Origin: a virus
Direction: 5' to 3' (one strand)
Virus record (IMG/VR): IMGVR_UViG_3300042923_001201
Location: 30,473-94,472 of that record
DNA length: 64,000 nucleotides
In this document: positions 1-64,000 of the stretch, one piece after another
Numbering within the stretch: the stretch's first letter is position 1
Layout: each line of letters begins with the position of its first letter
Made by a program: the position numbers and the translations under genes
Notes under the pieces: model-generated
The model's input: the letters and a program-made list of their open reading frames with translations, nothing else
Database searches by the model: none
Told to the model about the DNA's origin: nothing

Positions 1-885
1 AAACGCTTTAGTTCAAAAAGTAAATACAATGAACCAGGAACAATGGTAAATAATGGTGCAGGTGGAACAGTAACTCCATCTGCATCTGCTCAAACTAAAC
101 CTGCAGGTTACTATTCTTCAGCTATTACTGTAGCTGCTGTACCAGTTCCAGCAGCTAACGTTCTTTCAGGAACTACAATTGCAGGGACAGCTGGTACAAT
201 GCCTGATAATCGCGGTGTGGCTAAGGACGCTGTAGGAACGACGCTTTATGCTGATGGAAATCTATTTTTAAACACACCGGAAGGATACTACAATCCAACA
301 TCGTCTATCCGTTCTTATGAGGCTAATCTTGCTAATACGGCTAACTGGCGAGCTGATAGAGCTATTTTCGGGCGTGCCGGCACCCTACCTATTATTTCTG
401 CGGCTGATGATGTAGCTCAAGGCGTGGCAATATGGCCAAACAGAGATTTAGCAGTCTATCCTAGAGAAGGGTACCGAAAGGGTGGTGCGGGAGCGGGAGA
501 AATTAAGGTAACAAGTGCTCAGATGCAGTCCGTTGAGGGTAATTTAAGGTCACATAATATACGGAATGGTGTTAATATATTCGGTGTAGTTGGCTCAATG
601 ATTGAAGGAAAACGAACGGACTTTGGGTGGATTAGAGTTGATAACTACGGCGTCCAATCAGGATGGGTGGTTCTTGCTTGGAGACCAAGAATTATTGTTA
701 TATTAAAAGCAAATAATGAAAGTCCGTATACTACAGCTGTTCTAATTGAAGATTATGGAGTAAACTTTTCAACATATTTTAATCCGCCCATATTGAATGC
801 AATTGTAAGAGATGCGGGAAATGGTTTTGCCATCGCAGGAAATGCGATGGGGCCGGGGGACTACAGATACTTCGCGTCAGAATAA
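1..885 (+). CDS. Tail fibre / receptor-binding protein, C-terminal part (frame open from the window edge)
   Basis: Reading frame is open from base 1 through ATG43. Gly/Ala/Thr-rich repeats (PAGYY, PEGYY, PREGY; NIRNGVNIFGVVG) typical of Bacillales phage tail fibres. Lies just upstream of the lysis cassette. Confidence 0.7.
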   Translation, partial: KRFSSKSKYNEPGTMVNNGAGGTVTPSASAQTKPAGYYSSAITVAAVPVPAANVLSGTTIAGTAGTMPDNRGVAKDAVGTTLYADGNLFLNTPEGYYNPTSSIRSYEANLANTANWRADRAIFGRAGTLPIISAADDVAQGVAIWPNRDLAVYPREGYRKGGAGAGEIKVTSAQMQSVEGNLRSHNIRNGVNIFGVVGSMIEGKRTDFGWIRVDNYGVQSGWVVLAWRPRIIVILKANNESPYTTAVLIEDYGVNFSTYFNPPILNAIVRDAGNGFAIAGNAMGPGDYRYFASE

Positions 886-954
886 CACCACAGATTAAAC
901 ATTTATAGACCCTGGGCTATTTTATCTAGGGTCTTCCTAAATAGGAGTGATACG

Positions 955-1206
955 ATGGAACAGGGCATAATGGACATGCTTTTCAATAGAGAGACAGTAT
1001 TCTTCGCCTTATTCTTGTACTTATTTTATACGCAACTACAAGAAAAGAAAGAGCAGAACACTTTCCTTTTAAAACAACAAGGGATATTAAGTGACCTCAC
1101 AAACTCTTTTGAAAAGATGGCTCAGAACCAAGAAAAACTAACTGAGCGCATTGAAAGAATAGAAATAACGCTTGATAAAAATGGGGAGGGTTCAAAAAAT
1201 GAGTAA
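955..1206 (+). CDS. BhlA/UviB-like holin
   Basis: N-terminal TM segment (VFFALFLYLF) followed by a coiled coil; position before holin and endolysin; RBS AGGAG. Confidence 0.75.
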   Translation: MEQGIMDMLFNRETVFFALFLYLFYTQLQEKKEQNTFLLKQQGILSDLTNSFEKMAQNQEKLTERIERIEITLDKNGEGSKNE

Positions 1207-1390
1207 ATTTAAAAATTATGGTCTTTGGGTTGCCGTCGCTGCATTTATTGGTTTGATTCTTCAAGACGCAGGTGTGATTGTTACTCCTGAAAAGTTTCAA
1301 GGTTATGTTGATATTATCCTTAACATTCTTGTACTTGCAGGTATCATTAGCAATCCATCAGTAGGAAAAGGTTTTACAGATAAAAAGTAA
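1199..1390 (+). CDS. Phage holin (two TM helices)
   Basis: KFKNYGLWVAV...LAGIISNP motif; RBS GGGGAGG favours ATG1199. Confidence 0.8.
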   Translation: MSKFKNYGLWVAVAAFIGLILQDAGVIVTPEKFQGYVDIILNILVLAGIISNPSVGKGFTDKK

Positions 1391-1444
1391 ATACAATGAG
1401 GCTGGAACTATAGTGGTTTCAGTCTCTCCTAAGGGGAGAAAACA

Positions 1445-2035
1445 ATGAGATACGATAAAAGAAACCGTGCAACTCTTGACGAACTTGCTCCTAATACCCG
1501 TGCAGCTGCACTTAAATGGTACGAATACTGTGTAAAGAATAATGTTGAAATATTAATAACTGACGGTATACGAACCATTGAAGAACAGAAAGCAAATGTT
1601 GCCCGGGGCGCATCTAAAACAATGAAGTCTTATCACTTGGTCGGTCAAGCATTTGACTTTGTACCGCTAGACTCAAAAGGTAATCCTATGTGGGTTGTCG
1701 CAAAGTACTCTACAGATCCTTGGTTTGGTGCAGTTAAATATGCAATTGAACTAGGATTTGAGTGGGGTGGAGCGTGGAAATCGTTTATTGATGCGCCTCA
1801 TATGCAGTTTAACTACAAAGGTTACGGCACTGACAAAGTATTGGATAAAGCTCCAACTGAAACTAAATACGATTCGGGAGTGAAAGGTTATATGATCAAA
1901 CAGGGTGACGCTGAACAAGTGATCAAGATTCTTAGTGACTATTGGTTCCGCATGCAAGGTAATAAACCTGTCCAAGATTACACTCACTACCTTGCCAATG
2001 AGATCCGTAAGGCTGCAGGTATTGAAGTAAAATAA
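1445..2035 (+). CDS. Endolysin, M15 L-Ala-D-Glu peptidase (CwlK/Ply500-like)
   Basis: RTxEEQ, SxH...AFD, WGGxW, DxPH zinc-peptidase motifs; C-terminal HYLANEIRKAAG tail. Confidence 0.9.
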   Translation: MRYDKRNRATLDELAPNTRAAALKWYEYCVKNNVEILITDGIRTIEEQKANVARGASKTMKSYHLVGQAFDFVPLDSKGNPMWVVAKYSTDPWFGAVKYAIELGFEWGGAWKSFIDAPHMQFNYKGYGTDKVLDKAPTETKYDSGVKGYMIKQGDAEQVIKILSDYWFRMQGNKPVQDYTHYLANEIRKAAGIEVK

Positions 2036-2077
2036 AAATAGAGAGGAGGGTTATCCCTCCTTTATAGGAGGATTATT

Positions 2078-3052
2078 ATGTCAAAAAGACTAAGGGTTTT
2101 CAATGAAGAAACATGGGCAAAAGTACACGAAGATAATAAACAAATACTTGAAGATTATGTACTCGAATTACAATCAAAAAAGAAAAGCTCTGGAACAATT
2201 TATCAATATTCTGCAGATATTAAAATGTTTTTATGTTGGGTTCATGACAATTTGAAAAATGCGCCTATTTTAGAGTTAAAGAAACGTGACTTCCGAAGAT
2301 TCTTTCTATTCCTTCAAGAAAAGTCTCCCGCGCGAATTAATAGAGTTCAATGCTCAATAAGAAACCTACTAGAATTTTGCACACAGGATGACGATTTATA
2401 TGAAGAATATGAAATAAATATAATGAGATCAGTTAAAGGTTTGGAAAAGGAAAAAGTAAGAGAAATACACTTTTTGTCAAATGATCAAATTGAACTAATT
2501 ATTAATGACCTTTTAGCAAAAAAACAATATCAACGCGCCTTATATCTAGCCTTATCATATGAAAGCGCGGGACGTAGAGCTGAACTTCATCAAGTTTTAA
2601 AGACTAATTTCTTAAATGACAACAAGACAAATATTGTAACAGGTAAGCGTGGTAAAAAGTTTGCGCTTAGATACTTTGGCAAATCAAAAGAAATTGCTGA
2701 ATTATATTTCACTCAACGTGGCGAAGATGATGTTGAATCTCTTTGGGTTGTTGGTGAACCTGGTGAAAGAAAAGCAGCTTCATATGAAACTCTATACAAT
2801 TGGACGATGGGATTCAGAAAGATTTTGTTCGATTTAACTGAGGAAAATATTGATTTCAACCCCCACTCTCTCCGACACTCTTCATTGGAAAATTATGCAC
2901 AAGGGACACATTATGTTCTAAGGGAGATGGGCAAAGATAAATTAGATATTAAAGTATTGAAAGTATTAGCGAATCACTCAGATATTTCCACCACGGAATC
3001 ATATCTTAAAGATAGAGACCAAGAGATTCTTAATGAGGCGTTCGGTATTTAA
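2078..3052 (+). CDS. Tyrosine recombinase (XerC/D-like integrase or resolvase)
   Basis: N-terminal SAM-like domain (TIYQYSADIKMF); catalytic R (SAGRRAE), K, HSLRH, NHS, TTESY. Confidence 0.9.
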   Translation: MSKRLRVFNEETWAKVHEDNKQILEDYVLELQSKKKSSGTIYQYSADIKMFLCWVHDNLKNAPILELKKRDFRRFFLFLQEKSPARINRVQCSIRNLLEFCTQDDDLYEEYEINIMRSVKGLEKEKVREIHFLSNDQIELIINDLLAKKQYQRALYLALSYESAGRRAELHQVLKTNFLNDNKTNIVTGKRGKKFALRYFGKSKEIAELYFTQRGEDDVESLWVVGEPGERKAASYETLYNWTMGFRKILFDLTEENIDFNPHSLRHSSLENYAQGTHYVLREMGKDKLDIKVLKVLANHSDISTTESYLKDRDQEILNEAFGI

Positions 3053-3091
3053 GGATGCCTCAATTTATATAATCCGAGGAGGAATTGTTTA

Positions 3092-4546
3092 ATGAGTGAC
3101 ACAAAAGTATTATGGGATTTATTGAACAAAGCATCGAGAATGGTTACAGATCAGACCTGGCGAGATGAATTTAATGCATTGATTAGAGCTCCTATTAATC
3201 CACTTGCTGGTGCAAAAACAAGAGCAGTATTGGATTTGTTTTACAGCTATCGAGGCAATCGAATTGTAACAGGACAACATGAATATATTGAAACTCCTTA
3301 TCAATATACAAATCACTTACGTGATAGAGTAGCCCTACAACCGTTGATAAAGGGTTTTGAGATTGGTCATTTTTCAGGACAGTCTGCAGCAACTATTCAT
3401 GCTCAACGCTCTGAAGTTGCAAATGCTGCTAATAACTGGATAAAAAACGAAAAAGGTATTGCTACGATTACCTATCATCCAGCTTATCCAGGATCCGCAC
3501 CTACATGGGCAAACGTTCAGCGAAATACAACACAAGCAGAATTTGACCAAATTGTTACACCTGGAACTACATTACACACAGCTCTAATCGCAGAACTTGA
3601 TCTTGTCGCAACTTATTTGATTCGTATGAGAGACAATGGAACCCCTATTCTTTGGCGACCTTATCATGAAATGAATGGTGGTTGGTTTTGGTGGGGCAAT
3701 AAGAATAACTTTGCACAGCTATGGGAAATTATGTATGATCGCTTTGTCAATTTTCATGGATTGCATAATCTGCTATGGGTATGGTCACCAAATGCAGAAA
3801 ACCAATGGACAACTCCTATGAAGAATTATTACCCAGGTCATTGGAGAGTAGATATTCTTGCTCAAGATATTTACAATTGGGATTTTAAACAAGAATATTA
3901 TGATTCAATTCAAGATCTTGCTCAAGGTAAACTTACATTTATCGGCGAATGTGGCGAAATGCCTAATATTGACATCTTGCAATCTACACAACCGCTTTAT
4001 ACTGCGTTCATGACTTGGGGTAAAATGCTTTGGGAAAATAATACAGAAGATAAAGTCAGAACTGTATATAATCATCAATTCACTAGGAAGCTTGTTGATC
4101 CTGTTGTAGTTATTCCTGACCCAATTGGTGATGGACTGAACGGCAAATATTACAGCGGACGCAACTTTGAAACTCTTATATTTGAGCGTATTGACCCAAC
4201 AATTAATTTTGATTGGACTGGCGGGCGAGTTAATTCATCTATGCCAACTGATAACTTCTCAATTCGTTGGACGGGTTATTTGATGCCAAAATCGACTGAA
4301 ACATATACAATCTTTACTCAATCTGATGATGGGGCGAGAGTATATATTGACGGAGTGCTTGTAACAAACAAATGGGTTAATGGCTCTGCAACGGCCCAAG
4401 GCAATATTAATTTGGTTAAGGGCCAAAAATATGAAATAGTTGTAGAGTATTATGATTCTGAATCAAATGCTAAAATCAACGTTTCATGGCAGACTCCTAC
4501 AATTGCAAAAGAGATTATTCCTCAAGAAAAACTGTTTACTGTGTAA
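3092..4546 (+). CDS. GH26 beta-mannanase-like glycoside hydrolase with C-terminal PA14 domain
   Basis: WRPYHEMNGGWFWWG (acid/base Glu), VDILAQDIY, FIGECG (nucleophile); PA14 motifs GLNGKYY, FSIRWTG, SDDGARVYIDG. No signal peptide. Confidence 0.9.
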   Translation: MSDTKVLWDLLNKASRMVTDQTWRDEFNALIRAPINPLAGAKTRAVLDLFYSYRGNRIVTGQHEYIETPYQYTNHLRDRVALQPLIKGFEIGHFSGQSAATIHAQRSEVANAANNWIKNEKGIATITYHPAYPGSAPTWANVQRNTTQAEFDQIVTPGTTLHTALIAELDLVATYLIRMRDNGTPILWRPYHEMNGGWFWWGNKNNFAQLWEIMYDRFVNFHGLHNLLWVWSPNAENQWTTPMKNYYPGHWRVDILAQDIYNWDFKQEYYDSIQDLAQGKLTFIGECGEMPNIDILQSTQPLYTAFMTWGKMLWENNTEDKVRTVYNHQFTRKLVDPVVVIPDPIGDGLNGKYYSGRNFETLIFERIDPTINFDWTGGRVNSSMPTDNFSIRWTGYLMPKSTETYTIFTQSDDGARVYIDGVLVTNKWVNGSATAQGNINLVKGQKYEIVVEYYDSESNAKINVSWQTPTIAKEIIPQEKLFTV

Positions 4547-4555
4547 AATAAAACA

Positions 4556-4580
4556 AGAGAGGGGAAGCTTCCCTCTCTCA
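4556..4580. terminator. Bidirectional intrinsic terminator between convergent GH26 and SASP genes
   Basis: GAGAGGG-gaagctt-CCCTCTC hairpin between two stop codons. Confidence 0.7.
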
Positions 4581-4588
4581 TTTCAACC

Positions 4589-4930
4589 TTAGTGGAGTTG
4601 CTGATTTGGTTCAGGAACAATAGGTGCATTAGCATAAGACTCAGCGCTTGTCCGAGAAATTTCTTCCTGCATGTCCTGTACATACGAATTTAAATCAAGA
4701 TTGGATTGGGAAGGATCTTGCTGTGCCAAGTACTTTTCACCCATCTCGATCAAACGTTTCGTCATTGTACCGCCTATCAAACCGTGAAGCCGAGCTGGTA
4801 GAGCGCCTTTGTCGATTTTATCATAATTCTGTACTCCTAGTTCAGCAGCAATTTCATTCTTGAACTTCGAAAGAAATTGATCAGCACCGGGCACTACGAG
4901 ACTATTACGATTTCCTCTTCCTTTGGCCAT
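4589..4930 (-). CDS. alpha/beta-type small acid-soluble spore protein with acidic/Gln-rich C-terminal extension
   Basis: LVVPGA..L.KFKNEIAAELG...GLIGGTMTKRLIE is the SASP signature; RBS AAGGGAGTGG supports start at 4930 (MAKGRG). Confidence 0.9.
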   Translation of the reverse strand: MAKGRGNRNSLVVPGADQFLSKFKNEIAAELGVQNYDKIDKGALPARLHGLIGGTMTKRLIEMGEKYLAQQDPSQSNLDLNSYVQDMQEEISRTSAESYANAPIVPEPNQQLH

Positions 4931-5015
4931 TCTTACCACTCCCTTAGGTTTTTGGTAACAATCTATACCTAAAGGTGGCGCGAACAATCCACCACTAGGT
5001 CGATTGTTACATTTA

Positions 5016-5045
5016 TATTATTGACAAATGAATGCTCTTGTATAC
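5016..5045 (-). promoter_or_regulatory. Putative sigma-G (forespore) promoter of the SASP gene
   Basis: Minus strand GTATA-18 bp-AATAATA matches the sigma-G consensus GHATR-N17/18-MAWAMTA; predicted +1 near 5010. Confidence 0.6.
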
Positions 5046-5068
5046 ACTATTTTGAAACCAATTCATGA

Positions 5069-5347
5069 TTATGCCGTGAGTTTTTCAAATTTACTACCCT
5101 TCTTTTTATATATGGTAACTATTGCTGATTCCTTAGTAATTATTATCCATTTCCCCGAAGTCCAAATTTCTGCCATCTTATCTCTTTTTTCATAACAAAC
5201 AAAGGTTGCCTTTTCCATCATTTTAAGTATTTCTTCCATTGCTTCGTTGTAAGTGTTTATAAACTTGTTTCTTTCCACGAATTGCTTTACTACGTGATAG
5301 CTACATCCCCAAACCTTACCTATCTTCTTCTCACAAATCATTCCCAT
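5069..5347 (-). CDS. Small basic protein, possible RelE/colicin-E5-like RNase fold
   Basis: H..K.F.ER helix and terminal IVTIY strand; own promoter at 5384-5412. Confidence 0.35.
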   Translation of the reverse strand: MGMICEKKIGKVWGCSYHVVKQFVERNKFINTYNEAMEEILKMMEKATFVCYEKRDKMAEIWTSGKWIIITKESAIVTIYKKKGSKFEKLTA

Positions 5348-5448
5348 GTCATTCTATCCTCCATTTGTATTAGTTTATAATTAATTATATCATATTTACA
5401 TTTATTTGTATATAGAAAAAAAGAGGAGATTAGAATCTCCCCAATTTG

Positions 5449-5607
5449 TTAATAGTTAAAGACCTTGATTACGTTTTGAAATATAAGCGGCTGTCCATGA
5501 GGAACAACTAAAATTCCTCGATGAAATTCACTTTGATAAACGTCAACCTTAAACCCAAATTCGAAGAATAATTCGGCCTGAAGTTGTTTTAATTGTTCAT
5601 CGTTCAT
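5449..5607 (-). CDS. Hypothetical 52-aa protein (not in ORF track)
   Basis: MNDEQLKQ...KVFNY*; ATGA overlap with the stop of 5604-5936. Confidence 0.55.
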   Translation of the reverse strand: MNDEQLKQLQAELFFEFGFKVDVYQSEFHRGILVVPHGQPLIFQNVIKVFNY

Positions 5608-5936
5608 TCCTTCAATCCTTTCAAGTTAACATCCCAGGTTTCTCCGTTGTTGTCAATATATTGAATTTGAACATATTTAAGTGTATGACAGTATCCATCC
5701 CAACCATTATATGGAATATCTAAATCATGTTCATTGTAGTAATTAGGGAGCTGATATGATAACCCATAATTATTTTGTAAATCTACCAAAGCATCTGCGA
5801 TAGTTTCTTCAAATTCTTCTTTTGAATATGTGTTTTCAGTTGTAATATAATCTGCGTCATTTGAGTCAGCGACAATAGTTACAATAAATTTATCTCTTTG
5901 TTTACTTTCAGGTTTTGTTAAAGTATATTTTTCCAT
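5604..5936 (-). CDS. Hypothetical phage protein
   Basis: 110-aa ORF with RBS AAGGAG, in the minus-strand operon. Confidence 0.6.
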   Translation of the reverse strand: MEKYTLTKPESKQRDKFIVTIVADSNDADYITTENTYSKEEFEETIADALVDLQNNYGLSYQLPNYYNEHDLDIPYNGWDGYCHTLKYVQIQYIDNNGETWDVNLKGLKE

Positions 5937-6813
5937 TTTAATGTCTCCTTATATAGTTTTTTTGGGAGGTGGCAACAGACGTGAAATCGAAGGTTTGTAT
6001 TTATTATAAGAGAATAGAGGACAAGTTTTAGTGTCAGTTAATTCCATTCTTCCTCTATTACAATAGATAGTCTTTTTATAATTTATTACTTTCTTATCTG
6101 AAGTTAAAGTGGGAGCAAGTTGATGCATTGTACAATGAACACAATTAAGACATGTTTTTTCCTTTTTCTTAAACCATTTCATCAAAATCTCTCCTTAATT
6201 AAAATCGACATTTTATTGCTAAAATTGCTCCCTATATCTTACTTTCATAGCATGATTAGGGAGCAAAATGATGATTATCAAGCTAAATTATTGTCCTCTA
6301 AGATATTGCACGTACCATTATATAGATCAAGTGGTACATCTGTTTTTGAATATCCACTTCCACTAATAGTTTCTGCTAGTTCTTTAATATTTTTATTAGA
6401 AGATTTTCTAAGAGAATCAATAACAATATCTGTATATGATTTTGCAAAAATTTCATTAATTACCATTACTTCTGCTAAGGACAATTCAACGGAAATAAAA
6501 ACCTCATGAGGATTAAGGGGCGTCTTATCTTTTTTAATATACTTCATAATTATTCATCCTTTCCTAATACAAGTTTAATTTCATCGGAGGTATAAAATTT
6601 TTGTTTGTGAGCTATACTTGAAGCAAGTTTACTAATTGTGTCATATGTTAAACTTAGATTTGAAGTTTTGAGATTTACAGCAGCATACTGACCAAAAGCA
6701 ATTTTAACAATAAGATAAGGATCACCTGAAGATTCACCTATAATAACACATCCAACACCCAATATATCTTTATTTTTCTTTTCTTTAATTTTAATTTGCA
6801 TTGTTAATTCCTC

Positions 6814-8007
6814 CTATTCTGATGCTTTGAAATTATATAAAGGTTTGATAATATCAACAATATCTACTGATTCTCCAACATTATCAAGAATTTCCTCAAT
6901 GGGTTTATAAGCAAATGGTGATTCATCAAGGGTACTTTGATTAACAGATGTTGTCCAAATATCTTTCATTGTATCTTTAAATTCATCAAGATTAACAAGT
7001 TCCTTTGCTTTTGATCTACTCATCAGACGTCCTGCGCCGTGAGGTCCCGAAAAATTCCAATCAGCATTCCCTTTACCTCGTGCGATAATTGAACCATCTC
7101 TCATATTAATTGGGATGATTACAATTTCTCCACTTTGAGCAGAGATCGCGCCTTTTCGCAAAATCATGTTTTCCATATCAATGTAATTATGGATTGTTGT
7201 GAAGCCACCGATTTCTGTCCAACCCATACCACTGATAATCTCTGCCATCATTGCTTTTCTACTAACTTCAGCATATTTTTGAGCAATTTTCATATCATGC
7301 ATATAGTCTTCGAAACCTTTACCTTGAAGATATGCAAAATCCTTATTTACTTTTCCTGATTTAACACTTTTAAGCATTGTTTCAATTTCAGAATGTCTTC
7401 CTTCTTTTTGTAACTTTTTAATTAGTTCATCTTTTTCGTGTTTTACACTTGTGAGTTCATCATAGGCTCGTTTTTGATAATATTCAGCAATCTGTTTTCC
7501 AAGATTACGTGAGCCTGAGTGAATTACAACTGAAATGTAACCAGAGGATGTTTCATTTACCTCAATGAAGTGATTTCCTCCACCCAATGTACCGATACTG
7601 AGTTGTGCTCGATCAAAGTTAAATGGGGCTCGAACATCTTTCAGATTGGTAATTTGTTTGGCATAATGATGAATACTTCCTCTGATATTGAAACCACTCG
7701 GAACTTGTTTGCGAATTACTTGGTCAAGTTTATCGAAGTTAATTTCATCCTTTTTAACTTCAAAGAATGAAACCTCCATTCCACACCCAATGTCCACGCC
7801 AACAAGATTAGGAACAATCTTGTCAGTGATAGTCATTGTAGTACCAATTGTGCATCCTGCACCAGCGTGAGTATCAGGCATGATGCGGATTTTAGAGTCC
7901 TTTACAAACTCCTGATTACAAAGTGAAATAATTTGACCCAGAGCGGTTTGTTCTACGTTGTCTGTAAAAATTTTTGCACTGTTGTATTTTCCATTTACTT
8001 CAATCAT
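6814..8007 (-). CDS. rtcB: RNA ligase RtcB
   Basis: MPDTHAG, GVDIGCG, GTLGGGNHFIE, HSGSR, HNY, RKGA, HGAGR, DESPxAYK. Confidence 0.95.
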   Translation of the reverse strand: MIEVNGKYNSAKIFTDNVEQTALGQIISLCNQEFVKDSKIRIMPDTHAGAGCTIGTTMTITDKIVPNLVGVDIGCGMEVSFFEVKKDEINFDKLDQVIRKQVPSGFNIRGSIHHYAKQITNLKDVRAPFNFDRAQLSIGTLGGGNHFIEVNETSSGYISVVIHSGSRNLGKQIAEYYQKRAYDELTSVKHEKDELIKKLQKEGRHSEIETMLKSVKSGKVNKDFAYLQGKGFEDYMHDMKIAQKYAEVSRKAMMAEIISGMGWTEIGGFTTIHNYIDMENMILRKGAISAQSGEIVIIPINMRDGSIIARGKGNADWNFSGPHGAGRLMSRSKAKELVNLDEFKDTMKDIWTTSVNQSTLDESPFAYKPIEEILDNVGESVDIVDIIKPLYNFKASE

Positions 8008-8831
8008 TATTGTTCCTCCCCGGTTGGTCGACCAAAGATTTGGTAAAATTCTTCGAGTGTCATAATATCATCTTCTTGAAAATTTTCGCCTTCTAGCAGT
8101 GTTGTTTGTCTGTATGGCGGATAGTAAATTTCCTGATAATCATATAAAACATTAGGGTCACTTTCTTTAATGATCTTAATTGTTTTTTCTACTGTTTCGT
8201 CCAGATAATTTAAATTAATATATTCATATCTTGTATGTTCGTTGAAATATCCAATTGAAAGATTTACCGCGGCAAGATCCCAAATTGGAGCAAGAATAGA
8301 TATATCAGAGAATGAACCGTAATTAAGTTCAAATCCAAAATCCAAGATGTGTTGCTGAAAATCCTCATTGCCGCAATCATAGAAAACTGCATCCTTATTT
8401 CCGCGTCGGTCGAACTCAATCATGAAGTTAACATTTGGAATATCAAGACCATATGCAGCAACCCTGGCTCCAACACCACCAACCTCTTCGTCGTGTAAGA
8501 AAATGACATGAGGTTTACAATGTTCAAGGACCTTAAGGATACCGTAAACCCCAGCTCGATCATCTCCTCCAATTCCTTGAGGCGACCACATAACCCGATG
8601 TTCAGCATCAAAGAATATTTCTGTAGGTATTTCACGGTGAACAGTATCGAGATGTGCTACCAGGAGTACGGGAATGTCTCCTGGAGCGTAGATATAACGA
8701 TTCTGTGGATGAGCCAAATCTCTTGAAATTTCTTCCTGTGGTTCATATCCTTTTTTAATAAGATAATCATAAAGGTATTCGTGAAGCTGACCTTGTGTTA
8801 ATTTAATAATATCATAAAGTACTTTTTCCAT
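8007..8831 (-). CDS. M28-family zinc peptidase
   Basis: LVAHLDTVH, GGDDRAG, DEEVGGVG, EFDRRG, SFSDI, NLSIGY..EH. Confidence 0.85.
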   Translation of the reverse strand: MEKVLYDIIKLTQGQLHEYLYDYLIKKGYEPQEEISRDLAHPQNRYIYAPGDIPVLLVAHLDTVHREIPTEIFFDAEHRVMWSPQGIGGDDRAGVYGILKVLEHCKPHVIFLHDEEVGGVGARVAAYGLDIPNVNFMIEFDRRGNKDAVFYDCGNEDFQQHILDFGFELNYGSFSDISILAPIWDLAAVNLSIGYFNEHTRYEYINLNYLDETVEKTIKIIKESDPNVLYDYQEIYYPPYRQTTLLEGENFQEDDIMTLEEFYQIFGRPTGEEQ

Positions 8832-8854
8832 TTTTAAATTCCTCCTAATTGGTG

Positions 8855-10264
8855 TTAGCAACCGCAAGTTGATGTTTCATTCGATGTTCTAACAGGGTCA
8901 CCGCAATGTAAGCAAGGTACTTCACCTACGCAAATTTTAATAACATGGCTGTCACGATCTTTCAGTTTCTTGTGTCTTACATAGGAAAAGTTATTTGAGT
9001 ATTTTAGGTCAACATATGCAAGTGTTCCATTGCTTTTAAACGCATTATCAGGCATATAGCTTGAGATATAGTAACTATTCTCAATTTCCAAATAATTTGA
9101 AATTGTTTCTTCAATTAAATTTCTTACGACAGTTTCTGTGTCCTTGCTTTTTGATGGATAATGTTTTCCAAATATCATAGAGCAGCTATCTTTATCTACA
9201 AAAACAAATTGTCTCCATGATTTTGAATTGCCCTTCCATTTAAAACCTGATTCGTCATAGTCATACAACTTATTATTTTCTTTAAAGGCTACAAGTGTGG
9301 ACTCGTCAATCATATAGTCAAGATTTCCTGTACTGTATTCCCCGCCGGCAATTGAATGGCAACTTCTCCAACCATGTCTGTTATATGACGCTGTAAGATA
9401 ATCATAAGGCTCGATGGAAATTTTAATGGAACCTTTAATTGTTCTGTATTGAAGAACCTTTGAAAGTTCAATATCAAATTCAGGATCCTCGAGGTAAGCA
9501 GAAATGATTTTTGATACTTTCATTCCTCTTTCATATTTTGGAGCATATTTCATCAAAACTTCATCATATCCCCTTGCGGCATTCTTAATATATTCTTCAC
9601 TGTTAAATCTATGGATTACAGTTGCATATTTTTTATATTTTTTGGTGAGTTCATCAATCATAGCGCCCATATCAACAGAATCAATGTCCATATCAATTTC
9701 TTTGTTAATTGATAATTTTCTACCAAATAGGAGGAAAAAGTCAACTTTAGCTTCAGCCCATTTTTCAAGGTAAAGTTTAATGATTTCTGTTTTAGGAAAT
9801 ACTTTATCATCATAGGTAGCAGCGACAGCCATAACAGATCGAAATTGTTTCATGTCAACCATTGAAATCATTTCTCTTTTGGCTGTTTCCCTTACTTCGT
9901 CGTTAGTTATTTTAATACTTATTTCACGAAGTGATTCATCATCAAAAACAAATTCCGGCTCTGTTTCAATTTTCTTCGCACCTTCCTTAAATTTTACCAT
10001 ATCAAGACTCCATGAGAATCCAAATTCTCTCCATATCATAGATTGACCTTCTTTAATACGATCCATTGCCTCTGAGTTGACTAATAATTCCTTTCCCGCA
10101 AATGCTCCCATGGCGCCTTCAGCCCAACCGCATCTTACACTGTGAAAATAAGGACCAAATTCTTCAACTATTTCTTCTTCTCTTCTTATTACAACAACAT
10201 CACCAACAGTAATACCACGAAGATGTTCAGGAATAAATTTATTAGAATTTACAGATTGAATCAT
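8855..10264 (-). CDS. Conserved phage protein with WxSC motif and C-terminal Zn ribbon
   Basis: HGWRSCH..GEY motif, CLHCG at the C-terminus; adjacent to the M28 peptidase gene. Confidence 0.5.
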   Translation of the reverse strand: MIQSVNSNKFIPEHLRGITVGDVVVIRREEEIVEEFGPYFHSVRCGWAEGAMGAFAGKELLVNSEAMDRIKEGQSMIWREFGFSWSLDMVKFKEGAKKIETEPEFVFDDESLREISIKITNDEVRETAKREMISMVDMKQFRSVMAVAATYDDKVFPKTEIIKLYLEKWAEAKVDFFLLFGRKLSINKEIDMDIDSVDMGAMIDELTKKYKKYATVIHRFNSEEYIKNAARGYDEVLMKYAPKYERGMKVSKIISAYLEDPEFDIELSKVLQYRTIKGSIKISIEPYDYLTASYNRHGWRSCHSIAGGEYSTGNLDYMIDESTLVAFKENNKLYDYDESGFKWKGNSKSWRQFVFVDKDSCSMIFGKHYPSKSKDTETVVRNLIEETISNYLEIENSYYISSYMPDNAFKSNGTLAYVDLKYSNNFSYVRHKKLKDRDSHVIKICVGEVPCLHCGDPVRTSNETSTCGC

Positions 10265-10500
10265 TTTAAATTACCTCCATTTTATGTTTTAGTTAATTGA
10301 TTCCCAACCGATTACTTTCCCGCCAACAATCTTTAAATACATGCCATCATTATCATTTCCTTGACTTCCAACAAGCGTTTTAGTAGGTGGTTTGTTAGGT
10401 GGAAGTGAACTTGAAACTTGTGTCCTAACTTCATATCCATCGGCACTACCAACAAACCTTTTAAACAATTCTGAAACCATTTTAATTTCCTCCTTTATTT

Positions 10501-11097
10501 CTAACAAGTTACAAATCCAGCATCTGTTAGTATTTTTGCCATTTTATGTTTGAATTTAATAACTTTTTTGTTCGCACCCTGTCTTGAAATGCCAAGTTCA
10601 TCACCTAAATCACGAACAGAATAATCTGTTTTGTCCATGAATAGTCGCAGAATTTTTTTTTCTACGGGGTCTATATTTTTTTCTAAATTTTCTATAAAAT
10701 CACGAAATGCAAGAGAGGAAATGTCTACATCCTCTTCGCCGATAACTGATTCAATACTCATCTCATCCTCATCGGACGCAGATTGGTTTAGGCTTATGAA
10801 TCCTGCCTCATTATTACGCTTTTTTGCATACATTTTAAAAGTTGATCTGTGAATGGCACCTTGAAGATAAAAGACAAGATATGTTGAAAAAGCATTAGTT
10901 CCATCATACCTTTCGTAGGCAATCCATGTTTGAAGCTTCAATTCCTGTAATACTTCCTCATGATCGGGTTTATTAAAGTCACTTTTATTACATGCTGTCC
11001 ATGCAAATTTTTCTATCATTGGTGTAAATTGTTTGAGTACCTCCTCATATGTCATTTCGACGGGTCCACGATCTGAAAGAATAATAGTTTTTGTCAT
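10501..11097 (-). CDS. Phage sigma-70-family RNA polymerase sigma factor
   Basis: Region 2 (EEVLQE..W.AYERYD..FSTY) and region 4 HTH (VRDLGDELGISRQGA). Confidence 0.85.
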   Translation of the reverse strand: MTKTIILSDRGPVEMTYEEVLKQFTPMIEKFAWTACNKSDFNKPDHEEVLQELKLQTWIAYERYDGTNAFSTYLVFYLQGAIHRSTFKMYAKKRNNEAGFISLNQSASDEDEMSIESVIGEEDVDISSLAFRDFIENLEKNIDPVEKKILRLFMDKTDYSVRDLGDELGISRQGANKKVIKFKHKMAKILTDAGFVTC

Positions 11098-11137
11098 TAT
11101 TTTCACTCCTTTGGTTTTTCTACGGTGTTTTTTAAAA

Positions 11138-11185
11138 AATCGTCACTACAATTTTATTATATCATAGTGACGATTGCCTTGTCAA
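11138..11185 (-). promoter_or_regulatory. Sigma-A promoter (TTGACA-N18-TATAAT, extended TG) overlapping a terminator hairpin
   Basis: -35 at 11180-11185, -10 at 11156-11161; 11-bp inverted repeat AATCGTCACTA/TAGTGACGATT flanks the -10 and is followed by a T-run on the minus strand. Confidence 0.75.
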
Positions 11186-11194
11186 TAGGAATTT

Positions 11195-12481
11195 TTAATC
11201 ATATGATACATCGGTTTTGTCCCAACGGATACGAACAAAATTAGCATGGCGAATACCTACTGTTCCATTTTTATTATTAGATTCCTGAAATAATTCTACT
11301 TCAATAATCTTTCCAATCCATTTATCCCGGTCTTCCCAAAATTTAATGCGTTCAGTATTGGAATATCCGCCACCGATTCTTGCAGGATATCCTTTATAAT
11401 CAACAATAAAGGCACCTAACTTACCAGGATGTTTATGTTCAACATAACCTGTAATTTTAAGGTCGGCTGTATAAAACTTTTTAACTTTCATAAGTCCTAC
11501 ATGACGATCTGCAATATATTTAGAGTTCATATCATTAAGCATGAGCCCTTCGTATCCTTGCTCTTCAACGATTTTTACATATTCAGCAACTTTTGAATGA
11601 TCTTCACCTACGTAATAAATTGGGACCATTTGAATCAGATTAAGGTTTTTTGATTCACAATACGTCATAAGTTCATACATTTTCGACAGACGATAATCAT
11701 AAATAAGTTTAGATTCACCTTGCTCGAACTCATCTAAAGGTAATAGATCAAAAAGTACGAATATAATATCTTTCTTTTCGCCTTTTGATTTGAGAATTGA
11801 ACCTGTTTTGCGGAAGCGATCATCTGACCTCATTGTTTCGTCAATATATAGAAGCTCGCCGTCATAAACATAATTTCTAGGAAGTTGATTTAATTGAGCC
11901 TCAAGTTCCAACAAACCTTCAAATTTCATACCTGACTTTGAGAGGATTTCAAGGAAGTCTTCATGACTCTTGATTGTTGCTCGATACCCATCAATCTTGA
12001 GGTTAATGCAGTAACTGCCTTTTGTGAACTTTTCCTTATCATCCTCATACTTTTTAGCAAGTTGGATGTTGTGTTCAGGTATAAAGCCTGCGCCAATTGC
12101 CTTGTTGAAAGATGATGATGTTGCACCAATCTGCATATCCTGTGTAAATACTTCTTTCAGAAACTGATGAGTTTCATGAGGTTGTCCAAGAATCCATGAC
12201 TGAACACTTTTAACAACTGTATCAGATCCACTGTTATGTTGCCTAACAAGATTAAACATATGAAATAAAGTGTTATTAGGATTGTAATAAGGTGTAGCAC
12301 CTAGCTCCTTCTCTATTTTCTTTTTAGCAATACCTGTTGTAAAGAAGGGACTAAATACAAAATGAGCAACTTCTTTAAACAATTCGTCGTCTTTATATTT
12401 TTTAATAACTTCAATTTTTTCTTTACCTTTGGCAAGACGAATTTCCTCGAATTGATTTTTAAGTTTTACAACTTCACTCAT
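11195..12481 (-). CDS. ATP-dependent DNA ligase
   Basis: KIDGYR, YDGEL, FVLFD, EGLML, KVK motifs; OB-fold C-terminus. Confidence 0.95.
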   Translation of the reverse strand: MSEVVKLKNQFEEIRLAKGKEKIEVIKKYKDDELFKEVAHFVFSPFFTTGIAKKKIEKELGATPYYNPNNTLFHMFNLVRQHNSGSDTVVKSVQSWILGQPHETHQFLKEVFTQDMQIGATSSSFNKAIGAGFIPEHNIQLAKKYEDDKEKFTKGSYCINLKIDGYRATIKSHEDFLEILSKSGMKFEGLLELEAQLNQLPRNYVYDGELLYIDETMRSDDRFRKTGSILKSKGEKKDIIFVLFDLLPLDEFEQGESKLIYDYRLSKMYELMTYCESKNLNLIQMVPIYYVGEDHSKVAEYVKIVEEQGYEGLMLNDMNSKYIADRHVGLMKVKKFYTADLKITGYVEHKHPGKLGAFIVDYKGYPARIGGGYSNTERIKFWEDRDKWIGKIIEVELFQESNNKNGTVGIRHANFVRIRWDKTDVSYD

Positions 12482-13012
12482 TAATCATACCTCCATTATC
12501 TTAGGAATGAACTTATGAAAACATATTTTGCAGGGCGGCCGTATTTCTTTGAAAGTTCTTTTGATTTATGATTTACCGCCATTATGTATGGCTTAATCTG
12601 TGCGTGTGCCTCCTCGCGAGTAATCTCGTTTCGTTTATAGAGGAGTCGAGCTGCTTCAGCACGTTCCTTTAATACGCGGATATCCTGATTCATGTTCTAC
12701 ACCTCCATTTGTTTATAATTCATTTTAACATATTTTTCATTCGATGTAAATAGAATTTTTACCACCAATTTTTACCGTGTACGATAGCCACGCCAACAGT
12801 AAGAAATATAAAACTAATTCCTAGACCTATCGCAGCTTGAGGATTAAAATTACCTACTGTAATAACTAAAAAGACGATTGTTAAAGCGAAAAAAGCTAAC
12901 ATGAACATTACAGATATAACTTGAAAGAATTTATTCCAATTCATTATATCACCTCCATCAATAATTTTATTTTATCATAGAATTTTTCATTTGTATATAG
13001 AAAAATAAAAAA

Positions 13013-13029
13013 GAAACCCGAAGGTTTCT
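13013..13029 (-). terminator. Intrinsic terminator with cUUCGg tetraloop
   Basis: Minus strand GAAACC-TTCG-GGTTTC followed by a T-tract; the same tetraloop type occurs at about 45981-45996 and 55633-55650. Confidence 0.8.
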
Positions 13030-13634
13030 CATTTATCAAGTATATATACAGTAGCTCCATAAGTTCTACCCAATTGCTTAAGACTACTTGTTGAGTCCTT
13101 TTTATAAACATCAATAATCTTTCCCTTTACTTTGCTACCCGTATCATCAGCTCGTCTTGTGATTTCTTTACCATCAGGAAATACAATGCGAACCCAAGTT
13201 CCAAGTGGGATAACTTTAGGATCTACTGAAATTGTTGTCCCATCAACAGTCTCCCTTCCGCTTTTTGTTGTACCTGTATCATTATACCAAGTTATTTCAA
13301 AACCCGTTAGTTTTTTTAATTCTTTTTGTTTTTTAAGCTGTGCGATCTCATTTTCGAGTTCACGTATACGGATTTTGGATTGATCTAATTTGTCTAATAC
13401 CAAATAGTTATAAGAAATGAGTTTACTTTGATAGTTAACCAATTCCTTATTTTTTAGTGTTAGTCCATTATTAATCAATCTTTCTTCTTTTACGTTTTGC
13501 TCCAAAACTTGAACCTTTGACTCAAGTCCCGGAGCTTCAGCGGCTTGAGAATATAACGTACCTCCACCATATACCATAAGTGCTGATATAGTAAAAGCAA
13601 TTACATTAGTTGCCACCTTAGCTCCCTTATTCAT
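13029..13634 (-). CDS. 3D-domain cell-wall protein (lytic transglycosylase-like, YorM-like)
   Basis: N-terminal hydrophobic segment, coiled coil, then ISVDPKVIPLG, ADDTG, IIDVY. Confidence 0.85.
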   Translation of the reverse strand: MNKGAKVATNVIAFTISALMVYGGGTLYSQAAEAPGLESKVQVLEQNVKEERLINNGLTLKNKELVNYQSKLISYNYLVLDKLDQSKIRIRELENEIAQLKKQKELKKLTGFEITWYNDTGTTKSGRETVDGTTISVDPKVIPLGTWVRIVFPDGKEITRRADDTGSKVKGKIIDVYKKDSTSSLKQLGRTYGATVYILDK

Positions 13635-13638
13635 AAAC

Positions 13639-14208
13639 TCACTTCTTTCTAGGTTTTATTTTGTTGCAATTATTATAATCTAGATTAATATCACCTGTCA
13701 ACCTATTTTCGAGGGCTCCCTTAAATATTGAACATTTTTCATGATTTTTAGAACAGTTAATACAGTTTTTAAATTTAAATACTTCAAGTTCCCTTTCGCT
13801 ATCAAAAATGCCCACATAATTAGATTCATATATGATAAGTTCAATTTTTGGATCTTTGGAATCTATATAAATTCTTTTTGTCCTTTCTATAACTTTACTA
13901 TCATCATGGTAAATCCCTGCAGATTTTAAAACATCTAATGGTAACTTATAATGATTGTTAGAGTCCATACCATGCCTAGGAAAATAAAAAGTACATTCAA
14001 CTATTATATATTTCTCAGGAGTTGGTTTAACCCATGCTTGTTCTCTCGCAGCTTCTTCCGATATTTTTAGAAAGATATTTTCAAATATAAGAGAGGCTTC
14101 TGATTTATATGCTTGAACAAATCGTCTTTTATTTTTAGTCTGAACCCTATAATTTAAATAGTTATTAACTGATGGTGGAATAGGACCGACTATTTTAAGT
14201 TGTTTCAT
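13639..14208 (-). CDS. rusA: RusA-family Holliday junction resolvase
   Basis: PPSVN, DSNNHYK..LD.L, DDSKV. Confidence 0.8.
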   Translation of the reverse strand: MKQLKIVGPIPPSVNNYLNYRVQTKNKRRFVQAYKSEASLIFENIFLKISEEAAREQAWVKPTPEKYIIVECTFYFPRHGMDSNNHYKLPLDVLKSAGIYHDDSKVIERTKRIYIDSKDPKIELIIYESNYVGIFDSERELEVFKFKNCINCSKNHEKCSIFKGALENRLTGDINLDYNNCNKIKPRKK

Positions 14209-14719
14209 AGTTTTTTACCTCATATCTTTTATTAATTAAAGTCCCCTTATCTAAATGATTGTTTAATGTTCTTATAGTTGTCCCTATAAAATCTTTTGCT
14301 TCATCTCTACTATTAAAGATTTGTGAAGTACTATTTAAATTATCAACCACAAGAGTTAATTTTTTTGCTTTTTTACTTCTTTTTTCTTTTGACTCTTTTG
14401 AATGTTTTCTACCTTTCATAGTTTCAGATTGATTTAATTGCCATTTGATGCCTTGTTCAAAACAAGCTTCATTCATTCCTAAGGACCAATAATATCTTTT
14501 CATTTCTGTTTCGTATTTATATGCCTCTTTCCTATTGTCCGTTAAAAAGATTATTTCAATATCATAGCCGTTTTTATCTACAATTTCCCACCATTTCTTA
14601 TTTCTCTTACCTCCATTTGTTCTTTTAGCATGATAAGGCCTACCTAAATCCCCACTACCGACATAAAAAACGTGATCGGTTCCTTTTATTTTATGAACAT
14701 ATACACAGTACTTTACCAT
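14195..14719 (-). mobile_element. Free-standing GIY-YIG-type homing endonuclease (NUMOD3/NUMOD1 tail)
   Basis: YCVYVH...FYVGSG..R; KGRKHSKESKEKRS (NUMOD3); FNSRDEAKDF (NUMOD1). Confidence 0.7.
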
Positions 14720-15252
14720 ACAACTGATTCCTCCACAATTATTTTTTTGACCTTTTTAAGCGCGTCTTGATAGGTCTTGTTATTAATTACAATGTGCTCA
14801 ACCTCATATTCAATTCCTTCAAAGTCGACATTATCTGCTGAAAATCTACGATGGGCTTCAATTGCATTTCCATCTCTTTTTACATATCTATAAAATCTGT
14901 CTGCTTGCGGAGCCATAATATAAACGCCAATAACTCTATCTCCAAACTTCTCTTTAAAATTTCGATACCCTTGTGGTTCCAATACAATAACATATTTTTT
15001 ACCTTCTTGGATAGAGTTATTAGGTGTTCCATATTTCCAATTATTAAATTCTTTGATTTCTATAAAGTCATTTTTATTAAACTCATCTTTTTTCTTGAAG
15101 TGATAGTGAACTCCATCAATTTCTCCAGGTCGGGGCGGACGTGATGTTGCTGTTACTACCTCTTCTATACCAAATATCTTTGAAATATCCTTGCAAATAT
15201 CGCTCTTCCCAGAAGCAGCCTTACCTAATATAACAAAAATTGTATCTTTCAT
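14713..15252 (-). CDS. gmk: Guanylate kinase
   Basis: GKAASGKS, TSRPPRPGEIDGVHYHF, YGT. Confidence 0.9.
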   Translation of the reverse strand: MKDTIFVILGKAASGKSDICKDISKIFGIEEVVTATSRPPRPGEIDGVHYHFKKKDEFNKNDFIEIKEFNNWKYGTPNNSIQEGKKYVIVLEPQGYRNFKEKFGDRVIGVYIMAPQADRFYRYVKRDGNAIEAHRRFSADNVDFEGIEYEVEHIVINNKTYQDALKKVKKIIVEESVVW

Positions 15253-15313
15253 GATTTTACCTCCATTGAAAATTACAAAGGTCACCCGATTAGAGTGACC
15301 TCAATATTAATTT

Positions 15314-15871
15314 TTATTTTTGTGAATTTTTAATCTGACGTTCAATTTCTGCAGTCAATTTAGGTTCAGGTGCAGACCAACCTTCAGGTTTCATAATTTT
15401 ATTACCGTTCGCCGCATCATATCGAGGTTTTCCATCTTCCCAAAGTTTTGACATATTAGCATCTTGTACAATATCAAACAGTGGCTGCGGATCGGTTCCT
15501 GCAACAACAAACGAACCTTGGACAAAGTAGTTAACATCTGTAAGTGCATCCATTTGTTCTACAAGAACATTTACAACCTTGTTATCTTTTGCAATAATCT
15601 TTCTTTCTGTTTCAAATAAAGAGATTGACAATTTTCTAACAAGTTGACGAAAAAGATCGAGATCATTGTTGGCAGTTGCATAAAGGAACTCAACAAGTTC
15701 TTCAGCAGTCCATTTTGTACGAGCAAGAGCAACGTCTGTAGGAATAGCTGTAGGTGAATCGGTAACAATATGACCAAATGCTTCGTGAAAATCCTTCACC
15801 TGATCTTTAGTATAATCGAGACCCTTACGTTGAATTTTAGTTGTTGTTGTTGTTGTTGTTGTTTTAGCCAA
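15314..15871 (-). CDS. MazG-like / PRA-PH-like nucleoside triphosphate pyrophosphohydrolase
   Basis: VKDFHEAF, EELVE, DALTD..YF, ANMSK; N-terminal Thr8 run. Confidence 0.8.
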   Translation of the reverse strand: MAKTTTTTTTTKIQRKGLDYTKDQVKDFHEAFGHIVTDSPTAIPTDVALARTKWTAEELVEFLYATANNDLDLFRQLVRKLSISLFETERKIIAKDNKVVNVLVEQMDALTDVNYFVQGSFVVAGTDPQPLFDIVQDANMSKLWEDGKPRYDAANGNKIMKPEGWSAPEPKLTAEIERQIKNSQK

Positions 15872-16352
15872 TTTTAGCTACCCCCAAGAATTTTTTGTGA
15901 ATATACAAGCCGCGGTCGACTTGTTTAATTGTAGGATTATATTTCATTGAAGTTTGAATTAAACTTGTGTAACTTTTTTCCTTCCACTTATATCCATGAA
16001 TATTCATAATTTCTCCGATTTGTTTTGCAGTCAAACCTTTTTCACAGATAGCCAAGATTGAGGCAAGGAAATTTGCTTCAGACAAACATCCTTTTTCAGA
16101 TCGACGATTTACTTCCCCCACTGTTCTGCGGCGGATAACTGTTACTTTAGTAATTCGTTTTCTAAGAACATATGCTTCAATTCCAGGACTTACATAAATT
16201 TCAGGGATATATCGTTTAAAAGTTGCTTTTTTCTCAAGACCGTCACGACCTACAACTATAACTTTATCACCATCAACAAGTCCATCAATATTGCAGATAT
16301 AATTATAAGTATTTTCAGTACCTTTAAATTTAATCATTGCATATTTTGTCAT
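15864..16352 (-). CDS. Protein with C-terminal Rok-like winged-helix domain
   Basis: YTSLIQTSMKYNPTIKQVDRGLY resembles the B. subtilis Rok C-terminus (TTFMSSLIKMYPEVKKPYRGQY, from memory). Confidence 0.5.
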   Translation of the reverse strand: MTKYAMIKFKGTENTYNYICNIDGLVDGDKVIVVGRDGLEKKATFKRYIPEIYVSPGIEAYVLRKRITKVTVIRRRTVGEVNRRSEKGCLSEANFLASILAICEKGLTAKQIGEIMNIHGYKWKEKSYTSLIQTSMKYNPTIKQVDRGLYIHKKFLGVAKIG

Positions 16353-17161
16353 TATATTAGCCTCCTAATTTTAGAAGGGGAGAATTACTCCCCGAAATTT
16401 ACATCGAACGCTTCTTTTTCAGCAACGTGAGTGACAGTAATATTAGCAATCCAATATTCTACACCTTTTTTAACTTTTTTCGTAACTGAGGACTTTTTAA
16501 TTTCATGTCCTCCTTCACGGTAATTTTCTACAATCTGTTTTGCTTGAAATTCTGAACCAGCCATGTGTACAAACGTCTGTGAAAGCAAAATGTTCAAAGT
16601 GTTCATTTAATTAACCTCTTTTCTGAAGAATGAGTTCATATTCGGACGAAGGGTAATAACTATAGCGCCGGCGGCATGCTGGAACATTGAAGGCATCGTT
16701 GAGATCTCCCAAAGAATTAAATGCTCCAAATGCTCCACCCGCACCATCAAAACTTTTAGCGATATATTGTGCGTTTTCGCCAAATTTATTAAATGCTACA
16801 ATAATATATGGAGAATTAGTTTCTTTATAGATAATTACATCGCCTAATTGAAGTTCTACCTTTCCCAAATCTGTTTTATTTTCTTTAACTTGCATTATCA
16901 TCAACAACCTTTCGTTTTTGTTATATGTCATTATATATATTTTATATTTAACTGTTAACCAGATTTTGTGATTTTTTTTCTATAATTTTATATTCATTGT
17001 GGAAGATAAAATTAGTAGCGGCAGGATTATCTGAATATTGTTTTACATAGACGCCATCTTTATCTTTGTTCATTACAACCATTCTTGTGCCAATATCGTA
17101 ATCGCTGAAAGTAAGATCAGGATTAGTAATTTCAATTTTGTCGCCAGGTTCAACAATATCT

Positions 17162-18367
17162 TTATTTTCCATTTTTCATTTCCTCCACACTTTTATTAAT
17201 AAGATTATTAAAATGAGTTCCATCTTTATACTTCTGCTGAATAATAGCATCGCGCAATAGCAATCTCATTTTTGGATAGGCCCCGGGGTGAGTCTCTAAG
17301 AACTCAACTTTTTGTTTTAGTTCTTCAGGCGAGCTCACATACAACCAATCAGGTACACCGTGGTATTTTACAAGTAAACGGTCTTCATCATAGGTTTCAT
17401 GGAAGAAAGGTATAATACCATGAGCTACAGCCTCCACCCATTTCCCGCTAATGTCGCCCTTAATAATAGGATAGCAAAAAGTATATTTAACTGAAGGGAG
17501 AATAGTCTGAAGTTCATCAAATGATACCGAACCCATAAATTTGCGTTCATTGCCTTTTTGTTGAGTTTCATCCCATTTTCCATATACTTTAATATCGTCA
17601 AAGTTATTAATACAAAAATCTTGAATTACTTTTATTCTCTTCTTATCATCGTACTGGTGGAAAAAAATCGAAAATTTTTCTGTCTTCGGTTTGTTAGGAT
17701 GTTTTAATTGACTGTCAAGCAAGTATTGAGTTTCTGCTGCAGCATATTTTAACTTAACAGTATGCTCGACCATTGTAACTTGATCTTCATAGGACTTCAT
17801 ACGTTTGATTTTAACTTCACCCTCACGAACTCCCAAACTAATCTTTTCAGGATTGATCATATCTCTCGCGGGCAATGGCATGTATCGGCCATCTGATGTG
17901 ATTGTTAGCCAATTAATACGCGATTCATTAAGATAATAAGTAATGGGAGAAACATAATTAACAAGAGACATAATAGGACGCCGTATGTCTTTTGTCGGAA
18001 GTTTAGTTTTTCGGTCCAGACAAAAAATTCGACCAGGAATGGAAAGGCTACACATCCCACCGTGAATAATACCCACATCAATCTCAACATCTTTTAATCT
18101 CTCCCATACCCAAGTTGTTGGGTCATCAGTTTTAGGGTTAAAGCCTTCCCAAACATCAATTACATTCTTATTAGGAAACCACTTATCATATGTTTCTTGA
18201 TTAATTCGACTCAAATCTGACTTGCCAATCATATAGTAAATATTCTGAGGATTAAGTCGTGCAAGCGCCGATAGCAATATAGGAAATTCGTTATTTCCTG
18301 CATTGTGACCCCACTTTGTTCTATTAAAATATGAAGACCTACCAATCTTACCAATAACTATTAACAT
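17162..18367 (-). CDS. GT-B fold DNA glycosyltransferase (T4 BGT-like), GT1
   Basis: C-terminus YTFCYP..ISGKWVEAVAHGIIPFFHETYD..LYVSSPEEL parallels BGT ITLRVWE..VMLIDEEFD..FYVNNRAEL; VYGKW motif. Confidence 0.65.
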   Translation of the reverse strand: MLIVIGKIGRSSYFNRTKWGHNAGNNEFPILLSALARLNPQNIYYMIGKSDLSRINQETYDKWFPNKNVIDVWEGFNPKTDDPTTWVWERLKDVEIDVGIIHGGMCSLSIPGRIFCLDRKTKLPTKDIRRPIMSLVNYVSPITYYLNESRINWLTITSDGRYMPLPARDMINPEKISLGVREGEVKIKRMKSYEDQVTMVEHTVKLKYAAAETQYLLDSQLKHPNKPKTEKFSIFFHQYDDKKRIKVIQDFCINNFDDIKVYGKWDETQQKGNERKFMGSVSFDELQTILPSVKYTFCYPIIKGDISGKWVEAVAHGIIPFFHETYDEDRLLVKYHGVPDWLYVSSPEELKQKVEFLETHPGAYPKMRLLLRDAIIQQKYKDGTHFNNLINKSVEEMKNGK

Positions 18368-19059
18368 GCTAAACCTCCGTTTTGATTTTGAATTTTAAAT
18401 TCTAACTCTTTTTTAATAAATTCTTGTATTTCTGAGAATCTATTAATAGTCATTTCAATTTTTTCTGAAGGATAGGTTTTTTCAAATCCTTTGGGTGTTT
18501 TTAGCATATATTTAATTTTTCTAGGTGTAATTGATAAAAATTTTGTAACTACTTTCATTAGGTCCTTATCAATTGAATTAACAAAATCTTTAATATCTCT
18601 TGTTTCCCACTCTCTAAATCTAACCCAAGGATTTGCACTTCCATTATCAATTAAAAATAATCTATTATTTTTATACCCATAATTGCCTGAGTGTCTGTCT
18701 CCATTATTTATAATAATATCAAATAGTGTTAATAATTTTGATTCAGTTTTTGTCTTTGTTCTTCCATCACTATTTGCTTTATCTGCAACTATAAACTTGT
18801 CTTCCCACCAATGAACTGAACAGTATTTATTTAGTCCGAATACATCTCCCGTATTAATTAATTCTACCTTATTTGTAGGAATACCTAGTGTCTTACCTAG
18901 TCTGTAAGCAAAACATTCCATTAGTGCCTCTTCAAAGTTTTCACCTTTAATCATTACCTTTTTGTCTTCAAATTTGCCAATAACCTTTGGTGTAATTCCT
19001 CCGTGGCTCTTTCTTGCGTCATTTTTTGACAATACAACTTCGATTTTACTTGAGTCCAT
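18361..19059 (-). CDS. HipA / PI3-4-kinase-like Ser/Thr protein kinase
   Basis: MIK, E.FAYRLG..LGIP, LFD..I.NGDRHSGN, LIDNG. Confidence 0.8.
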   Translation of the reverse strand: MDSSKIEVVLSKNDARKSHGGITPKVIGKFEDKKVMIKGENFEEALMECFAYRLGKTLGIPTNKVELINTGDVFGLNKYCSVHWWEDKFIVADKANSDGRTKTKTESKLLTLFDIIINNGDRHSGNYGYKNNRLFLIDNGSANPWVRFREWETRDIKDFVNSIDKDLMKVVTKFLSITPRKIKYMLKTPKGFEKTYPSEKIEMTINRFSEIQEFIKKELEFKIQNQNGGLAC

Positions 19060-19080
19060 TTTAATCCTCCTTATAAAATA

Positions 19081-19129
19081 AAAAAATCGTTATGATAAAT
19101 TATATACATAACGATTTTTTCTGTAAACC
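19081..19129 (-). promoter_or_regulatory. Class-2 promoter overlapping a 14-bp perfect inverted repeat (terminator)
   Basis: GGTTTACA-N17-TATAAT (-35 19122-19127, -10 19099-19104); arms AAAAAATCGTTATG (19081-19094) and CATAACGATTTTTT (19107-19120). Confidence 0.75.
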
Positions 19130-19138
19130 AGGATTCAA

Positions 19139-20596
19139 TTATTTATATAACTCTTTGAAATAATTATGTTTAAACTGATTGTCATACCAATCTTTGTTAA
19201 AATGTTCAGGTTTGACATAATATTCATAGAGTTCAAAGAATAAGTCTTTATAGGCTTGAGGGTATGTTTTAGCCCAAAGTACAGCTCGCTCAATATCCTC
19301 ATTGCTGCTAACTACAAGATGATTTTTAAATTTTTTAGGAATCTGAAGGTTATCAATGTCATAGTTATCCGCAATAAGTGGAATAACCCCGTTGAGCAAA
19401 GACGAATACATACGGAAGTTCAATGAATCATACTTGCCGTAAAAACATTTAAGGATAATTGTGAATCTATAATCTTTTTGCTCTTGATGATATTCTGCCT
19501 GTGAAACAGTAGGTTTTACATTTTTATTAAGTGAAATACTTTTAATAACTTCAAATGCCTTTTCATCTTTAATCTTTTTATTTTTAAATTTCTTTGTTTC
19601 TAACGGGTCTAAAATTTCACTCTGCGTAATAGTTGAAGTTCCATCAGTTTGAGTTCTAATTGTTGCATCAACCGATAGGTCATTGAAGAATCGAGTCCAA
19701 TCATGAAGCCTGTATGAAACATCATAAGGAAAAGTACCGCCAAAAATAAAGTCATGCTTTTTCTCCTCCAAAATAGTAGATAATTCGGCTATTGTAGGTT
19801 CTTCATTTCCATAAGCGTCTTGTAATTGTGCTGATGGAAACTCATGAAAGTCTCTCATAGGGCCTCGTTTATCATCCACGAAGTAAAAACACTTAACATT
19901 TTTCGTTAAGGGATTTACTTTGGCACTAAACGGGTACCAAATAGAGCTAGTGTCGTGAGAGAATGAGTAATGCCAAAGGTCTTTGTACTCTTTCATCAAT
20001 CTTATGAGCAGGTATAAAGGGTACATATTTCGTTGACTTATCATTCTGAAACTGAAGAATTGTTGTTCGCCGTTTAGTCTTCGTTGTGCAGTTCTTAAAG
20101 CGCCCGCAGATAACTTTTCACTTTTTTCATCATAAGGAATAATTTCGTGATTCCGTTCATATACTAGGAATAGAGCAGAAGTGAGAGTACCCACAAGATT
20201 GTTAAAAATCCAAGGCTCGCCAGAAATAAGGTTAGTAAAAAGCTCTTGCATATAAGAATAAGTATGTTGAAAAGCTTTCTTATCATCATAAAACAACTCC
20301 TGTTCTCCAATTTCCATCCTCATGAATTTACCAGCGGCATCAAGATTAATATAAATACAGTCTTCAAGTACAGGAATTTCTTGTGCAGCTTCCATCCAAA
20401 CTCCTTTTGAACTTGAGGATCGCGCAATCAAAAATACATTAAAATCTTTTTTAAGTATTTTTACAGTATTAAGAATATATGAATAAGATAGGAAATTCGT
20501 TTTCTTACTAAGGTTTCGTTCAAGTAGAAATAGCATAATATTTTTCTTACCAGGAATATACTTTTTATAGTTTACAATTTCATAAGTTTTGGACAT
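19139..20596 (-). CDS. GT-B fold DNA glycosyltransferase (T4 BGT-like), GT2
   Basis: DFIFGG..R, FTIIL..SLNFRMYSSLLNGVIPLIADNYD..LVVSSNEDI matches the BGT-type C-terminal pattern. Confidence 0.6.
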   Translation of the reverse strand: MSKTYEIVNYKKYIPGKKNIMLFLLERNLSKKTNFLSYSYILNTVKILKKDFNVFLIARSSSSKGVWMEAAQEIPVLEDCIYINLDAAGKFMRMEIGEQELFYDDKKAFQHTYSYMQELFTNLISGEPWIFNNLVGTLTSALFLVYERNHEIIPYDEKSEKLSAGALRTAQRRLNGEQQFFSFRMISQRNMYPLYLLIRLMKEYKDLWHYSFSHDTSSIWYPFSAKVNPLTKNVKCFYFVDDKRGPMRDFHEFPSAQLQDAYGNEEPTIAELSTILEEKKHDFIFGGTFPYDVSYRLHDWTRFFNDLSVDATIRTQTDGTSTITQSEILDPLETKKFKNKKIKDEKAFEVIKSISLNKNVKPTVSQAEYHQEQKDYRFTIILKCFYGKYDSLNFRMYSSLLNGVIPLIADNYDIDNLQIPKKFKNHLVVSSNEDIERAVLWAKTYPQAYKDLFFELYEYYVKPEHFNKDWYDNQFKHNYFKELYK

Positions 20597-20739
20597 TAAG
20601 CTTCCTCCTCAAACATTTCCATAGCATCACCATAACCGTCCCAATTATCAACTCCGCATGCTTGCAAACATTCTAATAGAGCTTGATCATTCAAGAGTTG
20701 TTCATATTTTTCCTTACTAATTCTTACTGTGTTATTCAT
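20596..20739 (-). CDS. 47-aa acidic protein, T3 gp5.9-like (not in ORF track)
   Basis: MNNTVRISKEKYEQLLNDQALLECLQACGVDNWDGYGDAMEMFEEEA*; RBS upstream; TAATG-coupled to GT2. Confidence 0.6.
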   Translation of the reverse strand: MNNTVRISKEKYEQLLNDQALLECLQACGVDNWDGYGDAMEMFEEEA

Positions 20740-20742
20740 TTG

Positions 20743-21252
20743 TTATTTAATCTCCTTTGTAGTTGATTTACAACATCTTAAACATCTGCTAATGGGTCCT
20801 GATTCAAAAATGGGTCCTCCACACCTACAGGTTTTAGTCTTGAACAAATCCATTAGTTCCTGGTAATCATCAACCAATGACTGTCTTCCCTGTTTTATAT
20901 ATTGCCTAATAACATCTGCCTGACAATTTTGACTTTTACCTTTAAAGATGTCATTAAAATCATCGAAACCTCTTGCATATTCAACAAGTTCAGGATTATT
21001 GTCTAAATAGTTTACCCATAACATCTTATACCATTGAGATAGAAACCTTTTATCATATCTTTTGCCATTTAATTCAATATGGGTGGGTTCTCTACCTTTA
21101 CCATCTTGCCAACCTATAGGAACAAAATCATCAAACCTTTTACAAGTTTGGTAGTGATTTTCTATGCTATCAAATCTTTTCCATGCAGTTATTTTTGCAT
21201 AAAAAGCAGAAAATCTTTTGTCACCTTTTGAAGAACATTCAAGTATCTTCAT
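20743..21252 (-). CDS. NADAR-like protein (resembles the DarT1-associated NADAR type)
   Basis: ILECSSKG..FSAF.A....SIE..YQ..K.F N-terminal motif; NCQA motif; C-terminal Zn ribbon. Confidence 0.5.
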   Translation of the reverse strand: MKILECSSKGDKRFSAFYAKITAWKRFDSIENHYQTCKRFDDFVPIGWQDGKGREPTHIELNGKRYDKRFLSQWYKMLWVNYLDNNPELVEYARGFDDFNDIFKGKSQNCQADVIRQYIKQGRQSLVDDYQELMDLFKTKTCRCGGPIFESGPISRCLRCCKSTTKEIK

Positions 21253-21635
21253 ATGTCCTCCTATATAAAATGAGAATTTTATTGCTATCATTTCCCTCTA
21301 ATTTGCTTATTAGGGCAAGTTAGAGGGAGCTAGATGAAGGTAGAGCTATTTAATCTCAACCTGAACGTCAATTTCAGCATTTTCATTAAAATAAATGGTT
21401 TTTAGGTCTTTTTCGACTTGTTTTGTAAATTCAACGAGTCTTTCATCAATTTGTTCTTGAGTTAACTGATTAAATATCTCTTTTTCTTCACCTTCGATGG
21501 GTTGAGTGACATTTACTTTAAAATAAATCTGTTTCATCTTATTTCCTCCATTTGTACAATTCGGACAATCAACAGGTTCAGCTAAAGGGCCACTACCATC
21601 TTCCCAACCACCTAAATCATTACAAAGTTTACATT

Positions 21636-22412
21636 TTACCATATGGCAATGTCCTTATCTATATTTTTAGCTTTTCTATAAGCATATTGTTGAGCCTCAG
21701 CTAAGGAATCTTTATCTCCGCAGTCAAACCATGGTGATGAAAGAAAATCAAAACTAAAACCTAAATTGTCAATATAATAATTAATTACATCTACAATTTC
21801 ATATTCGCCACGACTAGAAGGTTCTAGTCCTTCTATAATGTTCCAAACATTTCTATCGTATATTTGTACGCCACAAAACGCCAAGGATGATCCGGGAACC
21901 TCAGGTTTTTCCTCAAGACTGTGTACAGTTCCATTTAGTGGATCTTTATGTCCCCCACCCCAAAAGTTTAACACTGCAAATTTTTGAAGGTCCCTTATAT
22001 TTGTAAATTCTTTAACTGTAATAAATGCTCCACTATCATATTCATCAACAAATTTGTTAAGATCATCATATATAATATTATCTGCACAAAGAACAACAAT
22101 ATTATTATCTCTTGCAAAGTCTTTTGCCTGATACAAAGCATGAGCAACACCTTTTGGTTCATCCTGATAAAAGTATGTGAATTTACAACCATACTTTTCA
22201 CCCGACTTCAAATAGTCAATCGTTTCACCTGCTGATTTAACACCAAGTACAATTGCAATATCAGTAATTCCTGCGCTTACTAAATGCCACACTGAATACT
22301 CAATCATCAACTTGTCATAAACAGGCATCAAGAATTTGTTTGTTACATCAGTGAGAGGAGACAATCTAGTCCCTCTCCCTCCTGCAAGGATTACGCCTTT
22401 AAATTTACTCAT
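21636..22412 (-). CDS. Sugar-1-phosphate nucleotidyltransferase (RmlA-like)
   Basis: GVILAGGRGTRL.PLT, K.LMPVYDK, Q..PKG.AHA, EEKP, SSRGEYEI, WFDCG. Confidence 0.9.
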   Translation of the reverse strand: MSKFKGVILAGGRGTRLSPLTDVTNKFLMPVYDKLMIEYSVWHLVSAGITDIAIVLGVKSAGETIDYLKSGEKYGCKFTYFYQDEPKGVAHALYQAKDFARDNNIVVLCADNIIYDDLNKFVDEYDSGAFITVKEFTNIRDLQKFAVLNFWGGGHKDPLNGTVHSLEEKPEVPGSSLAFCGVQIYDRNVWNIIEGLEPSSRGEYEIVDVINYYIDNLGFSFDFLSSPWFDCGDKDSLAEAQQYAYRKAKNIDKDIAIW

Positions 22413-22999
22413 TTTTGTACCTCCACCATAATAATATCCTTGATATTAGCACGTTCTGCGGATACTCTGCCGATTTTATTATCTTCGAATACAATTACAT
22501 CTTCTCCACCCAAACCCAAAGTGTTTAGAGCAAGAATATATGGATCGGCTTCTGGTTTTGCTTTTTTAACACTTTCCTTCGTGATGATTAAAGACAAATA
22601 TTGAATAATCCCTAGTTTATCAAGAATTTGCTCAATCGAACCTCTACGTCCATTGGACACAACAGCAATTTTTCTACGACCATATTGTTGTTTGATAAGA
22701 TCAATTAAAATGGTATTGGGTACCATGTATTGATCAAGACATTGACCCAAAAACATTTTTTTGTCAGCAATGACCAATAACTTCATTGTTTCATAATTTT
22801 CATCATCAAGTAAAGACCTCATAAGGAAATCTCCACCAAATGGAGCACATGCATCAAATACTTCTTCTTTAAAAGGAATGTTATTTTTTTCAAATGCGAG
22901 TTTATATGCTTGTTTGTGACATTCCATAGTGTCAGCGAGGGTTCCATCACAATCAAAAAGTAGTGCTCGCTTGCCAATCATCATTTTTTCAAGATCCAT
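22409..22999 (-). CDS. HAD-family phosphatase (beta-PGM-like)
   Basis: LFDCDGTLAD, VVSNG, KPEADPY, VFED; RBS AGGAGG supports start 22999. Confidence 0.85.
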   Translation of the reverse strand: MDLEKMMIGKRALLFDCDGTLADTMECHKQAYKLAFEKNNIPFKEEVFDACAPFGGDFLMRSLLDDENYETMKLLVIADKKMFLGQCLDQYMVPNTILIDLIKQQYGRRKIAVVSNGRRGSIEQILDKLGIIQYLSLIITKESVKKAKPEADPYILALNTLGLGGEDVIVFEDNKIGRVSAERANIKDIIMVEVQK

Positions 23000-23327
23000 A
23001 CTAAAGTTCCTCCTATAATTTGCGCAGTTATTCTTAAAACATTTCAATTTCTTCATGGGTATACCATGAACTTGTCTACTATATTTTTCATAACAATAAC
23101 ACTTATTCATTTAAAGGTACCTAATTTCGGTAGTGCTATGTCCACCTGTCGTAGACGGAATAAAAGTTCCAATAATATCTTTTCTTTCTTTATAAACGAT
23201 ACAAACTGTAGCATAACTTATTGTATCGCCTGTTCTGTGAGAAAATTGAAGTATTTCAATATCAGGATTTTTATAAAAGAAATTGTTCATGTCATCTTCT
23301 ACGCACGACCGGCTACCACCAAAAATT

Positions 23328-24350
23328 TTAGTTTTGTACATTTTTCCATTCCTCCATAACTTGATTCAGGATTTCTATACCTATACAATAACAAATTTGC
23401 ATCGAATCAAAGTTTTCCTTTAATCTGAATGGAACCATTGAAATAAAGTGACTTGCTTCAAAAAATTTTGCCGCAATTTCCCAATTTAGTCCAACATCAT
23501 AATACTGAGGAATTACAATTTGAGCCATTTCATATAAGGTATTAAATTTTTCTACATTTCCTCGAATAAAATAGTCAACTCTATGATATTCCTCAAAAAA
23601 GTAATCACTATTTACAATATAATTCCCATCATAGATAAGATCATATTTACCATGACAAGATTGGAAAATCTTACTAATGTCATAATAAATACTGTCGGGA
23701 CCTTCTCCACGTGGGTCAATTACTTTCATATCCCAACCATCAGACAAAACATTCTGAAATGTAAAGTCTCCGTGAGATCTATACCATTTTTCTGGACGTA
23801 AAAAATTTAAAAAGTCTTGGTCGTTCGATATTTCCTCTATTAATAACCGAAGATTTTTTAATTTTCTACCGTTAATAATTAAGTAATCTTCCTCAAAAAG
23901 AGAATGATCCTTAATTTTTTCACATCTTTCAACCATCTTATCAAGATGTTTTTCTTTTATATAAGTATCTTTGTTTCCATCGTATGTTTCTGATTCAAGT
24001 GCAATTTTGGCGCCCAATGCAACCATATTGGACAGCGCCTCAAGGTGAAAATGTTCCAAGTCTTTTTCAATAAAAGTGTCTTTGAGAGTAGGCATATCTA
24101 AATATTCCATATCATAATAAGCTTTGTCCTTCTCAATAACGAACAAATTCACTTGAGGAAAAATTGATTCAGGGGAATAGTAATTAAATATCTTCATCCA
24201 TTCAAATTGGTTCTTTAATTTTTCGAGACCCAAAATATCATTATTTTTAGTGTTAACAATTTTCCTAACATAGGCTTGTTTATCTTTTACAATAAAGAAA
24301 GTTTCAGCCATTGATCCGCCTTTAAATTGTTTAATAATTTTAGCTTTCAA
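23328..24350 (-). CDS. APH/choline-kinase-fold phosphotransferase (putative sugar kinase)
   Basis: YDMEY, HGDFTFQN, IDPRG, YYDISK..QS..G.YD; TTG start behind RBS GGAGGT and the promoter at 24378-24406. Confidence 0.75.
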   Translation of the reverse strand: MKAKIIKQFKGGSMAETFFIVKDKQAYVRKIVNTKNNDILGLEKLKNQFEWMKIFNYYSPESIFPQVNLFVIEKDKAYYDMEYLDMPTLKDTFIEKDLEHFHLEALSNMVALGAKIALESETYDGNKDTYIKEKHLDKMVERCEKIKDHSLFEEDYLIINGRKLKNLRLLIEEISNDQDFLNFLRPEKWYRSHGDFTFQNVLSDGWDMKVIDPRGEGPDSIYYDISKIFQSCHGKYDLIYDGNYIVNSDYFFEEYHRVDYFIRGNVEKFNTLYEMAQIVIPQYYDVGLNWEIAAKFFEASHFISMVPFRLKENFDSMQICYCIGIEILNQVMEEWKNVQN

Positions 24351-24424
24351 TGTAGCACCTCCAAATTTATATATATCATTATATATAAATTGAATGAAGG
24401 TGTAAACCAAGATTAAAATTAATT

Positions 24425-24841
24425 TTATACTGCAACAGATTCAAGTTGACGGATTCTTTTACCTGTGTAAACCATATCTTCATCAAATACTTTGTTAAGT
24501 ACTTCAATAACAAAATCAATCAAGTTTTCGTTATATAGCTTGATTTTATTTTGAACAAAGTTACCTGAGATCTTCGATTGGATACTTGCTACTTTATTTT
24601 CGTAGGAAGGAAGTGTTTTGAGGCTTTCTTCAAGCATTACATCTTGTTTGGTATCAATATACAAAGTGATAAAAGAATTTTTATTCATTCGGATAGCTCC
24701 GATACCTTTTTGTCTTTCAGCAGTTTTCAACAATAACCAACCCGGTTTTTCAGCAAATTGTACTCTTACCTTGTCACCACATTCCATTTCGATGATTTCT
24801 TTTAGGATTCCGAGTTCTGCTTTATTGTTGTTAACTGTCAT
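24425..24841 (-). CDS. Hypothetical protein
   Basis: RBS AAGGAG; class-1 promoter at 24897-24925. Confidence 0.55.
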   Translation of the reverse strand: MTVNNNKAELGILKEIIEMECGDKVRVQFAEKPGWLLLKTAERQKGIGAIRMNKNSFITLYIDTKQDVMLEESLKTLPSYENKVASIQSKISGNFVQNKIKLYNENLIDFVIEVLNKVFDEDMVYTGKRIRQLESVAV

Positions 24842-25121
24842 TATTATCGCTCCTTCTAATTGGTTGTAATTTTTTGTATTTGCGTTCCATAGATTTATAT
24901 TATCATAGTAGAACATTTTTGTAAATAGTTTTGACTCGACTTTTTTTAATTGTTTTTAATTACTAAAATTTGCTACGACATTGTTATATTATTATATTAA
25001 ACCAATTTAACGTATTTTAAACATCATTTTCATAATTTAATTTTAACATTTTTCATAATAAAATTATATGATGAAATATTGTAAATATTCATAAAAATAT
25101 GTAAAAAAAATAAAGCAGTTT

Positions 25122-25508
25122 TTACACCGCTTTATTAATGTAACCTAGGCTAGGATCTTCTTGACGTAGGATATTTATGTTGTTTTTTTCGAGGTACATT
25201 TTCATTATCGTTTTTTCGTCAAGATCAAGGAAGATAGCTATGTTTGATAAAAATATAAAAATGTCAAGAAATTCCTTTCGCCCTTCTTCAATTTTTTTTT
25301 CTAATTCTTCTTGAGTTAGATGAGAATAGTCTACCCAAGGTTTGTGAAATGGCAATTCACGAAGCATTTCATATGTTTCTTCGATAAGGAACATAGAGTG
25401 AGTATGAATGAAATTCATTCTTTCCTCAATGGACATGTTTTCGCTGAATCCAAAACGTTTTTGAAATTCAGCCTGCATGTTAAGAACTGTTTGGAACGAC
25501 TTTTTCAT
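25122..25508 (-). CDS. All-alpha dimeric dUTPase/dCTPase (T4 gp56-like)
   Basis: MQ..FQ, EETYE, KPW, KEFLDI..F, Y.EKN..N..RQ. Confidence 0.8.
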   Translation of the reverse strand: MKKSFQTVLNMQAEFQKRFGFSENMSIEERMNFIHTHSMFLIEETYEMLRELPFHKPWVDYSHLTQEELEKKIEEGRKEFLDIFIFLSNIAIFLDLDEKTIMKMYLEKNNINILRQEDPSLGYINKAV

Positions 25509-26218
25509 CTTTTACCTCCGTTACTTTCATGCACTTTTAAGATGGGGACCATCAGAGTTTTCGTTAATATTTTCAATTTCATCTTCAACAAAAGATGAAA
25601 TTTCATAAGCAAAATCGTCCGCATCAGACAAGAAATCAGGACATGATGTTAATTCATAACCCGTCTCATCCAACACATTACTTAGTTCAAGTGCGACGGA
25701 AGCAAAGGCTTTTAATGCTGCCTCAAGTTTTTTTGCATTCTCTGCAGAAATTTTATTCATTAATTATCATGTCCCCTTGTCCATATCGGATTTTTGTACC
25801 TCATGGTACCATTTCACATTATTAATTATACATAGAATTAAACGACTTGTAAATACATAATTTACATTTTAATTTCATAATTTTAACAAAGTTAGTACTG
25901 TAGACGACTATTTTGTCGAAAGATTCGCTTTTAAGAAATTACCAACAATAATGAATAAATATACTAGCAGAAAAGTTTTAAACCAACTAATTTCAAAGTC
26001 TAAAGTAAAATTAAAAATAAAAGAAACAACGTATGAGATTGCCGCTGTTAATCCCGCATGAAGCAGAAGTAAACCCAGTGTTTTAATCAATTTCATTTAA
26101 TATTCTCCTTTGCAGACGATTGAGGAGATGGTCTACACCTCCATCAACGCCCTTTATGATTTTTTGTATATTATCATTATATATACATTCTAGCAATGTG
26201 TAAACCATTGTACAACCA

Positions 26219-29200
26219 TCAAATATTAACTTTTTGCATTCGTAGTTCCACATCATTTTTTGTAAATTTTTCAATTTTCATGGTAGTATGTCTATAGGCT
26301 GAGTCCTTATAAACTTTAGGTACAAATTCATCATTTCTTCTAAATCCAACGATTACAAGTTTAGTTCCACGTTTAAACCAAGAGTCATCTAATACAACTT
26401 TCTTCTCACCACTTGTATCAACTATCTTTTTGTCATAATGTAAAAATGTTCCTTTTGAATATTTAACTGGAACTACTCCATTTTGAGTTGAAAGATATAC
26501 AATATGCTTGTCCTTGTCCTTATCAACGACTGTGCCTGATATTGCTAATGTTTTATACTTGGGAGTTTTTCGTCCTCGCCAAACATTATAACCCGAAATT
26601 TCCATATGCTTCATGGTTGTAAAATCAGAAATGTCAAAGTATTTGCTTAAAGGAATATAGTCAAGCTCATGCTTGTCACTGTAAAATACAACAGTTTCCA
26701 TTTCCCATTGTTCTTTCGTACCCATACAATGTTTAACCCAAAGTTCCCTCATACCTTGTTTATTAAATTCAGCTGCAGCCTCATCAGATATAATCCATAA
26801 TCTCAAAGGCTCTATGAGTTTTTTATATGCCTTGTCAAACGATTTTTGATCAATAACTAATTTTCCATCATTGAAAGTGTACGTTACTTCCTTTGAATAT
26901 TTTTCCATAAATTCTCTTTCTATTTCTTCGTTCATAGGAACTTTTCCTCGACCAAAAATAGAGTTCCTGAAATTGTAAATTTCAACTTCCCTTGACAATG
27001 ATTCGGGCACAAAAGACAAGGCTCGTTGGATATTTTGCATGGTTAGTTTTTCCTTTTTAGGACTAACCATCTTAATAAAATCAACCATTAGTTCACGTCT
27101 GGGTCTGCCATCAATTTTGTCAAAACAGCCTGATTTAATAAGTGTAACAGTTTTACCTATGCTTAATGATTTTTCACTTTCTTCACCCTCAGATTCATTT
27201 CCAACACATCTTTCAAAGAAATCCTGGAATGATGTAAACGGTCGACGTTCCATAATAATTTTTACGCCATCCTTACCTAATCCTGAGATAGGTTTCAACC
27301 CGAACAATATCTTATTGTCCCTCTCAATAGGCGTGAAACCAAGTTTAGAGATATTAATATCAGGATTCAATACCTCTCCCTTCATATCACCTATAGCCTT
27401 TGCTACAGAGCCATAATCAGTATTACCTTCACGTTCACCAATCAGTCCCGAGTTGACAGTTAAACACGCAGTCTTCCAAAAAATTACGCCGTATTTATAA
27501 GCAAGATTAAGTTGCTGCATCAAGATCATTGTGTATCCTGCAATGTGTGGCAAACTGAAAGAATAACCAAACTGAGGTTTAAATAATACTTCCCAAACAT
27601 AGTTCATCATTGCGTCACTTGTATTCATTGCAATACATCCTGTTTTGAAGTCCCCATAGCATTCATCAATAATTTCTTTTTTCTTTTTAGCAACGCCTTT
27701 TCTTAATTTGTTCGCTCCTAACAAACCAAAACCTGAAATTCGTTTGTCCATCGAGATAAGCATCATGCTTTCCTGCGTATCACAGAGTCCGTAGTTTTCA
27801 AGTAGGTGTTCCTTTATAATTTCAACTTCAAAAACGTTTAATCCTGCTTTATACATTTCATCGTACCACTCTTGAATGTTTGCTTTATGTCTTACATATT
27901 TATCAAGTGGTGATTCTCCACTTTCTGCAGACAATCTCATGAGCGAGTTACCCGCAGATAACTCTTGGAAACTCATTGGTTTAATTTTTGACACAGCCTG
28001 TGAACCTACAGCCGAGTCAAATTGAAATGCATCAATTATCTGACCGCTGTGAAGTAATTTAAACATTTCTGGTGAATCCATATCAAGTACGTCAGGATGA
28101 AAGTATTTATTATAAGTGGCACGAAGTGAACCTTGCCATTCAATTTTACCTTCTTCAAGTAACAAATCCATTCCTGCACGGAGTTTGTCCAAGGCATTGA
28201 TTGTTAGGAAGTCAAGTTTCAATCCGCCTTGATAATCACTGTCTCCCATGTTAAATTGAGTTACTTCCTGACCACCCGTTGTCTTCATCATTGCATTTTG
28301 TGCTAAATATCCATCTCTAAATACATAAACACCACTTGCGTGAACTGATCGTCCTGAGACTAATCCTTCAATGGTTTCAATAGTTTCACGCAAACCTGGG
28401 TGTTTCTCAAATTCTTCCTGAAGTTCACGAACGGGCCTTTTACCCGTTTCTTCATCACCTTCAAGACATTCCTTCAATGTCCACATGCCTGTCTTATCTG
28501 TAGGAATCAAGTTAGCAATGTTTTGAGCTACATCATTATCAATTCCTAATCCTCGACAAGATGTCAAGATAGATGAACGAAGCTTTTCTGTTGACAAAGT
28601 ACAAATATTGAGGACGTTCTCATGACCAAATTCTTCTTTGGTTTTTGCCAAAATGTTAGCACGTTGAGAAGCCTCTGTATCAATATCAATATCTGGCAAT
28701 TCGGGTCTTTCATGAGTAAGATGTCGCCAGTGAGGTAGTTTATACTTAATTGGATTAATCTGAATTATATCCATAAGGTAACAAGTATAATAGGATGCAA
28801 CAGATCCACGGCTCACACCTACAAATGAAACTTCCCACATTATTTCAATAACCTTTTCTGTGAGTATATAATATGAAGAAATAGGTTGTCCTAATTGCTC
28901 ACTTGTCAACCAAAGCTCTTTCATTTCCTCATTTATACGTGCCAAATTTTCATCGTTATATTCCTGTTTTTTGTTTAAAAATCCCTTTTCACAAAGGAAC
29001 AAAAAGAATCTATCCTCAATATTAGGGCTATTAGAGAATTTTCTAATATAATCATATTGTTCATAAAAATCTTTGAATATATGCTGAATTTCAAATTCAG
29101 GTATCTTTCTATGAGGAATGACAGTCTCCTGCTTTAAATCAAATGGCTCAATCATATCCATAATCTCTAAAGTGTTATTCATCATCTCAGTTACATAATC

Positions 29201-30025
29201 GTCTGGCATATAGTCCTTAAAAAAAGAACGCAACTCATCTTCATCCATAAGATATGTTGTTGAATAAAAATCAGCAACTTCCCGCTCGCCATCATCAGAT
29301 CTTAAGTAATTTTCATGAATGATTGCTTGTTGTTTGTTAAGGTAATGAGCATCAGTAGCAACAATAGTTTTAATCTTGTATGCTTTTGCAATATGAGCTG
29401 CCATTTTATTATAAATTATTTGTTCTTCCTGATCTGATGGCTGTAACTCAATAAAAAAATCATCACCGAATATTTTTTGATACCAGGTAATGAGGCTGTG
29501 AATTTTACGCTTCGATTCAATATTATCAGTCTGTGCGTAGTCAATTACAGCTCTTGCAAATTCGGAACCAATACAAGCTGTTGAGGCAATAATATCACCT
29601 TTGTACTTCAATAAAGTTTCCTCGAAGTGGTCAGTGTATGTAGGTACACGTTCCATACCACGAAAGAAGAACGATTCTTCCCACGCCCTTGAACTCATTT
29701 CCTTTAGAGCCTGATAACCATTTAAATTTTTGGCAATAAGTAGAAAATGATAAAATCTTGTTCCTTCATTTTTTTCTTTTGCCGCAGCAACTTCCTCGCG
29801 GTTTACCAAATAGATCTCATTGCCTAAGGCAACCTTAAAGTCATCATATTTTTTTGCATATTTAATAGCTTCGACATGTGAAGATAAAGTGTCATGGTCA
29901 GTAATAGCGATACCTTTTAAACCTATTTTTCGTGCATAATCTATCAACTTATCAACTTTGTTAATACAGTCCTTTAGGCGGAAATTACTTCTGTCTGTAT
30001 GGTTATGAGATCCGAAATATGACAA
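26219..30025 (-). CDS. dnaE: DNA polymerase III alpha subunit (DnaE-like)
   Basis: PHP HNHT/AITDH, SRGS, PDIDID, HASG, KLDFL, GYSFSLPH, C-terminal OB fold. Confidence 0.95.
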   Translation of the reverse strand: MSYFGSHNHTDRSNFRLKDCINKVDKLIDYARKIGLKGIAITDHDTLSSHVEAIKYAKKYDDFKVALGNEIYLVNREEVAAAKEKNEGTRFYHFLLIAKNLNGYQALKEMSSRAWEESFFFRGMERVPTYTDHFEETLLKYKGDIIASTACIGSEFARAVIDYAQTDNIESKRKIHSLITWYQKIFGDDFFIELQPSDQEEQIIYNKMAAHIAKAYKIKTIVATDAHYLNKQQAIIHENYLRSDDGEREVADFYSTTYLMDEDELRSFFKDYMPDDYVTEMMNNTLEIMDMIEPFDLKQETVIPHRKIPEFEIQHIFKDFYEQYDYIRKFSNSPNIEDRFFLFLCEKGFLNKKQEYNDENLARINEEMKELWLTSEQLGQPISSYYILTEKVIEIMWEVSFVGVSRGSVASYYTCYLMDIIQINPIKYKLPHWRHLTHERPELPDIDIDTEASQRANILAKTKEEFGHENVLNICTLSTEKLRSSILTSCRGLGIDNDVAQNIANLIPTDKTGMWTLKECLEGDEETGKRPVRELQEEFEKHPGLRETIETIEGLVSGRSVHASGVYVFRDGYLAQNAMMKTTGGQEVTQFNMGDSDYQGGLKLDFLTINALDKLRAGMDLLLEEGKIEWQGSLRATYNKYFHPDVLDMDSPEMFKLLHSGQIIDAFQFDSAVGSQAVSKIKPMSFQELSAGNSLMRLSAESGESPLDKYVRHKANIQEWYDEMYKAGLNVFEVEIIKEHLLENYGLCDTQESMMLISMDKRISGFGLLGANKLRKGVAKKKKEIIDECYGDFKTGCIAMNTSDAMMNYVWEVLFKPQFGYSFSLPHIAGYTMILMQQLNLAYKYGVIFWKTACLTVNSGLIGEREGNTDYGSVAKAIGDMKGEVLNPDINISKLGFTPIERDNKILFGLKPISGLGKDGVKIIMERRPFTSFQDFFERCVGNESEGEESEKSLSIGKTVTLIKSGCFDKIDGRPRRELMVDFIKMVSPKKEKLTMQNIQRALSFVPESLSREVEIYNFRNSIFGRGKVPMNEEIEREFMEKYSKEVTYTFNDGKLVIDQKSFDKAYKKLIEPLRLWIISDEAAAEFNKQGMRELWVKHCMGTKEQWEMETVVFYSDKHELDYIPLSKYFDISDFTTMKHMEISGYNVWRGRKTPKYKTLAISGTVVDKDKDKHIVYLSTQNGVVPVKYSKGTFLHYDKKIVDTSGEKKVVLDDSWFKRGTKLVIVGFRRNDEFVPKVYKDSAYRHTTMKIEKFTKNDVELRMQKVNI

Positions 30026-30087
30026 TATATAAACCTCCTAATCATTTTACATCATTATATATAGAAAACGTTAAAAAGTAAACCAGA

Positions 30088-30123
30088 AAAGAGAATACCT
30101 CAATTATATAAGGTATTCTCTTT
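30088..30123 (-). terminator. Intrinsic terminator, 13-bp inverted repeat
   Basis: AAAGAGAATACCT-caattatata-AGGTATTCTCTTT right after the stop of the Rok-like gene. Confidence 0.75.
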
Positions 30124-30130
30124 AATTCTA

Positions 30131-30535
30131 CTACCTATTTCTAACTAATTGGTAATAACCACGACTTACAGGTTCAACTATTCCTTTCTTTGTTATTTGT
30201 GAATAGGCCGATTGATAACTTGAAGAAACAAAGTTAAATTTTTCTAATTCTTTAAGAATTTCAGATATTTTCATGGGTCTTCCCTTATTGTCGAAAATAC
30301 GTTTTATGCAATCTTCGAATGTCAATCGGTCTACACGTCCCGTTTTGCTTGAAGAAAATACAAGACTTCTATCCTGCATCCGATCGAGCAGTTCATATTC
30401 AGCAATTCTCATTTGCCGTTTTGTTTGAAGCTTTTCAATTCTTTCTTGTAATTCCTTAACCTCCTGTTCAATTTCACCTACCTCATTAATAATTTCATTT
30501 TGTCTTGCCTTAACTACATGATCTGCATCAAGCAT
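30131..30535 (-). CDS. Small Rok-like protein (coiled coil plus winged helix)
   Basis: N-terminal coiled coil; C-terminal RPMKISEILKELE...IVEPVSRGYYQL; own class-1 promoter and terminator. Confidence 0.55.
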   Translation of the reverse strand: MLDADHVVKARQNEIINEVGEIEQEVKELQERIEKLQTKRQMRIAEYELLDRMQDRSLVFSSSKTGRVDRLTFEDCIKRIFDNKGRPMKISEILKELEKFNFVSSSYQSAYSQITKKGIVEPVSRGYYQLVRNR

Positions 30536-30619
30536 TTTGTTCACTCCTTAAAGTTTATTTGTTGTTTACATTTATATTTTATCATAATTTGTCGACTATG
30601 TAAATAGAAAAAGAGATGA

Positions 30620-32623
30620 TTAAATCATCTCAATTTCTTTAAGTACACCTTTCATCGGTCCTGCTACACCTTGAGTCCATCTTTCCTTCAACTCAAACTT
30701 TGAGGTAGGTACAACAAATGAAGTTGTAGTAGTTTTAAATTTAAACTTTCCTTCCTCAGAGAACGTAAGGATTCCTACTACATCATTATTTTTGGCGAGT
30801 GAATTGGCAAGTTTTTTACGGTTTCCATTAAATGAGTCTAATTTAATTTTAGCAATCTTATTATTATTATATCCGATGATAATAAATTTATTCTTCCCGT
30901 CAATAACCGAGGTTCCTACAATTGTTTTTACTTCGCAAAGTGAAGGTATAAAGACTCCTAATTGCCTTGTAGTTACTTCGTCAATTTCACTTATTTTAAT
31001 CTTGTAACAACATTTATCAGCTCCAAATACTAACAGCTCGCCCGAGTTTCTTGTTGAATATTCAGTTACAAGTTCATCGCCCGGTTTAAGATTAAAGGAT
31101 TTTGTGTCAGCGTCAAATTGTATGCTCTTTCTTACATATCCTTCTTTTGTAATATAAATCTTCACAGGATAATCGGGTACGGCTTCCATTTCTTTTTTGA
31201 CAGCCTTAACCTTTTCAGTATTAACCTCGATGATTTTTGTAGCTCGATCAACGCCGTACTTCTCACTTGTTTCGGTTAGTTCCTTAATGATAATTTCATT
31301 TTTTCTTTCGTCGCTTTGTGCAATATCTTCATAGTCCTTAATTTTTTCCTCAAGACTACTGATTTCAGCAATCCGTTTAATGATATAGTCTTTATTAATA
31401 TTGCGAAGTTTCATATCTGCAATAGCAGATGCCTGGGACTCATCAATTTTAAAATGGTCCATAAGGTTCTTTTCAATTAAGTCATCTGCTGATCGGCGGA
31501 TTATTTCAATAGCTTTGTCAATATCAAGCAATACTTTTTCTAATCCTCGAAGGAAGTGAAGATCCTTTTTCATTTTAGCAATATCGAATAGATATCCTCG
31601 AGTTATTGTTTGACGTCTCCATTTTAACCATTCTTCAATAATTTGCCATGCTCCCATGACCTTCGGACCTTTGTCAATAATCACGTTCATGTTGGCGCTG
31701 AAACTTGATTGGAGTGGGGTTGTTTGGTAAAGAACTTCGAGAGCCTTATTCATATCCGTACCACGCTTAAACGATACTTCAATGTTCATTCCTTTGAGTC
31801 CCGTAAGATCCTTAACATCGGAAATCTCCTTCATTTTACCGCTTTTATACAGGTCAACAATTTTTTCAATAATCGCTTCGCGGGTAGTTGTATAAGGAAT
31901 TTCCGTAATTTCAATCTTATTGCCTTTAATTTCAGCTTTACCACGAAGAAAAATTGATCCTCTACCTTCAAGGTTAATCTGTTTAAAGACATCCTTATTT
32001 TTAACAATATACCCACCCGTAGCAAAATCAGGCACCAGCAATGTTTTCACATTTTCCTTCAAGTATTTGATGATAGCTTTTGCCAATTCTTTCATGTTGA
32101 AGGAAGGAATTTGTGAAGCCATACCTAATGCTACGCCATTTGAGGGCCTCATTAATACATAAGGAAATTTCACAGGCAGTACTTCGGGCTGCATAATCGA
32201 GCCGTCGTAATTGGGTACAAAGTCAACAAGGTTCTTTTTAAGGTTTTTCATCATTTCTATAGCTATAGGAGCCAATTTAACCTCAGTATATCTCGATGCA
32301 CCTTCTTGCAAATCTCTTGATGTTGCTTGACCAAAGTTACCTTTACCAATAATCAGAGGTGTTTGATTACGGTCCTTTTGAACCATATTTACCATAACTC
32401 CGTAAGATGAACCGTGAGGGTGAAGCTTCATAACTGCGCCTTCAATATTCGCACTTTTTGTAAATTTTGTAGCATCCTCTAAATCCATTGTATAAAGGAT
32501 CCTTCTGTTAACAGGTAACATACCATCTCTGAAGTCAGGCAATGCCCGACTCAGGATAATATATGCTCCATATTCCATCATGTTTTTTTCGATATGATCT
32601 TGTACTAAAACTGTTTTTGACAT
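30620..32623 (-). CDS. gyrA: Type IIA topoisomerase subunit A (GyrA/ParC)
   Basis: RALPDFRDG..PVNRR, HPHG, ASRYTE (catalytic Tyr), LPVKFP, PDFATGG. Short CTD with no evident GyrA-box, so it may be topo IV-like. Confidence 0.9.
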   Translation of the reverse strand: MSKTVLVQDHIEKNMMEYGAYIILSRALPDFRDGMLPVNRRILYTMDLEDATKFTKSANIEGAVMKLHPHGSSYGVMVNMVQKDRNQTPLIIGKGNFGQATSRDLQEGASRYTEVKLAPIAIEMMKNLKKNLVDFVPNYDGSIMQPEVLPVKFPYVLMRPSNGVALGMASQIPSFNMKELAKAIIKYLKENVKTLLVPDFATGGYIVKNKDVFKQINLEGRGSIFLRGKAEIKGNKIEITEIPYTTTREAIIEKIVDLYKSGKMKEISDVKDLTGLKGMNIEVSFKRGTDMNKALEVLYQTTPLQSSFSANMNVIIDKGPKVMGAWQIIEEWLKWRRQTITRGYLFDIAKMKKDLHFLRGLEKVLLDIDKAIEIIRRSADDLIEKNLMDHFKIDESQASAIADMKLRNINKDYIIKRIAEISSLEEKIKDYEDIAQSDERKNEIIIKELTETSEKYGVDRATKIIEVNTEKVKAVKKEMEAVPDYPVKIYITKEGYVRKSIQFDADTKSFNLKPGDELVTEYSTRNSGELLVFGADKCCYKIKISEIDEVTTRQLGVFIPSLCEVKTIVGTSVIDGKNKFIIIGYNNNKIAKIKLDSFNGNRKKLANSLAKNNDVVGILTFSEEGKFKFKTTTTSFVVPTSKFELKERWTQGVAGPMKGVLKEIEMI

Positions 32624-32628
32624 TATAT

Positions 32629-32793
32629 CTACTCCATTTCAGAAAGGATATGTTCCAATTGTTGTTTTGTTAATCTTATTGTAGTTAATTTACCAAACGT
32701 ACCGATAACATGAATTAATACTGTTCCTGGAAAATATTTACTATATTCGATAGTTATATTTTTTGAAATAGTTACCTTATCTCCTGATTTCAT
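32629..32793 (-). CDS. 54-aa hypothetical protein between the topoisomerase subunits (not in ORF track)
   Basis: MKSGDKVTIS...SEME*; RBS GGGAGA; promoter TTGCAT-N17-TATAAT at 32827-32855. Confidence 0.5.
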   Translation of the reverse strand: MKSGDKVTISKNITIEYSKYFPGTVLIHVIGTFGKLTTIRLTKQQLEHILSEME

Positions 32794-32855
32794 TTTAATA
32801 TCTCCCATCTGTACTATATAGAATTAATTATACACTACGATTTATTAAAATGCAA

Positions 32856-34793
32856 CTATTCTTCAAGAGCTGTTTCTGTATATTTATGAAGATTTTTTTC
32901 AATGAAGCCTTTTCGATCGGTTATATCACTTCCCATAAACATATTGATCATATCCTTCATCTTTTTAGCATCGTCCATTGTGATTTGCTCAAGGATTCGA
33001 GTTTTAGGATCCATAGCTGTATAATTCATTGTTTCAGGTTCCAACTCACCCAAACCTTTACAGCGAGCAAGTGTGTACTTCCGTTTTATTTTTGGTAATT
33101 GTTCGTCCTTTTCAGCTTCACTAAACAGATAAGACATTGAATCATCTTCATATTTCACTTCATAGAGCGGTGTCTTTGCAATATAAACCCTACCATTTTC
33201 AATCAGTTTCGGAACAAGGACATAAACCATTGTAATAATGAGGCACTGAATTTGTTGTCCATCTGGATCTGCATCTGTTGCAATGATAAGTTTACCATAT
33301 CTCAACAATTTTTCATTAAATGATTCAAGATCCTTATTCTTTTTATCGGCTTGAATACCGCATCCCAAAGCACGAATCAAATCGAGGATAATACCATTCT
33401 TGAATATCGTTGAATAATCTGCTTTGAGGCAATTTAGGATCTTTCCACGTAAGGCATACGCTGCTTGAATTTGGGAATCCCTTGCAAGAATCAATGAACC
33501 CAATGCTGATAATCCTTCTGCAACAAACAGTTCAGATTGTTCGCCATGTTGAGCGCAATCAACAAGGCCTTCAATTCGTCCTCCGATATTGTCAACCTTT
33601 TCATTTAATTTCTTTTTAAGTTGCGCCTTTGCAGCAGTATTCCGTGAGTTGAATTTATTTACCTGTAAGATATGTTCAATAAATTTTTTGAACTCTTTAG
33701 GCTGTTCAACTTGAAATACATTTAGCAGAGACTGTACATATTCACTTGCTATTCTTCGATAAAGTACTTTATTCGTTGAGAGCTTCGTTTGATTCGCATA
33801 CTCAACATTTGTACTTAACAATGAGCAAACATAAGAAACTGAATCTTCAACATCACTTGTTGAAATAGAAGGAGCCTTTTTGTCAAGTAGTTTTTGTTCA
33901 AGACAATACTTGTTCACAAACGTTCTGATTCCTGAAATAACTCCATCATGAATCGTACCATGTTCTGGAAGCCAATTTATATTAAGATATGACTCATGAA
34001 TGGGCTCCGAAGTGGTCGCAAATAAAATACATATTTTATTCCTTTCCTTATCATCTTTCTCTAATAGTTGATTATAGGAAGTTTCAGGCCCAATTACTGC
34101 TTTACAGGTAAGATTATTGACAATTTTTTCAAAATATTGCTGTAAATTATTATAATGGAAGACAGTTTCCTCATCTTTGTGCTTAAACTTAAATGTTATC
34201 TTATTTGCGGTAGCTGAGATGCGTTCCAGTATTCCTTTAAGATCATTTGGGTCATAAACTGTCTTAGTGTATACTAATGGGTCTAAACGGAAGGTAACAA
34301 TTGTTCCATGTTGTTTTTCATCTGCACTTGTAGATGTTAGATCACTTTTAATATTCGCTCCACCTTCGTAGGTGATGGAATGTCTTTTTCCATTCTTAAT
34401 GCTTGTGACCCTAAAAAATTCAGACGTATAGTTTAACACTGTAACTCCTACACCATTTGTTCCAACAGCAACCTTACCAAGATCTTTGTTTTCATAGTTT
34501 GTTCCAGCAAATAAAGTTTCAAATAAAAGTTCATAATTGGGTTTACCATCAGTTTCTCCGTCAATGGGAATTCCTCTGCCTGTATCTGATACAGATATTG
34601 TCCTCATATCATCAAGTAAAGTTACAGTAATAATTCCTTTTGAAAAGTTATTATTAATTTCATCTATTCCATTTCCAATAACTTCCTTTAATCCATGAAG
34701 ATAATTTTCTCTACTTCCATAAAATATGGGAAGTTTTTCACGACTTTGTTCTCTATCTGACAAAACCCTTATTTTGTCTTTATTTTCATTCAT
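32856..34793 (-). CDS. gyrB: Type IIA topoisomerase subunit B (GyrB/ParE)
   Basis: E...N..DE, GRGIP, GTNGVG, EGLSA, LRGKILN, TDADPDG, KGLGE. Confidence 0.93.
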   Translation of the reverse strand: MNENKDKIRVLSDREQSREKLPIFYGSRENYLHGLKEVIGNGIDEINNNFSKGIITVTLLDDMRTISVSDTGRGIPIDGETDGKPNYELLFETLFAGTNYENKDLGKVAVGTNGVGVTVLNYTSEFFRVTSIKNGKRHSITYEGGANIKSDLTSTSADEKQHGTIVTFRLDPLVYTKTVYDPNDLKGILERISATANKITFKFKHKDEETVFHYNNLQQYFEKIVNNLTCKAVIGPETSYNQLLEKDDKERNKICILFATTSEPIHESYLNINWLPEHGTIHDGVISGIRTFVNKYCLEQKLLDKKAPSISTSDVEDSVSYVCSLLSTNVEYANQTKLSTNKVLYRRIASEYVQSLLNVFQVEQPKEFKKFIEHILQVNKFNSRNTAAKAQLKKKLNEKVDNIGGRIEGLVDCAQHGEQSELFVAEGLSALGSLILARDSQIQAAYALRGKILNCLKADYSTIFKNGIILDLIRALGCGIQADKKNKDLESFNEKLLRYGKLIIATDADPDGQQIQCLIITMVYVLVPKLIENGRVYIAKTPLYEVKYEDDSMSYLFSEAEKDEQLPKIKRKYTLARCKGLGELEPETMNYTAMDPKTRILEQITMDDAKKMKDMINMFMGSDITDRKGFIEKNLHKYTETALEE

Positions 34794-35407
34794 TAACAAA
34801 TCAACTCCAACTTATAATTATTTATAGGATTTCCTGTTTTAACTCTATTCATAATTACTTTTCTTGTAGTGTTAAAATATCGAGCATTAGGAGGTTTATA
34901 AACCATCTCAATCACTCTCCCATATTTTTAATTTATGATTCATTATATCAATAAAAACAGAAACTGTAAACAATTATTTTCTATTACAGCTCTTATCTTC
35001 CCATTCAAGTTTGTGTGAAAACTTTTTACATTTGCAACATTTAACTGTTCTGTTTTCAAGGTCGTGATTAAACAAGTTTGGGTATCTACAAATTGGGCAC
35101 TTGATAGTTTTCATGTTGTTCCTCCAATTTTCTAATAAGATTTCAATGTTAAGGAGGGATTGGCTCCCTCCATACTGTAATCTTATGTAATTACTTCGAA
35201 AAGTTTTCTCTGACGTGTTCAAAAATTCTTGAGGTTTCTTCAAAATCATTGTTTTTAAAGGCCTCAAAATATAGACTGTGTAATTCGGCTAATGTTTTTC
35301 CTTGAAGATCCTTAGTTACTGTTTGAGTTGTCATTTTTATCACTCCTAATTTGTTTTCCTTACGTTATATTATATTGAATAATTGTGGAAAAATACCAAG
35401 AAATTTT

Positions 35408-35548
35408 TTAAGATACATTATTTTTAAACTTTTGACGATTGTATGAGCCTTTACCTTTATCATTTTGTTTAACTTTAGTTGCAGCATTGAAATTCCAAAC
35501 TTGCCTTGTTTTTGTCATTTCGCCTATTTTCTTCAGTTTCTTTTTCAT
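35408..35548 (-). CDS. 46-aa ArfA-like alternative ribosome-rescue factor (not in ORF track)
   Basis: MKKKLKKIGEMTKTRQVWNFNAATKVKQNDKGKGSYNRQKFKNNVS*; KGKGSYxR motif of ArfA; RBS TAAGGAG. Confidence 0.6.
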   Translation of the reverse strand: MKKKLKKIGEMTKTRQVWNFNAATKVKQNDKGKGSYNRQKFKNNVS

Positions 35549-35796
35549 GTTTGCTCCTTAATGTATTATAGTTTTAAAAGGTTCAATTTTAAACCCAAAC
35601 CAATCTTCATATTTTTCTTCTCCCATGAAATAGTCTGTAACGTCCTTTTTATAAAGATTTCCATTGATAACCATTACAGCAAATAATCTACCACCTTCAC
35701 TCATTAGTCTGAACGTTTCCATTAAAATCACCTCCTATAAATATATTAACATAGATTCTATCAAATGTAAATAGAAAAGACCCAGAATTTTCCGGG

Positions 35797-36063
35797 TCAT
35801 TTTAATGAGTTTATAATTCCTTGAATTGTTGTTTTAGTTACAAAACCTGTTGTCCTTTCAAACGGCAACCCATCACGCTCAAAAATCAACGTTGGAACAC
35901 TTGATACACCATAGTCCGTTGCGAGACTCATTCCTTGTTCATCGTCAAGGGCCACTGTTATGAATTCAACGTCTTTGTTTTCTTTTTCAAGTTCTTCAAT
36001 GGTTGGTTTAAGTATTTTACAAGGTTGACACCATGAAGCAGTAAATCTAATTACTTTTAACAT
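35797..36063 (-). CDS. trxA: Thioredoxin
   Basis: FTASWCQPC, GVSSVPT. Confidence 0.9.
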   Translation of the reverse strand: MLKVIRFTASWCQPCKILKPTIEELEKENKDVEFITVALDDEQGMSLATDYGVSSVPTLIFERDGLPFERTTGFVTKTTIQGIINSLK

Positions 36064-36223
36064 ATTAGTTCTCCTCTGCTGCATCTAATTACTTTAGGTT
36101 GTTCAGCGATTGTAGGAACAAACAAAATTGGACCTACAAAAGCCAATATGATCATCAAACTCAAAATGTGTCCTTTCATAACGTCGCTCCTTTGGATTAG
36201 GGAGGGTTTCCCCTCCCACATGA

Positions 36224-37432
36224 TTATACTGTAAGTGCTTGTTTTTTATCTTTGACTGTATCCATTTTCTTCGTAAGCAAGAACTCTTCAGTTGTAAATT
36301 CAGTCAGTGTTTCTTTTGTATGATGCTGAAATTGAACTCGGGTATCTTCGAATTGCGTTGTGCTTTCACGTTCGCCACGAAGTGCAGCAAGGACCTCGCC
36401 GCTAGCCCATTCAAAATATTTAGCAGGTACGCCTTGAGCAAGGTGACGAATGATTTCCTTATGAGGAAGAATTTCAAAGGTGTCAGGGAATCCCATCAGA
36501 CGCGCATATTCACGAATTGTAAACTGACGATTGTGAATTGGATGAATAAATGAAGAATAACCTGTCATTGACGGCGCTTGTTTATCAGGATTAGGACGTT
36601 GCGAAGATTTATCCCAATATCCAAGGTCGTTGTTTTGTTTGTACAACTGAGTTGTCAGAGCCTTTTTAACTTTTTCTGGCAGAGTTGGCTCATATTTTGC
36701 GTAATTGTCACAGATTACCCAGTTTACAGTTTTGTGTCCACCTTTTACGAATGGTACATCAGGGAAGATATATTCGACTTCTTGATAAGGACGATTGGGA
36801 ACAAGATCATGATTCAAAAACGTTCCAAGTTCTACATCATACAAATCTCCAATAATTTCCTTAACTGTCGTTGGGACATCTGTTTTGCCCATGTGAAGTG
36901 TAGGAATTTGAGGGAAAGCATCTTTGCGCCATCCAATAAAGAATGTCCGTTGACGTTTCATTGCCACATTATGGTACATACCAAACTCACGAATGATCGT
37001 AAAGTTGTAGTTTGGCAGGTTCTTAATGAAATCATCAAGAATCGGTTTACCTGTAGTGATCAGTGTTGGAGCATTCTCGTACATAAACGCTCGAGGTTGA
37101 ACGCCTTTAACAATGTTCATATACCGATATTGATGACAGTTTGGACCCTTTTCATGAGATTGTCCACCGCGTACACCCAGAGAAAGCCCTGAACATGGCG
37201 GATTACCATAAAGCAAATCATAATTTTCTTGACGAAGTTTTTCAAGATATTTGCTATTTTCCCATACAGAAGGGGGAACCATAGGAACTTGAGGATAGTT
37301 ATGAACAAAGTGCATTCCATTGTCTAAATACATGTCGTCCGTTAGCTCCAAAATTTGAGTAGGTGTATACCCGTTATTCATTACACCAATACTTGCGCTA
37401 CCTGCAAAAACAAATGCCCCTAATACCTTCAT
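36224..37432 (-). CDS. C5-cytosine DNA methyltransferase fold with atypical SAM-binding motifs
   Basis: Catalytic motifs present (GNPPCSG, YENAP, KRQRTF, REYARLMGFP); motif I is AFVFAGSA and motif X is LAQGVP. Confidence 0.8.
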   Translation of the reverse strand: MKVLGAFVFAGSASIGVMNNGYTPTQILELTDDMYLDNGMHFVHNYPQVPMVPPSVWENSKYLEKLRQENYDLLYGNPPCSGLSLGVRGGQSHEKGPNCHQYRYMNIVKGVQPRAFMYENAPTLITTGKPILDDFIKNLPNYNFTIIREFGMYHNVAMKRQRTFFIGWRKDAFPQIPTLHMGKTDVPTTVKEIIGDLYDVELGTFLNHDLVPNRPYQEVEYIFPDVPFVKGGHKTVNWVICDNYAKYEPTLPEKVKKALTTQLYKQNNDLGYWDKSSQRPNPDKQAPSMTGYSSFIHPIHNRQFTIREYARLMGFPDTFEILPHKEIIRHLAQGVPAKYFEWASGEVLAALRGERESTTQFEDTRVQFQHHTKETLTEFTTEEFLLTKKMDTVKDKKQALTV

Positions 37433-37731
37433 TAATTAATTCCTCCATTTTTGTATTGTTCTACTAGACTTTCAAGATTTTCAAAATCAACAGTCCAACC
37501 ATAATTTAGAATGCTGACCATAGGATTGGTTTTCAATCCTAACTCATCATTATATTTATCTTTAAAATAATCAATCTTTTCTGTAATTTCATCACAAAAG
37601 TTAACAATTAGTTCAGGTTTCTTTTTATTAGGCAAATTCATAACAACGCCAATATATCCAACTTTATATTTTGATTTTCGTTCGAGAAAAGTGATGAAAT
37701 CTTCTTTTGGTGTAGTACATTTTTCATTCAT
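37432..37731 (-). CDS. Conserved hypothetical phage protein
   Basis: PELIVN..KIDYF..KYNDEL motif; tightly packed between the TS homologue and the MTase fold. Confidence 0.55.
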   Translation of the reverse strand: MNEKCTTPKEDFITFLERKSKYKVGYIGVVMNLPNKKKPELIVNFCDEITEKIDYFKDKYNDELGLKTNPMVSILNYGWTVDFENLESLVEQYKNGGIN

Positions 37732-38760
37732 TTATTTACCTCCTATTGTTTTTAATTGTAAGGCATAACTTCTATATTCATTAGTAATATAAGGAAGGAA
37801 CGCTTTAAACTCTCCTTCATTTGCACCTAATTTTCTATAATTATACATTACAATCAAAGCAATAACAGATCTCCACCAAGAGTTTTCAATATTTTCAATT
37901 GAAATCATAAACACATCAAGCAACGCATCAATTTGAGCCTTTTTATAAGTTCTTGACGCATGTTCAAGAAGAGCAATTTTTGACATTAACCCGTTAAAAC
38001 CATCAAGGGACACAAGTGGTGAGCCATAATCAATATCTTCATATGTTTTGAAATCTGATTTAATCAGGTTTTTAAAATATTCTATATCAGATTCATAAAT
38101 ATGAAGTGACACAGCAGTATGAGTATATTTTCCAACATCAATGCCCAACCAACCCGCAATAACATGCTGAAACATAATAAAGTTAGGGATGTCATAGATT
38201 GCACCTTTGTGCAAATCATTACTTCTCATAGCGACATACATATTAAGTTTACCTTCACGAACTGTGAAGTTAAAATAGTTCGTACAAGGAATATCTTTAG
38301 AGTAATTTCCATTTTCATGGATATAATTATCTCGGTCAGGATCAAAAATAACCATTGAAGCTTGACGTGAAAATGGGTCATTTTTCAATTTTTTATAAAC
38401 TTCAAAGAATTGATCAATTTCACCATTCCAATTTCGCAGACGTTCACCATAAGCGCCATTTAAAATGCCAGGTTCATCTTCGTCCTCAAAGTTTCGCCAA
38501 TTTGCATTATAATGAGCAATTTCATCAAGATTGTTTGAACCTCTTAACATCCATAGTGCCTCAGCTAGTTGGAAAGTATGGTTGCCTCGACGTCCCGTAG
38601 GAACTGTTAAAAATTTTCGAGGATTAGTAATAACAATAGTAGCAGGGCTCAACTCAAGTGTTTTTGACCCACGGGGTGCAACCTCAACCCCATGAGCCAA
38701 AATTTCTTCAGCGGCCTTTTTATATACTTCATCAAAAGATTCTCCAATGATTAAGTGCAT
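37732..38760 (-). CDS. Thymidylate-synthase-fold dCMP hydroxymethylase-like enzyme
   Basis: AYG.R, DPFSRQA, KDIPCT, MRSND...GAIYD (Asp at the TS Asn177 / T4 gp42 Asp179 position), SLHIY. Confidence 0.8.
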   Translation of the reverse strand: MHLIIGESFDEVYKKAAEEILAHGVEVAPRGSKTLELSPATIVITNPRKFLTVPTGRRGNHTFQLAEALWMLRGSNNLDEIAHYNANWRNFEDEDEPGILNGAYGERLRNWNGEIDQFFEVYKKLKNDPFSRQASMVIFDPDRDNYIHENGNYSKDIPCTNYFNFTVREGKLNMYVAMRSNDLHKGAIYDIPNFIMFQHVIAGWLGIDVGKYTHTAVSLHIYESDIEYFKNLIKSDFKTYEDIDYGSPLVSLDGFNGLMSKIALLEHASRTYKKAQIDALLDVFMISIENIENSWWRSVIALIVMYNYRKLGANEGEFKAFLPYITNEYRSYALQLKTIGGK

Positions 38761-38808
38761 ATCGGACCTCCATCGTTTTGTTTGATATATCATTATACAT
38801 AGAAAATT

Positions 38809-39306
38809 CTACACTGTGAACAGAGTTTGTAATATTTTTTCTACATTTTCGTCAATATTCTCGTCAGTATTAATTGTGATTTTTGGCAAAGTAGAGTCTT
38901 TGTATATTTCCTCAATCTTATTATAACAATAATGAAAATGCTCGGGTTTTACAAAATCTTCGCCTCGTTCAGCGATTCTCTTGATGATCGTTTCAAACGG
39001 AGGTTGAAGGTGTACAAGAAGGACATTAAACTTCTCGATTAGTATTCTCTCGAGGTAAGGAAAATAGTCTGCCTCATATCCACGATAGAGTGGAGCATAT
39101 ACTCGCTCACCTTCGAAAAATCTATCCTTAATTACTGAATAATCATTATCCTTAATACTATTCAAATATTCTAACTTACCATCAATATATGATTTTACAG
39201 GGCCGTGGTGTTCAATTGGAAAACCTGTTTTTTCACTGAGAGCATTAGCGATAGTGGACTTACCGGCTCCATCAGAACCGATAAGTATAATGAAATTATT
39301 TTTCAA
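38809..39306 (-). CDS. Deoxynucleoside-monophosphate kinase (thymidylate-kinase-like)
   Basis: GSDGAGKST, DRF, RIAERGE. Confidence 0.8.
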   Translation of the reverse strand: MKNNFIILIGSDGAGKSTIANALSEKTGFPIEHHGPVKSYIDGKLEYLNSIKDNDYSVIKDRFFEGERVYAPLYRGYEADYFPYLERILIEKFNVLLVHLQPPFETIIKRIAERGEDFVKPEHFHYCYNKIEEIYKDSTLPKITINTDENIDENVEKILQTLFTV

Positions 39307-39496
39307 AATGTATAGTCCTCCACATTTATAATAGATACTTTATCTTTTTCAAAATTAATACAATACATATTCGTAAACAAAACTCCCTTTTTATTTTCAA
39401 TCCTTTCTTCAATCCTACTGACGTCATTAGGTGGGACAATAATATCTACCTCTTCACTGTTTACTTTAATTGTTATTCTTTTCATATTTTCTCTCC

Positions 39497-41227
39497 TTAA
39501 AATATAATATTCTCCTCATTTATTTCCTCTTCTGTATCATTATAAATTACTTCAATGTCCTTTATTACAAGTTGCGGGGAGTTCCTCCCGCCCCAATCAT
39601 TAATTGAATAATATCCTACAACATCAAAAACAACATCATCACTTGGACAGTTTTCAATTTGATGAAGCAATTCCTCACTTGCACCAAACTTTACAACATT
39701 GACTCCCCAGGAATATATTGAAAGCATTGATCCTTTAACACTTATAAATCTTTTTGGAACACTCATCTTTTTAATTCCAATAAACGGCTCCGATACGACT
39801 CCACCAAACAATGACTTATTTCGGTCAATCAATTCACAAAGTTCTTTATCAGGTTTGTTTGTCAAGTAATCAACATCATAAAGGACATCTTGTTTTTTAA
39901 TTGTTCGTGAATATTCCTTAAACTGTTCAATTTTATCTTTTGAAATTTCTATACCAAATGCATTGTCATGGCCTTGAGCAAACACTACAAAACCCGATTT
40001 CTCACACCATTCACGGAAGTCAGCAATTGTTTTTTCATGACCTCTACCCGAACCGAAGTAACTTCCTTCTTTTTCATTTAAAAGTAAAGCGGGCTTATCA
40101 TATTTGCTGACAAGTTTATTCGCCATCAAACCTGAAATTCCTGGGTTTTCGGAACCACCCGAAAATGCAATAATAACTCCTGCATCATCAACTAAAGTAC
40201 TATCAATCTGTTCAACCATCTTTTTAACAGCAGAGTCTTGACGACTTTTACACTTTGTTGCTACATCATAAGCGTGTTGAAAAATATTAAAATCAAAAGT
40301 AACATTCTCAAACTTTCCTGTTGCCTTATTCTTTTTCTTTTTAACGGTTGTAAATACTTGATCGGTATCAATATGTGCCATAGCCTTGAACAATGTTTCA
40401 CGTTCTTCAAGTGTTCCCACGCGAGTTACAGCATTAATGATTGGGATTACGCCGAAAGAAAGGTCCTTAGGTGCTAATTTAATTCCTAAACCATTTTTCT
40501 CACCAATTGCGACGCTCAGGAATCCATTTGTAATATTTTCAAGTCCCTTTTTAACAAGATATCTGATTTCATTATTTGAGATATCTGATGCGTCACCAAT
40601 CTGACCGACAGCAAACAAATCAAGAAATCTGTCTACAACATCCAATCCATATTCTTCGTCAATAAGTTGAATGAACTTATATACGACTCCCGCTCCCACA
40701 AACCGATCATTTGTATTTTCACAAAGTTGGTTGTTAACAATGATGCCTTTATCTGTCCATTCAGTTACAACGTGATGGTCGAGAACAAGCACTCTAATAT
40801 TATTGTTTTCTAATAGCTCAATTTGAGCAACATCATTCGACCCAGCATCTGGAACGATAACAAGTGTTGGCTCTATATGCCAAATTTTTTCCATAATAGG
40901 ATCTGTAAGTCCATGAGCCTTAAATTCATGAACTAAAAATTCAATCTTATCATCACCGTTGTCGAGATATTTCAAAAATTGGTATAGCATTGCAGCAGAT
41001 GTAAATCCATCAGCGTCCTGGTCAACAATTATAACTATCTTATGATCATCTTTTGATAGTTCTTTAAGAAGTAAGTCCTTACCTTCTTTAGCATTTTTAA
41101 AATTTTCGGGCAAACTTTGATCTGTATTGTCAGGATTAAAAAATCTTTCCTTGTCAACAATTCCTCTATTTTCAAGTACAGTATCAATTATATTACCTAA
41201 ATAAGGTCTTGTTTGAATAATATTCAT
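39497..41227 (-). CDS. recJ: RecJ-like ssDNA exonuclease (DHH family)
   Basis: DQDADGFTS, PDAG, LDHH, GSGRG, GHDNAFG. Confidence 0.9.
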   Translation of the reverse strand: MNIIQTRPYLGNIIDTVLENRGIVDKERFFNPDNTDQSLPENFKNAKEGKDLLLKELSKDDHKIVIIVDQDADGFTSAAMLYQFLKYLDNGDDKIEFLVHEFKAHGLTDPIMEKIWHIEPTLVIVPDAGSNDVAQIELLENNNIRVLVLDHHVVTEWTDKGIIVNNQLCENTNDRFVGAGVVYKFIQLIDEEYGLDVVDRFLDLFAVGQIGDASDISNNEIRYLVKKGLENITNGFLSVAIGEKNGLGIKLAPKDLSFGVIPIINAVTRVGTLEERETLFKAMAHIDTDQVFTTVKKKKNKATGKFENVTFDFNIFQHAYDVATKCKSRQDSAVKKMVEQIDSTLVDDAGVIIAFSGGSENPGISGLMANKLVSKYDKPALLLNEKEGSYFGSGRGHEKTIADFREWCEKSGFVVFAQGHDNAFGIEISKDKIEQFKEYSRTIKKQDVLYDVDYLTNKPDKELCELIDRNKSLFGGVVSEPFIGIKKMSVPKRFISVKGSMLSIYSWGVNVVKFGASEELLHQIENCPSDDVVFDVVGYYSINDWGGRNSPQLVIKDIEVIYNDTEEEINEENIIF

Positions 41228-41559
41228 TAATTTACCTCGTTTCCTGTTTCATCTCCAATAGGTTCAGGTTCAGTTGGAACTTCTGGGTCTGTTGGTGTTT
41301 CTGGGTCAGAAGGTTCGGGTTGATCAATAACAGGATCAATTAATTCTGGTGGAAAGCCGTCGCCCATTCTAGAAGGAACAATAATAAAACCATATTTTTG
41401 AATAGCCTGAATAACAAATTGTTGGTCGTCATAAAACTTTTGCTTTTTATATTCAACTTCCTTTTCTAATCTTTTAATATAAGACTGTTCAGTAGGGAGC
41501 TTATTATCATGTAGGTGCTTTGCTTCTTTAAATACAAGTTCTCTAATTAAATCTTTCAT
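41227..41559 (-). CDS. Hypothetical protein with Pro/Glu-rich C-terminal tail
   Basis: PEPSDPETPTDPEVPTEPEP low-complexity tail; RBS AAGGAG. Confidence 0.55.
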   Translation of the reverse strand: MKDLIRELVFKEAKHLHDNKLPTEQSYIKRLEKEVEYKKQKFYDDQQFVIQAIQKYGFIIVPSRMGDGFPPELIDPVIDQPEPSDPETPTDPEVPTEPEPIGDETGNEVN

Positions 41560-41688
41560 ATACATTCTCCTTAAAATTTTATTTAAATTATTATACATAG
41601 AAACATTAGGACTGTAATCTTATTTAATAAATAATGTAAAACCTCCAAATTTTTTAGGTCTTTTAAATTTAATCATTAATATCTCCCC

Positions 41689-42723
41689 TTAAACTAATAT
41701 TTTATTTTTAAATAACTCCTGAAACACTTCTTTTCCTTTGTCAGTTGGTGCGTCTTTATAATCAAGTAATCCCTTTGTATCCCAAATAACCGATACTCTA
41801 AAATAAGGAATTAATTTATCAATAAATCCCGACCTTACTTTTTGCTGATAAAATTTTTCTTCACTTTCATTTTCAAATTCTTTATCAAGTGCCAAAATTA
41901 CATTTTCAATACCCATCTTTTGTAATATCTTAACTTGTTCGTTTGTTAGTGAGCTTCCTGATATACCTCCTCCAATACTCATTTGAGGAAACATTGTATC
42001 AAGTTGTTGTACTCCTTTTTCTGATTCAAATAATATAATAGTTTTATATTTTTTTATACTTTCTTTAGTTATGTTGAGTCCATAAATGTTGCCTCCTGTG
42101 GGGTGTTTTCGTACTTCACCTTTATGATAAATGGGCATATACTTTTTACCAGCTTTAATTTCTTCATCGTTTAAAGATCTTGCACGAATACCTAATAACC
42201 TATTTTCAATATCAAAGTGTGGTATAATAATCTTATTTTCATTTATTGAATAAAGAATATTAAATTTTTTCATTGTTTCTTTGCTTATTCCATCTTCAAT
42301 CCATGACCTGTGATAAAGTTTGTAAAAACTATTTAATAGTCCTGTATCAATATCTGTAAGGACGTGTGGCTCTTCTTTTTTATTAAATTTTTTAATAAAA
42401 GACAAGTCAAGTCTATCACTTGCGTCAAATGATGATTGGTTATTTATACCAAATTTTCCACAAATGTATCTTATTGATGAAGCAAAGTCTATATTATAGA
42501 CCTTGCTCACCAAAGAAAATATATCATAAGAACACTTACAATCAGTAAAACAATGAAACGTTTTGCTTGATTCATAATATACTAGCTTATTTTTATTACC
42601 GCCGTGACATATTGTCCTACAGTATAATTCATTTCCTCTAGGAATTGGGTTTCCGCCAAGTTCGTAAAGTATATCTGTAATGTCATTTAGTGTGAGCATA
42701 TCTTTAATATCTTGCGGATTCAT
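41689..42723 (-). CDS. DNA primase (Zn finger plus TOPRIM)
   Basis: CH..C..C zinc finger, IIIPH, LFESEK, LALD. Confidence 0.85.
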   Translation of the reverse strand: MNPQDIKDMLTLNDITDILYELGGNPIPRGNELYCRTICHGGNKNKLVYYESSKTFHCFTDCKCSYDIFSLVSKVYNIDFASSIRYICGKFGINNQSSFDASDRLDLSFIKKFNKKEEPHVLTDIDTGLLNSFYKLYHRSWIEDGISKETMKKFNILYSINENKIIIPHFDIENRLLGIRARSLNDEEIKAGKKYMPIYHKGEVRKHPTGGNIYGLNITKESIKKYKTIILFESEKGVQQLDTMFPQMSIGGGISGSSLTNEQVKILQKMGIENVILALDKEFENESEEKFYQQKVRSGFIDKLIPYFRVSVIWDTKGLLDYKDAPTDKGKEVFQELFKNKILV

Positions 42724-42736
42724 TCAGGTCACCATC

Positions 42737-44368
42737 CTAAAACTCGGGTATTCCATCTTCACCAAATTCTTCAATAGCCTCTGTATCCCTTTTTTCTACG
42801 AACTTTTCATGTATAGTTTTAGGGACTTCATCATTAAACAAAACCTTAACTTGTTGGATATCAGCAATGTGGTTATAATCCATATCGGTCAAGAACAATG
42901 GTTCCTCGCGAATTGTTGCACCATGATATTTAGTCCAAATAATAATTCCTGTGCGTCCTCCACGATTCTTATAAACATAATGACAGAAATTTGGTTTTTC
43001 TACATGGTATCCTCTTTCAAGAATATGTTTCAGATTTTCTAAATCTTTTTGTGTTGTTCTGAACATCATTACACCATGGTCGACCTTATCTGCGGTGGCA
43101 GATCCACCACGAAGCGACGAAGTATCGCGCATTTCATGGTCTTTGGAGTTTCTATTTAATTGAGTTGCAGAAATCACGTATACATCGTACTTATTACTTA
43201 GCAATTTCAATGCGGCAGATAACTGAACAAGTATTTGATCTTCACGGAGAGCTCCTGCAAATGCTTCTTGCATTGTTCTTGCTAGTTTTGGAACCATTTG
43301 AATATAGTCAAAACCGATATATTTAACATCATGCTCAATGATATGTTGTTCAATAATCGTCTCAATATCATTAATTGAGAAATCATCAATATAAACAACA
43401 TAATAAGGAGCCGCTGCAATAATTTCTATGCCTTTTTCCAATCTTTTTTGAATATCTGAACTATAACCACCATTTTTAATAACATCCTCATCCACACCTG
43501 ATATATGAGCTAACATACCTGTTTGTAATTCTTCTTTTTCCAACTCAGTTGATATAAATAGTACGGGATGAGTAGGACCGTTTGATATATAACTCTTTGT
43601 TTCATAATCCCAAATATGAGAACAAGCTATACCTGCAAGGTCAGCAATCGAATGGCGTGTTTTACCAACACCCGTTCCAGCTGAACGCAACATAAACTTT
43701 TTAAATCTCATTCCTCTAAACAAAGCGTTATAATAACCATTTCTGAAAGGATAACCGAACTCGGGGGTTTCTCTTAATCGGTCAAGCAATCCTGCCATTC
43801 CTTCCCCTGCCATAAATGACTTTTTATTATCACCTATCTGCCATTTATCACGAAGTTGAATCATTTTTAATGAGAAGTGTTCAATCATATTGTCTATAGT
43901 CATTTTGTCCAGGGCCCTCATTTGTTCTTCTTGTAATGCAAGATCCTCAACTCTATAATCATAAAGTGAAGTTACATCCATACCCTGTTCAACGTAATCT
44001 CTCAACATCGCAAACTTTTTCAGTCTCCAATAATTGTTTTTGTAGGTTTTAATATTTACGTTATCAATAGCATTTTGAATGAAATCAAACCCATTGTGCT
44101 GTTCCCAAATCTTATAGTTAGCAGGATACTGTGCAAGATAATTGTCAATATCAACGGCTGTAACTTTTTCAATAGTTGCATCTGAATATGCGATATTATT
44201 AATTGCTGCAAATATATTTTTATGAAACTTGTGAAAGAAATCCCCTTCATTTAAAGGCATCTCTTGATTTCTAACTATTTGCGGTTTATGACAAAGTATT
44301 CCTAAAACTGTATAAACTGATCTTCTGGGATCAAGGTTTGCCAAGAATGTCTTATCAACTGCTGTCAT
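42737..44368 (-). CDS. DnaB-like replicative helicase
   Basis: AGTGVGKT, ISTE, FDYIQ, ATQLN, ADKVD, KNRGG. Confidence 0.9.
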   Translation of the reverse strand: MTAVDKTFLANLDPRRSVYTVLGILCHKPQIVRNQEMPLNEGDFFHKFHKNIFAAINNIAYSDATIEKVTAVDIDNYLAQYPANYKIWEQHNGFDFIQNAIDNVNIKTYKNNYWRLKKFAMLRDYVEQGMDVTSLYDYRVEDLALQEEQMRALDKMTIDNMIEHFSLKMIQLRDKWQIGDNKKSFMAGEGMAGLLDRLRETPEFGYPFRNGYYNALFRGMRFKKFMLRSAGTGVGKTRHSIADLAGIACSHIWDYETKSYISNGPTHPVLFISTELEKEELQTGMLAHISGVDEDVIKNGGYSSDIQKRLEKGIEIIAAAPYYVVYIDDFSINDIETIIEQHIIEHDVKYIGFDYIQMVPKLARTMQEAFAGALREDQILVQLSAALKLLSNKYDVYVISATQLNRNSKDHEMRDTSSLRGGSATADKVDHGVMMFRTTQKDLENLKHILERGYHVEKPNFCHYVYKNRGGRTGIIIWTKYHGATIREEPLFLTDMDYNHIADIQQVKVLFNDEVPKTIHEKFVEKRDTEAIEEFGEDGIPEF

Positions 44369-44853
44369 TATTCCAACCCCTTCATTTTTATAAAAGCTTT
44401 TTCTCTAATTGTATTATTGCTATGGACTATAGGAGCGATTTTAATCGTTACAACTTCATTTTTAATACTTGACGTATTTTTCATTTTTTCTTCTAAATCT
44501 TCATAATATTTAACGGAGCTGTCATAATAATAAGGTAATATTGACAGAGCTCCACGTTGGGTTAGTTCAATTTTTACAACCTTAACAATATAGCAAAGTG
44601 CCTTTGTTATTCCCTCATAAGTATAATTTCTTGTTTCCTTAAATTCTCTTATCTGTTTTAGCATTTGACCATTAGGATAAGGTATTTTATAAATCACTTG
44701 TATTGTTTTATAAAGTAAATCTCTATCAGTTTGTTCTTTTATTTTTGCGGCTGCACATGTTTTACAGTAGTTTAAACTACCAACCTGTTCCATTTCATTC
44801 TTTAGGTATTTTGAGCCACATGTTCCATAACATTTCAATGGACGCAAAGACAT
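44368..44853 (-). CDS. Zn-finger protein upstream of the helicase (possible loader)
   Basis: CYGTC..YCKTC; SPbeta-like synteny with helicase, primase and RecJ. Confidence 0.55.
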   Translation of the reverse strand: MSLRPLKCYGTCGSKYLKNEMEQVGSLNYCKTCAAAKIKEQTDRDLLYKTIQVIYKIPYPNGQMLKQIREFKETRNYTYEGITKALCYIVKVVKIELTQRGALSILPYYYDSSVKYYEDLEEKMKNTSSIKNEVVTIKIAPIVHSNNTIREKAFIKMKGLE

Positions 44854-44926
44854 TTCAAGTCACCCCATTTATTATTTCATAATACATTATACATAGAAGT
44901 AATAAAAAAGTAAACCGAGTGAATGA

Positions 44927-45313
44927 TCACTCGGCCATAAGTTTTTCAACTATTAAGTTAATTTCTTGTCCTATGTGGATTGGTATATATCCTATACCTT
45001 CATTTTCATTGGCTGTTGCTATATTTATCATTGCAAATGTACCAAACTTATCAAAGTCAACAGCCGTTATGTGTTTTATAAGTATGTTTTTTCTTTTTAC
45101 ATCATGCGGTCTGAATATCTTTATGAATATTATTCTTTTATCAGTTACATAAACTTGATTTTTTGGATGAAACATATCAAAACCGACGGCAAGTAATTTT
45201 TCATCTTTAGGTAGGTCTTTTTCGAAGTTTTTAATATGAATCTTTGTTATTCGTCTTAACCCAAATTGAGCGAGCCTTACAGTTTCTTCAATTGTATTGA
45301 CCGTACCTAACAT
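44927..45313 (-). CDS. Bacterial PH-domain protein
   Basis: VYVTDKRIIF..I..ITAV pattern. Confidence 0.55.
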   Translation of the reverse strand: MLGTVNTIEETVRLAQFGLRRITKIHIKNFEKDLPKDEKLLAVGFDMFHPKNQVYVTDKRIIFIKIFRPHDVKRKNILIKHITAVDFDKFGTFAMINIATANENEGIGYIPIHIGQEINLIVEKLMAE

Positions 45314-45387
45314 TTTATTACCTCCCCGTTTGTGATTAATTTAATTATACACTAAACGAGCAAGGAAATCAATAAGTTAGAAAAGAT

Positions 45388-45894
45388 TTATTTTATTTTT
45401 GTTGCAGAAATACCTTCATTTTCTTCAAATTGACCATCATAAATTAAATTGTTTCCCAATGTACAACTACAAGAAATAACTGCCTGTAATTTTCTTTTTC
45501 TTTTATAAACCGTACCACATTCCTTGCAATGATATTTATAATAAGGACCCATCATGTTAATTTTTCTGCTGCTGCTTATTCCATATTTATCTAATTGACT
45601 TTCAAATAAAGCATCACCATCTTCATGGTCTTTGCCTTGAACATACAAAGCATAATGAGTCAGTTCATGTTTTAATACGTCTATTATTTTTTCTCTGCTA
45701 TAAAACCTAACAAGTTCCTCGGATAGCTGTATTTTTAAAGGAGTTCTTACGCCCTTAATCGTATTAAACATAAATCTTCCTAAAACTTTTTTAATCCTTG
45801 AGTTAAATTCGATTGGTATTCCCAATTCCATATTATAAGCTTCTTTTAAAAAAATATTTGCCTCCTCAATGACTTCATAGTGTCTAATGTTCAT
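45388..45894 (-). CDS. SprT-like zinc metalloprotease
   Basis: LGRF, LKHELTHY, C..C..C-terminal Zn ribbon. Confidence 0.85.
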   Translation of the reverse strand: MNIRHYEVIEEANIFLKEAYNMELGIPIEFNSRIKKVLGRFMFNTIKGVRTPLKIQLSEELVRFYSREKIIDVLKHELTHYALYVQGKDHEDGDALFESQLDKYGISSSRKINMMGPYYKYHCKECGTVYKRKRKLQAVISCSCTLGNNLIYDGQFEENEGISATKIK

Positions 45895-46002
45895 TTAACT
45901 ACCACCTTTATATCAAAAATTTGTTAATTTAATTATATCATATGAAGTATAAAAAGTAAAACTAAATCATAGAAAAAAAATCCACCCGAAGGTGGACTTT
46001 AA

Positions 46003-48375
46003 TTATCTTACAGGACACGCTCCACCTTCGCAGGATTCAACAGAATCATCAAGTTCTTCAGAATAAAGTTCCCGATCATATTGTGCTAACAGGTCTGTGC
46101 GAAGTGGTTTAAAGATATCGGTCATTCTTTCATATTGTTCTTCAGAGATTGCTTCGTACGGTGCCAATTGATATGTTCCGCCATCAAGTGCGAGGAATGA
46201 CACACCAACATATTCATCCCAATTATTATAAATCTTCATGAACAAATCTTCCCATTCACCAGGTTTTACAGTGATTGTATTTGAAGTATTCATATCAGTG
46301 TAAGAACGTTGGAACATACGGTAAATTTCAAACTGTTCAAGAGCAGTTACATCTTCTTTGCTAATTTCGGAACCCGATTTAATTGGAAAGTCAATTACCC
46401 AAGTTCGAGCATTATCCATTTGTTCGTAGTAGTCTTTACCTTGTGTGCCTACTTCAGGGTTAATTTGCCATCCTGAATCTCTTACTGCCAACGCAAGCGG
46501 ATCTTTTGAATTGATGCGAATGCGGCGAATGAAATGAGGCGAGTGAGAGAAGTGCAAACCACTTGATACTCCACCTGCTACCTGTGATAGTGTTCCTTCT
46601 GGTTTAATAGCAGTTACAAATAGAGGATTTGGAATACGCAGTTCACTTGCATATTGTTTTACTGCATCCCAACCTATTTGTCTCAAACGCTTCAGCAATT
46701 TTTCCTGTTCTTTTAAGTCATATTCGACCATTGCCATTGCATCCTGCCAACCTGTAAGTGAACATCCTGTCAGACGATGGACTTTTAGTGTTTTGTCCCA
46801 TTCATCAAGTTCCAATTCAACAAGTGTCATTCGTAATCCAGATCTGGCAGACCGAGCTTGTGCCTTAAGTAATCCTTCAACGTCAAGTTTATAACCACGA
46901 TCAGTTTTAATAACAAAGTTTTTAACATTAATTGTTGTGAGATTACACACGCCACGCGAAGTCAAGATAATTTCAGCACATGGATTCAACCCAAGTTGTT
47001 TAGCAATCTCAACAATAGTTTCATGGTCAGGACGATCAATACCCATATTCTTCAAGTATCTTCGTGCAGCTTCATACAGGTTAATCATACCAGGTTCGCC
47101 CTCGAGTTGCATCATTTTACACAAGAACATTACATAGTCTTTATTTGGTTTATCAATGAAGGCAACAGAGTTATTTGACATTCTACGGTGGTGGAGGCCT
47201 GTGCCATAGTAAGCACCATTTGAGTTATAGTCCGTGAAAGCAGTTTCGACATTTTTAACAGGATAAGGAATACCTTTTTCATCAAGATAATTAACAATTT
47301 CTTGAAGCAATTTTGCTTGATCATCAGTATAAATACCGTTCATTAGGAACTTTGAAAATACGGTTTCATAATCTTCAGGTGAGAACAAATAAATTTCAGC
47401 CGTACGTCGAACTCCACCAACAACTACATTATATCCAATCAGATTACAAATATCAAGTACGTGGATAGGACGTAATTTAACATAGTCACCTTCAACTACT
47501 TCGAGAGGTTTTTGTGTAGGATCCATTTGATTGCGAAGTACTTTAACAATTCCTTCAAACATTTCTTGAAGAGGTTGCGGACCTGATGCAGTTCCACCAA
47601 AACCTTTCAGCGGACGACCTGCAGGGCGAACATAATTAAAGTCAAATACAATCTTTTCTATATCTTTGAAGAATGGATCTTTAATTACTTTAAGGAATTG
47701 AAGCAGTGAATCAACCCAACCTACTTTACTGTCGCCAACTGTAATTGTTGCAGTTTTACCTTCAACACTCAATTCAGTAAACTCAAGCAGTCCATCAATT
47801 CCAACAAACTCGTATGGTTTAAACTCAACATCATATCCATAGGCACGTACTGGTTCAAGGTGTTCAGCGTGTTCAAGACGACAAGAGATACCTACTCCTG
47901 TACCAACCATCAAAGCATAAAATACTTCTGTAACATTATCAATCTTGTCGATAATTACATGAGAGCAGTTAAATTGTGAAAGACCAATTGCTTTCAGTTT
48001 TTCATTATGAATATCTCCTGCCCACAGAGTACGACCTGCAAGGAATTGGTCAAGATTGTAAATTGATTCAAATAATTCAATTGCTTCACGTTTCATACGT
48101 TCTCTACGTTGTTTTGTAATTGTGATTCCATTTCTTACACAATGTTCAAGTTCCATCCAAAGATTATATTCTGCAGATCGTTTAACAGTCTCTTTCCAAG
48201 TTTCTCTACGTTGTTCATCTCTATTATATCGAGAATAAGTTCGTAGATAAACAAACTTCCCAAGGTCGTTCATATGTTCAGGAAAATCAGAATAGTTAGA
48301 TAGAAAGTCCTTTGAAAAAATGTCAAAGTTATTCTTTGTGTCGAGTTTTTTAGGTGCATTAATATTAAAGTTCAT
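46003..48375 (-). CDS. nrdJ: Class II (AdoCbl-dependent) monomeric ribonucleoside-triphosphate reductase
   Basis: RTYSR, FNC, GGTASGP, GGVRRTA, NPCAEI, CNL, KPEGT, C-terminal CEGGACP. Confidence 0.93.
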   Translation of the reverse strand: MNFNINAPKKLDTKNNFDIFSKDFLSNYSDFPEHMNDLGKFVYLRTYSRYNRDEQRRETWKETVKRSAEYNLWMELEHCVRNGITITKQRRERMKREAIELFESIYNLDQFLAGRTLWAGDIHNEKLKAIGLSQFNCSHVIIDKIDNVTEVFYALMVGTGVGISCRLEHAEHLEPVRAYGYDVEFKPYEFVGIDGLLEFTELSVEGKTATITVGDSKVGWVDSLLQFLKVIKDPFFKDIEKIVFDFNYVRPAGRPLKGFGGTASGPQPLQEMFEGIVKVLRNQMDPTQKPLEVVEGDYVKLRPIHVLDICNLIGYNVVVGGVRRTAEIYLFSPEDYETVFSKFLMNGIYTDDQAKLLQEIVNYLDEKGIPYPVKNVETAFTDYNSNGAYYGTGLHHRRMSNNSVAFIDKPNKDYVMFLCKMMQLEGEPGMINLYEAARRYLKNMGIDRPDHETIVEIAKQLGLNPCAEIILTSRGVCNLTTINVKNFVIKTDRGYKLDVEGLLKAQARSARSGLRMTLVELELDEWDKTLKVHRLTGCSLTGWQDAMAMVEYDLKEQEKLLKRLRQIGWDAVKQYASELRIPNPLFVTAIKPEGTLSQVAGGVSSGLHFSHSPHFIRRIRINSKDPLALAVRDSGWQINPEVGTQGKDYYEQMDNARTWVIDFPIKSGSEISKEDVTALEQFEIYRMFQRSYTDMNTSNTITVKPGEWEDLFMKIYNNWDEYVGVSFLALDGGTYQLAPYEAISEEQYERMTDIFKPLRTDLLAQYDRELYSEELDDSVESCEGGACPVR

Positions 48376-48398
48376 TTTTTAGTAGTTCCTCCTGTTGT

Positions 48399-49055
48399 TT
48401 AGTCAATAGCATCGGCCCACTGTGCTACACGACCTCTAAAGTTTTTTGTCAGTTCAACATGCTTAATCCAATCTTGACCTTGCGAATAGTTAAAATATGG
48501 AAGTAAACCTGATTCGCTAGGATCTTTCAAGTCACATTGTTTAAGATTGCCAATAATAATAATTTTGCAATTATCATTACATCTTGTAATCAGTTTGCGC
48601 AATTCGTGTTTAGTAAAGTTTTGCGCTTCATCAATAACTACAGTTTCATTTTCGTAATTTACTCCTCTTTCAAAGGTGTGAGGGTGAGCAAAAACCCATG
48701 CTTTATGATTCATAAACTCATTTAGTCTTGTATCAAAAATAGCATCCTTAGGTTTTTCCTTTAACTTCACTAGCGCTTGTTCGATTGGCGTTAAATAAGG
48801 CTTACTTTTTTCAATTAAATCACCGGGCAAGAATCCTTGTGCTCCTTCTTGAACGGGTGCAACAATATATCTCAAATTTCTACCACGAAGTTTCGCACCC
48901 ATAGTAGATATAAGTGTTTTGCCCATTCCAGCACCTGCATCAACAAAGATAATTTGTACTTCTTCAGTTGGTGCGACGATTAATTTTAAAAAGTTAAATT
49001 GTTCGTCAGTTACGGTAGATTTAAATCCAAAAAGTAGGTTGTCCTCAAGTTTCAT
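48399..49055 (-). CDS. phoH: PhoH-like ATPase
   Basis: AGMGKT, GFLPG, ERG, IDEAQN, TR, G...Q.D. Confidence 0.9.
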   Translation of the reverse strand: MKLEDNLLFGFKSTVTDEQFNFLKLIVAPTEEVQIIFVDAGAGMGKTLISTMGAKLRGRNLRYIVAPVQEGAQGFLPGDLIEKSKPYLTPIEQALVKLKEKPKDAIFDTRLNEFMNHKAWVFAHPHTFERGVNYENETVVIDEAQNFTKHELRKLITRCNDNCKIIIIGNLKQCDLKDPSESGLLPYFNYSQGQDWIKHVELTKNFRGRVAQWADAID

Positions 49056-49126
49056 AATTTTGCCTCCAACAAGTTAGTTGTAATGGGTGGGGAGATAAGA
49101 TTTACATATCTCCCACACACTTTGTG

Positions 49127-50101
49127 TTACACTTCAATTTCAGTTAGAGATTTGAGTTGTTCAACGGCAACAGATACTTGTTCAACTTGACTAGGAATTG
49201 CATCTTTCAACAGTTTACCTTGACCGAATACTTTTTCTACAACAGCAGTAACTTCAGCCATTCGTCCTGCTTTATGCAATTTAACTGCGAGAGATTTTGC
49301 AGCTTCCATCAGTGCATCAAAATCAAGGGCTTCAGATTGAACATAGTTTTCTTCTTTATCTTCCTTGAGATTATCTTCACCAAGTGCAAGCAATGCAGCT
49401 TCAACATTTTTACGATATTCATCAGCATCAAGTGTAATTGCAGATGGCATATGACGAAAACGAGTTCCTGCTTGGAAAGCAAGAGTTTCACGAGTGTACA
49501 ATGTACGAACTTCTTGTCCTTCTTCATTTTTACCAAGGTGAGCAAACAGGATATTATCAACCATTTTCGTCATAAGTTCAAGACCTCGACGTGGGACAGA
49601 TGGAATATATTTTTCAAATTCCTCTTTGCCAATTTTTTCTACCTTAACGGATGAGTGAGAAACAAATACGGGAGTGTATCCTTCGCGCTCAATAGCATTC
49701 AAAGCATCAAACAGTGTATCGGACAATTCAGCATGACCTACACCATATCCTCCACCGATTTCCTTAATTGTTTCTGCACCATGTTTAGTCTTTACATATT
49801 TTTCTAGATATCTGTAAAGATTGTCAACAGTGTCCACAACTACGACCTTAAACTTTTTCTTTACATCAGGGCGGCGAAGTTGTTGAAGTGCTTTCATGAG
49901 ATCAGACCAAGATCCAATATCAACACCCATCAAACCAGGAATAAGTTTTGTACCTTTTTCAGTACGAAGGAATAGTGCATCCTGTCCATAAAGTTCAAAC
50001 AGAAATGTTGTTTTACCTGCTTTTGGGTTACCATAAAGCAAAGTAGTATAGGTTCGAAGATCGGTTGAAACTTTTTGAGGCTCAATGTTTAGCAAATCCA
50101 T
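49127..50101 (-). CDS. AAA_24 / Sak4-like ATPase
   Basis: YGNPKAGKTT, EKG, VVDTVD, FVSH, AGTRF. Confidence 0.8.
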   Translation of the reverse strand: MDLLNIEPQKVSTDLRTYTTLLYGNPKAGKTTFLFELYGQDALFLRTEKGTKLIPGLMGVDIGSWSDLMKALQQLRRPDVKKKFKVVVVDTVDNLYRYLEKYVKTKHGAETIKEIGGGYGVGHAELSDTLFDALNAIEREGYTPVFVSHSSVKVEKIGKEEFEKYIPSVPRRGLELMTKMVDNILFAHLGKNEEGQEVRTLYTRETLAFQAGTRFRHMPSAITLDADEYRKNVEAALLALGEDNLKEDKEENYVQSEALDFDALMEAAKSLAVKLHKAGRMAEVTAVVEKVFGQGKLLKDAIPSQVEQVSVAVEQLKSLTEIEV

Positions 50102-50166
50102 AAATATAATTCCTCCAATATTTTAGTGATATGATATTATATATAGTAATCGGACTTTTGTAAACC

Positions 50167-50988
50167 TTATGTGAAATTCTTAACGCCACTTGCGTTAACA
50201 ATTGTTACTCTTGTTTCTGCAGGTCTTTTACCTTTTTCAAGGTCCTTAATTTGCTTTTGAATTTGTTTGATTTTTGCGCGGTTAAAGGCAAGTTGAGCTC
50301 CAATATGAATATCATAAACATCATCGGGATCTCTCTTTGAAATTCCAACAGTTCCATCTTTCAAGATTACCACTGTCTTATCACCGTCATAAATAACTTT
50401 ATATTCATCGGCATTCCCACTAATAATCTGACTTTCAACAAAGTTTCCCTTGTCATCTTCAACAATTGCATTGAAAGTATATGGCAGCTTTTTATAAATA
50501 TGAACTTTCGCTTTTTGTTTTACAGGTTTGGGAATAATAGTTTCTTTGGCATGAAGATTAGCTATAATTTGATATTTTCCTTTTGCAGATACGCGCCATA
50601 CGCTTCCGTTGTCAAATTCAATATTAAATCCATCTTCTGATTTAAAGAGTCCACTATTATGTCCTTTATTTGTTACTACACCAGTTTTATTATCCGCACC
50701 TTTAGCTCCATTCCCTGCATCAATAACTAAGAGTTTAGTACCTACTGGGAATTTATTATTCATATTAGTATCTCCTTCAAATTTAATAAGATCTCTTTCT
50801 AAAAATAAGTCACCACCGTGATGCTCGCCATTAGTAATACCACAAACAATTATACCGTCGAGTTTTATTCTATTAACATATAAATATGTTTGGCTCATGT
50901 CCTTTGCTCTAAGCCATTCTCTTGAATTACTAATGCTATCTCCCACGGATTTGCCAATTGGTATTACCTTATCCCCAATTTTAAACAT
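50167..50988 (-). CDS. Multi-domain hypothetical phage protein
   Basis: Repeated FK.G.KV-like starts; C-terminal G.S...D.YD...G..LA..RA phage domain. Confidence 0.5.
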   Translation of the reverse strand: MFKIGDKVIPIGKSVGDSISNSREWLRAKDMSQTYLYVNRIKLDGIIVCGITNGEHHGGDLFLERDLIKFEGDTNMNNKFPVGTKLLVIDAGNGAKGADNKTGVVTNKGHNSGLFKSEDGFNIEFDNGSVWRVSAKGKYQIIANLHAKETIIPKPVKQKAKVHIYKKLPYTFNAIVEDDKGNFVESQIISGNADEYKVIYDGDKTVVILKDGTVGISKRDPDDVYDIHIGAQLAFNRAKIKQIQKQIKDLEKGKRPAETRVTIVNASGVKNFT

Positions 50989-51219
50989 ATTACTCCTCCT
51001 AAATAAAATTTTCATTTTAAATCTATATTTTGGTGATTTAACTCCCAAATTCTCCTTATTTTAAGGAAAAAAGTCGGTTATATACAGATATCCATCGTTT
51101 TTGGGCCTCTGGTGAACAATAATCAAGAACCACCATAATTTCATACAATGCAACACTATCCATTATCTTGTAGAAGTCCTCAATTACCTTTTCATCTGTT
51201 ATAGAGTTAAGAAATAGGA

Positions 51220-51591
51220 CTAATGCTCGCATTTGAATAAAAGATCCATAATAGTATCAACATCATTTACATTTACTGCAGTATCGTCAATTAAAATATT
51301 AAAATGAAGTTTTCTACTCGGTGATTCACTTTCCTTTTGCATTGGATCTTCAGGATTTTCATTGAAGTAATTAAAAGGAATGTTATTTTCAATTAGGAAC
51401 TTTTTAGCTTCCTCTGCAGATTGTCCACCGCGAGCAGTCCAAATAATTATACAATGACCCGCCTCATATGCTTTCTTCATTAGTTCGACAGTTTTTGGTT
51501 TAATAGATCCAATTCCTGGCCATGCAGACTCAACAATCGTTCCATCAAAATCCACACCAATCCAAAGTCGCTTATATGCTTTGATTTTCAT
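51220..51591 (-). CDS. Small HAD hydrolase
   Basis: VDFDGTIV, WTAR, NEN, IDD. Confidence 0.8.
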   Translation of the reverse strand: MKIKAYKRLWIGVDFDGTIVESAWPGIGSIKPKTVELMKKAYEAGHCIIIWTARGGQSAEEAKKFLIENNIPFNYFNENPEDPMQKESESPSRKLHFNILIDDTAVNVNDVDTIMDLLFKCEH

Positions 51592-51647
51592 ATTATATCT
51601 CCTTATAATTTAAGATAATGGGAGGGTAATACCCTCCCGAATTTCAA

Positions 51648-52589
51648 CTAAAATGGAAGATCATCGTCAGAAATGTCAAGGGAACCAGGAGCCGCTGTAC
51701 TACCTGCAGGTTTGCCAAATCCTTGTCCGAATCCACCAGATTGAGCAGGTGGTGTTTGAGCAGTATTGGCAAGTTCTTGAAGTTTCAAGGCACGAATGCG
51801 ATTGGCAAGCACAATGTCCTCTTCCTCAAATGCTCTTTCATCATAATAAGGAGGGAATCCACCAACAACTTTCAGGTTTCGAGTATAATTTTTAACCTCG
51901 TCACCAATCTCAACTTGAATACCAAATCCACCAGCATCAGGAGATACAGGTTTTTCTACAATTTCGGCATAGTTATTAATATTAAATGTCAGTTTACCTG
52001 TGTTTCCAGCTTGATAATTACCTGTAATTACTTCAGCGAGATCTTCACCAACAACAAGATTTTTCAATACAATTACACTTTGATTGTAACCAACCGTGAA
52101 AGCATCAATCGCATACTCGCCAGTTTCAATACCTTCTTTGTCTGTAAGTGGACGAAGATTTTTAACGACAAGTTCAATTTGAGCGATAGCTTCATCTTGT
52201 ACAGCCGCATCATCTACACGATTTACGAACAGACCACGGATACGATTTACTTCACGAAGTTGTCCATCTTGACCGTAATAATCATTACCATCTACACTAC
52301 CTGTTACAGTCAATCGAGTGGCATTTTCTACACCAACTGTGTCAATAGCTTTGTATTCATTTTTAACAGTTTCATAACCTTTAAACAGTTTACTTGTATC
52401 TTTTGCAAACAATTCTACACGGTGTTCATTGGCTTTTCCATCAACAACTGACAAAATTACAATATTGCCTTGAATTTGTTTTACTGTAGGATCTTTCTTG
52501 TTTGGTTTAATTTCAAGATTCATTTCCTTTAGCGTTCCTGTAATACGCACTGCATTTGTCAATTCACGAAGTTTTCTTTGATCTGTCAT
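51648..52589 (-). CDS. ssb: Single-stranded DNA-binding protein
   Basis: OB-fold-like N-terminus, Gly-rich linker, acidic tip ISDDDLPF. Confidence 0.8.
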   Translation of the reverse strand: MTDQRKLRELTNAVRITGTLKEMNLEIKPNKKDPTVKQIQGNIVILSVVDGKANEHRVELFAKDTSKLFKGYETVKNEYKAIDTVGVENATRLTVTGSVDGNDYYGQDGQLREVNRIRGLFVNRVDDAAVQDEAIAQIELVVKNLRPLTDKEGIETGEYAIDAFTVGYNQSVIVLKNLVVGEDLAEVITGNYQAGNTGKLTFNINNYAEIVEKPVSPDAGGFGIQVEIGDEVKNYTRNLKVVGGFPPYYDERAFEEEDIVLANRIRALKLQELANTAQTPPAQSGGFGQGFGKPAGSTAAPGSLDISDDDLPF

Positions 52590-52760
52590 ATTATATATGA
52601 CCTCCTGTATGTTTTTTAATTACAAATTATTATATATAGAAGTCCATTAACGGTAAACCAACATTTTAATCTTTTAATGTCATATATAGCAAAGTCAATA
52701 AAAATACAAGCGCCATAAAATAAACAATCAGCCCCGATAAATTATCACCGATTTCAATTA

Positions 52761-53474
52761 TCATACAAAAAATCCCTCCGTCCACGGTTCAACTGCCACA
52801 ATCTCATCTTTCATTTTGATGGCAAGTTGTTGTATTTCTCCTTGTGCGTGTGTTCCGGGTTTTCGCTTTGAATAGAAACTAAGGAATGAAGTAAGGTTAC
52901 AAGTAACAACAATATTAGTATTAGTAGCTTGTGGAAGAATAGCGCGAGCATCTTCAGCCTTAATACCCATACCAATCATATCATCATAGGCTGTCTGCAA
53001 ATTACTCATGTGCTTCTCAAAAACACTTATTTGAATATCGGTTAAAGTATCTGGAATTGTGTAATTGAACCCACCAGCTTTTCCACTACTCTTATAATTT
53101 ACATATCTTTGTGATTCAACTGAATAGGACCATCCAACTCTATGCCTTGTCAATTGAGCCAATAGAGCACGACTTACGTCTTCAATAATAAAAGTAAATG
53201 AGATATGTTCAAGAGTTGAGGTATGTCCGCTATGAACAATATGACGAATTAATCTGTCCATATCCGTTCCAGAACCATTATCAACAGGGGCCTTGGTAAG
53301 ATACCGTTTACCTTCTTCAGCAATAACTTTGGAAGGTTTAACAGCAGAATAACAATTACGAATGGCAGAGAAACCAACAAGTTTTCCATCTGTTACACCC
53401 ATATTAAACAAATCCTGAAATTCTTTCCTTTTCTTTTCTGTTAGTTGTGAATGTGCAAGTAGTTCTACGTACAT
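52761..53474 (-). CDS. thyX: Flavin-dependent thymidylate synthase
   Basis: GHTSTLEH, QLTRHR..SYSVESQRY, EDARAILP, HAQ.EI. Confidence 0.95.
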   Translation of the reverse strand: MYVELLAHSQLTEKKRKEFQDLFNMGVTDGKLVGFSAIRNCYSAVKPSKVIAEEGKRYLTKAPVDNGSGTDMDRLIRHIVHSGHTSTLEHISFTFIIEDVSRALLAQLTRHRVGWSYSVESQRYVNYKSSGKAGGFNYTIPDTLTDIQISVFEKHMSNLQTAYDDMIGMGIKAEDARAILPQATNTNIVVTCNLTSFLSFYSKRKPGTHAQGEIQQLAIKMKDEIVAVEPWTEGFFV

Positions 53475-53675
53475 AATTTCCTCCTAAAATAATGAGATAA
53501 CAAACATGCAAATAAGATAAAACGAAAAAGTATAAAACAAAAAACTGACAATGGCACTTAACAAGAATATAACTCCGGGGATTAAGAAAGGATTCCCTTT
53601 AAAGAAATTTTTCATTTTTAACCTCCATTTATCAATATGAATTATTATATAAATTTCTACAAAAACTGTTAACCA

Positions 53676-54311
53676 TTATATATAACTCATTATAATATCA
53701 CCAATCTTATTTTTATCATAAAGACTAACAAGTTCGCCATTAAAAAATATTGTATCTTGATCTCTATAGAGTACATAATATACTTTCATATTATTCTCTA
53801 ACTCAAACTGTTTATGATATGGAAGTTCGGAACCTTTATCATAAGATTTGAATGAAAGTGGTTTGATTTGAATTGCAAAATCGCCAATGCCCTCAACTGT
53901 TATTATTGCGTCGACTTTGTAATTAATATCAATATCTACACTTGTCTCTATACATTTAATATAATCTTCAATAGAGTTAAAGTTGGTAATTATCTTGTGT
54001 TCCATAAATTTCCCATTGTAAATGTTTCCTAATCTTGAAACAAGACAAGCATAAACTTTCTCCTTTGTTAATCCTTTAAACTCGTTCTCATTTTGATTAA
54101 ACATTTTTTCTACAACAATATCAATTAATTCAGTTCTATCTTTCGTGTGGTAATTAAAGAAGTCACCAAAGGTTTTATGTTCCTTGGCACTATTCAAAAG
54201 TTCATTATAATCAAATATTTCTCTAATACCACTTGCCAATACCTTACCATTAAATTGTTGATACAGACCTGAAACTGACCTTTTCAATTTTAAATATTCG
54301 GCTTGATCCAT
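53676..54311 (-). CDS. PD-(D/E)xK restriction-like endonuclease (MjaI-like)
   Basis: G..ME...D..YKVD.II......AIQIKP.S. Confidence 0.6.
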   Translation of the reverse strand: MDQAEYLKLKRSVSGLYQQFNGKVLASGIREIFDYNELLNSAKEHKTFGDFFNYHTKDRTELIDIVVEKMFNQNENEFKGLTKEKVYACLVSRLGNIYNGKFMEHKIITNFNSIEDYIKCIETSVDIDINYKVDAIITVEGIGDFAIQIKPLSFKSYDKGSELPYHKQFELENNMKVYYVLYRDQDTIFFNGELVSLYDKNKIGDIIMSYI

Positions 54312-54617
54312 AGGTTATTGTCCTTTCTTATTACTTCGTTTAACTCATGACAAAGATCATACAAGATAAAATCACTAATATTACCAACATAAGTTGTAAT
54401 AAACTCGTTTGTATAACTACCTCTAACCTTTAATATTCCTTGTTGGTTGTCTAACCACACCGATAATTCTACAGTATATCCTGAATAATCATAAGTTGGA
54501 TACGTTCTGATTATTCTATTTGTTTCATTTACTTGTTTTGCTAAAAAATCATAAGTTCTCGACAAAATAAGGCTTTCCATAATATCCTCCTAAATTAAAT
54601 AAGGAGTGTTTCCACTC

Positions 54618-55568
54618 CTATTTTTTTGTTGCAATTGCTACTTTTACAATTCTATCAACAAGCATGTTAATATTTTTATTGACACGTTGTTTTGAGATGT
54701 TTAGGGTTTCAGCGATTTCTGTTTGACCTTTATTAGATCTCATTAGGGAAACAATTTCTTTTTGAAGTGGTGTAGGTTTTGCTCTATTTAATTTTTCTAC
54801 AAATTCATCAATAAGATATTGAAGATCTTCATCTAATCTATAACCTGGTCTCATATACAATAGAGCCTTAACATGTTCAGGATTTGTTAGGTCACAAAAG
54901 TCCCAATCAACTACCATACTTTCACTTGCATTGGACTTGTATCCAAACACTCCCAATAACATGTCCTTTGTAAGAACCATATCTTGTCTCACAGAACCAG
55001 AGATTTCAGATAATTTATAACGTGTCAGTTTAGAGTCCTTGTAATTAGTAAGTTCCTTTGTAATTTCTTTAAGATATGATCTGTAAATTCGAAGGATATC
55101 ACCAAGTTCGTCTGTTCGATCATAGTCGGTTTTACTAATAGTTTGAGTTTTAGGTGTTTTATAATTTCTATTTTCATTTTTAAGGAAGTGAATCACATTT
55201 TCTTGTTGATCTCCATTGCCCATTCCTTCAATATTAGGTTCTTTCATAAGAGCTTTTTTAAATGACATTTCATCATTATAAAATACATAGTGATCTTCCT
55301 TTTTTGCTTCCTTTGACTCATCAGAATTTAAAAGGTAATTTGCCATTTTTTCCAAAGATAGACAAACACTGTCTTGTTCAGATAGTCCATCACCCGAATT
55401 AATATTTACCTTAAAATATTTTTCAAAGTATTCTTCGTGGAACTTTGTATCTAAAATATCATCAATAATTTCTTTTCTATCTTTTAAACTACTTTTAGTG
55501 TAGTCAATTTTTTTAATCAGATCAGTCTGTGTAACATTATTAATTTCTCCAATAAAAAACGTACTCAT
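54618..55568 (-). CDS. Transcription factor with C-terminal sigma-4/LuxR-type HTH
   Basis: TPLQKEIV.L....GQTEIAETLNISKQRV. Confidence 0.65.
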   Translation of the reverse strand: MSTFFIGEINNVTQTDLIKKIDYTKSSLKDRKEIIDDILDTKFHEEYFEKYFKVNINSGDGLSEQDSVCLSLEKMANYLLNSDESKEAKKEDHYVFYNDEMSFKKALMKEPNIEGMGNGDQQENVIHFLKNENRNYKTPKTQTISKTDYDRTDELGDILRIYRSYLKEITKELTNYKDSKLTRYKLSEISGSVRQDMVLTKDMLLGVFGYKSNASESMVVDWDFCDLTNPEHVKALLYMRPGYRLDEDLQYLIDEFVEKLNRAKPTPLQKEIVSLMRSNKGQTEIAETLNISKQRVNKNINMLVDRIVKVAIATKK

Positions 55569-55824
55569 ATTATTTCCTCCTTGTTGGTTATACATTATTA
55601 TATGTAGAATCAGACTTTCTGTAAACCAAAAAGCCTCCCCGAAGGAAGGCGATTGAATATTTCCTAATTATCAATATTATTTAAAGCTATAGCAAAATGA
55701 GCAATTATAAGAAGTATACCTATTACATCAAAAATTGAAGGATTATCAACTGGAAAGATTATAATCGAAAAACATAATGCCATATAAAATGAGCCTTCTT
55801 TAAATAATTTAGATAGCTTCATAT

Positions 55825-57594
55825 CTATGCCTCCAAATTTGATAGTAAAGTAGCTCGAATATCACTCAATTTCTGATCTACAAGTAGTTTACCATCTTCA
55901 AATACAGGTTTAAGTAAATCAATACTTTCGGACCATCCTTGCTCCTTAATTGTAAATCCATCATGATACTCAATATTTCCATTTTCTTCATTATTATATA
56001 CAACAACTCTACCTTTTTGTGAGCGTTTTAGTCCGTTATCCGTTTTAGGATCTTTAAATAGGAACTTTTCTTCATTATTGATTACCGCATGAGTGGCCTT
56101 CATAGCAAATCCGAAGGTATCTCGAGTGTTATATTGATAAGTAAAGGAACCAATGCCTAGCACTACATTTGTTGAAGCAAATCCTTTTGCTTTCAAACGC
56201 TTGCAAATTTCTTCCGCGCGTTCAAGTGTGATGGAATCTCCATAAATTGCACCGATATGAGTGTCGAGTAATTTATAACCTGTTTCAGTAATTGTACCAC
56301 CAAAAGTATTCCATAATGACTCAATTAAACCAAGTTGTTGAGCAGTAGGTGTAATTTCTTCAATTGATGTAACTCTGTGTCCGTCAATAAAGTAATACTG
56401 TTTGTCATATCTATTCCAATCAATTTCAACTTTTGCCTTAAAATACTTGTCTTTATATTTAAAGGTTCCCTCTACTTCATGATCTCCGTGTTCGCCATGG
56501 TCTGTTTCACTACGAACCTTATCTACAAGGATGTCTTCTACCCAATCTTTAATTTGATAAATTAGTTCCCCATCCTCTTTGACATATTTTTCAAAGCGAG
56601 TAAGATCCTCAATATCTTCACCACAAAGAATTTCTACAGGGTCTCCCGAATCAGGTCTAATTACCACTCGTCCATCTCTACTTGTAATTTCATTTTTGAG
56701 TGAAGGAATTACATTTTCTACAATGTTCCAAAAATCCCATGTATCACTTACTACAGAAAAGAATCCAGTAGGATAGATTTCCTGCATAAGTTTACGGATT
56801 ACTTCACGTTCATCCTCATTGCCATTCGCACACATAACTGAGTGTTCAGTTGCAGGAATAGAGGTTCCTACAAGTTCTGTCTCAATGTTAGCATTGTAAT
56901 ATTCCTCGAGATACAAGATTGCAGGAATTGTATCTGTTCCAACGAAAGACAAAAGGTGAGCTGCACCAGAGGCTTTAGTGGCATCCAATCCTGCCATACC
57001 TCTCATAGAGAAGTCATGTCCTTGGAAAGGAACTGTATCAGCATTACCAACTGTTTCAATCGCATATTTTTGCAATATTTTGCGGTATTGGAAGGCAATA
57101 GTTGCAGAAGTCATTGGCAACCAAACAAGGTTGGATATCAAAGTTTCAAGGTAATTTGTAACCCAGAAAAACTCATCTTTAGTATTTTCAATTGTAAAAG
57201 CAGGTACACGAATAGGTACAAGTGTTCCTTCAGGTATAGCTCTAATAAGAACAGGAAGTTTATTATAGTCCCACAATGCTTTAATATGAGAAGAATCGGG
57301 ATTTTCTACACCTAAAGTATGTTTGATTACTCTTTCATACTCTCCCTGTACATCTACCCAATGACGATTAAAGAAATTTTCATTAAAATAATCAATAAGA
57401 AATTCTTTAATAAATGCTTGAAGTCCGAACATTACAATCTTGTCAATTCCTTTAATTCGACTTCCCCTCGGCGTCCATGTACTATAAACCTGTTGAGTAC
57501 CTGTAGGATACTGCTCCCGGTGACTGACCTTATAAAAGTCGCAGAGAAGTGATGCAGGAAAAGCGATACGATTAATACGATTAACAGTTTTCAT
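55825..57594 (-). CDS. NAMPT-like nicotinamide ADP-ribose transferase (Namat, NARP1)
   Basis: DFYKVSH..QYP, HDFSMRG, GTD, PATEHSV, VSDTWD, RPDSG, IYGDSI, GIGS, TRDT, KDPKTD. Confidence 0.9.
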   Translation of the reverse strand: MKTVNRINRIAFPASLLCDFYKVSHREQYPTGTQQVYSTWTPRGSRIKGIDKIVMFGLQAFIKEFLIDYFNENFFNRHWVDVQGEYERVIKHTLGVENPDSSHIKALWDYNKLPVLIRAIPEGTLVPIRVPAFTIENTKDEFFWVTNYLETLISNLVWLPMTSATIAFQYRKILQKYAIETVGNADTVPFQGHDFSMRGMAGLDATKASGAAHLLSFVGTDTIPAILYLEEYYNANIETELVGTSIPATEHSVMCANGNEDEREVIRKLMQEIYPTGFFSVVSDTWDFWNIVENVIPSLKNEITSRDGRVVIRPDSGDPVEILCGEDIEDLTRFEKYVKEDGELIYQIKDWVEDILVDKVRSETDHGEHGDHEVEGTFKYKDKYFKAKVEIDWNRYDKQYYFIDGHRVTSIEEITPTAQQLGLIESLWNTFGGTITETGYKLLDTHIGAIYGDSITLERAEEICKRLKAKGFASTNVVLGIGSFTYQYNTRDTFGFAMKATHAVINNEEKFLFKDPKTDNGLKRSQKGRVVVYNNEENGNIEYHDGFTIKEQGWSESIDLLKPVFEDGKLLVDQKLSDIRATLLSNLEA

Positions 57595-58445
57595 TAATTG
57601 AATCCTCCCAATTTATAAACTTTTAATTGTTCTGTTTCTTCATGGTGTCTAACAAAGAAATCTTTCGTGTCAAGAATACTGTCTGTTGTATAAACTCTAT
57701 CAATTAAATCTTCCTTAAAAATTGAACCTTTAAAAATAGAATCTTCACAATGAGCAACAAGAAGATAAATATACTCAAAACCATTCTTATAAAGTTCTTT
57801 GGCAGATCTTGTGAAAGTTCCTCCGTAAGAACAAAGATCATCAATAATAATCACTTTTCTGTTAGGTTTGTATTCAGGAACATTACCTACAATATCCAAA
57901 CCTTCAATATTTCCCGTTTCCCAATTTCTTTTCTTAAATCCAACAAGTTGATTATGACCCGGAATATCATACCGTTTTTGAGCACCTGCATCAGGAAAGA
58001 AAATATAATCTTTCTCAATATCAAAGTCAATATCTTTCTTTACCCATTTAAGAATATTATAATTAATATTTTTGTTATCACATCTGTCAATAAGTGCAGG
58101 AGTAACATCAGAATGCGCTTCATGAATATTTACTTCAGCAAAATTAAGTGAATTAATAAATTCGGCGATGTATTTCAAAGTAAATACTGAATCATTTACA
58201 CTCCTGTCCATTCTACTATAAGGTACATAAGGACAATACAATATAATATCTTTAACACCTAACGAATCAAGATGTTTTTTAATAATCATCAGATGAATAA
58301 GATCTCTATCATCTTCGAACCTAAAGTGAATAATATTTACATCATCTTCAAAAGTGTAGATATGTTTGTTAATTGAGTCTTCAATCTTTGATTCTTTGTT
58401 CGGAAATTGTGAAATTTCAACCTTTTTTCCATTAAGCCAGATCAT
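57594..58445 (-). CDS. PRPP-synthetase-like ADPR-PP synthetase (Adps, NARP1)
   Basis: FPNKE, YVPYSRMDR, HSD, FPDAGA.KRY, IIDDLCSYGGTF; coupled to the NAMPT-like gene. Confidence 0.88.
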   Translation of the reverse strand: MIWLNGKKVEISQFPNKESKIEDSINKHIYTFEDDVNIIHFRFEDDRDLIHLMIIKKHLDSLGVKDIILYCPYVPYSRMDRSVNDSVFTLKYIAEFINSLNFAEVNIHEAHSDVTPALIDRCDNKNINYNILKWVKKDIDFDIEKDYIFFPDAGAQKRYDIPGHNQLVGFKKRNWETGNIEGLDIVGNVPEYKPNRKVIIIDDLCSYGGTFTRSAKELYKNGFEYIYLLVAHCEDSIFKGSIFKEDLIDRVYTTDSILDTKDFFVRHHEETEQLKVYKLGGFN

Positions 58446-58908
58446 TTAATTTCCTCCATTTCGTTTGATATTTCATTGTATAATTTTGTAATTAAACTGT
58501 AAACCAATTTTAATCCCAAAAATAAAATATTGCTAAAAGTGCAATCACTATCATTACAAATAGCCAAAGAATTAGTAACTGTTCCATATTTATATCCCCA
58601 GTTCATCAATTAGTTTTTGAACATCAATATTAAGTATCCGCTTTTCATCGTTTTCTGGATCATCAGATGTAATCTTAATGAGATTTTCTTTTGATTCTTT
58701 AGAAAGTTGTATCCAAACGGATCTTATTGCATTTTCTTCTTCTTTTGTGAGTTTGGTACATGTTTCTTCTGCATAAGATATTACTGCCCATAAAAGATGT
58801 AAAGCTGCATTTTCTTGAATTGTAATCATTAATATACCTCATTTCTACGTGTTAATTTTAATATAATATTATCATATAAATGATATAATGTATATAGAAA
58901 AAACGCCC

Positions 58909-59475
58909 CTAAAGGCGTCTTATACACTTTTCACAAAGTACGATATATTCAGAGTCTCCAACATGAATTGAATCTCCGTCAGTTACTCTATTTCCATCGC
59001 TATCTAAAAGAATATTATATACAGCAATATTCTTATTGCAACAGTTACACTTTCCATGTTTAAATACGTAGAAGTGAGTATTTTCTTTTAACCATAAAGA
59101 CGATTCAAAATATTGTTCCTTAAAGTCAGTTTCGAGACCGCTAAAATACAAGTCCACCTCATATTTTTTACAGGCTTCATTAATAAAAATTACATCATCA
59201 AGAGATAGGAAATGAGATTCATCAATAAAAACTGACCTAATGGGTTTTAATTCAAGGGTACTTAAAAATTTAGTTTTATAATCTTCATTCCATGTTTCTG
59301 CAGAATACATTATCCTACTGTCTCTACTTACAACATTAGCCCCATCCCTTGTGTCAATTTCAGGCTTTATAATTATCATACAAGCATGACTATCAACAGT
59401 CCAACCTATGAGTTTAATTAATAGTTTGGACTTTCCACCGAACATCGACCCGCTAATAAAATTTAGTCTGTACAT
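58909..59475 (-). CDS. tdk: Thymidine kinase (TK1 type)
   Basis: GSMFGGKS, KP.IDTR, FIDESHF, GL.TDF, C..C, Y..LC..C. Confidence 0.9.
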   Translation of the reverse strand: MYRLNFISGSMFGGKSKLLIKLIGWTVDSHACMIIIKPEIDTRDGANVVSRDSRIMYSAETWNEDYKTKFLSTLELKPIRSVFIDESHFLSLDDVIFINEACKKYEVDLYFSGLETDFKEQYFESSLWLKENTHFYVFKHGKCNCCNKNIAVYNILLDSDGNRVTDGDSIHVGDSEYIVLCEKCIRRL

Positions 59476-60411
59476 ATTAGACTACTCCTTGTTCAATCAT
59501 ACCTTCTAAAATATCTTTTAACACATCAAGGAATAGAGCTTTGTCGTCAGGTTCGAGTGCATAAACAGCTTTACAAAGATCATTGTCGGGCCATTGTCTG
59601 TGTACTTTTCCATCCATAATTTGAGCAACAAGTGATACATTATCAAATGATTCCTGATCAGTTTTACCTTTAATATTCTCCAATAGTGCAATACATTTTA
59701 AAATTCCGTTTTGCATAAAATAGTCTCCTTTATTCCATTGATAGGTCTTCATCTGAATAATTAGTAGCAAGAGTATTAATCATATTATTTATATGATTAT
59801 GGTAATCATTCTCGCTCCTTTTTATTTCTTTATCTAAATCTATCATAAGTTTGAATTTTTTAACAACATCTTCATATTTATTTGCGCTAACTTCATTCCA
59901 CTCATCTTTCCAAGGACCATATGATCGAGAAAATTTAACAACCTTGCCATTTTTTATAGACAGATCTTTTAATTCATAACTTTTAATTCCGAAAATAATA
60001 AGTAATTGACCAAATATCTCTTTTTTCTTTTTTAAAGAAAGATTACTTATATTCATCAATATACCTCACTTTAAATAAAATTCAAATTTTATATCTAATA
60101 TTAGCTAAATTAACCCATATCTGGTATGGCCTGGTAGGTTTGACTATTAATCAATGAGGCCTTTTTCCTTCAAATCTGATAAAATAAGATCTAGATCAAG
60201 TTGGATGATCTGGTAGTCACCTTTTTTAATTTTAACCTGTTTATACTTGCCATCTTCACGAACCCAGTTTTCTTTTTGTCCAATTGAGCGACTGAGTGTT
60301 TCAGGACTCATGAATGCTGCTTGATTTTTTGCACCTGTTACCAATTTACCTTGCTTGACTGCAATAAAGATACTTGACATAATTATTTCCTCCTATAATT
60401 TATGATGTTTC

Positions 60412-60478
60412 ATTATACACAAAACGTAGAAAAATGTAACCACTAATGGTTTACAATTTAAAATTTTTCTAATATAAT
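60412..60478. promoter_or_regulatory. Back-to-back divergent promoters at the strand switch
   Basis: Minus: GTTACA (60435-60440)-N17-TATAAT (60412-60417). Plus: TTTACA (60450-60455)-N17-TATAAT (60473-60478). Confidence 0.75.
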
Positions 60479-60513
60479 GATGCATCAAACAAAATCGAAT
60501 GGAGGTAATACTT

Positions 60514-60801
60514 ATGCTATTAGGAAAATATTATGTATCTGATCATGCGAAGAAACAATACAGTGACCGTGTTTATTATAAAGGTTCGGTAGAACAATCA
60601 ATTAAAAATGATTTAAGAACACTTAATATTAGAAATATAGTTCGAACTGAAACTTGTATCCACGTATTTACAAAAAATTCGAAAGAATTTATATTCTTGA
60701 AGCGAAAGAATACTGATACACTTTGTCTTAAAACAATAATTAAACGAAATGCTGAAGATAACAAGAGAACCATAGAAAAACGTAAAGCTCTGGTCAAATG
60801 A
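60514..60801 (+). CDS. Small basic protein, possible RelE-like RNase fold
   Basis: SDHAKKQY.DR..FIF...LKTII; similar pattern to 5069-5347. Confidence 0.35.
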   Translation: MLLGKYYVSDHAKKQYSDRVYYKGSVEQSIKNDLRTLNIRNIVRTETCIHVFTKNSKEFIFLKRKNTDTLCLKTIIKRNAEDNKRTIEKRKALVK

Positions 60802-60897
60802 CCAGGGTTTTTATTTTGTGGAATTTGTTGGAATAAATGTTTAAAACTCATCATATTATATATCATGAACCAAAATGGAACTATAGGAGGAATGTAA

Positions 60898-61764
60898 ATG
60901 TCATTTCAAGTATTAGGAATAGACCCAGGCAACTATAAAACAAAAATAGTTCATGAATCTGGTTTGGATCAGTTTCTTAGTCCGATTGGCGAATGGCGAA
61001 AAAGAAATGCTGGTGAAAGTCACTCAAAGTTAGATATGGAATTTGAAATTGTAAACAAATACGATTCATTCCGTGGATTTTGTGGACCTCTTGCAAGTAT
61101 TGAATCTGAATATGGTGGAACAGTATTCGGCTCTACAAAAAATCATATCGACGCAAAGACAAGAACTCTTTTAGCAATTCATCGCAATTTACAACAACAA
61201 GATGTAAAGATTGTAGTTGGACAACCTTACAAAGGTCATACTGATACTGAAAAGGAAGAAATTATTAGTAGTCTTATGGGTGAGTGGACTGTAACCATAA
61301 ATGGCAATAAGAAAGAATTTGTTATATCAGATGTCTCTGTTGGTATTGAAGGAGCAATGGCATTCTTATCTGCACCATTCTCAGGACCCGTCAATATTAT
61401 AGATGTAGGTAGTGGTACTGTAAACTGCATACATTTTAATGATAAAAGAATAGTAGATTTAAGATCAGATACTTTACTATTCGGTTCCGAAACTAATAAG
61501 GATGGTGTTAACTTTGAGGGAATGGCGAGTGGTATATTCAAAGGTATGAGTGCAAGGTGGAATAAAGATCACCCTACCTTTGTATGTGGTGGTACTGCGA
61601 AGGATATGGTTATGCCACTTAAACGATATTATAAATCTGCTGAGGTCCTACCATGTCGTGCAAATATAAATGGCATAAAGATATCTGTTGATGTTGAATA
61701 TGCTAATGCGGTAGGAATGTATATTGCAGGAGTAAAGAACTATGCCAAACTACAAGTCAGTTAA
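60898..61764 (+). CDS. parM: ParM/StbA actin-like partition ATPase
   Basis: GIDPGNYKTK, VGQP, IEG, IDVGSGTVN, CGG, ANAVG. Confidence 0.9.
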   Translation: MSFQVLGIDPGNYKTKIVHESGLDQFLSPIGEWRKRNAGESHSKLDMEFEIVNKYDSFRGFCGPLASIESEYGGTVFGSTKNHIDAKTRTLLAIHRNLQQQDVKIVVGQPYKGHTDTEKEEIISSLMGEWTVTINGNKKEFVISDVSVGIEGAMAFLSAPFSGPVNIIDVGSGTVNCIHFNDKRIVDLRSDTLLFGSETNKDGVNFEGMASGIFKGMSARWNKDHPTFVCGGTAKDMVMPLKRYYKSAEVLPCRANINGIKISVDVEYANAVGMYIAGVKNYAKLQVS

Positions 61765-62044
61765 AATTATATTTGATCTTGAAGATGAACATCAAAAAAT
61801 GTTATATGAGTTCCTAAAGAAAAGATCTAATCGTAGCTCATATATACGCACACTATTATATAATGCAAAGCGTGAAGGTAAAGTTGAACCTATTCCTTTT
61901 GATGATCAGACTACACAAATTTTAAATACAGAAGTTCAAAGAACTATATCATCTCAACCCATTCGGATTAAAGTTAACTCAGTTCCTATTGTTACTGAAC
62001 AAGTCATTGACGATGAAGATATTATATTGGACGGATTACTTTAG
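61742..62044 (+). CDS. ParR-like ribbon-helix-helix adaptor
   Basis: IIFDL.DE.Q..LYE......N.SSYIR.L; overlaps the parM stop. Confidence 0.7.
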   Translation: MPNYKSVKIIFDLEDEHQKMLYEFLKKRSNRSSYIRTLLYNAKREGKVEPIPFDDQTTQILNTEVQRTISSQPIRIKVNSVPIVTEQVIDDEDIILDGLL

Positions 62045-62072
62045 GATGTGGTCGCCGAACCACTCCTTTTTC
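62043..62072 (+). terminator. Terminator of the parMR operon
   Basis: AGGA-T-GTGGT-cgccga-ACCAC-TCCT followed by TTTT. Confidence 0.7.
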
Positions 62073-62219
62073 TTTTGTCCTCTAGATTATCTGAGTGTAA
62101 CGAAGATAATCTATTATTTAATATAGTATTAGTATATAGATAATAGAACCATAATGATTTGTTTTTATATTATACATATGGCAGACCTCATTGTAAACCA
62201 CAAATTTTAATTAAAATAG

Positions 62220-62248
62220 TTGACAGTTCGCAAACAGTCTAATATAAT
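62220..62248 (+). promoter_or_regulatory. Perfect consensus sigma-A promoter
   Basis: TTGACA-N17-TATAAT upstream of 62285-62557. Confidence 0.85.
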
Positions 62249-62284
62249 ATTGTATCGCCGAATAAATACGAATGGAGAATGTAA

Positions 62285-62557
62285 ATGAAAAAATATTGGT
62301 TCATGGGTCCTATTAGATTTACAAAAGGTTTATATTATGACAACCATAGTGAAAAATCTATACTTCGTAACATGGTTATTACTGATGAATATTTAAACTA
62401 TCTTGGAGATGAATTTCAAACCACTTGTGCTAAACATGAAAGAGGATGGTCATTTGATTCATGGTGTCATGAAGTAGTTGGTATGGATATTACTTCATCA
62501 TATTATAGAGTTAAACTTTCTGAACTACCGTATGCCAATAAAAAGAAAAGAAAATAA
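62285..62557 (+). CDS. Hypothetical protein
   Basis: 90-aa ORF with RBS GGAG and a consensus promoter. Confidence 0.65.
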   Translation: MKKYWFMGPIRFTKGLYYDNHSEKSILRNMVITDEYLNYLGDEFQTTCAKHERGWSFDSWCHEVVGMDITSSYYRVKLSELPYANKKKRK

Positions 62558-62608
62558 AAACTACCCCGTATAGTATTTTAGTATAGCCCCGTCAGATTTT
62601 TTGGACTA

Positions 62609-62644
62609 AGGAGGTCTCACTTGACACTAGAGGAGGTCTCACTT
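62609..62644 (+). repeat. 14-bp direct repeat with 22-bp period
   Basis: AGGAGGTCTCACTT at 62609-62622 and 62631-62644. Confidence 0.85.
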
Positions 62645-63140
62645 CGTGTCTATATAATGGGGCAGCCCCACCTAGCAAATAAGTTTCCTAAAGAAAGGAA
62701 AACAAAAAGTCCTAGCTGTTTTTAAAACCTCTAGAACTTTTTTTCGTCAAAATCTTGAGTTTTTACTATTTTTGTTTCTTAACAATAAACATTAAGTATA
62801 TAGATATTATTACTAAAATCAAAGATCTTGTATATAGTGCTTCTCTTTCACTTTCTATAAAAATAGGAACAAAAATAAAAAAAATAGTGATCAATAATAA
62901 AATTATGACTGTAATTGTTTGTCTGTACTTTTTCACTTTTAACTTCCTTTTCTTTTTTTAAATTTTATTATTTATTTAAAACTTATGTAAACTTTTAAAA
63001 TTTAAATAATTAAACTTTAAAAAATATTTTTTATAAATACTTATCATCAACACCCAACTTGCTACTAGCTAGATAGGGCTTTCCAATAAATACATATACG
63101 AAGCTCCTATAGCTCCAGCTTGCAGAAATCTCCCATTTTC

Positions 63141-63366
63141 ACAGTTTTCAAGGATTTTTCCTCAGCACAACAGTTTTTTGCAATTTCATAAGTGTTGCCC
63201 AACTGCAAAGATGTTAATTTGTCACAAATATGTTTCCTTACTGCAACAAACTTAAAACTGAAACATTTTTAACTGACTGCAACATTTTTTCGAGGTCTTA
63301 AAAATTGTTTCCTAACTGAAACTCTTTTCACTTGCGTAAACAGTCTTTCATCATCAACAGTTTTCA
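63141..63366. repeat. Array of ACTG(C/A)AAC and ACAGT(T/C)TT motifs with TGTTKC-N6-GMAA dyads
   Basis: ACTGMAA at 63202, 63240, 63257, 63276, 63315; inverted cores ACAGT(T/C)TT at 63141, 63170, 63340, 63357. Confidence 0.7.
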
Positions 63367-63459
63367 CTCAGGGAAACTCTTGCTCGCAACTATCCTTACA
63401 TTAAGGTCGTGTTCCTTATATAAACATTATATCATACGACAAAATTTCTTGTAAATAGA

Positions 63460-63823
63460 GAGTTCTAGGTCTACAAAAGGTTGAGCTTCTTTACGAAAGG
63501 TTATGCTTAAAATGTAAATTCCTCATTTCACGTCCTTTTAAATTTGAATACATATATATACGATTCGCGTTAAAATTTGACCAGGAAGGAACCAGTAATG
63601 TCACACATCATTTCCATATACAATCACATGTACAAACAATTCAAACAACAGTCGAACCTTTTTCTACACCTATGATTAAATCAATGTATTCATATACGAC
63701 AAAACAAATTGAGTGGTTTAAAACAGGAATATGAGGCATCCTCCCTAAAGCTCTTGAATATTCCTTCCGTGTACGATGATACACGAACTTTTAAATAAGG
63801 AGGACTCATCTAAAAGACTGCAT
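63460..63823 (-). ncRNA. Candidate structured non-coding RNA
   Basis: Promoter TTTACA-N17-TATAAT with extended TG at 63830-63858; no credible ORF; long 5' stem 63731-63809 with G-U pairs only in the minus orientation. The 3' end is a guess. Confidence 0.45.
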
Positions 63824-63860
63824 CAATTTATTATATCATAAGGCTTTTAAACTGTAAACA

Positions 63861-63886
63861 AAAAAATCTCCCAATCGGGAGACTTT
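63861..63886. terminator. Terminator ending a minus-strand gene cut by the window edge (stop at 63909-63911)
   Basis: AAAAAATCTCCC-aatc-GGGAGACTTTT. Confidence 0.7.
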
Positions 63887-64000
63887 TAAAGGATTTTCCT
63901 ATTGACATTTACATCATAAATTTTCGTACTTGCTCCCTATAAATATCGCAATCAATACCATCCTCATTCGCTTTCATATACAGTTCATACAGGCTATCAG

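Follow-up and report, generated by a model that had tools for sequence, protein, structure and literature searches.

Does the phage from which this DNA derives replace one of its bases, and does it then attach a sugar to the replacement? The source is an uncultured 94-kb contig from a soil metagenome, with a spore-forming Firmicute as the host, and the window analyzed here is a stretch of 64,000 nucleotides from it. The original prediction proposed 5hmC or a related base in place of cytosine, carrying one or two sugars from a phage-made NDP-sugar. We consider it probable that 5hmC indeed replaces cytosine in this phage and is then glycosylated, given three published diagnostic residues, the resemblance of two glycosyltransferases (GTs) to T4 DNA beta-glucosyltransferase (BGT), and the co-occurrence of such genes in unrelated phages. 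All six gene features named in the original prediction were confirmed to exist, and the relevant genes are listed in Table 1.

No close copy of the phage was found among 185,579 species-representative genomes. Its DnaE polymerase is closest to those of Geobacillus phage GR1 (54%) and the Staphylococcus SEP9-like phages (45–47%), and these two together with the Enterococcus 9183-like phages are the closest siphovirus groups. The predicted recombinase and par genes were both located, as a tyrosine integrase and a ParM-like gene. However, the label of an SPbeta-like, temperate-type phage is not upheld, both on account of these nearest relatives and because two related Enterococcus phages, 9183 and Planchet, are virulent isolates that still carry an integrase and are described as "ex temperate" (PMC11210271). 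The idea that modification is confined to lytic growth had followed from the temperate claim.

Table 1. Positions of the genes considered, numbered from the first nucleotide of the window.
Feature	Coordinates	Strand	Basis or remark
Tyrosine integrase	2078-3052
Second MazG/PRA-PH-like NTP pyrophosphohydrolase, alternative dCTPase/dUTPase candidate	15314..15871	-	PF01503 E 9e-14
GT1, GT-B glycosyltransferase homologous to T4 BGT	17162..18367	-	family profile, AF2 model
PI3/4K/HipA-like small kinase	18361..19059	-	HipA_2 E 1.8e-5, sub-cut-off
GT2, GT-B glycosyltransferase, T4 BGT nearest	19139..20596	-	AF2 model pLDDT 88
RmlA-like sugar-1-phosphate nucleotidyltransferase	21636..22412	-	PF00483 E 3e-43
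HAD hydrolase, beta-phosphoglucomutase family, predicted sugar-phosphate phosphatase	22409..23110	-	HAD_2 E 1.5e-24, TIGR02009 E 4e-25
APH-fold sugar kinase	23328..24410	-	true start probably near 24350
Conserved 163-aa protein between pyrophosphatase and sugar kinase	24425..24916	-	homologs
Small all-alpha NTP pyrophosphatase, candidate dCTPase/dUTPase	25122..25508	-	PHROG 173 NTP-PPase E 1.5e-11
DnaE-type replicative polymerase	26219..30025	-	DNA_pol3_alpha, PHP, finger domains
C5-cytosine-methyltransferase-like protein, non-canonical motifs I and X	36224..37432	-	PF00145 E 1e-20
99-aa protein between TS and MTase-like genes	37432..37731	-	phrog_3915 E 3e-15
TS-fold enzyme, predicted dCMP hydroxymethylase	37732..38793	-	PF00303 Thymidylat_synt E 1e-29; 353 aa
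YorR-like P-loop nucleotide kinase, predicted 5hm-dCMP kinase	38809..39306	-	PHROG 761 E 3e-26
ThyX, separate dTMP source	52761..53474	-	Thy1 E 1.6e-48
Thymidine kinase, thymidine salvage	58909..59475	-	PF00265 E 2.5e-23
ParM-like gene	60898-61764

The TS homolog and the nucleotide genes around it

The ORF of the TS homolog extends slightly beyond the database call, which begins at M12 (position 38760), as does the gene in the original prediction. The protein contains the motif ...KDIPCT...MRSNDLHKGAIYDI..., and it was aligned with T4 gp42, SPO1 gp29, phage G gp319, and RB69 gp48. By its sequence, it carries the complete set of residues that marks a dCMP hydroxymethylase, comprising the catalytic Cys170, Asp at the positions of both E. 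coli L143 (D167) and N177 (Asp201), and a retained Asp169 (D193). Position N177 is the one linked to dCMP specificity (PMC13326640), and the Asp that had been claimed there is borne out by the alignments, since T4 gp42 likewise has Asp whereas SPO1 gp29 has Asn. The same Asp is common to 118 of 121 TS homologs, the three Asn exceptions being SPO1-like. Position L143 is acidic in hydroxymethylases and bulky hydrophobic in methyl-forming enzymes, and D169 is changed to Asn in all tested 5hodCMP synthases (PMC13326640), rules that are empirical, come mostly from Straboviridae, and could differ in a distant family. The retained Asp169, which lies in an RSND motif shared with T4 gp42 and replaced by RSQN in RB69 gp48, therefore argues against a 5-hydroxy-dCMP synthase. 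A separate ThyX is present, as predicted.

The gene directly upstream of TS does encode a P-loop NMP-kinase-like protein, whose closest relative among solved structures is SPbeta YorR (PDB 2axp; E 1.7e-7). The protein is 42% identical to phage G gp315, and its gene adjoins the TS gene also in the relatives G001 and G002 and in Enterococcus phage 9183. Orthology with T4 gp1 was rejected, the match (E 0.006) being confined to the P-loop. The proposed T4-gp56-like dCTP/dUTPase stands in part: the gene does encode an all-alpha NTP pyrophosphatase, but the likeness to gp56 covers only the last 45 residues (E 7e-6) and the score against dUTPase_2 (22.5 bits) falls just below the 22.9 cut-off, such that its assignment as a dCTPase is weak on sequence grounds. 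The PDB matches of the second candidate are 3nl9 (E 1e-38) and DR2231, a MazG-like NTP pyrophosphohydrolase.

The operon of the TS gene also includes the C5-MTase fold that had been called odd. The PC, ENA, RxR, and AQGVP motifs are conserved, and motifs I and X are conserved in a non-canonical form; motif I (SAM) reads F-x-GS-x-x-IG in seven phages, all of which have an Asp-type TS. The presence of this conserved gene fits poorly with complete replacement of cytosine, since C5 would already be occupied. The 99-aa protein encoded between the two genes has a homolog at the same place in G002.

Glycosyltransferases and sugar activation

Two BGT-like GTs had been claimed, and T4 BGT is the best solved-structure match for both. 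When the GT1 family profile was compared with the PDB, T4 BGT (E 6e-10) was the only sequence-profile match at E < 0.001, followed by fucosyltransferases at E 0.007 and weaker. The AF2 model of GT1 (pLDDT 95), compared with 48,161 chains, also placed T4 BGT first (Z 22.5, rmsd 3.6, 310 residues). For GT2, the top Foldseek match was T4 BGT (E 9.5e-8), and VIA gave T4 BGT a Z of 18.7 with the runner-up at 15.8. Against this assignment, GT-B folds are common, T4 BGT leads other GT-B enzymes by 2–3 Z units, and TarM-type wall teichoic acid GTs appear further down the structure-match lists of both proteins.

The gene for the small PI3/4K/HipA-like kinase is co-transcribed with GT1, and its stop overlaps the GT1 start. 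The protein has the motifs GDRHSGN and IDNG, and it is kept in G001 and G002 only.

All three genes of the predicted kinase, HAD, and nucleotidyltransferase block were recovered. The sugar kinase shares 45% identity with phage G gp311, and its HGDxxxxN and IDPRG motifs do not vary across 33 homologs; four relatives (P0364, G002, G007, and 9183 gp047) have the kinase fused to the nucleotidyltransferase. The position of the HAD gene matches that of phage G gp310, and the nucleotidyltransferase matches rmlA_long at E 8e-55, under the family cut-off. The 163-aa protein beside the block yielded no match in family searches and has homologs in the corresponding position of G001 (60%) and G002 (53%). 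Activation of a sugar by a kinase, a phosphatase, and a nucleotidyltransferase has been shown for RB69, DLP3, and HY126 (PMC13326640), and the present block is a split, distant relative of their AfhE/AfhF module, the kinase matching the RB69 AfhE-like kinase domain at E 2e-5 and the nucleotidyltransferase matching RB69p053 at E 2e-6. A search for an SIS-type arabinose-5-phosphate isomerase found none in the genome although control genomes were matched, and thus the sugar is probably not arabinose derived from ribulose-5-phosphate.

The gene neighborhoods of relatives were surveyed as the original prediction had suggested. Each of the seven cultured-phage records with a GT1 homolog has an Asp-type TS within 0–3 kb, and these records represent three unrelated lineages (Enterococcus Denvervirus, Pseudoalteromonas XG4, and Agathobaculum AB434P2/P3). 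The jumbo-phage fragment G007 holds the TS, the kinase, the kinase–nucleotidyltransferase fusion, and a GT2 homolog within 18 kb, and 12 contigs, matched by their identical lengths, appear to hold members of both the TS and GT2 families. In the source phage, the GT and NDP-sugar genes lie within a block devoted to replication and nucleotide metabolism and share its TTTACA-N17-TATAAT type of promoter.

Alternative explanations

The TS-fold enzyme might instead add to dCMP a hydroxyl group, giving 5hoC as in RB69, DLP3, and HY126, or a methyl group, giving 5mC as in Xp12, with the GTs acting on 5hoC or on targets other than DNA. In its sugar-activation genes and its YorR-like kinase, the phage is more similar to the arabosyl-5hoC clusters than to T4, and MilA CMP hydroxymethylase, the best PDB match of the TS homolog (E 4e-29), is also the best match of RB69 gp48 and DLP3 gp80, for which reason closeness to MilA does not discriminate. 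We nevertheless judge this explanation unlikely, given that Asp169 is kept where the tested 5hodCMP synthases all have Asn, that the L143 position has the hydroxymethylase state, and that the isomerase was not detected. The idea that the homolog is a dUMP hydroxymethylase like SPO1 gp29, producing 5hmU DNA that is glycosylated or otherwise modified, draws on the place of SPO1 gp29 among its closest annotated phage relatives (36–37% identity) and on the long C-terminal extension of both proteins. Its probability is very low, since the N177 position differs between the two, the retained ThyX and thymidine kinase would counter replacement of thymine, and the 64-kb window showed no gene of the 5-HMUDK or aGPT-Pplase type.

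A further explanation would leave plain 5hmC in the DNA and give the GTs and NDP-sugar genes another target, for example a virion protein or the wall teichoic acid of the host. In its favor, this phage has an integrase, teichoic acid GTs occur in some prophages, and GT-B enzymes acting in cell-wall pathways (TarM, BshA, and PimA) match the GT models with Z of 12–19. Against this, both GTs have T4 BGT as their top match, the Asp-type TS adjoins GT1 homologs in the three lineages named above, and the genes sit in the replication block with its shared promoter type, so that we regard such off-DNA roles as improbable.

Proposed pathway and its known counterparts

For the favored reading, glycosylated 5hmC in place of cytosine, we infer every step from gene context, the sequences, and the predicted structures. 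The MazG-like pyrophosphatases, singly or together, would lower dCTP and yield dCMP, which the TS-fold enzyme would convert with methylene-tetrahydrofolate and water to 5hm-dCMP. The YorR-like kinase would form the diphosphate and host NDP kinase the 5hm-dCTP, which the phage DnaE polymerase would incorporate, with ThyX and thymidine kinase ensuring that thymine stays canonical. The APH-fold kinase, HAD phosphatase, and RmlA-like nucleotidyltransferase, expressed from their own promoter, may convert a host sugar phosphate to an NDP-sugar, the likely route passing through a sugar-bisphosphate and then a sugar-1-phosphate, as with HY126 AfhE/AfhF. The two T4-BGT-like enzymes would then put the sugar on 5hmC in DNA, perhaps serving two linkages or sequence contexts, or adding a second sugar onto the first.

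Compared with the T-even set (gp56 dCTPase, gp42 dCMP hydroxymethylase, gp1 dNMP kinase, and alpha- and beta-glucosyltransferases), the phage shares the TS active-site signature, a nucleotide kinase with an all-alpha NTP pyrophosphatase, two candidate DNA GTs, and the predicted order of pre-replicative base change and post-replicative glycosylation. In contrast to T4, its TS homolog is 24% identical to gp42 and has a C-terminal extension of ~100 residues, its kinase is YorR-like rather than gp1, its GTs have ~12–14% identity to BGT, and it would activate its own NDP-sugar where T4 draws on host UDP-glucose. It also has a DnaE-type polymerase, a spore-forming Firmicute host, and the additional C5-MTase-like and PI3/4K/HipA-like kinase genes.

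The RB69, DLP3, and HY126 set comprises a TS-fold 5hodCMP synthase, a YorR-like kinase, AfhE (kinase/pyrophosphorylase), AfhF (phosphatase), an Ara5P isomerase, and GT-B transferases (PMC13326640). These phages likewise have the YorR-like kinase beside the TS homolog, several GT-B transferases, and an APH-fold kinase, HAD phosphatase, and MurU/RmlA-like nucleotidyltransferase. Unlike them, the source phage keeps Asp169, which predicts 5hmC rather than 5hoC, has separate kinase and nucleotidyltransferase genes (fused in G002, G007, and Enterococcus 9183), has a HAD protein of the beta-PGM family rather than the small AfhF type, and lacks the SIS isomerase. MilA (PDB 5b6d) resembles its TS homolog in having Asp at the L143 and N177 positions and a C-terminal extension, but MilA uses the ribonucleotide CMP and belongs to Streptomyces mildiomycin biosynthesis, not to a phage replication module.

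Bacillus phage G, a 497-kb myovirus whose alpha-GT homologs are already mentioned in the literature (PMC6024577, PMC13216743), carries almost the same set of genes within ~15 kb (gp301–gp319). Orthologs are shared for the Asp-type TS (41%), YorR-like kinase (42%), sugar kinase (45%), C5-MTase-like protein (46%), HAD protein, and nucleotidyltransferase, whereas two T4 alpha-GT-like enzymes stand instead of the BGT-like ones and the cluster includes a dCMP deaminase. No homolog of the PI3/4K/HipA-like kinase was detected in a search of phage G. The description of the pathway as new is therefore not sustained, as it combines T4-type hydroxymethylation with the sugar-activation logic of RB69, DLP3, and HY126 (PMC13326640).

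In the literature, we found no report of glycosyl-5hmC measured in phages of Gram-positive hosts. If the favored reading is true, glycosyl-5hmC would protect the DNA of this phage against restriction enzymes and CRISPR-Cas, the same anti-restriction strategy that is known in phage T4 and its relatives.

Predicted product of the TS homologue

Residues near the substrate C5 serve to predict the products of viral TS homologues, which share the thymidylate-synthase fold (PMC13326640, 2026). In E. coli numbering, C146 is the catalytic cysteine, N177D changes the substrate from dUMP to dCMP, replacement of L143 by Asp or Glu accompanies hydroxymethyl rather than methyl products, and D169N is the mark of flavin-dependent enzymes, among them those of RB69 and DLP3, that synthesize 5-hydroxy-dCMP (PMC13326640). 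The equivalents of C146, N177, L143, and D169 in the TS homologue encoded here are C170, D201, D167, and D193, respectively. The catalytic residue C170 (in IPCTN), the acidic D167, and D193 are each invariant across 121 database homologues, and D169N is absent. An Asp occupies the N177 position in 118 of the 121, and the three exceptions are SPO1-like. The original prediction had set this Asp apart from the Asn of dUMP enzymes, and alignment with T4 gp42 and SPO1 gp29 (a dUMP hydroxymethylase) bore this out: D201 agrees with the Asp of T4 gp42 and MilA and not with the Asn of SPO1 gp29. The motif reads MRSND...YDI here, MRSND...NDY in T4 gp42, MRSQN...LDF in RB69 gp48, and NRSND...ANL in SPO1 gp29. 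The lack of D169N, and the presence of RSND where RB69 gp48 carries RSQN, argue against a 5hodCMP synthase of the RB69 gp48 type.

Among solved structures, the CMP hydroxymethylase MilA is closest to the TS homologue (E 4e-29), and dTMP is supplied by separate genes for ThyX and thymidine kinase. This arrangement is the opposite of what is practiced by hmU phages. Based on the active-site residues, the match to MilA, the conservation among homologues, and the separate ThyX and thymidine kinase genes, we infer that the protein is a dCMP hydroxymethylase of the T4 gp42 type, as predicted from these sequence rules.

Homologues of the NMP-kinase-like protein encoded next to the TS homologue adjoin an Asp-type TS (Asp at the N177 position) in the uncultured relatives G001 and G002 and in Enterococcus phage 9183, and they lie near such a gene in phage G (gp315, 42%) and in the jumbo-phage fragment G007. 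In arabinosyl-5hoC clusters, a YorR-like "nucleotide kinase" likewise adjoins the TS homologue (DLP3 gp78 and RB69 gp45). Orthology of the kinase with T4 gp1 was rejected because the P-loop alone aligns (E 0.006).

Features discussed in the text, with window positions unless an accession is given
Feature	Position	Strand	Remarks
Tyrosine integrase	2078-3052
GH26 mannanase fused to PA14 domain	3092-4546	+	Adjoins integrase and M15 peptidase
RtcB RNA ligase	6814-8007	-
ATP-dependent DNA ligase	11195-12481	-
Second MazG/PRA-PH-like enzyme	15314-15871		PDB 3nl9, E 1e-38; similar to DR2231
GT1	17162-18367	-	328 cluster representatives in family
PI3/4K/HipA-like kinase			232 aa; overlaps GT1 start codon; own promoter 19127-19099; GDRHSGN and IDNG motifs
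GT2	19139-20596	-	No Pfam, PHROG, or PDB sequence match
NADAR-domain protein	20743-21291	-	PF22397 (DarT1-associated NADAR antitoxin), E 1.3e-9; phrog_9995
RmlA-like sugar-1-phosphate nucleotidyltransferase	21636-22412		PF00483, E 3e-43
HAD hydrolase	22409-23110		beta-phosphoglucomutase family
APH-fold kinase	23328 to ~24350		HGDxxxxN and IDPRG invariant in 33 homologues
Small all-alpha NTP pyrophosphatase	25122-25508		128 aa; dUTPase_2 22.5 bits (cut-off 22.9); PHROG NTP-PPase families match
Thioredoxin	35797-36084	-	Inside replication block
C5-methyltransferase-like protein	36224-37432		Downstream of TS gene
99-aa protein			Downstream of TS gene
TS homologue	37732-38793	-	353 aa; database call starts at M12 (38760); PF00303, E 1e-29
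P-loop NMP-kinase-like protein	38809-39306		Directly upstream of TS gene; best PDB relative SPbeta YorR, E 1.7e-7
SprT-like metalloprotease	45388-45894	-	Inside replication block
Small HAD protein	51220-51591	-	123 aa; similar to RB69p051 (AfhF-like phosphatase), E 2e-6; near ThyX, far from sugar block
ThyX	52761-53474		Separate gene
Nicotinamide phosphoribosyltransferase and PRPP-synthetase-like protein	55825-58445	-	589 aa and 283 aa, side by side
Thymidine kinase	58909-59475		Separate gene
Six-gene cassette, Enterococcus phage 9183	NC_055907.1 28004-32956		GT is a GT1 homologue

Glycosyltransferases and sugar supply

The two glycosyltransferases, GT1 and GT2, resemble T4 DNA beta-glucosyltransferase (T4 BGT). 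A GT1 profile built from 66 members matched T4 BGT at E 6e-10 among all PDB sequences, followed by fucosyltransferases at E 0.007 and weaker. In an alignment of the GT1 AlphaFold model (pLDDT 95) with 48,161 representative chains, run with no prefilter, T4 BGT ranked first (Z 22.5, rmsd 3.6 A over 310 residues), ahead of the next GT-B enzyme (Z 20.4) and T4 alpha-GT (Z 17.5). The GT2 model (pLDDT 88) also gave T4 BGT as its best match, both by Foldseek (E 9.5e-8) and by VIA-align (Z 18.7, with SenB at 15.8 and the phage HY126 GT at 14.8), and an ESM Atlas look-up was consistent with this relation. T4 BGT thus ranks above other GT-B enzymes for both proteins, which have a common C-terminal segment (E 2e-5). 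Note that neither protein alone reached the Pfam model of the T4 BGT family (PF09198), that plain sequence searches of both against the PDB yielded no matches, and that GT2 has no sequence similarity to the alpha-GT of phage G.

The strongest argument for action of the glycosyltransferases on 5hmC is gene co-occurrence. A neighborhood survey, proposed together with the original prediction, revealed GT1 homologues in seven cultured-phage records from three unrelated lineages, and every one of the seven carries an Asp-type TS within 0-3 kb. In Enterococcus phages 9183, Planchet, and TJE4, a single operon encodes the kinase, the TS (YDI), a dUTPase-like protein, a small HAD protein, a nucleotidyltransferase-kinase fusion, and the GT. 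The 9183 cassette is annotated merely as thymidylate synthase and hypothetical proteins, and Planchet and TJE4 are its close relatives. The GT gene lies immediately upstream of the TS gene (PYDV) in Agathobaculum phages AB434P2 and P3, and Pseudoalteromonas phage XG4 encodes a T4-like SDFMCTN...PNDL enzyme ~2 kb upstream of its GT.

For GT2, the jumbo-phage fragment G007, part of a much larger genome, holds a TS, a YorR-like kinase, a kinase-nucleotidyltransferase fusion, and a GT2 homologue in 18 kb, and 12 metagenome contigs are common to the TS and GT2 match lists when equal length is used as a proxy for sameness. A ~15-kb region of Bacillus phage G encodes an MTase-like protein (gp301), two T4 alpha-GT-like proteins (gp306 and gp313), a nucleotidyltransferase (gp309), a HAD protein (gp310), a sugar kinase (gp311, 45%), the kinase gp315, a dCMP deaminase (gp317), and an Asp-type TS (gp319, 41%). 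The alpha-GT homologues of phage G are already in the literature (PMC6024577, PMC13216743). It is this gene context that supports the prediction that GT1 and GT2 use an NDP-sugar as donor to glycosylate 5hmC within duplex DNA.

Genes that could supply this NDP-sugar follow a promoter at 24406-24378. Because this promoter falls within the longest open reading frame of the APH-fold kinase, translation of the kinase probably begins near 24350. In phage HY126, where the route has been described biochemically, an APH-like kinase first adds a phosphate to the anomeric carbon of a sugar-5-phosphate; the distal phosphate is next taken off by a HAD phosphatase, and a MurU-like domain makes the UDP-sugar (PMC13326640). 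We found a set of the same type as this AfhE/AfhF module, comprising an APH-fold kinase, a MurU/RmlA-like nucleotidyltransferase, and a HAD phosphatase, all encoded by adjacent genes. The RB69 AfhE-like domains are distant homologues of the kinase (RB69p052, E 2e-5) and nucleotidyltransferase (RB69p053, E 2e-6). A sugar-kinase profile gave only marginal protein-kinase matches in the PDB (E 0.003), and JGI annotates relatives of the kinase as "thiamine kinase-like". Structural neighbors of the kinase in the ESM Atlas are often kinase-nucleotidyltransferase fusions, and the two are fused in P0364 (a related sequence), G002, G007, and 9183 (gp047).

Unlike in HY126, RB69, and DLP3, the kinase and nucleotidyltransferase genes are split, the HAD protein is of another subfamily, and there is no SIS isomerase: searches of the 94-kb genome for an arabinose-5-phosphate isomerase matched neither SIS nor SIS_2, whereas control genomes matched. 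Therefore, the sugar is probably not arabinose made from ribulose-5-phosphate. The fused form is found in G002 and G007, and G002 lacks a homologue of the HAD hydrolase. Lineages appear to exchange the sugar module and to retain the core of TS, kinase, and GT. The RB69 member of the small-HAD family is labeled "phosphoheptose isomerase" in RefSeq, which looks wrong for RB69p051; 9183 gp046 and SPO1 gp30.2 bear the same label.

Either of two pyrophosphatases could be a candidate dCTPase, and neither assignment is firm. The similarity of the small all-alpha enzyme to T4 gp56 is confined to its last 45 residues, and it has no similarity to 9183 gp045. DR2231, the relative of the second enzyme, is a MazG-like NTP pyrophosphohydrolase.

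The C5-methyltransferase-like protein and the PI3/4K/HipA-like kinase

Motifs IV (PC), VI (ENV), and VIII (RxR) of DNA cytosine-C5 methyltransferases are matched in seven members of the MTase-like family as NPPCSGLS, YENAPTL, and KRQRT, and RE..R.MGFPD is also kept. The canonical SAM motifs I (FxGxGG) and X (GNxVP) are absent from the protein. Throughout the family, motif I takes the form F-x-GS-x-x-IG, two residues shorter than the canonical FxGxGG...G, and AQGVP replaces GNxVP. These changes do not represent decay, as seven proteins with identities of 37-78% retain the same variants (those of G000, G001, G002, phage G as gp301, G008, G009, and G010). All seven genomes also carry an Asp-type TS, and they include phage G and three other large or jumbo-phage records (two complete and one 177-kb fragment). 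Judged from these motifs, the protein would keep the residues for covalent catalysis within a rebuilt cofactor pocket.

A normal C5-methyltransferase would have no substrate in phage DNA if every cytosine C5 were already substituted. An alternative to simple glucosyl-5hmC as the final base is a new hypermodified cytosine, for which the MTase-like protein, the PI3/4K/HipA-like kinase (cotranscribed with GT1), or both would carry out an undescribed DNA-level reaction on 5hmC or its sugar. Such a reaction might be, for example, a C6-activated exchange or the installation of a hydroxymethyl group on residual cytosines, or a phosphorylation of the attached sugar. We consider this alternative improbable. 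The PI3/4K/HipA-like kinase is conserved in G001 and G002 only, and a search run without a positive control gave no homologue in phage G, the sequences G005 and G008, G007, or Enterococcus phage 9183; the attached sugar may be what this kinase phosphorylates, or its role may be an unrelated one. A search for Tet_JBP gave no match in the phage genome, and control genomes were equally silent.

For the predicted glycosyl-5hmC pathway itself, a near-consensus TTTACA-N17-TATAAT promoter is repeated on the minus strand at 26204, 25853, 24406, 19127, and 16958 (TTAACA in the last). This shared promoter type ahead of the modification gene blocks suggests that they belong to one temporal class.

Genome setting and significance

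The window covers positions 30473-94472 of a 94,472-bp IMG/VR virus record, which is complete per CheckV. The phage sequence was found in one sequencing run, of soil metagenome DNA, which is probably its source, and no RNA run was listed. Between 5 and 60 kb, nearly every gene is on the minus strand. The replication block encodes a DnaE-type polymerase, topoisomerase II subunits A and B, a RecJ-like nuclease, DnaB, primase, class II ribonucleotide reductase, PhoH, ThyX, thymidine kinase, DNA ligase, RusA, and a sigma factor. The SprT-like metalloprotease in this block is a possible DNA-protein crosslink protease.

The view of this virus as an SPbeta-like temperate phage did not hold. In DnaE comparisons, the cultured phages closest to this one are Geobacillus phage GR1 (54%) and Staphylococcus SEP9-like siphoviruses (45-47%) rather than SPbeta. 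Synteny with the uncultured relatives G001 (68 kb) and G002 (94.7 kb) extends across most of the genome. The integrase is 74% conserved in both, and a ParM-like gene is also present. Among GTDB species-representative genomes, we found no TS relative above about 42-45% identity and no host or prophage copy, and the phage collection contained no megablast match to positions 36000-41000. Related loci were recovered with an alignment as query, as the single TS protein gave only distant fragments. The Enterococcus relatives, which were isolated as virulent phages, are termed "ex temperate" (PMC11210271). Given these virulent relatives and the lack of a close copy in species-representative genomes, there is no support for the view that a prophage modifies its DNA only during lytic growth.

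The NADAR-domain gene, inserted between the GT2 and nucleotidyltransferase genes and absent from G001, G002, and G007, may serve in anti-DarT counter-defense by taking ADP-ribose off DNA. The adjacent nicotinamide phosphoribosyltransferase and PRPP-synthetase-like genes look like phage NAD+ salvage, possibly to counter NAD-depleting defenses, and the presence of RtcB suggests that tRNAs cleaved by anticodon nucleases of the host are repaired. A glycan-degrading enzyme such as the GH26-PA14 protein is unusual in a lysis or adsorption region of a phage.

The phage shares its predicted base-modification strategy with the T-even phages and its sugar-activation logic with the arabinosyl-5hoC system described in 2026. 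In the literature searched, the modified-base Bacillus phages (SPO1, SP8, SP10, SP15, and PBS1) alter thymine or uracil, and we came across no experiment that reports 5hmC, glycosylated or not, in a phage that infects Gram-positive bacteria. Cultured carriers make the question directly testable, namely Enterococcus phages 9183, Planchet, and TJE4, Bacillus phage G, and Agathobaculum phage AB434P2; Planchet is a phage-therapy candidate, isolated and tested against E. faecium resistant to vancomycin. DNA of this kind resists many restriction enzymes, can bias library preparation and nanopore base-calling, and may be a target of type IV restriction. If confirmed, GT1 and GT2 would define two BGT-related families of DNA glycosyltransferases, and the sugar genes would define a split form of the AfhE/AfhF module. 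Cytosine replacement and glycosylation would then extend beyond the T4-like phages of Gram-negative hosts to phages of Firmicutes, including widespread ~90-kb siphoviruses and jumbo phages.

Follow-up and report, generated by a model that had tools for sequence, protein, structure and literature searches.

A Cytosine C5-Methyltransferase-Fold Enzyme with a Rebuilt Donor Pocket, Encoded beside a Predicted dCMP Hydroxymethylase in a Soil Phage, May Catalyze Non-methyl Chemistry

Introduction

Hydroxymethylcytosine (hmC) replaces cytosine in the DNA of phage T4, whose hmC pathway consists of the gp42 dCMP hydroxymethylase, gp1 kinase, gp56 dCTPase and the alpha- and beta-glucosyltransferases (alpha/beta-GT). 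T4 has no component that resembles a cytosine C5-methyltransferase (C5-MTase). Phage hypermodification pathways have in the past yielded both enzymology and tools, for example T4 BGT, the phage TETs and CmoX. The last of these, a phage DNA cytosine C5-carboxymethyltransferase (PDB 8yf3; PMC12783734), is a precedent for the natural re-tooling of a C5-MTase pocket with a change in the transferred group: its Arg350 stands at the position of Asn304 in M.HhaI and binds the carboxymethyl group of carboxy-SAM (Cx-SAM).

Here we describe a protein of a soil phage that combines features of these systems. It shares the order of motifs IV, VI, VIII, IX and X with canonical C5-MTases (M.HhaI, M.HaeIII and the prophage CP-933R MTase, 3g7u), together with their Pro-Cys, the Glu of ENV, RxR and the placement of the TRD between motifs VIII and IX. 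The closest cultured system is Bacillus phage G, whose gp301, annotated as a "DNA cytosine methyltransferase", is 45% identical and carries the same motif changes. Phage G also encodes a homologue of thymidylate synthase (TS) with Asp at positions 143, 169 and 177 (D/D/D; gp319), the T4-like alpha-GTs gp306 and gp313, and a shared gp309–311 sugar trio (PMC6024577). In phage G, 13 kb separate the gp301 gene from that of the TS homologue, whereas in the phage studied here both are in one operon. Literature searches on the clade and on DNA modification in phage G and in cyanophage S-TIM5 returned no paper on a gp301-clade enzyme.

Results

The MTase-like gene (Table 1) was analyzed within a window of 64,000 nucleotides of phage DNA and encodes a 402-aa protein. 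Its match to PF00145 (1e-20) covers residues 65–326 only, so motif I is not recognized by the Pfam profile. The AF2 model has a pLDDT of 91.6, and its best structural matches in Foldseek were 3g7u, M.HaeIII, MET1/DNMT1, CmoX and M.HhaI, with E values of 1e-13 to 4e-17 against canonical C5-MTases. Both Pfam and AF2 with Foldseek place the protein in the Class-I MTase fold, its TRD lying between motif VIII and motif IX. The protein ends in a conserved tail of about 50 aa (FQHH), which is extra compared with canonical C5-MTases. No fused or longer forms were found at E<=1e-20, which is weak evidence, and the ESM Atlas neighbours fell solely into viral PF00145 clusters (97–100% viral).

The original prediction had read this protein as one with intact PC, ENA and RxR motifs and altered motifs I and X, and this is what the sequence holds. 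Residues 6–16 (motif I) are A-F-V-F-A-G-S-A-S-I-G, and the other motif strings are NPPCSGLS, YENAPT, MKRQRT, TIREYARLMGFPD and LAQGVP. The motif IV nucleophile, Pro79-Cys80, is kept and is invariant in 166 sequences; Glu119-Asn120 of motif VI and Arg160/Arg162 of motif VIII are likewise invariant, and motif IX is kept. Canonical F-x-G-x-G-G, PCQ, ENV, QxRxR and G-N-x-V-P correspond here to F-x-F-x-G-S, PCS, ENA, MxRxR and A-Q-G-V-P. In motif I (F7-V-F9-A-G11-S12) the first Gly is replaced by Phe and the third by Ser, and in motif X (A332-Q333-G334-V335-P336) Gln333 stands in place of Asn; Ser81, Ala121 and Met158 are the remaining changes, shared by the gp301 clade. The rebuilt pocket thus comprises Phe9, Ser12, Ser81, Ala121, Met158 and Gln333-Gly334.

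The register behind these assignments (F7, F9, G11, S12 and Q333 at HhaI F18, G20, G22, G23 and N304) was agreed by profile-profile alignment to canonical C5-MTases (hhalign E of 3e-43), by the HMMER profile match to CmoX (8yf3), in which Gln333 aligns with Arg350, and by the AF2 secondary structure. A less likely alternative with F9 at HhaI F18 and G11 at G20 would make motif I resemble the F-x-G-x-A-T of DNMT3; it was not adopted, since the first register is the one preferred by three alignment methods and by the limits of strands and helices in the AF2 model. DNMT3-type enzymes tolerate Ala or Thr at the second and third Gly of motif I. Glu29 of motif II, which binds the cofactor ribose, is invariant in the gp301 clade, and given this residue part of the former SAM site may still hold an adenosyl-type ligand. 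Glu29 together with an aromatic residue or Met at position 7 is compatible with continued SAM binding, and this, like the tolerance of DNMT3-type enzymes, weighs against a non-methyl reaction.

Conservation was examined in an unfiltered 30-sequence alignment (36–88% identity) and in about 166 distinct sequences. G11, S12, E29, C80, S81, E119, N120, M158, R160, R162 and QGVP are invariant in both. The dN/dS of the MTase-like gene is 0.09–0.21, and the gene is under purifying selection. The motif changes being invariant in about 166 homologues and dN/dS being this low, we conclude that the pocket was rebuilt under selection; the SAM motifs, which the original prediction had called "eroded", are not. 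The gp301 clade is distinct, with 29 representatives at E<1e-30 before ordinary MTases follow at about 1e-20 or weaker, and phage G gp301 is its sole cultured member.

A sister clade (PLIGG / PC[AS]GLS / ENAP / QNVP) occurs in cyanophage S-TIM5 and Pseudoalteromonas phage XG4. It is homologous over 357 columns that include the TRD and the tail (E of 4e-47), and it has ENAP in common with the gp301 clade, as well as a Gln where HhaI has Asn304 and a bulky residue in place of the first motif I Gly. D/D/D TS homologues and the same NDP-sugar genes are linked to this clade as well. The sister clade differs in that the motif II Glu is Ser, PQxRxR is kept and Asn follows the motif X Gln; it is also far more abundant, with 370 viral matches compared with 19 for the gp301 clade.

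Table 1. Coordinates within the window of the MTase-like gene, its surroundings and candidate hmC-pathway genes
Feature	Position	Strand	Remarks
MazG/PRA-PH-type NTP pyrophosphohydrolase	15314..15871	-	candidate dCTP-clearing enzyme
GT-B-fold glycosyltransferase candidate	17162..18367	-	T4 beta-glucosyltransferase among best structural matches
NDP-sugar supply trio	21636..24410	-	phrog_21938 protein (weak APH-like), HAD hydrolase, sugar-1-P nucleotidyltransferase; phage G gp311/gp310/gp309
dUTPase_2	25122-25508		second weak dCTPase candidate; E 1.6e-4
First canonical terminator-like site downstream	35779..35798	-	8-bp stem and T-run, after thioredoxin-like gene
GC-rich 7-bp hairpin	36199..36217	-	GGGAGGG-GAAA-CCCTCCC; just past MTase-like stop codon; without T-tract
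C5-MTase-fold enzyme, phage G gp301 clade	36224..37432	-	402 aa; Pfam, AF2, Foldseek, alignments
99-aa ORF	37432..37731	-	phrog_3915; adjoins TS homologue, 1-nt overlap with MTase-like ORF
TS homologue	37732..38793	-	dCMP-hydroxymethylase signature; KDIPC=L143D, RSND=D169 kept, GAIYD=N177D
dNMP kinase (thymidylate-kinase-like)	38809..39306	-	directly upstream of TS homologue

The TS homologue, the 99-aa ORF and the MTase-like gene are as tightly packed as originally described, with abutting ORFs and a single-nucleotide overlap, and 15 nt separate the kinase from the TS homologue. In loci L010, L014 and L017–L019 the kinase and the TS homologue are fused into one protein. The 99-aa ORF is confined to close relatives (L003) and is not a family-wide feature. 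A terminator had been placed directly after the MTase-like gene; the hairpin is there, but it has no T-run after the stem and was not called in a terminator scan. Beyond it, in the same direction, lie a small ORF with an RBS (ATG at 36178) and a thioredoxin-like gene (35797-36084). The unit therefore continues beyond the MTase-like gene, which had been proposed as its last.

Linkage of homologues with the same motif changes to TS or GT genes had been set as a test by the original prediction, and such linkage was found. Among 23 non-redundant, well-flanked gp301-clade loci, 13 have a D143/D169/D177 TS homologue within 10 kb, and 18 have either a TS homologue of the dCMP-hydroxymethylase type or a T4 alpha/beta-GT within this distance, compared with 0/6 ordinary-MTase control loci. 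All near-complete genomes with a gp301-clade member, phage G included, carry the TS homologue; in phage G and in records of 416 kb, 504 kb and 178 kb, the D/D/D homologue is located in another part of the genome, alongside a canonical TS. Pfam AGT or BGT matches are present in relatives. Among the conserved neighbours of the gp301 clade, no cofactor-making enzyme was recognized.

The best solved relative of the TS homologue in the window is the CMP hydroxymethylase MilA (3.6e-29, versus about 1e-16 for thymidylate synthases). By published criteria for the TS-homologue types (positions 143, 169 and 177; PMC13326640), the protein has N177D (cytosine), L143D/E (hydroxymethyl), a retained D169 and the catalytic Cys (KDIPC ... 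RSNDLHKGAIYD), which supports its assignment to the dCMP-hydroxymethylase type, in line with the original reading. A dUMP hydroxymethylase was rejected because of N177D, though SPO1 gp29 is among the nearest phage matches, and a 5-hydroxycytosine synthase because D169 is kept.

The phage has a T4-like set, in which the TS homologue is joined by the neighbouring dNMP kinase, candidate all-alpha NTPases and a GT-B enzyme similar to BGT; the MTase-like enzyme comes on top of this set as a new element. Both dCTPase candidates of the genome are weak, and PDB sequence searches with the 401-aa, 485-aa and 360-aa proteins of the sugar module gave no match. The genome, which is 100% complete, also has a tyrosine-recombinase gene (2078-3052) and a ParM-like gene. 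Phage C5-MTs coupled to TET/5mYOX have a neighbouring Tet_JBP dioxygenase (PMC8256090). No Tet_JBP Pfam match was present among the scanned ORFs, and a search of the genome with PF12851 found none, in a setting where the control search also matched nowhere. Judged from its gene content, the phage appears to use (sugar-coated) hydroxymethylcytosine as a building block of its DNA. Among sequencing runs, a single soil metagenome, probably the source, was listed as containing the sequence, and no RNA data set was.

Discussion

The 402-aa enzyme probably catalyzes a reaction that is not plain methylation. Should hmC replace C completely, phage DNA would offer no substrate to a plain C5-methylase, and in an hmC or glycosyl-hmC context such an enzyme should have little to do. 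We tentatively propose, as our best guess, that the 402-aa enzyme uses its Cys for non-methyl chemistry on the 5hmC or C of phage DNA. In this joint reading, the gene studied here would encode a functional enzyme from a clade that is conserved and confined to phages, and that forms part of the genes for making 5-hydroxymethylcytosine before replication, in most cases with glycosylation. The covalent mechanism of C5-MTases would be put to use by the gp301 clade, and probably by the sister clade, in a natural reaction such as replacement of the hydroxyl by another nucleophile, or removal or installation of a one-carbon unit.

The enzyme would act on phage DNA after replication, flipping out a cytosine-type base so that Cys80 could attack C6. 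The reaction would most likely take place at the 5-substituent of 5hmC, through an exocyclic-methylene intermediate, with the CH2OH group and a co-substrate held in the rebuilt pocket; as a result, some of the sites would have their hydroxyl exchanged for another nucleophile, or the group removed. Because T4-type GTs draw on this very hydroxyl of 5hmC, another enzyme that consumes 5hmC would need to be selective for particular sites, which weighs against this reading. That C5-MTases can remove the hydroxymethyl group in vitro, which the original prediction took as established, indeed has a precedent (PMC11347137). Its further argument, that an eraser would suit lysogeny, is weak: a tyrosine recombinase is present, but a prophage replicated by the host would lose hmC by dilution, with no eraser needed.

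Other readings have to be weighed against non-methyl chemistry on 5hmC or C. Somewhat less likely, in our view, is an ordinary SAM-dependent DNA m5C methyltransferase with unusual motifs I and X, kept as a back-up for unreplaced cytosines. It could act, for example, on leftover dC or, once a prophage copied by the host has been induced, on the C-strand of that prophage, and would so shield these cytosines from restriction by the host or from nucleases with which the phage itself attacks C-DNA. Fold and catalytic residues are kept, as is Glu29, the ribose-binding residue; the tyrosine recombinase and the ParM-like gene make a C-DNA prophage or plasmid stage possible, the dCTPase candidates are weak, and broad-specificity phage C5-MTs are known (PMC8256090). 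Any ordinary MTase would serve this purpose, yet the first Gly of motif I, otherwise invariant, and the motif X Asn are both replaced without exception, and in CmoX it is the motif X position that determines which group is transferred. The change from ENV to ENA in the gp301 clade, the additional loss of the motif II Glu in the sister clade and the lack of TS/GT linkage in all six ordinary-MTase loci argue in the same direction. CmoX itself, in which the motif X Asn is replaced too (matches of about 1e-8 to 1e-17), suggests a reading in which a modified SAM-type donor supplies unmodified cytosine with a non-methyl group, as carboxy-SAM does in the CmoX reaction. Gln333 lies at the position of CmoX Arg350 and HhaI Asn304 (PMC12783734), Glu29 is retained, and CmoX ranks among the best matches by structure and by sequence. 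We nevertheless regard this as improbable: CmoX relies on a phage CmoA and is marked by SPPC and Arg350, for which the 402-aa protein has NPPC and Gln333; this protein has also lost the first Gly of motif I. CmoA (TIGR00740) was not found in the complete genome by a search whose control matched other genomes, nor was a conserved donor-making neighbour, and the exclusive link with the hmC pathway would go unexplained.

This linkage would be accounted for by a hydroxymethylase that patches DNA, converting stray C to 5hmC with formaldehyde or methylene-tetrahydrofolate instead of SAM. C5-MTases add aldehydes to C in vitro, and a rebuilt donor pocket beside intact machinery for attack on C6 would suit such a reaction. 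However, the enzyme would duplicate the nucleotide-level pathway, no folate-binding-like element was identified in it, and we know of no in-vivo precedent; we consider the idea distinctly improbable. The T4 paradigm, in which hmC phages must distinguish C-DNA from their own, raises the thought that the enzyme is a weapon aimed at the C-DNA of the host: a C5-MTase blind to SAM, which would deaminate C to U or trap it covalently and spare hmC DNA. SAM-starved C5-MTases do deaminate C in vitro. This proposal is purely inferential, though; neither a linked uracil-DNA-glycosylase inhibitor nor a matching nuclease was found, the conserved TRD and tail give no such hint, and we hold it to be very improbable. 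Hardly credible is a decaying or purely DNA-binding pseudo-enzyme, the literal sense of "eroded": motifs I and X do deviate from the consensus, but catalytic and pocket residues invariant over 166 sequences, the selection acting on the gene (dN/dS 0.09–0.21) and the high-confidence AF2 model contradict it.

The gp301 clade (about 166 distinct sequences) is thus newly defined as one whose cytosine-activating machinery is intact and whose donor pocket is rebuilt. Phage G gp301, from a cultured phage, makes direct testing possible. If new chemistry on hmC is borne out, it would mean a new cytosine derivative in phage DNA and would account for the recurrent "methyltransferase" annotation in hmC phages, and the enzyme might serve as a sequence-specific tool for 5hmC labelling or erasing. 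Non-methyl chemistry on 5hmC or C would be a physiological counterpart to the "atypical" in-vitro reactions of C5-MTases and would constitute a new post-replicative branch of phage cytosine hypermodification.

The C5-MTase-like Protein Has a Rebuilt and Conserved Pocket

When the 402-aa product of the C5-MTase-like ORF was compared with Pfam PF00145, the match (1e-20) started only at residue 65. The motifs named in the original prediction (A-F-V-F-A-G-S-A-S-I-G, NPPCSGLS, YENAPT, MKRQRT, TIREYARLMGFPD, and LAQGVP) had been read correctly. One and the same register was obtained by profile-profile alignment to 11 canonical C5-MTases (E 3e-43), by profile alignment to 3g7u and CmoX, a phage DNA cytosine C5-carboxymethyltransferase, and from an AF2 model (pLDDT 91.6; strand 3–6, loop 7–11, helix from residue 12), whose Foldseek matches were C5-MTases only (3g7u, M.HaeIII, MET1/DNMT1, CmoX, M.HhaI). 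F7, F9, G11, and S12 correspond to HhaI F18, G20, G22, and G23, and S81, A121, M158, and Q333 to Q82, V121, Q161, and N304. The position of Gln333 is informative, since in CmoX it is occupied by Arg350, which contacts the carboxymethyl group of Cx-SAM; the R350N mutant accepts neither Cx-SAM nor SAM (PMC12783734).

The clade of this protein, whose only cultured member in the phage collection is phage G gp301, contains >120 clusters at the 90% identity level (36–88% identical to the query). E < 1e-30 was reached by 29 representatives at the 50% identity level, ordinary MTases following at ~1e-20 or weaker. In an unfiltered 30-sequence alignment, G11, S12, E29, P79, C80, S81, E119, N120, M158, R160, R162, Q333, G334, V335, and P336 are invariant, and F9 is nearly so; in CmoX and HhaI, the motif II Glu corresponding to E29 binds the ribose of the cofactor. 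In a larger set of 166 distinct sequences, 157/161 have F9, 160/166 have A121, and the adenine-stacking position 7 is F, Y, or M; QGVP and PCS are invariant in this set by circularity, both having been used as selection filters. The TRD, between motifs VIII and IX, can be aligned from end to end (average pairwise identity 33%), and a C-terminal tail of ~50 aa with an FQHH motif is characteristic of the clade. The substituted residues are thus invariant or nearly so and dN/dS against three relatives is 0.09–0.21, so the SAM motifs, previously described as eroded, belong to a pocket that is rebuilt.

The gene seemingly lies in short pieces in two related contigs; possible explanations are a frameshift, pseudogene formation, or misassembly.

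The Gene Lies in a Nucleotide Metabolism Block of a Predicted hmC Phage

The source record (94,472 bp, CheckV completeness 100%) carries plus-strand structural genes in its initial 30 kb, and the window, its final 64 kb, contains a long minus-strand block of replication and nucleotide metabolism genes. In transcription order, RNR, DnaB, primase, and RecJ precede the dNMP kinase, and two topoisomerase II subunits and then a PolIII-alpha-like polymerase come after the thioredoxin-like gene. The C5-MTase-like gene had been placed last in a unit ending in a terminator. The hairpin at 36199-36217 is present, but no T-run follows it, and co-directional genes run on to a canonical terminator at 35798-35779. 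By polymerase, the closest cultured relatives are Geobacillus phage GR1 and SEP9-like staphylococcal siphoviruses; among sequencing runs, the DNA was found in a soil metagenome only.

Features of the window and of homologue loci
Feature	Position	Strand	Remarks
Tyrosine recombinase	2078-3052	+	Phage_integrase, E 8e-9
GH26 (mannanase-type) glycosyl hydrolase-PA14 fusion	3092-4546	+	adjoins M15 peptidase; possible depolymerase or accessory to lysis
RtcB RNA ligase	6814-8007
HipA_2-like kinase (weak match) and 485-aa protein without family match	18361-20596	-	between GT-B gene and NDP-sugar trio; homologue of the 485-aa protein (35% identity) adjoins the nucleotidyltransferase in locus L006
NADAR domain protein, DarT1-associated antitoxin type	20743-21291	-	E 1e-9; within sugar/GT block; could be an anti-DarT counter-defence gene
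phrog_21938/HAD/nucleotidyltransferase trio	21636-24410	-	common to phage G gp311-309
Thioredoxin-like gene	35797-36084	-	after the small ORF
C5-MTase-like ORF	36224-37432	-	followed by a small ORF
99-aa ORF (phrog_3915)	37432-37731	-	1-nt overlap with C5-MTase-like gene; in closest relatives only
TS homologue	37732-38793	-	between dNMP kinase and 99-aa ORF
dNMP kinase	38809-39306	-	directly precedes TS homologue
Tandem NAMPT/NAPRTase-like and PRPP-synthetase-like genes	55825-58445	-	NAD salvage
Actin-like ParM/ALP protein	60898-61764	+
TS homologue-kinase fusion	L010:1663-2985
TS homologue-kinase fusion	L014:3509-4822
TS homologue-kinase fusion	L017:7526-8824
TS homologue-kinase fusion	L018:7505-8824
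TS homologue-kinase fusion	L019:7411-8724
Split C5-MTase-like gene	L017:10196-11185
Split C5-MTase-like gene	L018:10313-11185

Among solved structures, the thymidylate synthase (TS) homologue matches MilA, a CMP 5-hydroxymethylase, best (3.6e-29; thymidylate synthases, ~1e-16). In this family, N177D marks cytosine specificity, L143D/E a hydroxymethyl product, and D169N 5-hydroxycytosine synthases (PMC13326640). From its segments K-D-I-P-C and R-S-N-D-...-G-A-I-Y-D, the homologue has L143D and N177D and retains D169 (D/D/D). Its sequence therefore agrees with the predicted dCMP-hydroxymethylase type; a dUMP hydroxymethylase (SPO1-type, among the nearest phage matches) was rejected, the signature favouring cytosine. 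The genome also encodes ThyX, TK, a MazG/PRA-PH NTPase, a dUTPase_2 (weak match), and a GT-B protein whose best TM-scores among the top matches were with T4 BGT (TMt 0.58–0.64). We infer a set of genes for glycosylated hmC DNA similar to that of T4. The recombinase and ParM/ALP genes suggest that this phage, with predicted hmC DNA, may be temperate or live as a plasmid prophage. In five loci, the TS homologue and dNMP kinase form one ORF of ~435 aa.

The Clade and Its Sister Clade Are Linked to hmC and Sugar Genes

Homologue loci were drawn from viral, metagenome, and genome collections; PCS and QGVP occur in all full-length clade matches, and [FY]xF[GACST]GS in most of them. Linkage was counted at 23 non-redundant loci with flanks of at least 5 kb on each side. 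A D/D/D TS homologue lies within 10 kb at 13 loci, a Pfam-AGT alpha-glucosyltransferase is found at six, and a Pfam-BGT beta-glucosyltransferase at three. Linkage to TS or glycosyltransferase (GT) genes, the absence of which had been set beforehand as refuting, holds: 18/23 loci have at least one of the three, versus 0/6 ordinary-MTase loci with a TS homologue or GT from the same scans. Two of the remaining five (416-kb and 504-kb records) have a D/D/D homologue elsewhere plus a canonical L/N thymidylate synthase, as do a 178-kb record and phage G (whose D/D/D homologue is gp319). Two diverged alpha-GT homologues were already known in phage G (PMC6024577, PMC13216743).

Next in similarity comes a much larger sister clade (370 viral matches) with cultured members in S-TIM5-group cyanophages and Pseudoalteromonas phage XG4 (records OP053361, JQ245707 [S-TIM5], and PP712099). 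Its motifs are PLIGG, PC[AS]GLS, ENAP, PQxRxRT, and QNVP, and homology to the gp301 clade (E 4e-47) extends across 357 columns and takes in the TRD and tail. In both clades, the equivalent of HhaI Asn304 is Gln and the first Gly of motif I has given way to a bulky residue; in the sister clade, the motif II Glu is also replaced, by Ser. At 80 sister clade loci (L091-L170, viral contigs), a D/D/D TS homologue lies within 8 kb in 26 and an NDP-sugar epimerase/dehydratase adjoins in 56; many have the phrog_21938/HAD/nucleotidyltransferase genes, an aminotransferase, and a GT. Two ORFs without annotation recur, one of 421 aa (56/80) and one of 249 aa (47/80). Since the sister clade is linked to such genes as well, the tie between the re-tooled MTase-like superclade and hmC/sugar genes is old and general.

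Possible Activities of the Enzyme

These data show that the C5-MTase-fold enzyme is under selection, keeps its catalytic equipment, has a rebuilt donor/C5 pocket, and is linked to the hmC pathway. The substitutions cluster where the C5 substituent and the group to be transferred are located. Because of this clustering, and because hmC substitution removes the normal substrate, the most likely target of the enzyme in phage DNA is 5hmC (or residual C): Cys80 would attack C6, and a reaction other than plain methyl transfer would follow. We tentatively favour a reaction in which the 5-CH2OH substituent is exchanged or removed by way of an exocyclic methylene intermediate; C5-MTases carry out reactions of this kind weakly in vitro (PMC11347137). 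An ordinary SAM methylase, serving as a back-up for unreplaced C, is somewhat less likely; in its favour are the retained Glu29 and the recombinase and ParM-like genes of the phage.

A CmoX-like transferase using a modified SAM is improbable, CmoA being absent from the genome, and a hydroxymethylase working at the DNA level appears slightly more improbable still. Action against host C-DNA would be quite surprising, and a pseudo-enzyme is scarcely credible.

Our search of the published literature found no paper on the gp301 clade. There is a realistic chance of new chemistry in this clade, and phage G, being cultured, makes the question of what the enzyme does testable.
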